Shown: piece after piece, positions 1 to 14,277 of the stretch | How the letters are laid out: each line of letters opens with the position of its first letter | Position numbering within the stretch: the stretch's first letter is position 1 | Assembly: GCA_043778225.1 (NCBI GenBank) | Contig: JAYWGM010000090.1 | Span: 1 to 14,277, forward strand | DNA length: 14,277 nucleotides | Direction of reading: 5' to 3' | Source: Deinococcales bacterium | GTDB taxonomy: Bacteria; Deinococcota; Deinococci; Deinococcales; JAAFIG01 | Program-made: the position numbers and the translations under genes | Notes under the pieces: model-generated | Seen by the model: only the letters and a program-made list of their open reading frames with translations | Told to the model about the DNA's origin: nothing | The model's database searches: none

Positions 1-55
1 GGTCACGACGAGCGTCTTCGAGGGTACTGAAATGTTCGATGATATTGATAATCAT
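1..55 (-). CDS. ISAs1-family transposase, N-terminal fragment (partial)
   Basis: ATG at 55 gives MIINIIEHFSTLEDARRD, matching the ISAs1/H-repeat transposase N-terminal pattern (..HF..l.DpR). TACCCT, a -10-like box, lies 5 nt upstream. Only 18 codons are visible and the ORF track misses it. Confidence 0.75.
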   Translation of the reverse strand, partial: MIINIIEHFSTLEDARRD

Positions 56-96
56 TCTTTAGGGTACAGCAAGCTCAACTTGGTGCGTTTGCCCTA
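1..96 (-). mobile_element. Left end of an ISAs1-family insertion sequence (continues off the window)
   Basis: The minus strand from 96 reads TAGGGCAAACGCACC, resembling ISAs1 (C/T)AGGG terminal repeats, and is followed 41 nt later by a transposase-like N-terminus. The host FG-GAP repeat consensus (gatgcCAAACTCGAC) resumes abruptly at 97. Confidence 0.8.
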
Positions 97-1783
97 CAAA
101 CTCGACATCATTACCGCAAACTATGGTAATTCCTCGAGTGTCCTCTTGGGCAACGGCAATGGTACATTCCTAGCCAAAGTGGATTACGCTACGGGTATAC
201 AACCTCAATCTGTGGCTGTAGCTGATGTCAATGGGGATGCCAAACCTGACATTATCACCGCAAATTACAATGGTAACTCCTCGAGTGTGCTGCTTGGCAA
301 TGGCAATGGCACTTTTCAAGCCAAAGTGGATTACACCACAGGTGCAGGCGCTAGTTCTGTGGCGATAGCGGATGTCAACGGCGATGCAAAACTCGACATC
401 ATTACCGCAAACTTTGGTGGTAATACCTCGAGTGTGCTGCTTAATAATGGCAATGGTACGTTCCAAACAGGAGTGGTTTACACCACGGGTACAAATCCTA
501 ATTCTGTGGCTATAGCTGATATGAATGGCGATGCTAAACTCGACATCATCACCGCAAACTCTGGGGCTAATACCTCGAGTGTCTTGTTTGGTAATGGCAA
601 TGGTACGTTCCAAGCCAAAATAGATTACACCACGGGTCTAAGTCCCCGTTCTGTAGCTGTAGCTGATATGAATGGCGATGCCAAACTTGACCTGATTACG
701 GCAAACTATTTTGGCAATTCCTCGAGTGTCTTGCTCGGTAATAATGCTTACGGTACATTCCAAGCCAAAACGGATTACACCACGGGTGCAAGTCCTATTT
801 TTGTGACCGTGGCGGATATAAATGGGGATGCAAAACTCGATATGATCACCGCGAACACCAGTGCTTTTTCCTCGAGTGTGCAGCTTGGTAATGGCAATGG
901 GACGTTCCAAGCCAAAACAGATTACCCGACGGGTTCAGGACCTTATTCTGTGGCGATAGCGGATGTCAACAGCGATGCCAAACTCGACCTGATTACCGCA
1001 AATGCCAATGATAATACCTCGAGTGTACTGCTTAACAACGGCAGTGGCGGTTTCCTAGCCAAAACAGATTACGCCACAGGTACACTTCCATTTTCTGTGG
1101 TGGTGGCTGACATGAATGGGGATACTAAACTCGACATCATTACCGCAAACAATGGCACTGGGGTTAATACCGTGAGCCTCCTTTTGGGCAATGGCAATGG
1201 TACGTTCCAAGCCAAAACGGATTTCACCACAGATGCCAATCCTTTTTCTGTGGCAGTGGCTGATGTCAACGGGGATGCCAAACTCGACATTATTACCGCA
1301 AACTTTAATGCCAATTCCTCGAGTGTGCTGCTTGGCAATGGTAATGGGACTTTTCAAGCCAAGACGGATTACGCCACAGGTGCAGGCGCTAGTTCTGTGG
1401 TTGTGGCGGATGTCAATGGAGATACTAAACTCGACATTATCACCACAAATTATTATGGTCATTCCTCGAGTGTGCTGCTTAATAATGGCAATGGTACGTT
1501 CCTAGCCAAAACAGATTACACCACAGGTACAAATCCTAATTCTGTTTCTGTAGCTGATATGAATGGAGATGCCAAACTCGACATCATCACCGCAAACTCT
1601 GGGGCTAATACCTCGAGTGTCTTGTTTGGTACTGGCACTGGTACGTTCCTAGCCAAAACAGATTACACCACGGGTTCGACTCCACTTTCCGTGGCTGTGG
1701 CTGATATGAATGATGATGCTAGACTCGACATCATCACTGCAAACAATCTTGGTAATTCCTCGAGTCTACTGCTGAACCGTTAG
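97..1783 (+). pseudogene. 3' part of an FG-GAP/VCBS repeat beta-propeller surface protein, disrupted by the IS
   Basis: There are 11 full and 1 partial ~49-aa repeats (ADxNGDxKLDIITAN...SVLLGNGNGTF) carrying DxNGD Ca-binding motifs. The first 22 aa of the listed ORF 32..1783 come from the IS antisense strand, and there is no signal peptide. Confidence 0.85.
98..1780 (+). repeat. Tandem ~147-bp FG-GAP coding repeats with a 7-unit (1038-bp) super-period
   Basis: Units 2/9, 3/10 and 4/11 share loop sequences (TGAGASSV, TGTNPNSV, SGANTSSVLFG). Positions 536-593 and 1574-1631 are identical over 58 bp. Confidence 0.95.
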
Positions 1784-1818
1784 CGCCAAACTCTAACTTA
1801 TCTCGAGTTAGAAATAGA

Positions 1819-1862
1819 TATAACGCTCGTATAACGCCAATATACGCCCTGCTTTTTATGCT
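1819..1862 (+). promoter_or_regulatory. Putative activator-dependent promoter: three phased direct repeats plus a -10 box
   Basis: TATAACGC (1819), TATAACGC (1830) and TATACGCC (1841) precede TATGCT at 1857-1862. The RBS AAGGAG is at 1882-1887. Confidence 0.5.
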
Positions 1863-1894
1863 ACCTCGAGAGACAAACCTCAAGGAGTTACGCC

Positions 1895-3940
1895 ATGTTA
1901 AAAAAATCAATGCTGCTTGTATTTTTAATCCTGATTGGAGCTTGTACAACACCACCGATTGTGCCACCACCCAAAGCAGAACCCCCCATTAAAGTTGTCG
2001 GTAGCCCCATCGAAATTGCCCTAACTGGGATTGGCGGCTCTAAACTTTCGGCTCGAGTTCGTCCGCAAACCCTTGACACAGAAGTGAGTAGCCGCATTAT
2101 TTTAGGCGATGCGATTGTCCGCTCGAGTACCGATATTGTGCCACTCGGACAGGCTCGCACTTCTGGACACCGGTATTTGCACGTGACATTACCAATCAGC
2201 CTTCTCGAGGGAACGTTTACTAACCTAACCTTTATGGCAATGAACGACCCAAAAAGCGGCAGCCTGAGCGCGGTTTCAGAACTAAGTCGTTACCCCGGCT
2301 TAGCTGCTTATACCCAATCCGAATTTGATGCACTTGCCGCCAGTATCGCACCTACCAGCCCGATCAGCCTCGAGCCTAGAAGCCAAAGCCCGACGCTGCT
2401 GGCTGGCGAAGAAGATGCGCTGCAAATTTACACTGAAAACGAAGTCTCGAGTTTAGGCAATGTTCTGCCTTATGGTTTTGTGGCGCACAATGGCACAAGC
2501 CGCACCATTACTAGCACAGGCACAATCACGATTGCCATGCGTGTACCGTTGCAGGCTTTAGCCAAAGATGACCCGTACACGATTAAACTGCGCTTTGGAA
2601 TCTATGAGGACAGCACCACGATCATGACCGAATCGCTAGAAGCCCAGTTACCAATCAACCAAGCGGCTTTTAAGGCGGTCAGAACTCGAGTCGGCGGGGA
2701 GTTGCGGGTCATGCCCGGTACAACCAAGTCCATATCAGCACCAATCTATTTGTACTCATCGCCTCGAGTTGCGCCAAGTCAAACAACGCTGACTATTTGT
2801 CAAGTTCGGACGGTTGGCACTGCGATTAGCCCAACAGCATATTTAGTCAATCGCATACCAACTGCGGTAGCCTTAAAGACTCAAGTGATTACCACGGGGC
2901 AAACCCTACCGCTCGAGACCACTATTTCTGATGCGGCTGGCGAGTATTACCTGCCCGCCCAAATAAGCCTGACCGACTCGAGCCTTGGTGGTATCCGAAG
3001 TCAGCATTTAACTGCTTTTGGTGCTGGGGCAACCACAGTTAGCACCAATGTTTGCGGTCTGACTGGTGTCAGTCACTTAAATGTTCTGACCGATATTATT
3101 CCGATTTCGGGTGGAGCATTGCATAGTCTGGCTTTACAATCCGATGATACTGTGGCAGCTTGGGGAAGTAATGGTTTAGGGCAAACAACCATACCAAGCG
3201 ATTTAACTGGTTACTCGGTTCAAGCAGTGGCTGGAGGTTCTTATCATAGTTTGGCATTACAAACCAATGGTGTAGTCAGGGCTTGGGGATATGGTGGTTT
3301 AGGGCAAACAACAATACCAAGTGGCTTGGTTGGTATTGTCGCCATAGAAACAGGCTTAAATCATAATTTAGCCTTAAACAGAACTGGTGGCGTGGTTGCG
3401 TGGGGGTTCAATAGTAACTCTCAAACCGATGTTCCTACCGATTTAACCAATGTCGCGGCAATAACAGGCGGGAATGGGTATAGTTTAGCCCTTAAATCCG
3501 ATGGTCGCCTTGTGGTTTGGGGATCAGAAAACCAATCTGGACAAACCGACATTCCAACTGGCTTAAATGATGTGATTGCGATTAGTTCGGGAGCGTTTCA
3601 TAACCTTGCTTTGCAACAAAACGGTACCGTCGTGGCTTGGGGAAGGAATGACGAGGGTCAGAGTACCGTACCGACCGACTTAACTGGGGTTATTGCGATA
3701 AGTGCAGGGAATTTTCACTCGATTGCCTTAAAAGCTGACGGCACAGTGGTGGCTTGGGGTAGCAATGATTTTGCTCAATTAACTGTTCCTACTGGCTTAA
3801 CGGGTGTTGTGGCAATTGCAGCAGGAGAGGTTCACAACCTTGCCTTAAAAGCCGATGGCAGCATTATCGCATGGGGCTACAGTTCATATGGTCAAACCAC
3901 CATTCCAGTTATTGCACCACTGACGTTCAAAATCCCGTAA
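1895..3940 (+). CDS. Surface lipoprotein: uncharacterised N-terminal domain + Ig-like linker + 7-bladed RCC1-like propeller
   Basis: Signal peptide II with lipobox LIGA-C17 and RBS AAGGAG. Seven ~39-aa repeats (aG..HsLAL..dGtVvaWG.N..GQ..vP) lie at the C-terminus. Confidence 0.9.
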   Translation: MLKKSMLLVFLILIGACTTPPIVPPPKAEPPIKVVGSPIEIALTGIGGSKLSARVRPQTLDTEVSSRIILGDAIVRSSTDIVPLGQARTSGHRYLHVTLPISLLEGTFTNLTFMAMNDPKSGSLSAVSELSRYPGLAAYTQSEFDALAASIAPTSPISLEPRSQSPTLLAGEEDALQIYTENEVSSLGNVLPYGFVAHNGTSRTITSTGTITIAMRVPLQALAKDDPYTIKLRFGIYEDSTTIMTESLEAQLPINQAAFKAVRTRVGGELRVMPGTTKSISAPIYLYSSPRVAPSQTTLTICQVRTVGTAISPTAYLVNRIPTAVALKTQVITTGQTLPLETTISDAAGEYYLPAQISLTDSSLGGIRSQHLTAFGAGATTVSTNVCGLTGVSHLNVLTDIIPISGGALHSLALQSDDTVAAWGSNGLGQTTIPSDLTGYSVQAVAGGSYHSLALQTNGVVRAWGYGGLGQTTIPSGLVGIVAIETGLNHNLALNRTGGVVAWGFNSNSQTDVPTDLTNVAAITGGNGYSLALKSDGRLVVWGSENQSGQTDIPTGLNDVIAISSGAFHNLALQQNGTVVAWGRNDEGQSTVPTDLTGVIAISAGNFHSIALKADGTVVAWGSNDFAQLTVPTGLTGVVAIAAGEVHNLALKADGSIIAWGYSSYGQTTIPVIAPLTFKIP

Positions 3941-3959
3941 TTCGAGCAAAGGAGCAACC

Positions 3960-6188
3960 ATGAAACAGAAAATACATTCCTTGATTGACCTTGTAAAACA
4001 GGTATGCGGTCATTCTGACTCGGAAAAAGCGCAATGCCTTACGCACTCCCCCCAGCGCGGAGCGCTGACCCCCTCGAGTGAGGGGGTTCAAGTACCAGAC
4101 CTTGAACTTAGCACCCCTCTTTTGAGGGGTCGAGCGGAGCGAGGGGGAGTGCGTAAGAGGTCACGTTCTTACACCATCCCTGTTCTGCTAGGCGTAGCAC
4201 TCGCCGCGTGCAATCAGCAAACCATTCCATCAGTCCCCAGCCTAAAACCAGTCGGGGCAGCCTTTACCCTAACTTTTGATGGGCTTGGTACACCCAATTT
4301 TAATGCCAGCCTCTCGAGCAGTATCAGCCCCCAAGCCCTGACTGACCAACAAGCAACTGTTAAACCAATTCGGGTGGTGGCTCGGGGCAGCATGGATTAC
4401 ATTCCAGAAGGGCAGCCGCGTACCAGTGGCTTTCGTTATGTCTATGCGGTGCTATCGGTCAACAGCACCGCTATTCTCGAGAATGTTAGTTTTCTTGGGG
4501 TGCGAAACAGCAGCAGTTCAATTGCAGATACGGCAATAAGTACGGCGATTCGTGCGCCCGGTGGGGTTGCCTTTAGCAGCACCGAACTCAGGACACTGGC
4601 TTTACGTGTTAAACCCGCCCAAGCCAGCACCTATAACTCGGTCACAAAAAAAATAGTGCCATTGCCAAATACCGAAGATACGGTGCAGTACCTGCCCGAA
4701 AGCGCTTTGGATTACGTGCCAGATGGCATGGTTGGTTTACTGCCGTATGGTTTTACTGTCCTGAACAGCACGGGCGGGCGCACCCTCGAGACCACCACCA
4801 ACGCCAACCGCATGATTGTTGGTATGAAAGTGCCTTTGGCAGCCGACCCCGTAAACGACCCATATGCCTTTGCTTTTAGTGCCGTGCCAGTAACGGATTC
4901 TGAAACTCGAGTGACCCAAACTTTAGAAGCCCAAAGCGCCAAAGGCAATGCAGCCGTGGTGGCTCGAGCCGCCGCGCTTGGCAGCAGTGCCAGTATTACG
5001 GCGTTACCATCGGCATTTAACAGCCCAGCCAGCAGCAATACCGTCAATGCTCTGTGCAGTCTTCGCACGGCGGGTAGTGCCACCAACCCAAGCGCCTATT
5101 TGATTAACCGCAGTTTTACGGCTGCTAACCTCGAGCCAGTGGTTCGGGTCATCAGCAAAGGACAAATTCTGCCAACCAGTCTTTGGGTGAACACCGACGG
5201 CGGATATTATTTGCCCGCCCAGAGCATCTCCAATAATACTACCAAGGTACGAGTCGTAGGAAACCGCCTAGAGGCTTTAGAACTCGGTCAAGGCACAATC
5301 ACCGCCACGGCTTGCGGCTACACCATCAACAGTGACTTCAAAGTTCTCAATCCGATTGTCACGGTGGATGCTGGGTATTGGTACAGCCTTGCGATCAAAT
5401 CAGATAGCACAGTCGCGGCTTGGGGCAGCAATGTGGCTGGCGAAACAATTGTACCAAACGATTTAAGCGGTGTGATTTCGGTCAGCGCAGGAAATTTTCA
5501 TAATTTAGCCCTAAAAAGTGATGGTACGGTCGCGGCTTGGGGCAGCAATGGTGCTGGTCAAACCGATGTGCCAACGGGTTTAAGCGATGTGATTGCAGTT
5601 GCCGCAGGGGGAAACTCGAGCCTTGCACTTAAAAACGATGGCACGGTGCTTGGCTGGGGTTGCAATTGCTATGGTCAAGTCAGCATCCCACCCGATTTAA
5701 CCGATGTGGTTGCCATCAGTGTTGGCGGGCTTCATAGTTTAGCCCTGAAAAGTAATGGCACAGTGACTGCATGGGGCGATAATTCTGCTGGACAATTAAA
5801 CATCCCCAGTGGTGTGGCTAACGTTGTGGCAATCAGTGCAGGCTCGGCGCATAACCTAGTCCTTAAAGATGACGGCAGTGTGGTGCAGTGGGGCAACAAT
5901 GGCACAGATTTTACCATGCCAAACACGGTCAGTCAGATTGGTGCGATTGGCACAGGTTCAAACTTTAACCTGACCATCACCTCGAGCCTTGGTGTGATTG
6001 TATGGGGTGATAACACATGGAATCAACTGGATTTGCCGAGCAATTTAGCCAACATGGTGGCTGTGGCTGGCGGCGACCATCATGGACTGGCTCTGAAATC
6101 CGACGGCAGCCTTGTGGTATGGGGAACAAACAGCTTTGGTCAAACCGATGTGCCGGACATCAGCCCATTAACTTTTAAGCTCCCGTAA
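3960..6188 (+). CDS. Paralogous surface lipoprotein with RCC1-like propeller; N-region extended by an in-frame palindromic insert
   Basis: RBS AAAGGAG precedes ATG 3960 and the lipobox is LAA-C84. It shares motifs with the upstream gene (P.GQ.RTSG.RY, LPYGF, M.VPL...DPY, YYLPAQ, C-terminal I.PLTFK.P) and has seven RCC1-like repeats. An alternative in-frame GTG start lies at 4149. Confidence 0.88.
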   Translation: MKQKIHSLIDLVKQVCGHSDSEKAQCLTHSPQRGALTPSSEGVQVPDLELSTPLLRGRAERGGVRKRSRSYTIPVLLGVALAACNQQTIPSVPSLKPVGAAFTLTFDGLGTPNFNASLSSSISPQALTDQQATVKPIRVVARGSMDYIPEGQPRTSGFRYVYAVLSVNSTAILENVSFLGVRNSSSSIADTAISTAIRAPGGVAFSSTELRTLALRVKPAQASTYNSVTKKIVPLPNTEDTVQYLPESALDYVPDGMVGLLPYGFTVLNSTGGRTLETTTNANRMIVGMKVPLAADPVNDPYAFAFSAVPVTDSETRVTQTLEAQSAKGNAAVVARAAALGSSASITALPSAFNSPASSNTVNALCSLRTAGSATNPSAYLINRSFTAANLEPVVRVISKGQILPTSLWVNTDGGYYLPAQSISNNTTKVRVVGNRLEALELGQGTITATACGYTINSDFKVLNPIVTVDAGYWYSLAIKSDSTVAAWGSNVAGETIVPNDLSGVISVSAGNFHNLALKSDGTVAAWGSNGAGQTDVPTGLSDVIAVAAGGNSSLALKNDGTVLGWGCNCYGQVSIPPDLTDVVAISVGGLHSLALKSNGTVTAWGDNSAGQLNIPSGVANVVAISAGSAHNLVLKDDGSVVQWGNNGTDFTMPNTVSQIGAIGTGSNFNLTITSSLGVIVWGDNTWNQLDLPSNLANMVAVAGGDHHGLALKSDGSLVVWGTNSFGQTDVPDISPLTFKLP
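4038..4157. mobile_element. 120-bp palindromic MITE/REP-like element inserted in frame
   Basis: A perfect 15-bp terminal inverted repeat (CTTACGCACTCCCCC 4038-4052 / GGGGGAGTGCGTAAG 4143-4157) encloses four internal hairpins (4053-4067, 4068-4087, 4086-4107, 4113-4130). The element is GC-rich and absent from the paralog. Confidence 0.7.
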
Positions 6189-6225
6189 CTCGAGCCTCTA
6201 TTTCACTTTATCAAAGGAGAAGATC

Positions 6226-7515
6226 ATGAACATCAAAACAATTATCGTTGCGTTTGCGCTCACCACAATCTCGAGCCTCGCCCATGCCCAAGTTGTTCCC
6301 ACACCAGCAGGGCTAACCTTAACTCGAGCCGACGAAGGCAAAATACTGATTGTCCAAAATGGTCAGTTGGTGCTGGTCAGTCCAGAATCTGTTCCGAGCT
6401 TACGCGGTGCAAGGGGTGAAACGGGTTCTCAGGGTGCGGACGGCGCTCGAGGTGCGACGGGCGCTCAAGGTCCAAAAGGTGACACGGGCTTACAAGGTAT
6501 CCAAGGTGCGACGGGCGCTCAGGGTCTAAAAGGTGACACGGGCATACAAGGTATCCAAGGTGCAAAAGGTGATACGGGCGCAGCAGGAGCAGTTGGCGCT
6601 CGAGGGGCGGATGGCGCGGTTGGTCTAACGGGCGCGAAAGGTGACACGGGAGCAGTTGGCGCGACAGGAGCAGTTGGTCCAAAAGGTGATACAGGTTCTC
6701 GAGGAGCAGATGGAGCAGTTGGCGCAAAAGGTGAGACTGGTCTCCAAGGGATTCAGGGTGCAAAAGGCGAAATTGGCGCAAAAGGTGAGACCGGAGTTAA
6801 GGGCGAAAAAGGTGAGACGGGGATTCAAGGCGTAAAAGGCGATACAGGTCTCCAAGGGATTCAAGGCGTAAAAGGTGACACTGGCTTGCAAGGGATTCAA
6901 GGCGTAAAAGGTGACACTGGCTTGCAAGGGATTCAAGGCGTAAAAGGTGATATGGGAATTCAAGGCGTAAAAGGCGACACTGGTGCAAAAGGCGAGACGG
7001 GTTTACAAGGGATTCAAGGCGTAAAAGGTGATACGGGTGTTCAGGGTACAAAAGGTGATACGGGTCTCATTGGACTCACTGGTGCAAAGGGCGAGACGGG
7101 TTTACAAGGGATTCAGGGCGCAAAAGGTGATACGGGTTCTCGAGGAGCAGATGGCGCAGTTGGCGCAAAAGGCGAGACTGGTCTCCAAGGGATTCAAGGC
7201 GTAAAAGGTGAGACTGGCACAACTGGTTTACAAGGATTGAGAGGCGATACTGGAGAAACTGGCTCACAAGGCATCCAAGGTGTGAAAGGTGACACTGGCT
7301 TACAAGGCATCCAAGGTCTCACTGGCTTGCAGGGTATTCAAGGCGTAAAAGGTGATACTGGGGCAACTGGCGAAAAGGGCGATACTGGTGCTAAGGGCGA
7401 GACAGGTAACACGGGTCCAGCCGGTCCAGCCGGTCCAGCCGGAATTCCTTTGGGCAGCTTACCTAAACCACTTGACGAAACTATCTTTTGGCGTTTTGGC
7501 TTTTTTGAGCGCTAA
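6226..7515 (+). CDS. Secreted collagen-like (Gly-X-Y) protein
   Basis: RBS AAAGGAG and a Sec signal ending AHA|Q are followed by a ~40-aa N-terminal segment, 116 uninterrupted GXY triplets and a 21-aa aromatic-rich tail. Confidence 0.92.
   Translation: MNIKTIIVAFALTTISSLAHAQVVPTPAGLTLTRADEGKILIVQNGQLVLVSPESVPSLRGARGETGSQGADGARGATGAQGPKGDTGLQGIQGATGAQGLKGDTGIQGIQGAKGDTGAAGAVGARGADGAVGLTGAKGDTGAVGATGAVGPKGDTGSRGADGAVGAKGETGLQGIQGAKGEIGAKGETGVKGEKGETGIQGVKGDTGLQGIQGVKGDTGLQGIQGVKGDTGLQGIQGVKGDMGIQGVKGDTGAKGETGLQGIQGVKGDTGVQGTKGDTGLIGLTGAKGETGLQGIQGAKGDTGSRGADGAVGAKGETGLQGIQGVKGETGTTGLQGLRGDTGETGSQGIQGVKGDTGLQGIQGLTGLQGIQGVKGDTGATGEKGDTGAKGETGNTGPAGPAGPAGIPLGSLPKPLDETIFWRFGFFER
6406..7449 (+). 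repeat. Collagen GXY coding tract with 36-bp tandem units
   Basis: The tract is 1044 nt, or 116 triplets. Near-identical 36-bp units (GIQGVKGDTGLQ) lie around 6820-6960, and a longer duplication links ~6682-6756 with ~7123-7197. Confidence 0.95.
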
Positions 7516-7640
7516 TCAAATAGCTTGAGATAACAAACTCGAGGAATCAGACTTGGGTCAGTTGACACCATAAACTTGCATAGAACCAGTGTACGAGGAT
7601 TTAGGTTATTCGGATAACTGCAATTTATGGTGTTCTGTCG

Positions 7641-7652
7641 TACACTTATACC
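7641..7652 (+). promoter_or_regulatory. -10 box for leaderless transcription of the Rrf2 gene
   Basis: TACACT-N6-ATG with no Shine-Dalgarno sequence, an arrangement typical of Deinococcota. Confidence 0.65.
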
Positions 7653-8081
7653 ATGAACTCGCGTTTTGCGCTTTCAATGCACATCTTAACCATCCTCGCC
7701 TCGAGTGATGGTTTGCTGACTTCTGAACGGCTTGCCGAGATGGTGGGTACAAATGCAGCAGTCATACGGCGGTTGGCGCAAATACTGACCAAAGCCCAAA
7801 TGGTACAGTCACGGCTTGGTCCAGGTGGTGGCTTAAAATTAGGTTTAGCTCCTGAAAAAATTACTTTGGCGTGTGTTTTTGCCATCACCAAAGACGAGAC
7901 AATGCTCAAAAATATCGATCGATCAAGTTGTGATTGTGTCTTCTCGAGTGCGCTTGAAGCCACAATTAACACGGCTTCTGGTGCTGCCGAGCAAGCCTTT
8001 CTCGAGACGTTACGGCAGACGACCTTACAAGATATTTTAGAAACGGCACGGCAAATGCCAACGCCAAAGGCTGTTGCCTAG
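7653..8081 (+). CDS. Rrf2-family transcriptional regulator (YwnA/SaiR/HypR/SifR-like, non-canonical Cys pattern)
   Basis: Motifs MNSRFALSMHIL, TSE.LAE.VGTNAAVIRR, S..GPGGG..L...PEKITL and TTLQDI are present. Cys occurs in LAC and CDC rather than in the IscR three-Cys motif. Confidence 0.92.
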   Translation: MNSRFALSMHILTILASSDGLLTSERLAEMVGTNAAVIRRLAQILTKAQMVQSRLGPGGGLKLGLAPEKITLACVFAITKDETMLKNIDRSSCDCVFSSALEATINTASGAAEQAFLETLRQTTLQDILETARQMPTPKAVA

Positions 8082-8096
8082 CTGACATCTTCTTGG

Positions 8097-8150
8097 TTGG
8101 CTGCGCGACATCTTATTTTCTAAAATGTGTAATAATTTTTGTTACGCATT
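8097..8150 (+). promoter_or_regulatory. azoR promoter with overlapping Rrf2-type operator
   Basis: TTGGCT(8097)-N18-TAAAAT(8121). The inverted repeat AATGTGTAATAA-ttt-TTGTTACGCATT (8124-8150, 10/12 match) has the core TGTAA-N9-TTAC. Confidence 0.7.
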
Positions 8151-8184
8151 AAGAGCGATGGCTCAAGTGCAAAAGGAGAACACC

Positions 8185-8817
8185 ATGGCAAAAGTTTTAT
8201 TTATTAAAGGACACCCCGGTACAAGCCAAACCAGCATCTCGGTGCAAATGCTTGAGCGTTTCCAAGCTGATTACAAAGCCAAAAATCCAAATGACAGCAT
8301 TGAAGTGCTGGATTTGTACAACGATAACATCCCACTGATTGACGCAGAAGTGATGAGCGCTTGGGGCAAATTTCAAAATGGTAAAGCCAGCGAAGTGACC
8401 GCTTCTGAGGGCGCAAAAGTTGCCCGAATGGGCGAACTCGCCGATCAATTTTTGGCTGCTGATACGGTGGTTTTTGCTGCACCAATGTGGAATTTTGGCT
8501 ATCCACCGATGGTTAAAGCCTATATTGATGCTGCTGTGGTTGCCGCAGGAAAAACCTTTAAGTACACCGAAAACGGACCAGTCGGCTTAGTCCCAAACAA
8601 AAAAGCCGTGATTCTCGAGGCAAGTGGCAGCCACTTTAGCAATACACCTGCCGAAAGCCACACCCACGCCAGCAATCACCTCAAAGGTATTCTTGGATTT
8701 ATTGGTATGAAAGACATCGAATTTATCAGTGCTGAAGGCGTAAGCCAATTTCCCGACAAGAAAAGTACCATCATCAGTGCTGCCCTTGAAAAAGTCTCGA
8801 GTCTTGCAGCCGCTTAA
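8185..8817 (+). CDS. azoR: FMN-dependent NADH:quinone oxidoreductase / azoreductase
   Basis: MAKVLFIKGHP, PMWNF, KAYID and GKTFKYTENGPVGL are AzoR/AcpD signatures. RBS AAAGGAG supports a start at 8185 rather than 8125. Confidence 0.95.
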   Translation: MAKVLFIKGHPGTSQTSISVQMLERFQADYKAKNPNDSIEVLDLYNDNIPLIDAEVMSAWGKFQNGKASEVTASEGAKVARMGELADQFLAADTVVFAAPMWNFGYPPMVKAYIDAAVVAAGKTFKYTENGPVGLVPNKKAVILEASGSHFSNTPAESHTHASNHLKGILGFIGMKDIEFISAEGVSQFPDKKSTIISAALEKVSSLAAA

Positions 8818-8831
8818 ATTAAAAGTCTAGC

Positions 8832-8860
8832 AACCGTGCCTCAATCAGGCACGGTTTTTT
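8832..8860 (+). terminator. Intrinsic terminator after azoR
   Basis: AACCGTGCCT-caatc-AGGCACGGTT followed by a T run. Confidence 0.9.
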
Positions 8861-8877
8861 CATGCCATAATTGGGCG

Positions 8878-9657
8878 ATGCAAGTTTTAATTGGCACTGG
8901 CGGATTTTCTAACGAAGACTGGGTTGGGCTTTTTTACCCGCACACCTTAAAAAAAACCCAGTGGCTCGAGTTTTATGCTCAAACCTTTAATGCTGTCGAA
9001 ATCAACAGTACCTTTTACGCTGTGCCAGCCCAAAAGCAAATGGCAAACATGATTACTCGTACCCAAGGAATGCTGACTTTCTGTGCCAAACTGCATAAAA
9101 GTTTTACCCACGACTTTACTGCCACCGCCCAAAGTGCCGCCGAGTTTTGTTACACGATGCAGCCGATGCTCGAGTCAGGAAAACTTGGGGCGTTGTTAGC
9201 CCAGTTTCCATTTGCTTTTAAGAACAGCCTCGAGTCGCGCCTTTACCTCGAGCAATTAGCAATTTGGTTTGCTGGATTTCCTTTAGCAATTGAATTTCGC
9301 CATGCCAGTTGGGATAAACGAGCCGTTTATCAGTTTCTTGCCGATTTGGGCTTACAGCCCGTCAGTCTTGATTTGCCAAATTTATCAGGTTTACCAGCCC
9401 CAGTTTTGCGTCACGATACAATGGTTTATCTGCGCTTGCATGGTCGTAACAGCGCCAACTGGTTTGATGGCAAAGATGCTGCCGAGCGCCATGATTACCT
9501 GTACACACAAGCCGAACTCGAGCCATGGGCGGATGCTTTACAAAAAATTCGTGTGCCGCAGGCTTTTGTCTTTTTTGAAAACACCACCCGTGGACAAGGA
9601 CTCGAGAATGCACGGATGTTTAGCGGGCTACTCGAGCGCCACACGAGGCACGAATAA
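8878..9657 (+). CDS. DUF72 (YecE/YunF-like) TIM-barrel protein
   Basis: Motifs IGT.GFS..DW.G.FYP, VEINSTFY, LAQFP..F, AIEFRH.SW, YLRLHGRN and YLY...EL are present. The likely start is leaderless (CATAAT-N6-ATG 8878). Confidence 0.93.
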   Translation: MQVLIGTGGFSNEDWVGLFYPHTLKKTQWLEFYAQTFNAVEINSTFYAVPAQKQMANMITRTQGMLTFCAKLHKSFTHDFTATAQSAAEFCYTMQPMLESGKLGALLAQFPFAFKNSLESRLYLEQLAIWFAGFPLAIEFRHASWDKRAVYQFLADLGLQPVSLDLPNLSGLPAPVLRHDTMVYLRLHGRNSANWFDGKDAAERHDYLYTQAELEPWADALQKIRVPQAFVFFENTTRGQGLENARMFSGLLERHTRHE

Positions 9658-10645
9658 TCAGTTTGGTCTGGCACGATATTGATTTTTGGCTGATGCTTTC
9701 GCCGCGCATCAGTTGCTCGAGTAATTGAATTGCTTTTTGGGCGTGTTCAACTGCACTGACACGAATGGTTGTCAGGGCTGGCGATAAATAGGCTGCGGTT
9801 GGTATGTCGTCGTAACCAACAATCGCTATATCTTTGGGGATATGCAGTCCAGCTTGCTGAATGGCAGCCATTGCACCCATTGCCACAGTATCGTTGCCCG
9901 CAAAGACAGCCGTTGGTTTTATTTTAAGCAGCTTTTGCATCGCCATAAATCCACTTTCGGCACTAAAATTACCAATTGCCACCAAGTTCTTTTGGTAGGG
10001 CAGTTGGGCTTGCTCAAGGGCGAGACGGTAGCCAAGCAGGCGTTTTTGGGTCGCAAAATAATGTTCTGGCGAGAAAGTTAAATGGGCAATTTTACCATGT
10101 CCAAGGCTAATCAGGTGCTTGGTGGCAAGGCTGGAAGCCAGAACTGCATCGGTTGCTACATTGTGCAGTTCTGGCTCAAAGGCAGCACCAATCAGCACCA
10201 CAGGAAAATTCTTTTGAATTAAAGTTGGCAGTTGCGAGTCATCGGAACGCGGATTGACCACCACCAAACCATCAATATGATGACCGCGCACCAATTGTAA
10301 GTAAGCATCGGGGGCAGTGACATCTTGAACGGTCTCGAGCAGCAGCTTATAGCCAGCTTTTTGGCTGTGCTGACAAAGGCTGTACAAAAGCTGTGGAATA
10401 AAAGCATCCACCGCCAAATGCTGTGCCTGAGAAATCACCACCCCAATGGTGCGGGTTTGACCACTGACCAACATTTTGGCGGCAGCATTGGGTACATAGC
10501 CCAGTGCTTCGGCAGCCGCCAAAACTTTAATTCGAGTGCTTTGTGGGATATGACTGTTTGCAACGTTGTTTAAGACAAACGAAACGGTGGTTCTCGAGAC
10601 ACCAGCCTTGGTGGCAACTTCTTGACTGGTGACTCGCTTTTTCAT
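9620..10645 (-). CDS. LacI-family transcriptional repressor
   Basis: HTH VT..EVA.KAGVSRTTVSFVLN, hinge LGYVPN, and sugar-binding motifs IP.DIAIVGYDD and PALTTI. It overlaps the melA stop as ATGA (10642-10645). Confidence 0.96.
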   Translation of the reverse strand: MKKRVTSQEVATKAGVSRTTVSFVLNNVANSHIPQSTRIKVLAAAEALGYVPNAAAKMLVSGQTRTIGVVISQAQHLAVDAFIPQLLYSLCQHSQKAGYKLLLETVQDVTAPDAYLQLVRGHHIDGLVVVNPRSDDSQLPTLIQKNFPVVLIGAAFEPELHNVATDAVLASSLATKHLISLGHGKIAHLTFSPEHYFATQKRLLGYRLALEQAQLPYQKNLVAIGNFSAESGFMAMQKLLKIKPTAVFAGNDTVAMGAMAAIQQAGLHIPKDIAIVGYDDIPTAAYLSPALTTIRVSAVEHAQKAIQLLEQLMRGESISQKSISCQTKLIIRASCGARVAR

Positions 10646-11994
10646 GCCCGCAAGGCTTCGGGGATGCTGTTGCCGTGGGCTGTGAGCAATTCATCCACAA
10701 GGTCGTGAATCTGCTGCAAATCCAATTCGGCAGCCGTGTGTGGGTCGAGCATCGCAGCATGGTAAATATGCGCTCGATTGCCGGTCAGCACCGCTTCGGC
10801 GGTCAGTTCTTGGACATTGACATTGGTTCGCATCATGGCGGCTAAGTGCGGCGGCAGCTTACCAATTTTGGTTGGCTGAATTCCATTTTTGTCCACCAAG
10901 CACGGCACTTCGACACAGCAATCTTCGGGCAGGTTATCTATTAAGCCTTTATTCGGCACATTGCCATAAATCACCCGTGGTTGTCCAGTTTCTTGGCTAT
11001 GAATAATCAGGCTACCGTATTCAACACTGCGTTTGACCTCGAGTTGTTCGGCTGGGTTCTCGAGCCGCAAGCGCATGGTTTCCCATTTGGCATTATTCAG
11101 TTCACAACGCCGAATGTACTCTTCGATGGGGATGTTAAATTGCTCGAGTAAGTCTGGGCGACCCTTTTTAATAAACCATGGCACATACTCGCTAAAATGC
11201 TCCGAGGATTCGGTCACGCTGTAGCCAAAGTGCCGAAAAACCTCATAGCGCACATGGTCAGTTAAACCCCAAGGCATATCTGCCGAAACACGGTGGGTAA
11301 ATTTTCCTTTTGCCACAAATTCTTTAACTTTTGGGTATAAATCTTCAATCGTACCGTTTTGATGGTGCTGCTCGAGTTTTAAGTAAAACGCCATGTGGTT
11401 AATGCCCGCCACCAAGTATTGGACTTCTTCGGGCGGAATCCCTAAATCATTTGCCAGTTCATGGGCGGTGTGCGGCACGCTGTGGCATAAGCCAACCAAT
11501 TTAATCGGGCTGGCTTTAGCCAGCGCAATACAGTTGATTGCCATTGGATTGACATAATTTAAGTGCAACACATTTGGGCAAACCCGTTCCATCAGTCGGG
11601 TGTACTCGAGCAGCACCGGAATGGTTCGCAGCCCACGCATAATCCCACCAATCCCAAGCGTATCCGCAATGGTCTGTTGCAAACCGTATTTTTTTGGAAT
11701 TTCAAAGTCAATCACCGTGCTGGGTTTATAACCACCAACTTGAATCATGCTAATCGCATAATCCGCACCCTCGAGCGCAACTTCGGCATCGGTGGTTGCC
11801 ACAATGCTGGGTTTAACCCCAAGGGCTTGGGCAACTTTATGTGCCACAATTTCCGAGGTTTTTAAGCGCTCAGGATTAATGTCAAACAGCATAATGCGTG
11901 AATGCTCGAGTTCTGGGTAAGACAAAATATCGCCGAGTAAATTCTTGGCAAAAACCGTACTGCCAGCGCCAATAAGTGCAATTTTTGGGTTCAT
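10642..11994 (-). CDS. melA: NAD+/Mn2+-dependent alpha-galactosidase, glycoside hydrolase family 4
   Basis: Motifs KIALIGAGSTVF, QTIADTLGIGG, NYVNP, GLCHSV, AGINHM, TESSEHFSEYVPWF and AAMLDPHTAAEL are present. The RBS is AGGAG. Confidence 0.93.
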   Translation of the reverse strand: MNPKIALIGAGSTVFAKNLLGDILSYPELEHSRIMLFDINPERLKTSEIVAHKVAQALGVKPSIVATTDAEVALEGADYAISMIQVGGYKPSTVIDFEIPKKYGLQQTIADTLGIGGIMRGLRTIPVLLEYTRLMERVCPNVLHLNYVNPMAINCIALAKASPIKLVGLCHSVPHTAHELANDLGIPPEEVQYLVAGINHMAFYLKLEQHHQNGTIEDLYPKVKEFVAKGKFTHRVSADMPWGLTDHVRYEVFRHFGYSVTESSEHFSEYVPWFIKKGRPDLLEQFNIPIEEYIRRCELNNAKWETMRLRLENPAEQLEVKRSVEYGSLIIHSQETGQPRVIYGNVPNKGLIDNLPEDCCVEVPCLVDKNGIQPTKIGKLPPHLAAMMRTNVNVQELTAEAVLTGNRAHIYHAAMLDPHTAAELDLQQIHDLVDELLTAHGNSIPEALRA

Positions 11995-12006
11995 GGGTAA
12001 CTCCTG

Positions 12007-12022
12007 ACTAACACGTGTTAGT
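12007..12022. promoter_or_regulatory. LacI-family operator for melA-lacI
   Basis: A perfect 16-bp palindrome, ACTAACACGTGTTAGT, with a central CG lies between the -10 box and the RBS of melA. Confidence 0.85.
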
Positions 12023-12023
12023 T

Positions 12024-12053
12024 AAATTACTGTAACCAAACCCGTTCTGTCAA
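12024..12053 (-). promoter_or_regulatory. Sigma70-type promoter of melA-lacI
   Basis: The minus strand reads TTGACA (12053-12048)-N18-TAATTT (12029-12024). Confidence 0.65.
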
Positions 12054-12089
12054 GCCTCGACTGACGGCGCATCCAAGCCTCGAGTGACG
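12051..12089 (+). repeat. 16-bp direct repeat pair between divergent promoters
   Basis: CAAGCCTCGACTGACG (12051-12066) and CAAGCCTCGAGTGACG (12074-12089) differ at 1 position and have a 23-bp period. Confidence 0.8.
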
Positions 12090-12090
12090 C

Positions 12091-12120
12091 TTGAAAATCC
12101 TGCCCGCTAAATGCTAGACT
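12091..12120 (+). promoter_or_regulatory. rpmE promoter
   Basis: TTGAAA-N18-TAGACT with an extended -10 TG at 12112-12113. Confidence 0.75.
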
Positions 12121-12125
12121 CTACA

Positions 12126-12234
12126 GCCGCGTCCTCGAGCGAAATGCGAGGCGGTACTTCCAAAATGGTTGTGCTTGAACTCCCTCACGGTCGGAATCGT
12201 GAGGCTGACGCTAGAAATAGCGGTTGGAGTCTAT
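12126..12234 (+). promoter_or_regulatory. Structured 5' leader of rpmE (candidate autoregulatory r-leader)
   Basis: Three hairpins lie at 12126-12155, 12183-12204 (9-bp stem) and 12209-12222 (CGCTA-GAAA-TAGCG), directly before the SD GGAG. Confidence 0.55.
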
Positions 12235-12456
12235 ATGAAAAAAGATTTACACCCAAAGATGGTTCCTTGTAAAATTATTTACAACGGCGAAGTCGTGATG
12301 GAAACATTTAGTGTCAAGCCAGAAATCCATGTGGATGTCTGGAGTGGTGTTCACCCACACTGGACAGGTCAGCAACGCTTTTTAGACACCGAAGGTCGGG
12401 TCGAGAAATTTACCAAGCGCTTTGGTACAAGTTACCGCACCAAAAAAGACGCATAG
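12235..12456 (+). CDS. rpmE: 50S ribosomal protein bL31 (zinc-free, Deinococcus-like)
   Basis: MKKDLHPK...VDVWSGVHPHWTGQQRFLDTEGRVEKF.KRFG with only one Cys. SD GGAG at 12226-12229 supports a start at 12235. Confidence 0.97.
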   Translation: MKKDLHPKMVPCKIIYNGEVVMETFSVKPEIHVDVWSGVHPHWTGQQRFLDTEGRVEKFTKRFGTSYRTKKDA

Positions 12457-12466
12457 ACTAAAATCT

Positions 12467-12494
12467 AAAAGGGGCTGCCGTGGCAGCCCCTTTT
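12467..12494. terminator. Bidirectional intrinsic terminator
   Basis: AAAA-GGGGCTGC-cgtg-GCAGCCCC-TTTT lies between the convergent rpmE and aminotransferase genes. Confidence 0.93.
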
Positions 12495-12495
12495 C

Positions 12496-13641
12496 TTATG
12501 CCCGTACCCCAAGTTGCTGGTCAAAAGCAGTAATCAAACCTTTAACGCCAAGCACTTTCTCAAGGGCATCAAAAAAACGATGATAGATGGCTGGTCGGGC
12601 GGATTCGCCCATCAGACCTAAGCGCCAAATTTTACCCGCCGTTTCGCCTAAACCGCCAGTCACAATCACACCATGTTCACGTAAGCCAGTCCGAACTGGA
12701 ACATCGTGAATAAATTCTGGCAAACGCACCGCCAAAACCGTCGGTAAGCGCTCGCTAGGGCGTTCCACAAAGGCGCTAAAGCCAATTGTCTCGAGGGCAG
12801 CCAGTGCCGCCGCACCAACTTCTGTGACCCGCTTTTCTCGAGCCTCGAGTCCTTCGGAAAGTGCCGCTGTCAGGGCAGCATCCAAGGCATAATGCAGTTG
12901 GACTGGCACAGTGTGGTGGTACTCACGGCGATTCCAATAGGCTTGTAAACCTTCAAGGTCGGCATACCAAAGTGGAACTTTTGTTTTTCGATTCTCGACT
13001 GCCTGTATGGCGCTGCTCGAGAACGCCACCGGGGCAACCCCCGGAGGCGCACTGAGGCATTTTTGGCTGCCCGTGTAGGCATAGTCCACGCCCCATTGGC
13101 GCATTTGGTAGGGCATCATCCCCGCCGTGGTCACGGCATCTACGGTCACTAAGCAACCATAGGACTTAGCCAGTTTGGCAATCTCGATGGCTGGATTCAG
13201 TACGCCTGTACTGGTTTCGCCGTGAACCACTGCCACCAGCTTAAAAGTATCGGCTTCGAGGGCTGCCCTCACATCCTCGAGTTGAATGGCTTGACCAATT
13301 GGCGACTTAACAATCGTGACTCGAGCGCCTAAGCGTTCACACATTTCTGCCATCCGATAGCCAAAACTGCCATTGGCGCAAATCAGCACTTTTTCTTGTG
13401 GCTCGAGCAAATTGGTAAAACCAGCTTCCATGCCAAGGCTGCCCGTTCCAGCCAACAAACAAGTAAATGCGGTATCGTCTGTGCCATACAGGGTTTTGAG
13501 GTTTTTTTGGACTCGATCATTGAGCGCAAAAACTTCGGGATCCATATGTCCGCGCATTGGAAAAGACAGGGCGCGTTGGGCGTGTGGCTCGATTGGCGTT
13601 GGACCAGGGGTTAAAAGAACTTGCTCGAGTGGATTGCTCAT
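12496..13641 (-). CDS. Class-V PLP aminotransferase (alanine-glyoxylate / serine-pyruvate family)
   Basis: Motifs [23 protein letters not shown], the PLP-lysine motif [15 protein letters not shown] and WRLGLMG are present. RBS GAAAGGA supports a start at 13641 (MSNPLEQ). Confidence 0.93.
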
Positions 13642-13680
13642 AGTTTTCCTTTCTTGGCACAAACCTGCTCGAGACGACAT

Positions 13681-13768
13681 AAAAAAACTTCTGGTCGCTC
13701 GAGTGATTCGCACAAGACAAAGCCCCGAGTGGGGTTGTCTTGTGCGGTCAAGCTCGTGCGGTCAGAAG
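13681..13768 (-). terminator. Long leader hairpin plus U7 (candidate attenuator terminator)
   Basis: An inner perfect 12-bp stem (13709-13720/13735-13746) with a CCCC/GGGG cap is closed by outer CTTCTG/CAGAAG pairing. U7 follows immediately on the minus strand (A7 at 13681-13687). Confidence 0.65.
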
Positions 13769-13771
13769 CAT
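13748..13771 (-). CDS. Putative leader peptide MLLTARA
   Basis: ATG CTT CTG ACC GCA CGA GCT TGA begins 8 nt after TACAAT and forms the 5' arm of the leader hairpin. Confidence 0.45.
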
Positions 13772-13779
13772 CTATGGCT

Positions 13780-13810
13780 ATTGTAAGCACAAAAAGGGTC
13801 TTTTCGTCAA
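13780..13810 (-). promoter_or_regulatory. Promoter of the aminotransferase leader
   Basis: The minus strand reads TTGACG (13810-13805)-N19-TACAAT (13785-13780). The spacer is long. Confidence 0.55.
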
Positions 13811-13972
13811 GGGCGGAGGCTTGAGGTGTCGTAAAAAAAGTCTAACCTTGGGGCGTGTAGGAACTGACCAAGAACAATCGGGATGTATAAGTAAGCTACA
13901 AATATGAATTTTTTACCTGACTGGAATACAATTACGCAACAATCCAAACTCCACGAAAAGAAAGGAGGTTAT

Positions 13973-14277
13973 ATGCTGATACCCGCACTTCTCGCCGCCG
14001 TCCTGACCGCTTGCCCCCAAGCTCCAATTCAAGAACAACAAACCGAAGCTCGAGGTTTAACAACCCAAAAAGATATTATGCTACACGGAATTATCGCTGG
14101 GAGTTCATTTCAAAGTAACCAAGGTTTTACCTTACAAAATGGCTCGAGTATCCATGCCAACACTGGCTTAATCCTGAATTCGAGGAACATAGTTTTGAAT
14201 GGTGGTCAAGTCTCGAGTACCAGTGCTGCCAGTTGCTCGGATAATTCTGGACAAGGTTTTTGCTTAAACGGTAAACC
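13973..14277 (+). CDS. Lipoprotein, N-terminal part (runs off the window; not in the ORF track)
   Basis: SD AAAGGAGG precedes MLIPALLAAVLTA-C (lipobox), then PQAPIQEQQTEARGLTTQKDIMLHGIIAG..., open to the window end. An alternative in-frame ATG lies at 13904. Confidence 0.85.
   Translation, partial: MLIPALLAAVLTACPQAPIQEQQTEARGLTTQKDIMLHGIIAGSSFQSNQGFTLQNGSSIHANTGLILNSRNIVLNGGQVSSTSAASCSDNSGQGFCLNGK

Follow-up and report, generated by a model that had tools for sequence, protein, structure and literature searches.

CTCGAG as a hyper-abundant word maintained throughout the chromosome in an uncultured family of Deinococcales

The hexamer CTCGAG is a hyper-abundant, lineage-specific word in an uncultured family of Deinococcales, whose individual sites are preserved by a weak, pervasive bias which acts on the DNA, and on neither protein nor RNA, and which favours the whole hexamer over its one-letter neighbours. 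This bias recodes most of the Leu-Glu, x-Ser-Ser/Arg and x-Arg-x opportunities and raises the Leu-Glu dipeptide itself, lacks the strength to reach into the 16S rRNA gene, and gives diminishing returns near a further copy, at distances of up to about 50-100 bp. We are highly confident of this description taken as a whole. The function of the word is a more tentative matter, our best guess, to which a probability of roughly 0.35 is assigned, being that it acts as a self-recognition word for DNA uptake and/or homologous recombination. A literature search retrieved no paper on this CTCGAG enrichment.

The local sample of the word is the window, i.e. the whole stretch of DNA that was analysed (14,277 nt), for which an earlier note had given about 75 copies against about 3 expected. 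This hyper-abundance was borne out: 76 exact copies lie at 133..14217, a density of 5.3 (5.32) per kb, and 200 dinucleotide-preserving shuffles of the window gave a mean of 1.42 (sd 1.14, maximum 5), with none reaching 76. The copies are not all independent, because 11 of them follow the 147-bp period of one tandem FG-GAP array. The features concerned are the following:

133..14217, no strand: set of 76 CTCGAG copies, the local sample of the genome-wide word (exact count against shuffles)
97..1773, forward strand: FG-GAP tandem array of 147-bp units (period 147, 11.4 copies, 74% matches; Pfam FG-GAP_3 in 11 stretches)
1802..1870, no strand: pair of copies, at 1802 and 1865, in the interval separating the FG-GAP gene from the RCC1 gene (site positions)
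6189, 7538, 12079 and 12134, no strand: the other copies outside the listed ORFs (site positions)
8836..9657, forward strand: DUF72 gene with 7 copies, all CTC-GAG, 8.5 per kb (Pfam; frame count)
10642..11994, reverse strand: GH4 (melA-like) gene with 7 copies, all CTC-GAG, Leu-Glu (Pfam; frame count)
12496..13713, reverse strand: class-V aminotransferase gene with 10 copies, distributed 5/4/1 over the three frames (Pfam; frame count)

In the array, 11 FG-GAP units hold the word at the identical place and in the single frame xxC-TCG-AG (Ser-Ser), from site 133 to site 1759, a constant position despite a match of only 74% between units. Throughout the window, the frame is CTC-GAG for 29 copies, xCT-CGA-G for 16 and xxC-TCG-AG for 26, these 71 gene assignments being due to one site shared by two overlapping ORFs, and six copies fall outside the listed ORFs. 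The occurrence in all three frames and between genes, as the earlier note had described it, is correct, and the genes which it had named as carriers (melA, azoR and an aminotransferase) agree with the Pfam assignments, namely GH4, an azoR-like Flavodoxin_2 gene also present in the window, and the class-V aminotransferase.

The excess extends over the whole source genome (G000; 4,029,277 bp in 107 contigs, the longest of 154 kb, 89% complete), where CTCGAG is the top hexamer, with 24,877 copies against 931 from base composition (26.7 times), that is, 6.2 per kb or approximately one copy per 160 bases. Confinement to the window's own contig, or loss of the enrichment under a codon or dicodon shuffle, had been put forward as outcomes that would speak against the proposal, and neither was observed. 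In fact, the 98 contigs longer than 5 kb all carry between 4.0 and 10.6 copies per kb (median 6.27), and the coding sequences contain 22,145 copies, where ten synonymous-codon shuffles averaged 2,341, a 9.5-fold excess which holds in each of the three frames (8-14 fold). A dicodon-Markov expectation was also exceeded in the two frames spanning three codons (4,467 vs 2,710 and 4,598 vs 2,223). Coding DNA and non-coding DNA are equally dense (6.18 vs 6.09 per kb), which, together with the enrichment of all frames, upholds the claim that protein constraint is insufficient as an explanation; in short intergenic DNA the count was 1,061 against about 28 after shuffling, a 38-fold excess. The 16S rRNA gene contains no CTCGAG at all, and the low-GC, foreign-looking stretches of the genome are also devoid of it.

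The preference for the complete word can be appreciated from its neighbours, since all the one-letter variants total 13,793 against 24,877 motifs, which, each motif having 18 such variants, amounts by hand arithmetic to a roughly 30-fold bias. Moreover, 93% of the xCT-CGA and of the TCG-AGx dicodons are completed to CTCGAG, and 69.2% of the 18,913 Leu-Glu dipeptides are written CTC-GAG. The Leu-Glu dipeptide has an observed-to-expected ratio (O/E) of 2.32, the highest of all dipeptides; in the sampled loci, which are small samples, the ratio was 2.52 for the family, 3.49 for the sister-family genome G253, 1.23 for G197, 0.90 for Deinococcus-like and 0.98 for Thermus-like genomes, so that this proteome effect tracks the abundance of the word.

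As regards its distribution, the source genome does belong to Deinococcota, as had been supposed, and the trait was present in all 19 genomes of the family, at a density independent of GC over the range of 46 to 64%. Among the 251 Deinococcota genomes surveyed, the Deinococcus-like ones avoid the word, G253 carries 7.0 copies per kb and G197, its sister in the RpoB tree, 0.3 per kb, with an O/E of 0.8 at the same GC (about 51%); G196, placed among word-avoiding genomes, carries 3.6 per kb. Individual positions are also retained. Of the aligned motif positions, 147 out of 235 (63%) were kept in family orthologues, against 8,669 out of 40,346 (21%) for other hexamers, a count which covers the window genes only (31 alignments, 28 related loci, the relatives not being independent of each other) and which supports the suspicion that something maintains the sites; in the GH4 gene, 4 to 8 window copies per aligned stretch were kept.

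Neighbouring sites disfavour one another up to a distance of about 50-100 bp, an effect seen at constant protein sequence. The motif encodes a fraction of 0.33 of the Leu-Glu pairs when another copy is at 6-12 bp, and of 0.78 when it is at 97-192 bp, and the remaining two frames show the same dependence on distance. Gaps of up to 30 bp number 2,382 against 4,220 expected.

For three decades cyanobacteria have been known to carry highly iterated palindromes (HIPs), on whose mechanism there is no agreement, and a periodic distribution over 10-90 kb has been reported for HIP1. In the excerpts of the reports cited, such words are GC-rich palindromes 15- to 300-fold over-represented genome-wide (PMC5861425), at about 1 per kb in Elhai's text (PMC4390886), the sites of HIP1 are conserved, with selection being inferred (PMC5861425), and HIP1 accompanies orphan GATC- and CGATCG-specific methylases (PMC4390886, PMC5861425). 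As far as these excerpts describe them, HIP1 (GCGATCGC) and the alternate HIPs resemble CTCGAG in being GC-rich palindromes tens of times over-represented in all frames and intergenically, and HIP1 shares with it the conservation of position between genomes, the scarcity in foreign-looking DNA and a patchy phyletic distribution with exceptions. Measured against that definition, the excess is 26.7 times, is independent of codons and peptides and has 147/235 positions kept. Unlike HIP1, CTCGAG has 6 letters rather than 8, belongs to a phylum other than cyanobacteria and, at about 6 per kb, is about six times denser than the HIPs of the excerpted text; moreover, no cognate methylase was found for it, seven classes having been searched in 19 genomes which are mostly incomplete MAGs. 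The idea of a HIP1-like system is thus supported in its descriptive part (iterated-palindrome behaviour and site retention), and its methylase link is not supported.

The uptake words of Neisseriaceae (DUS) and Pasteurellaceae (USS) are of 9-12 bp, non-palindromic or usually asymmetric, and present at about 1 per kb, and their uptake bias has been experimentally shown. Like them, CTCGAG is a lineage-specific word under weak drive or selection, evenly spread over the genome in all frames and distorting peptides; unlike them, it is a 6-bp palindrome at 6.2 per kb and lacks a flanking consensus. Restriction targets are normally avoided, not enriched. The word is identical to that recognized by XhoI/PaeR7I, with the cognate endonuclease and methylase not found in the family sample.

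According to the self-recognition account, a hypothetical protein would read double-stranded DNA as a symmetric dimer recognizing CTCGAG, which would label DNA as being of the cell's own type in the course of uptake and/or homologous recombination, a role established for the uptake words of Neisseria and Haemophilus and now proposed for HIP1; DNA rich in copies would enter the cell or recombine with a higher frequency, and the copies would in this way spread and persist. Such a reader protein would be easily gained and lost, which would account for the patchy distribution of the word in the phylum. Deinococcus and Thermus are naturally transformable, and the lack of a CTCGAG excess in Thermus-like and Deinococcus-like genomes counts against the uptake reading, as do the length and density of CTCGAG, which fall outside those of known uptake words, and the absence of any obvious reason why the uptake of kilobase-sized fragments should need a copy every 160 bp. 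Biased repair could also yield the positional conservation and the interference. In excerpts of the literature, HIP1 has been proposed as an uptake sequence (PMC13756078) and increases transformation, an effect that depends on methylation (10.1101/2024.09.10.611283), yet no family-wide methylase was found here, which is a further point against the uptake reading. As a separate observation, one competence gene present in the source genome is dprA. In a wider formulation, a self-recognition or genome-maintenance system without a dedicated methyltransferase would write and keep one hexamer chromosome-wide, having been repeatedly switched on and off in Deinococcota; we consider this possible, though a little less likely still. 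If true, the contrast between G253 and G197 at the same GC, together with the isolated G196, would make the responsible genes findable by presence-absence comparison, and HIP1, a puzzle of 30 years' standing, would gain its first mechanistic lead.

Methylation-linked biased mismatch repair, which is Elhai's model for HIPs, would have a methyltransferase mark CTCGAG, or its TCGA core, and a repair system settle mismatches towards the marked form, accumulating copies as a ratchet; it is rather unlikely. In E. coli, Dcm/Vsr very-short-patch repair raises CCWGG, a comparable repair bias enriching a methylase target word. Here, Vsr (PF03852) had no matches in the source genome, the enrichment is far larger and the deamination variant is not depleted: CTTGAG/CTCAAG, expected to be scarce under T:G repair, is in fact the commonest one-letter variant (2,762). 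The depletion of variants is weakest at the outer letters (TTCGAG 2,696, ATCGAG 1,871 and GTCGAG 1,617, vs CACGAG 531 and CTAGAG 290), resembling the outer-letter bias reported for HIP1, which favours the repair model. So does, in the excerpted text of PMC4390886, the presence of a methylase for the palindrome whenever an alternate HIP is abundant in cyanobacteria, and also the existence of orphan CTCGAG methylases elsewhere, as in Nocardia, where the motif clusters beside dnaA (PMC4752239, in excerpt). That case is similar in that CTCGAG is used outside restriction, and different in that the Nocardia motif, as excerpted, clusters locally at the replication origin region, as opposed to the even genome-wide coverage seen here.

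The source genome is itself rich in methylases (6 C5, 8 N6_Mtase, 6 N6_N4 and 4 D12 matches). Nevertheless, no class out of seven was common to the 19 family genomes: C5 methylases were found in 18 (none in G010, 91% complete), N6_N4 in 17 (none in the one-contig genome G026), D12 in 18, as unrelated groups, and the TaqI_C type in just 6. When the methylases of G000, G006, G010 and G026 were compared all against all, no orthologue group proved common to the four, and the best match across genera (40%) was one between type I HsdM proteins. Methylase specificity is unreadable from sequence and most family genomes are incomplete MAGs, so a non-orthologous or missed enzyme may exist. The XhoI-family endonuclease (PF04555) was absent from the source genome and from four other family genomes of the 251-genome sample, in which only four genomes, one with a frameshifted copy, carry such genes; these are adjoined by a PF01555 methylase and by a PaeR7I-like methylase in which Eco57I and TaqI_C domains are combined, and no orthologue of either methylase is present in the 19 genomes of the family, G253 or G196. 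The association with an XhoI/PaeR7I- or TaqI-like methyltransferase which the earlier note had proposed, and the co-occurrence it had suggested as a check, found no support. A type II methylase of the source genome missed by Pfam (PADLOC PDLC03310, E 1e-196) shows that such a census can miss classes and speaks for the repair model. It is carried by 10 of the 19 members of the family and by G253, and by none of 11 other genomes searched, G197 among them. Against this, it is missing from G007, G009, G010 and G011 (91-94% complete) and is half of a mobile restriction-modification pair; the source-genome methylase and its partner endonuclease are 60-69% and 70-77% identical, respectively, to proteobacterial and cyanobacterial homologues, whereas the methylase shares only 42% identity with its counterparts in other genera of the family.

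A binding site for an abundant nucleoid or chromosome-organizing protein, with selection holding a set site density chromosome-wide, is doubtful. The equal density in coding and non-coding DNA and the interference at fixed protein sequence are in its favour, as is a spacing which, islands excluded, is of greater evenness than chance would give (gaps above 300 bp, 3,195 vs 3,826 expected), and such a role has been proposed for HIP1 in the excerpted PMC5861425. On the other side, the gaps have an overall coefficient of variation of 1.0, the pair distances revealed no helical (~10.5 bp) or other short periodicity except the 3-bp codon period, there is no candidate protein, and the sister genome G197 does well without the word.

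Spread by a tiny mobile unit or by 6-bp in-frame insertions, instead of base substitution, would agree with the 2.3 times over-representation of Leu-Glu and with an enrichment of gaps divisible by three; it is nonetheless very improbable, as the positions not kept mostly show substitutions in the other genome (a gap in 9/235) and no flanking consensus was found beyond the hexamer. Finally, a passive by-product or relic of composition or of codon or codon-pair preference (CTC and GAG being favoured in GC-rich relatives) could draw on the 1-3.8 copies per kb of those relatives, on a Thermus-like sample matching its synonymous shuffle (20 vs 19.5) and on a maximal-order Markov O/E of just 1.16 in the source genome, which is expected because its 5-mers fall almost wholly inside the motif, but it is refuted by the synonymous-shuffle and intergenic excesses, by the minor use of CTC (9.1% of the codons for Leu) and GAG (22.6% of those for Glu) outside the motif, by the independence of GC and by the G197 contrast.

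CTCGAG offers a case in another phylum, independent of the cyanobacterial HIPs, of a word which visibly reshapes codon choice and dipeptide content. Close relatives with and without it at the same GC provide the contrast required to find the gene and to test the methylation, uptake and nucleoid models. In these genomes the word distinguishes native from imported DNA and distorts gene-finding and codon statistics, and its density makes XhoI digestion or cloning impractical for this DNA.

The palindrome CTCGAG occurs in 76 exact copies in the window, spanning positions 133-14217, against a mean of 1.42 and a maximum of 5 in 200 dinucleotide-preserving shuffles, in agreement with the HIP1-like excess that an earlier note had claimed from the sequence alone. 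The gene names proposed there are also supported by Pfam, which identifies a GH4 melA-like gene, a Flavodoxin_2 azoR-like gene and a class-V aminotransferase; the 'IS fragment' it mentioned could not be located in the window. Eleven of the 76 copies are carried by a single FG-GAP array of tandem 147-bp units (11.4 copies, 74% matches) and are thus not independent, while the remaining 65 reach all genes except one small gene. Regarding the reading frames, 29 motifs are read as CTC-GAG, 16 as xCT-CGA-G and 26 as xxC-TCG-AG, the 71 gene assignments resulting from one site being shared between two overlapping ORFs, and 6 lie outside the listed ORFs. Three parts of the window present further features:

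97-1773: FG-GAP repeat protein, with the motif at the identical Ser-Ser position in 11 of about 12 units that are only 74% alike
1895-7515: two paralogous RCC1-repeat lipoproteins, then a 429-residue collagen-like (Gly-X-Y) protein, in whose gene the motif is mostly in the xCT-CGA-G reading
13819-14277: N-terminal part of a lipoprotein gene and its upstream region (about 450 bases), recurring at 84-87% identity elsewhere in the genome, on contigs C7 and C81

The Ser-Ser-Ser-Val stretch of each FG-GAP unit may itself have been shaped by CTCGAG.

The excess extends to the whole genome containing the window (G000; 4,029,277 bp in 107 contigs, GC 48.7%), where 24,877 copies are found against 931 expected by base composition (26.7x), CTCGAG being the most over-represented hexamer and ranks 2-9 being taken by its own 5-of-6 overlaps. 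A maximal-order Markov model gives a ratio of just 1.16, which is no argument against the excess, since that null is built from CTCGA and TCGAG, words lying almost wholly inside the motif. The density in the 98 contigs longer than 5 kb ranges from 4.0 to 10.6 per kb (median 6.27), and 749 windows of 5 kb hold 31.0 copies on average, the poorest being low-GC stretches. Moreover, 68% of all TCGA in this genome is within CTCGAG, and no flank consensus was found around the sites. With crude gene calls (3,347 non-overlapping long ORFs, 88.5% of the genome), the density is 6.18 per kb within ORFs and 6.09 outside. Shuffling synonymous codons within each gene (n=10) left 2,215-2,494 copies (mean 2,341) of the 22,145 observed; by frame, 1,629, 381 and 330 were obtained against 13,080, 4,467 and 4,598 observed. 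In the two three-codon frames, the observed 4,467 and 4,598 also exceed dicodon-Markov expectations of 2,710 and 2,223, which are themselves inflated by the motif. In addition, intergenic stretches of up to 300 bp contain 1,061 copies, of which shuffling leaves about 28. Given this excess over shuffles and this spread, the enrichment neither vanishes under codon and dicodon nulls nor is confined to one contig, the two outcomes that the earlier note had named as speaking against it.

Named records put the lineage among uncultured Deinococcales MAGs, and its family comprises 19 genomes in five genera in the database. Whole-genome counts for 13 family genomes, G000 among them, give 4.3-6.8 CTCGAG per kb, and 17 family loci of GC 0.456-0.635 hold 4.1-10.2, compared with 1.1-3.8 in 12 Thermaceae-type loci. 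In a census of 251 Deinococcota genomes, densities were about 0.6-1.6 per kb in a Thermus-like genus, about 1.4-3.5 in other Thermaceae genera and 0.3-2.6 in a further family (f2), and in the sister family the most populous genus, a Deinococcus-like one with 92 genomes, has just 26-1,010 copies per genome. Two exceptions were found in that sister family, namely G253 (24,536 copies in 3.5 Mb, 7.0 per kb) and G196 (13,562 in 3.8 Mb, 3.6 per kb). By contrast with G253, sampled DNA of G197, of the same genus and GC (about 0.51), holds no more than chance would give, with 4 copies in 20 kb (O/E 0.8) and 4 in the sampled CDS against 4.2 after shuffling. Also in sampled DNA, the excess over the synonymous shuffle is about 3-4 fold in G196, several Thermaceae and f2 genomes, and absent in the Thermus-like sample (20 against 19.5). 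The same pattern is present within a single core gene: rpoB carries 8-12 copies in six family genomes (0.4-2.1 after shuffling), 10 in G253 (0.6), 7 in G196 (1.8), 1 in G197 (1.0) and 0-2 in Deinococcus-like genomes. Bin contamination as the source of the G253 motifs was ruled out, since its rpoB contig itself holds 5.2 per kb. A maximum-likelihood RpoB tree of 27 rows, obtained by a quick search, recovers the family as monophyletic (SH-aLRT 100) with the Deinococcus family as its sister (98), joins G253 and G197 as a sister pair (100) and places G196 among word-avoiding genomes. This patchy distribution means that the trait has been gained or lost several times, and the bias can appear or disappear between sister lineages. 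As a separate observation, G197 (2.3 Mb, 5 contigs) contains three 16S rRNA genes (L311, L314, L315) that are mutually just 89-94% identical, two of them with far lower Rfam model scores.

The motif also marks codon usage and protein composition. In G000, 13,080 of the 18,913 Leu-Glu dipeptides (69.2%) are spelled CTC-GAG, while outside the motif context the share of CTC among Leu codons is 9.1% and that of GAG among Glu codons 22.6%. No dipeptide is more over-represented than Leu-Glu (O/E 2.32), and Ser-Ser is at 1.58. Across related DNA, in small samples (between 7 and 164 kb of coding sequence for each group), the Leu-Glu excess correlates with CTCGAG density: family loci have 2.52, G253 3.49, G196 1.68 and Meiothermus-type loci 1.43, compared with 1.23 in G197, 1.17 in f2, 0.98 in Thermus-like and 0.90 in Deinococcus-like DNA.

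As regards the nature of the bias, it is directed to the complete hexamer. One-letter variants are not enriched in G000 and amount to 13,793 sites in total against 24,877 motifs which, by our own arithmetic with 18 variant words per motif, means a roughly 30-fold preference for the complete word. The commonest variants are transitions (TTCGAG 2,696, CCCGAG 2,051, CTTGAG 2,762) and the rarest inner transversions (CTAGAG 290, CACGAG 531). The force per site is weak. In line with this, both copies of the 16S rRNA gene of G026, a one-contig family genome, have zero CTCGAG in 1,505 bases, while their 3-kb flanks hold 14 and 15; this genome was used because a search of G000 with primer patterns found no rRNA. 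Site retention was measured by aligning the window with blastn to 28 loci from 17 further family genomes (31 alignments, each 500 bp or longer), relatives which are not independent and which represent this window's genes only: CTCGAG was kept at 147 of 235 aligned positions, compared with 8,669 of 40,346 for other hexamers and, in alignments of at least 74% identity, at 116 of 160 against 24.8% of controls. Since only 9 of the 235 positions fell in gaps, the motif is lost and gained by substitution, and its spread via 6-bp insertion was rejected.

Inter-motif gaps in G000 have a coefficient of variation of 1.0 and a shape unlike the geometric. Short gaps are scarce (239 of up to 10 bp against 1,495 expected; 2,382 of up to 30 bp against 4,220), as are those above 300 bp (3,195 against 3,826), while 19 gaps above 1,500 bp, against 2.2 expected, form islands. 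The sole period is the 3-bp codon period, and helical phasing was discarded, no helical period being found. With the protein sequence held fixed, Leu-Glu is spelled CTC-GAG more often the farther away the nearest other copy lies, the fraction going from 0.33 at 6-12 bp to 0.56 (13-24), 0.68 (25-48), 0.75 (49-96) and 0.78 (97-192), with parallel increases in the other two frames (0.17 to 0.56 and 0.29 to 0.71). Neighbouring sites therefore interfere, which argues against a purely independent per-site drive, since this would predict a flat line. Altogether, a DNA-level bias for the complete hexamer is observed that is weak per site and saturating, with diminishing returns at short range.

The earlier note had proposed a link with an XhoI/PaeR7I- or TaqI-like methyltransferase, which the methylases found in the family do not support. 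G000 has 6 C5, 8 N6_Mtase, 6 N6_N4, 8 Eco57I-type, 2 TaqI_C and 4 D12 methylase matches, and neither Vsr nor an XhoI-family endonuclease was found in it. Within the family, C5 is present in 18 of 19 genomes (none in G010, which is 91% complete, and one in G026), N6_N4 in 17 (none in G026) and TaqI_C in just 6. The D12 (Dam-like) matches, in 18 of 19 genomes, were considered as a near-universal methylase and rejected, as they belong to unrelated groups, the two recurring ones being absent from G000 and most of its genus. When each methylase ORF detected in G000, G006, G010 and G026 was compared with all the others, no shared orthologue group appeared, and the best cross-genus pair was a type I HsdM with 40% identity. 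XhoI-family endonuclease genes occur in 4 of the 251 Deinococcota genomes, one of them frameshifted, and have as neighbours a PF01555 methylase with an SPPY motif and a PaeR7I-like enzyme of 583 residues that combines Eco57I and TaqI_C domains. In G000, the 19 family genomes, G253 and G196, these XhoI-linked methylases find no more than motif-level similarity, the closest match in the family, G253 and G196 reaching 27%, in one genome. The four bearing genomes themselves hold 1,424-6,713 CTCGAG sites, and the gene in one of them (G104, L273:4688-5226) is broken by stops.

A motif scan of all G000 ORFs revealed one type II methylase unseen by Pfam (503 residues, PADLOC PDLC03310, E 1e-196), with an endonuclease upstream (PDLC03454, NCBIfam NF052465), which shows that a census relying on Pfam does not capture every methylase. 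No other methylase is shared as widely as this one, which is present in 10 of 19 family genomes and G253 and in none of 11 others, G197 and G196 included. The G000 copy is 60-69% identical to proteobacterial and cyanobacterial homologues (its partner endonuclease, 70-77%) and only 42% to copies of other family genera; the enzyme is mobile. It is decayed at the syntenic locus in two genomes, its endonuclease is frameshifted in G026, and it is missing from four genomes 91-94% complete. No PDB relative was found by sequence, nor an informative name, and it is a weak candidate for the CTCGAG enzyme. The location of restriction-modification pairs was also noted. In the window's genus, one pair lies at the same locus between alpha/beta hydrolase and amidohydrolase genes (L299-L302, L308, L309) in G000, G001, G005 and G006, its endonuclease possibly interrupted in the last, with short remnants in G003 and G004. 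A pair also lies near dprA in both G000, where a 277-residue ORF and a D12 methylase are located about 0.5 kb downstream (L064:1219-4829, contig C89), and G026, where the Pfam-invisible methylase with its frameshifted endonuclease directly adjoins dprA (L305:1366-4355).

Three explanations have been weighed, none of which is demonstrated. We tentatively put first, with a probability of about 35%, that CTCGAG would serve as a self-recognition word for uptake or recombination. This ranking is due to recent work which ties HIP1 to natural transformation (10.1101/2024.09.10.611283, PMC13756078), and to four likenesses to uptake sequences, namely an effect on protein composition, an even distribution, lineage specificity and a lack of copies in imported DNA. 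Methylation-linked repair seems unlikely, though it comes second: a model combining a methylase with repair fits cyanobacterial data (PMC4390886), but here its central component is missing and the depletion of neighbour words that it predicts is not seen. A nucleoid-protein site is the least probable of the three, and we regard it as rather improbable.

A highly iterated palindrome is a known kind of feature; what is new here is the phylum, the word length, the density and the fact that a cognate methylase is apparently lacking. The present work adds a phylum-wide census with a sister-pair contrast, a completed survey of methylases that takes in the Pfam-invisible class and the enzymes linked to XhoI, the interference test at fixed protein sequence and the motif-free 16S gene. 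A full-text literature search found no report of CTCGAG abundance in Deinococcota. A 2026 preprint, in the part available, describes methylated CTCGAG and TCGA as common to one host-phage group of hot-spring genomes, without naming the phylum. When viral contigs were scanned for stretches with three motifs in about 70 bp, at least 126 were obtained; among the matches listed, the motif-rich viral loci longer than 3 kb were GC-rich, most also with the reversed word GAGCTC, and none resembled the family.

Finally, next to this single very abundant word, G000 avoids palindromes to an extreme degree, 34 of the 64 six-letter ones having a composition O/E below 0.1 (GGCGCC 3 copies, GGGCCC 1, AGGCCT 1, GACGTC 1, GAGCTC 24). 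The other NTCGAN palindromes are rare too (TTCGAA 34, GTCGAC 49, ATCGAT 224), and GAGCTC is likewise scarce in G253 and in the majority of the family genomes.

Follow-up and report, generated by a model that had tools for sequence, protein, structure and literature searches.

Upstream of an aminotransferase gene in a Deinococcales genome, a seven-codon open reading frame that ends Ala-Arg-Ala forms part of one arm of a long hairpin, and the locus raises the question of whether translation of so short a frame could decide if the gene is transcribed. The locus lies on the minus strand of the window, by which we mean the whole stretch of 14,277 nucleotides that was analysed. Comparison with related genomes leads us to regard the leader as very probably a real, conserved attenuator and, with somewhat less assurance, as a sensor of alanine that reads the supply of charged tRNA-Ala and permits read-through when a ribosome stalls. 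The leader has those sequence features of a ribosome-mediated attenuator that could be checked, namely a conserved frame, a predicted terminator and Ala control codons, and the genes behind such leaders are most likely switched on as alanine runs short.

The putative promoter comprises a -35 hexamer, TTGACG (13805-13810), matched by TTGAC-type hexamers at the same place in relatives of the family, and a -10 hexamer, TACAAT (13780-13785), which lies 8 nt upstream of the ATG of the upstream open reading frame (uORF), as in a leaderless-type start. The 19-nt spacer is longer than usual; most relatives carry TAnnnT 5-12 nt upstream of the uORF start, which supports the -10 assignment. The uORF itself (13748-13771; ATG at 13771, TGA at 13750-13748) encodes MLLTARA and is supported by conservation and by a frame-blind test described below. 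Its codons 2-3 supply CUUCUG (13763-13768), the 5' arm of the terminator closing helix according to folding and the leaders of the same family, and its CGA-GCT (Arg-Ala) codon pair (13751-13756), invariant across aminotransferase, alaS and Streptomyces plasmid loci, is the proposed sensing site. Directly 3' of the stop codon, folding places an inner hairpin, hairpin A (13709-13746). Beyond it, CAGAAG (13693-13688) and a run of seven T residues (13687-13681) make up the 3' arm and U-run of a predicted intrinsic terminator (13681-13693), giving an imperfect hairpin of 81 nt closed by CUUCUG/CAGAAG. The aminotransferase ATG, at 13641, is 39 nt past the T-run and is preceded by a Shine-Dalgarno-like AAGGA (13647-13651). 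Sequence and folding bear out what a preliminary description of this DNA had noted: the putative promoter, the near-leaderless seven-codon ORF, the closed hairpin and the U7.

The leader region folds at -64 kcal/mol (z = -6.52), and none of 200 shuffles was equally stable. A consensus scanner called neither the window's promoter, the spacer of which falls outside 16-18 nt, nor its terminator, the loop of which is too long. A search of the 4227 families of Rfam 15 at E up to 1 returned no match at 13642-13810; the leader is neither a T-box riboswitch nor another curated Rfam element. The preliminary description had named a dispersed repeat among the findings that would undo its reading, and this we could rule out: the hairpin is single-copy in the genome, with only self and self-complement matches below E 0.3. 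Of 2182 comparable short ORFs close to a promoter in the same genome, 25 contain CGA-GCN, and in 9 of these the pair lies outside a CTCGAG site. When the scan was relaxed, 146 of 12405 short ORFs contained CGA-GC; 37 of the 146 have a T-run, and among these 37 a -35 was present only at the window's ORF. One look-alike, MGNLPRAS before glutamate dehydrogenase (contig C61), was rejected, being out of frame inside the gdh coding sequence and at a CTCGAG site. The hexamer CTCGAG occurs 24,877 times in this genome, about 25-fold above the uniform-composition expectation, and resembles a highly iterated palindrome.

The gene behind the leader (12496-13641, minus strand) encodes a class V PLP aminotransferase of the alanine-glyoxylate / serine-pyruvate type, 381 residues long (Pfam Aminotran_5). 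Its best match in the PDB is 2YRI, both by sequence (E 4.6e-96) and by fold (Z 52.4, rmsd 1.3 Å, 352 aligned), an entry titled as alanine-pyruvate aminotransferase with 2-methylserine; alanine-glyoxylate and ureidoglycine-glyoxylate aminotransferases rank just after it, and no NCBIfam equivalog passes its cut-off for this protein. The accessible part of PMC9309667 holds nothing on this aminotransferase. Elsewhere in the window, a hairpin with A- and T-runs at 12467-12494, where the aminotransferase gene and that of ribosomal protein L31 converge, is probably a bidirectional terminator, and positions 2-7515 of the plus strand hold a cluster of repeat proteins, identified by eye: one with FG-GAP-like repeats, two that resemble lipoproteins and have RCC1-like repeats, and one that is collagen-like (Gly-X-Y).

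Orthologues of the aminotransferase are present in 272 of the 363 genomes of the order, a tally that takes in one genome (G327) left out of all other counts, and upstream regions were gathered for 171 loci, of which three (L012, L018, L145) were dropped for having less than 150 nt upstream. The named relatives of the window's genome are Deinococcales metagenome assemblies, and all loci come from relatives, so the conservation counts are not independent samples. A uORF with an in-frame CGA-GCN pair precedes the aminotransferase at 139 of 148 loci across four families, several cases having been resolved by eye: 14 of 16 in f1, the family of the window; 67 of 74 in f2, which appears to be Truepera-like; the single locus of f4; and all 57 loci of f5, which appears to be Thermus/Meiothermus-like. 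A fifth family, f3, apparently Deinococcus-like, has the CGA-GCN leader at none of its 20 aminotransferase loci. The three likely family labels were drawn from the size and composition of the genomes and from how closely their proteins resemble 2YRI. Conservation among orthologues, which the preliminary description had proposed as a check, is thus found in f1, f2, f4 and f5 and fails at the Deinococcus-like loci.

The leader peptides range from MRGRAS to 43 codons, most having 6-11 residues, with only Arg-Ala fixed and 0-8 codons between it and the stop. In the frame-blind test, in which the start was chosen from the promoter and the frame ignored (27 loci gave no call and 2 were left out), CGAGC was in frame and stop-free in 118 of 122 callable leaders; the distance from start to CGA took 11 different values from 6 to 99 nt, all multiples of 3. 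A search for Arg-Ala in any codons found CGA in every leader that survived inspection. The Ala codon of the 95 distinct uORFs is mostly GCT (81), with GCG in 9, GCA in 4 and GCC in 1; the five nucleotides CGAGC are invariant, and it is precisely at the third position of that codon that variation starts. At 142 of the 148 loci the leader has one or two Ala codons, with no run; these loci comprise the 139 with the pair and three exceptions without it, L022 and L023 (MIPPVAHR) and L132 (MHSA). L189 has CGA-GTT and no Ala codon, with CGA, hairpin and terminator kept, and the leader is lost at five aminotransferase loci. At L098 and L100, where the start at the 5' end has disappeared or lies in another frame, an internal ATG is in frame with the pair.

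All 16 leaders of f1 build a helix abutting the U-run (0-1 nt) from uORF codons 2-5, with closing pairs that changed between genera; this helix was read sequence by sequence because RNAalifold on the alignment, where gaps misaligned the arms, gave only 3 pairs. In equilibrium models that assume a ribosome footprint ending 13 nt from the P site, pairing next to the window's U-run falls from 1.00 unmasked to 0.08, 0.02 and 0.03 with the Arg, Ala and stop codons, respectively, in the A site. On stalling, mean U-run pairing in these models falls from 0.96 to 0.34 in f1 (n = 14) and from 0.89 to 0.44 in f5 (n = 50); the automatic U-run call is missing at 17 of 136 loci, and some calls are misplaced. 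Because a ribosome at the stop codon masks the arm much as a stalled one does (0.03 versus 0.02), the switch must be kinetic: in the model, a ribosome anywhere on the window's uORF should block termination, and dwell time would be the switch. The window has no separate antiterminator helix, and its stalled and stop-codon states fold into the same open structure. Comparison and folding in f1 thereby support a modelled terminator that uses the uORF as its 5' arm and needs no separate antiterminator, as originally proposed, and favour the accompanying idea that stalling masks this arm and quick release permits termination. Another proposal, not supported here, concerns TGACCGCAC, which is present twice (13764-13756 and 13750-13742) and had been taken to allow alternative pairing registers; the double copy occurs in only 3 of 16 f1 leaders, which argues against a functional register switch.

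The helix between uORF and 3' arm covaries in f5, with changes on both sides at 4 of 4 pairs, and so provides the covarying stem for which the preliminary description had suggested looking. The whole f5 structure beats 500 of 500 shuffles on four of five measures, as well as all slid controls, with 93.4% of cells paired versus 81.0% in shuffles that are uncorrected for kinship. For L085 and some other f5 leaders the model regains the terminator with the ribosome at the stop codon (a classical 3:4 arrangement), which places the stall near the CGA-GCN pair. In f2 the models give a local terminator in every state (0.78-0.82, n = 54), a search by folding found no conserved antiterminator, and a co-transcriptional test leans weakly to the opposite polarity (0.29 stalled versus 0.45 at stop, n = 63); leaders of the f2 type are found before alaS as well. 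All families have a hairpin directly after the uORF stop, the equivalent of which covaries in f2 and f5. In the models it plays an antiterminator part only in some f5 leaders, and hairpin A may possibly serve as a polymerase pause or a ribosome roadblock. When f1, f2 and f5 leaders are read by eye, a pyrimidine-G step recurs about 8-11 nt past the post-stop hairpin, a spacing that fits the consensus for hairpin-stabilised polymerase pauses.

We propose that a ribosome would load at the 5' end of the transcript and, with ample alanine, would finish the uORF and leave before the polymerase makes the U-run some 60 nt further on; with the ribosome gone, the long hairpin would close and transcription would stop. 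When alanyl-tRNA is scarce, the ribosome would wait, its P site on CGA and its A site on the Ala codon, covering the 5' arm, and the polymerase would read into the aminotransferase gene, the product of which would supply alanine. A less supported part of the scheme is that the rare CGA may lengthen the pause, one or two Ala codons replacing a run.

The same motif occurs before a second gene. Of 62 alaS loci in the order (that of this genome and 61 others), 16 have a CGA-GCN leader, 13 in f5, 2 in f2 and 1 in f1. A motif-blind search of alaS for a promoter, a uORF and a T-run returned 20 loci: 14 have CGA-GCN; five lack it and have at least two Ala codons (MRASASAAS, MKPSSFAQATR, MTAYPFLPAA, MLTCSTIKAAI and MTSPAAHA); and one has neither CGA-GCN nor multiple Ala codons and folds weakly. 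A sixth CGA-less variant, MTPTFHLAAE, was found by eye. The alaS gene of this genome is apparently leaderless, with no leader found, and the CGA-GCN leader is absent from ald at 6 loci in f1, f2 and f5 genomes. CGA-GCN is also absent from this genome's leaders before ilvB-, trpE-, asd-, cysS-, leuS-, pheS- and metG-like genes, which were named by eye from their N-termini.

In f3, where the leader is missing, a GCAA-N5-TTGC box overlaps the -35 of the aminotransferase orthologue in 11 of 11 loci of genus g7 (L026-L035 and L037, about 40-100 nt upstream of the gene). The interval between ald and a divergently oriented gene contains this box too, in 5 of 5 genomes (L207-L211, upstream of ald); in the one copy scanned, the divergent gene is of the Lrp/AsnC type, and regulators of this type answer alanine. 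The box sits on the aminotransferase -35, yet well upstream of the apparent ald -10, positions that suggest repression of the aminotransferase and activation of ald. Such repression would fit a gene that is active at low alanine. These boxes probably mark an alanine regulon in genus g7, and the aminotransferase gene would be governed by an RNA switch in four families and by a probable Lrp-type repressor box in the fifth. Alanine appears to be the best-supported signal because the leader motif also occurs at alaS, is absent from the other leaders, and the f3 box is common to the aminotransferase and ald.

The preliminary description had left open whether the Ala codons or the CGA codon cause the stall. 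The conserved unit appears to be the CGA-GCN pair, with Ala as the part that is probably sensed. The share of CGA among Arg codons is 3.7-3.9% in the aminotransferase genes of f5 and f2, 13.9% in those of f1 and 18% in this genome. CGA can be decoded by inosine wobble, and yeast has inhibitory codon pairs such as CGA-GCG. A tRNA-Arg(ACG)-type pattern is found in 47 of 48 genomes; a UCG-tRNA pattern is found in 25 of 48, about the control level, and 10 of its loci, when checked, comprised 2 true tRNA-Arg(UCG) genes in arrays, 2 tRNA-Pro(CGG) genes and 6 with no tRNA. Because the ACG-type tRNA is near-universal and a tRNA-Arg(UCG) is confirmed only in the tRNA arrays of this genome and of G006, most of these organisms probably decode CGA through inosine wobble. 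In the available part of a Salmonella his-leader study, CGA is slow (PMC4046918).

These features led us to consider, tentatively and at somewhat less than even chances, that CGA-GCN serves two or more phyla as a dedicated codon-pair sensor, in which a wobble-decoded CGA in the P site would slow the next Ala codon. If so, a single Ala codon could report a shortage of alanyl-tRNA in place of the textbook run of cognate codons, and the pair would be a bacterial regulatory counterpart of the yeast inhibitory-pair effect. The idea draws its best support from six leaders in which extra Ala codons replace CGA-GCN; it is weakened because CGA is common at other Arg positions of the uORFs (26 of 55 in f2 and 17 of 48 in f5) and because this genome has a gene for the cognate tRNA.

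The same attenuator might instead gauge arginine or general ribosome speed through the slow CGA, which we consider unlikely. CGA is the least variable codon, the uORFs are CGA-rich at those other positions, L189 keeps CGA without any Ala codon, and, in the part of the work available, the mycobacterial whiB7 uORF answers many translation stresses, all of which would suit such a sensor. However, an arginine or speed gauge does not explain why the motif accompanies the aminotransferase and alaS yet is missing from all the ilvB/trpE/asd/cysS/leuS/pheS/metG-type leaders of this genome, or why the CGA-less leaders L218, L221, L242, L247, L251, L269, L132, L022 and L023 keep or add Ala codons; the Lrp-type box that connects the orthologue with ald likewise points to alanine.

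We give distinctly less credence to the view that CGAGC is an RNA-level element, a pairing partner or a protein site (for AlaRS, for example), with uORF translation secondary. Five invariant nucleotides would fit it, as would the pairing of CGAG, to CUCG in the window and to GCUCG in the Streptomyces leaders, and the A of CGA is predicted to be paired in 9 of 14 f1 leaders, in 26 of 63 f2 leaders and in the Streptomyces leaders that were folded, so that pairing may explain part of the conservation of CGA. Yet this A is predicted to be unpaired in 52 of 56 f5 leaders, the frame survives insertions of up to 99 nt, variation begins at the third base of the Ala codon, and L098 and L100 have an in-frame internal ATG where the 5'-end start fails, all of which argue for translation through the pair.

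Still less probable is a catabolic switch of opposite polarity, in which excess alanine, glycine or serine would arrest the ribosome through the Arg-Ala peptide and induce a degradative aminotransferase, on the model of tnaC/speFL-type arrest peptides. Alanine-glyoxylate aminotransferases usually consume alanine, and the folding of f2 leans weakly this way; against this stand peptides that are mostly 6-11 residues long and variable, with no fixed distance from Ala to the stop, a constraint on the codon CGA beyond the residue alone, the same leader before alaS, a gene that is normally starvation-induced, and the position of the f3 box, which suggests repression at the aminotransferase and activation at ald. 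A constitutive leaky terminator or dispersed repeat with an incidental uORF is largely refuted and can be given hardly any weight, since, for all that the abundance of CTCGAG yields chance CGA-GC ORFs and the f2 terminators appear unswitchable in models, the hairpin is single-copy, the window's CGAGC lies outside any CTCGAG site, and frame and codon are kept over four families and two unrelated genes.

How, then, does an alanine-sensing leader of this kind compare with known systems? In the trp, his and leu attenuators the position of the ribosome on the leader ORF decides whether the terminator forms; the window's leader would share this logic, but it has no run of control codons, and f1 leaders have no 2:3 antiterminator. 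In E. coli pyrBI the ribosome directly covers the 5' arm of the terminator, as we propose here, whereas the signal there is UTP, sensed through polymerase pausing with no tRNA involved, and here it would be a tRNA. Arrest peptides of the TnaC/SpeFL type keep their peptide sequence and its distance from the stop constant; with only Arg-Ala fixed in an otherwise variable series, the leader is, as judged from these peptides, not an arrest peptide.

Three reports, each available to us in part, bear more closely on the leader. Streptomyces lividans alaL is a leader peptide upstream of alaS, predicted from RNA-seq and presented as a hitherto undescribed type (Droste et al. 2021, PMC8079986, Table 4). 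Like the window's leader it is short, contains Ala (its peptide, MNVIGRNIFATARATSSPVAAA, includes A-R-A-T) and belongs to a set that stands before an alanyl-tRNA synthetase gene; unlike it, alaL is longer and ends in an Ala run. The available account of alaL counts six alanines and leaves the CGA codon unmentioned. In Deinococcus deserti, a member of the same order, 14 leaderless leader peptides are given in Table S9 (de Groot et al. 2014, PMC4007540), and alanine, alaS and aminotransferases are not represented among them; these too are uORFs at the transcript 5' end before amino-acid and tRNA-synthetase genes, but most have several cognate codons, whereas leaders of the window's type have one or two Ala codons beside a fixed CGA. 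The mycobacterial whiB7 uORF controls termination, as established by experiment, answers alanine starvation and raises the alanine aminotransferase aspC (bioRxiv 10.1101/2023.06.02.543512). It resembles the window's leader in tying uORF-controlled termination to alanine, which for the window is a prediction; it differs in being Ala-rich (25-40% Ala) with nearly all amino acids represented, in having a separate antiterminator, in working through a transcription factor, and in responding to many amino acids and antibiotics. The preliminary description, which knew of no classical alanine attenuator, must be amended in light of the alaL prediction and the alanine-responsive whiB7 uORF. As far as these sources go, alanine attenuation itself has already been reported; the novelty lies in the invariant CGA-GCN pair and in this leader family, neither of which we found described in a search of the open literature.

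Among plasmid records of the Streptomyces group, the only Streptomyces sample, CGA-GCN precedes alaS-type genes in 8 of 9. The A-R-A of alaL homologues is encoded GCG CGA GCG in 6 of 6 records; two of three full-length Streptomyces alaS genes have a different uORF with GCG CGA GCT, and the third is operon-internal. CGA accounts for 1.9% of Arg codons in those Streptomyces coding sequences. The CGAGC of these leaders also pairs with a downstream GCUCG, and structure therefore confounds the codon argument there. No U-run is evident in the alaL plasmid homologues, the folds of which differ from that of the window's leader when compared by eye. Ten alaS loci of other taxa on plasmid records have no such leader, and the sole viral-contig match to the alaL pattern was rejected, as it sits in unrelated sequence.

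Alanine is abundant in proteins, yet few alanine attenuators have been found, whiB7 having been tested and alaL predicted. With the present family come about 150 natural variants, from an order to which a standard model organism for ribosome work belongs; the family may also tie a so far uncharacterised class V aminotransferase to alanine supply, and it links to Streptomyces alaL through a codon pair unmentioned in the accessible account of that leader. It also makes a general question testable: can codon context, in the form of a slow codon read by wobble in the P site, make one codon a bacterial starvation sensor?

Several further observations concern alaS leaders and their surroundings. The f5 aminotransferase leaders L098 and L113 resemble the alaS leaders L217, L219 and L195, with the same insertion and an MKPL.. 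segment, which suggests exchange between aminotransferase and alaS leaders in f5; in some leaders an internal start replaces the one at the 5' end or is present in addition to it. Seven alaS leaders appear to be decaying (L216, L223-L226, L237, L240), with the terminator end retained and the start codon, uORF or promoter lost or broken by an inserted repeat. In G011 and G013 the alaS gene (L198, L200, L270, L271) is a single open frame of more than 1000 codons whose match to the family model is split in two, which points to an in-frame insertion near model position 375. On Streptomyces plasmids, L289 and L290, before full-length alaS, carry a uORF of 35-40 codons that ends GARAICVELEN and has strong alternative hairpins, distinct from alaL, and their DNA recurs on three more plasmid records.

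The window's genome (G000) also holds other candidate leaderless leader peptides, before ilvB-, trpE-, asd-, metG-, pheS-, leuS-, cysS- and proS-like genes, together with MPQCCEL before a gene of 623 aa and a Phe/Tyr-rich leader before a sugar-binding-like protein; the contigs with such candidates are C1, C19, C28, C32, C52, C63, C91, C94 and C101. Contig C19 (L276) carries a tRNA array of 17 genes within 3 kb that includes the unusual tRNA-Arg(GCG) and tRNA-Arg(UCG), and much of the tRNA set of G000 is apparently doubled; G006 (L274) has a similar array.
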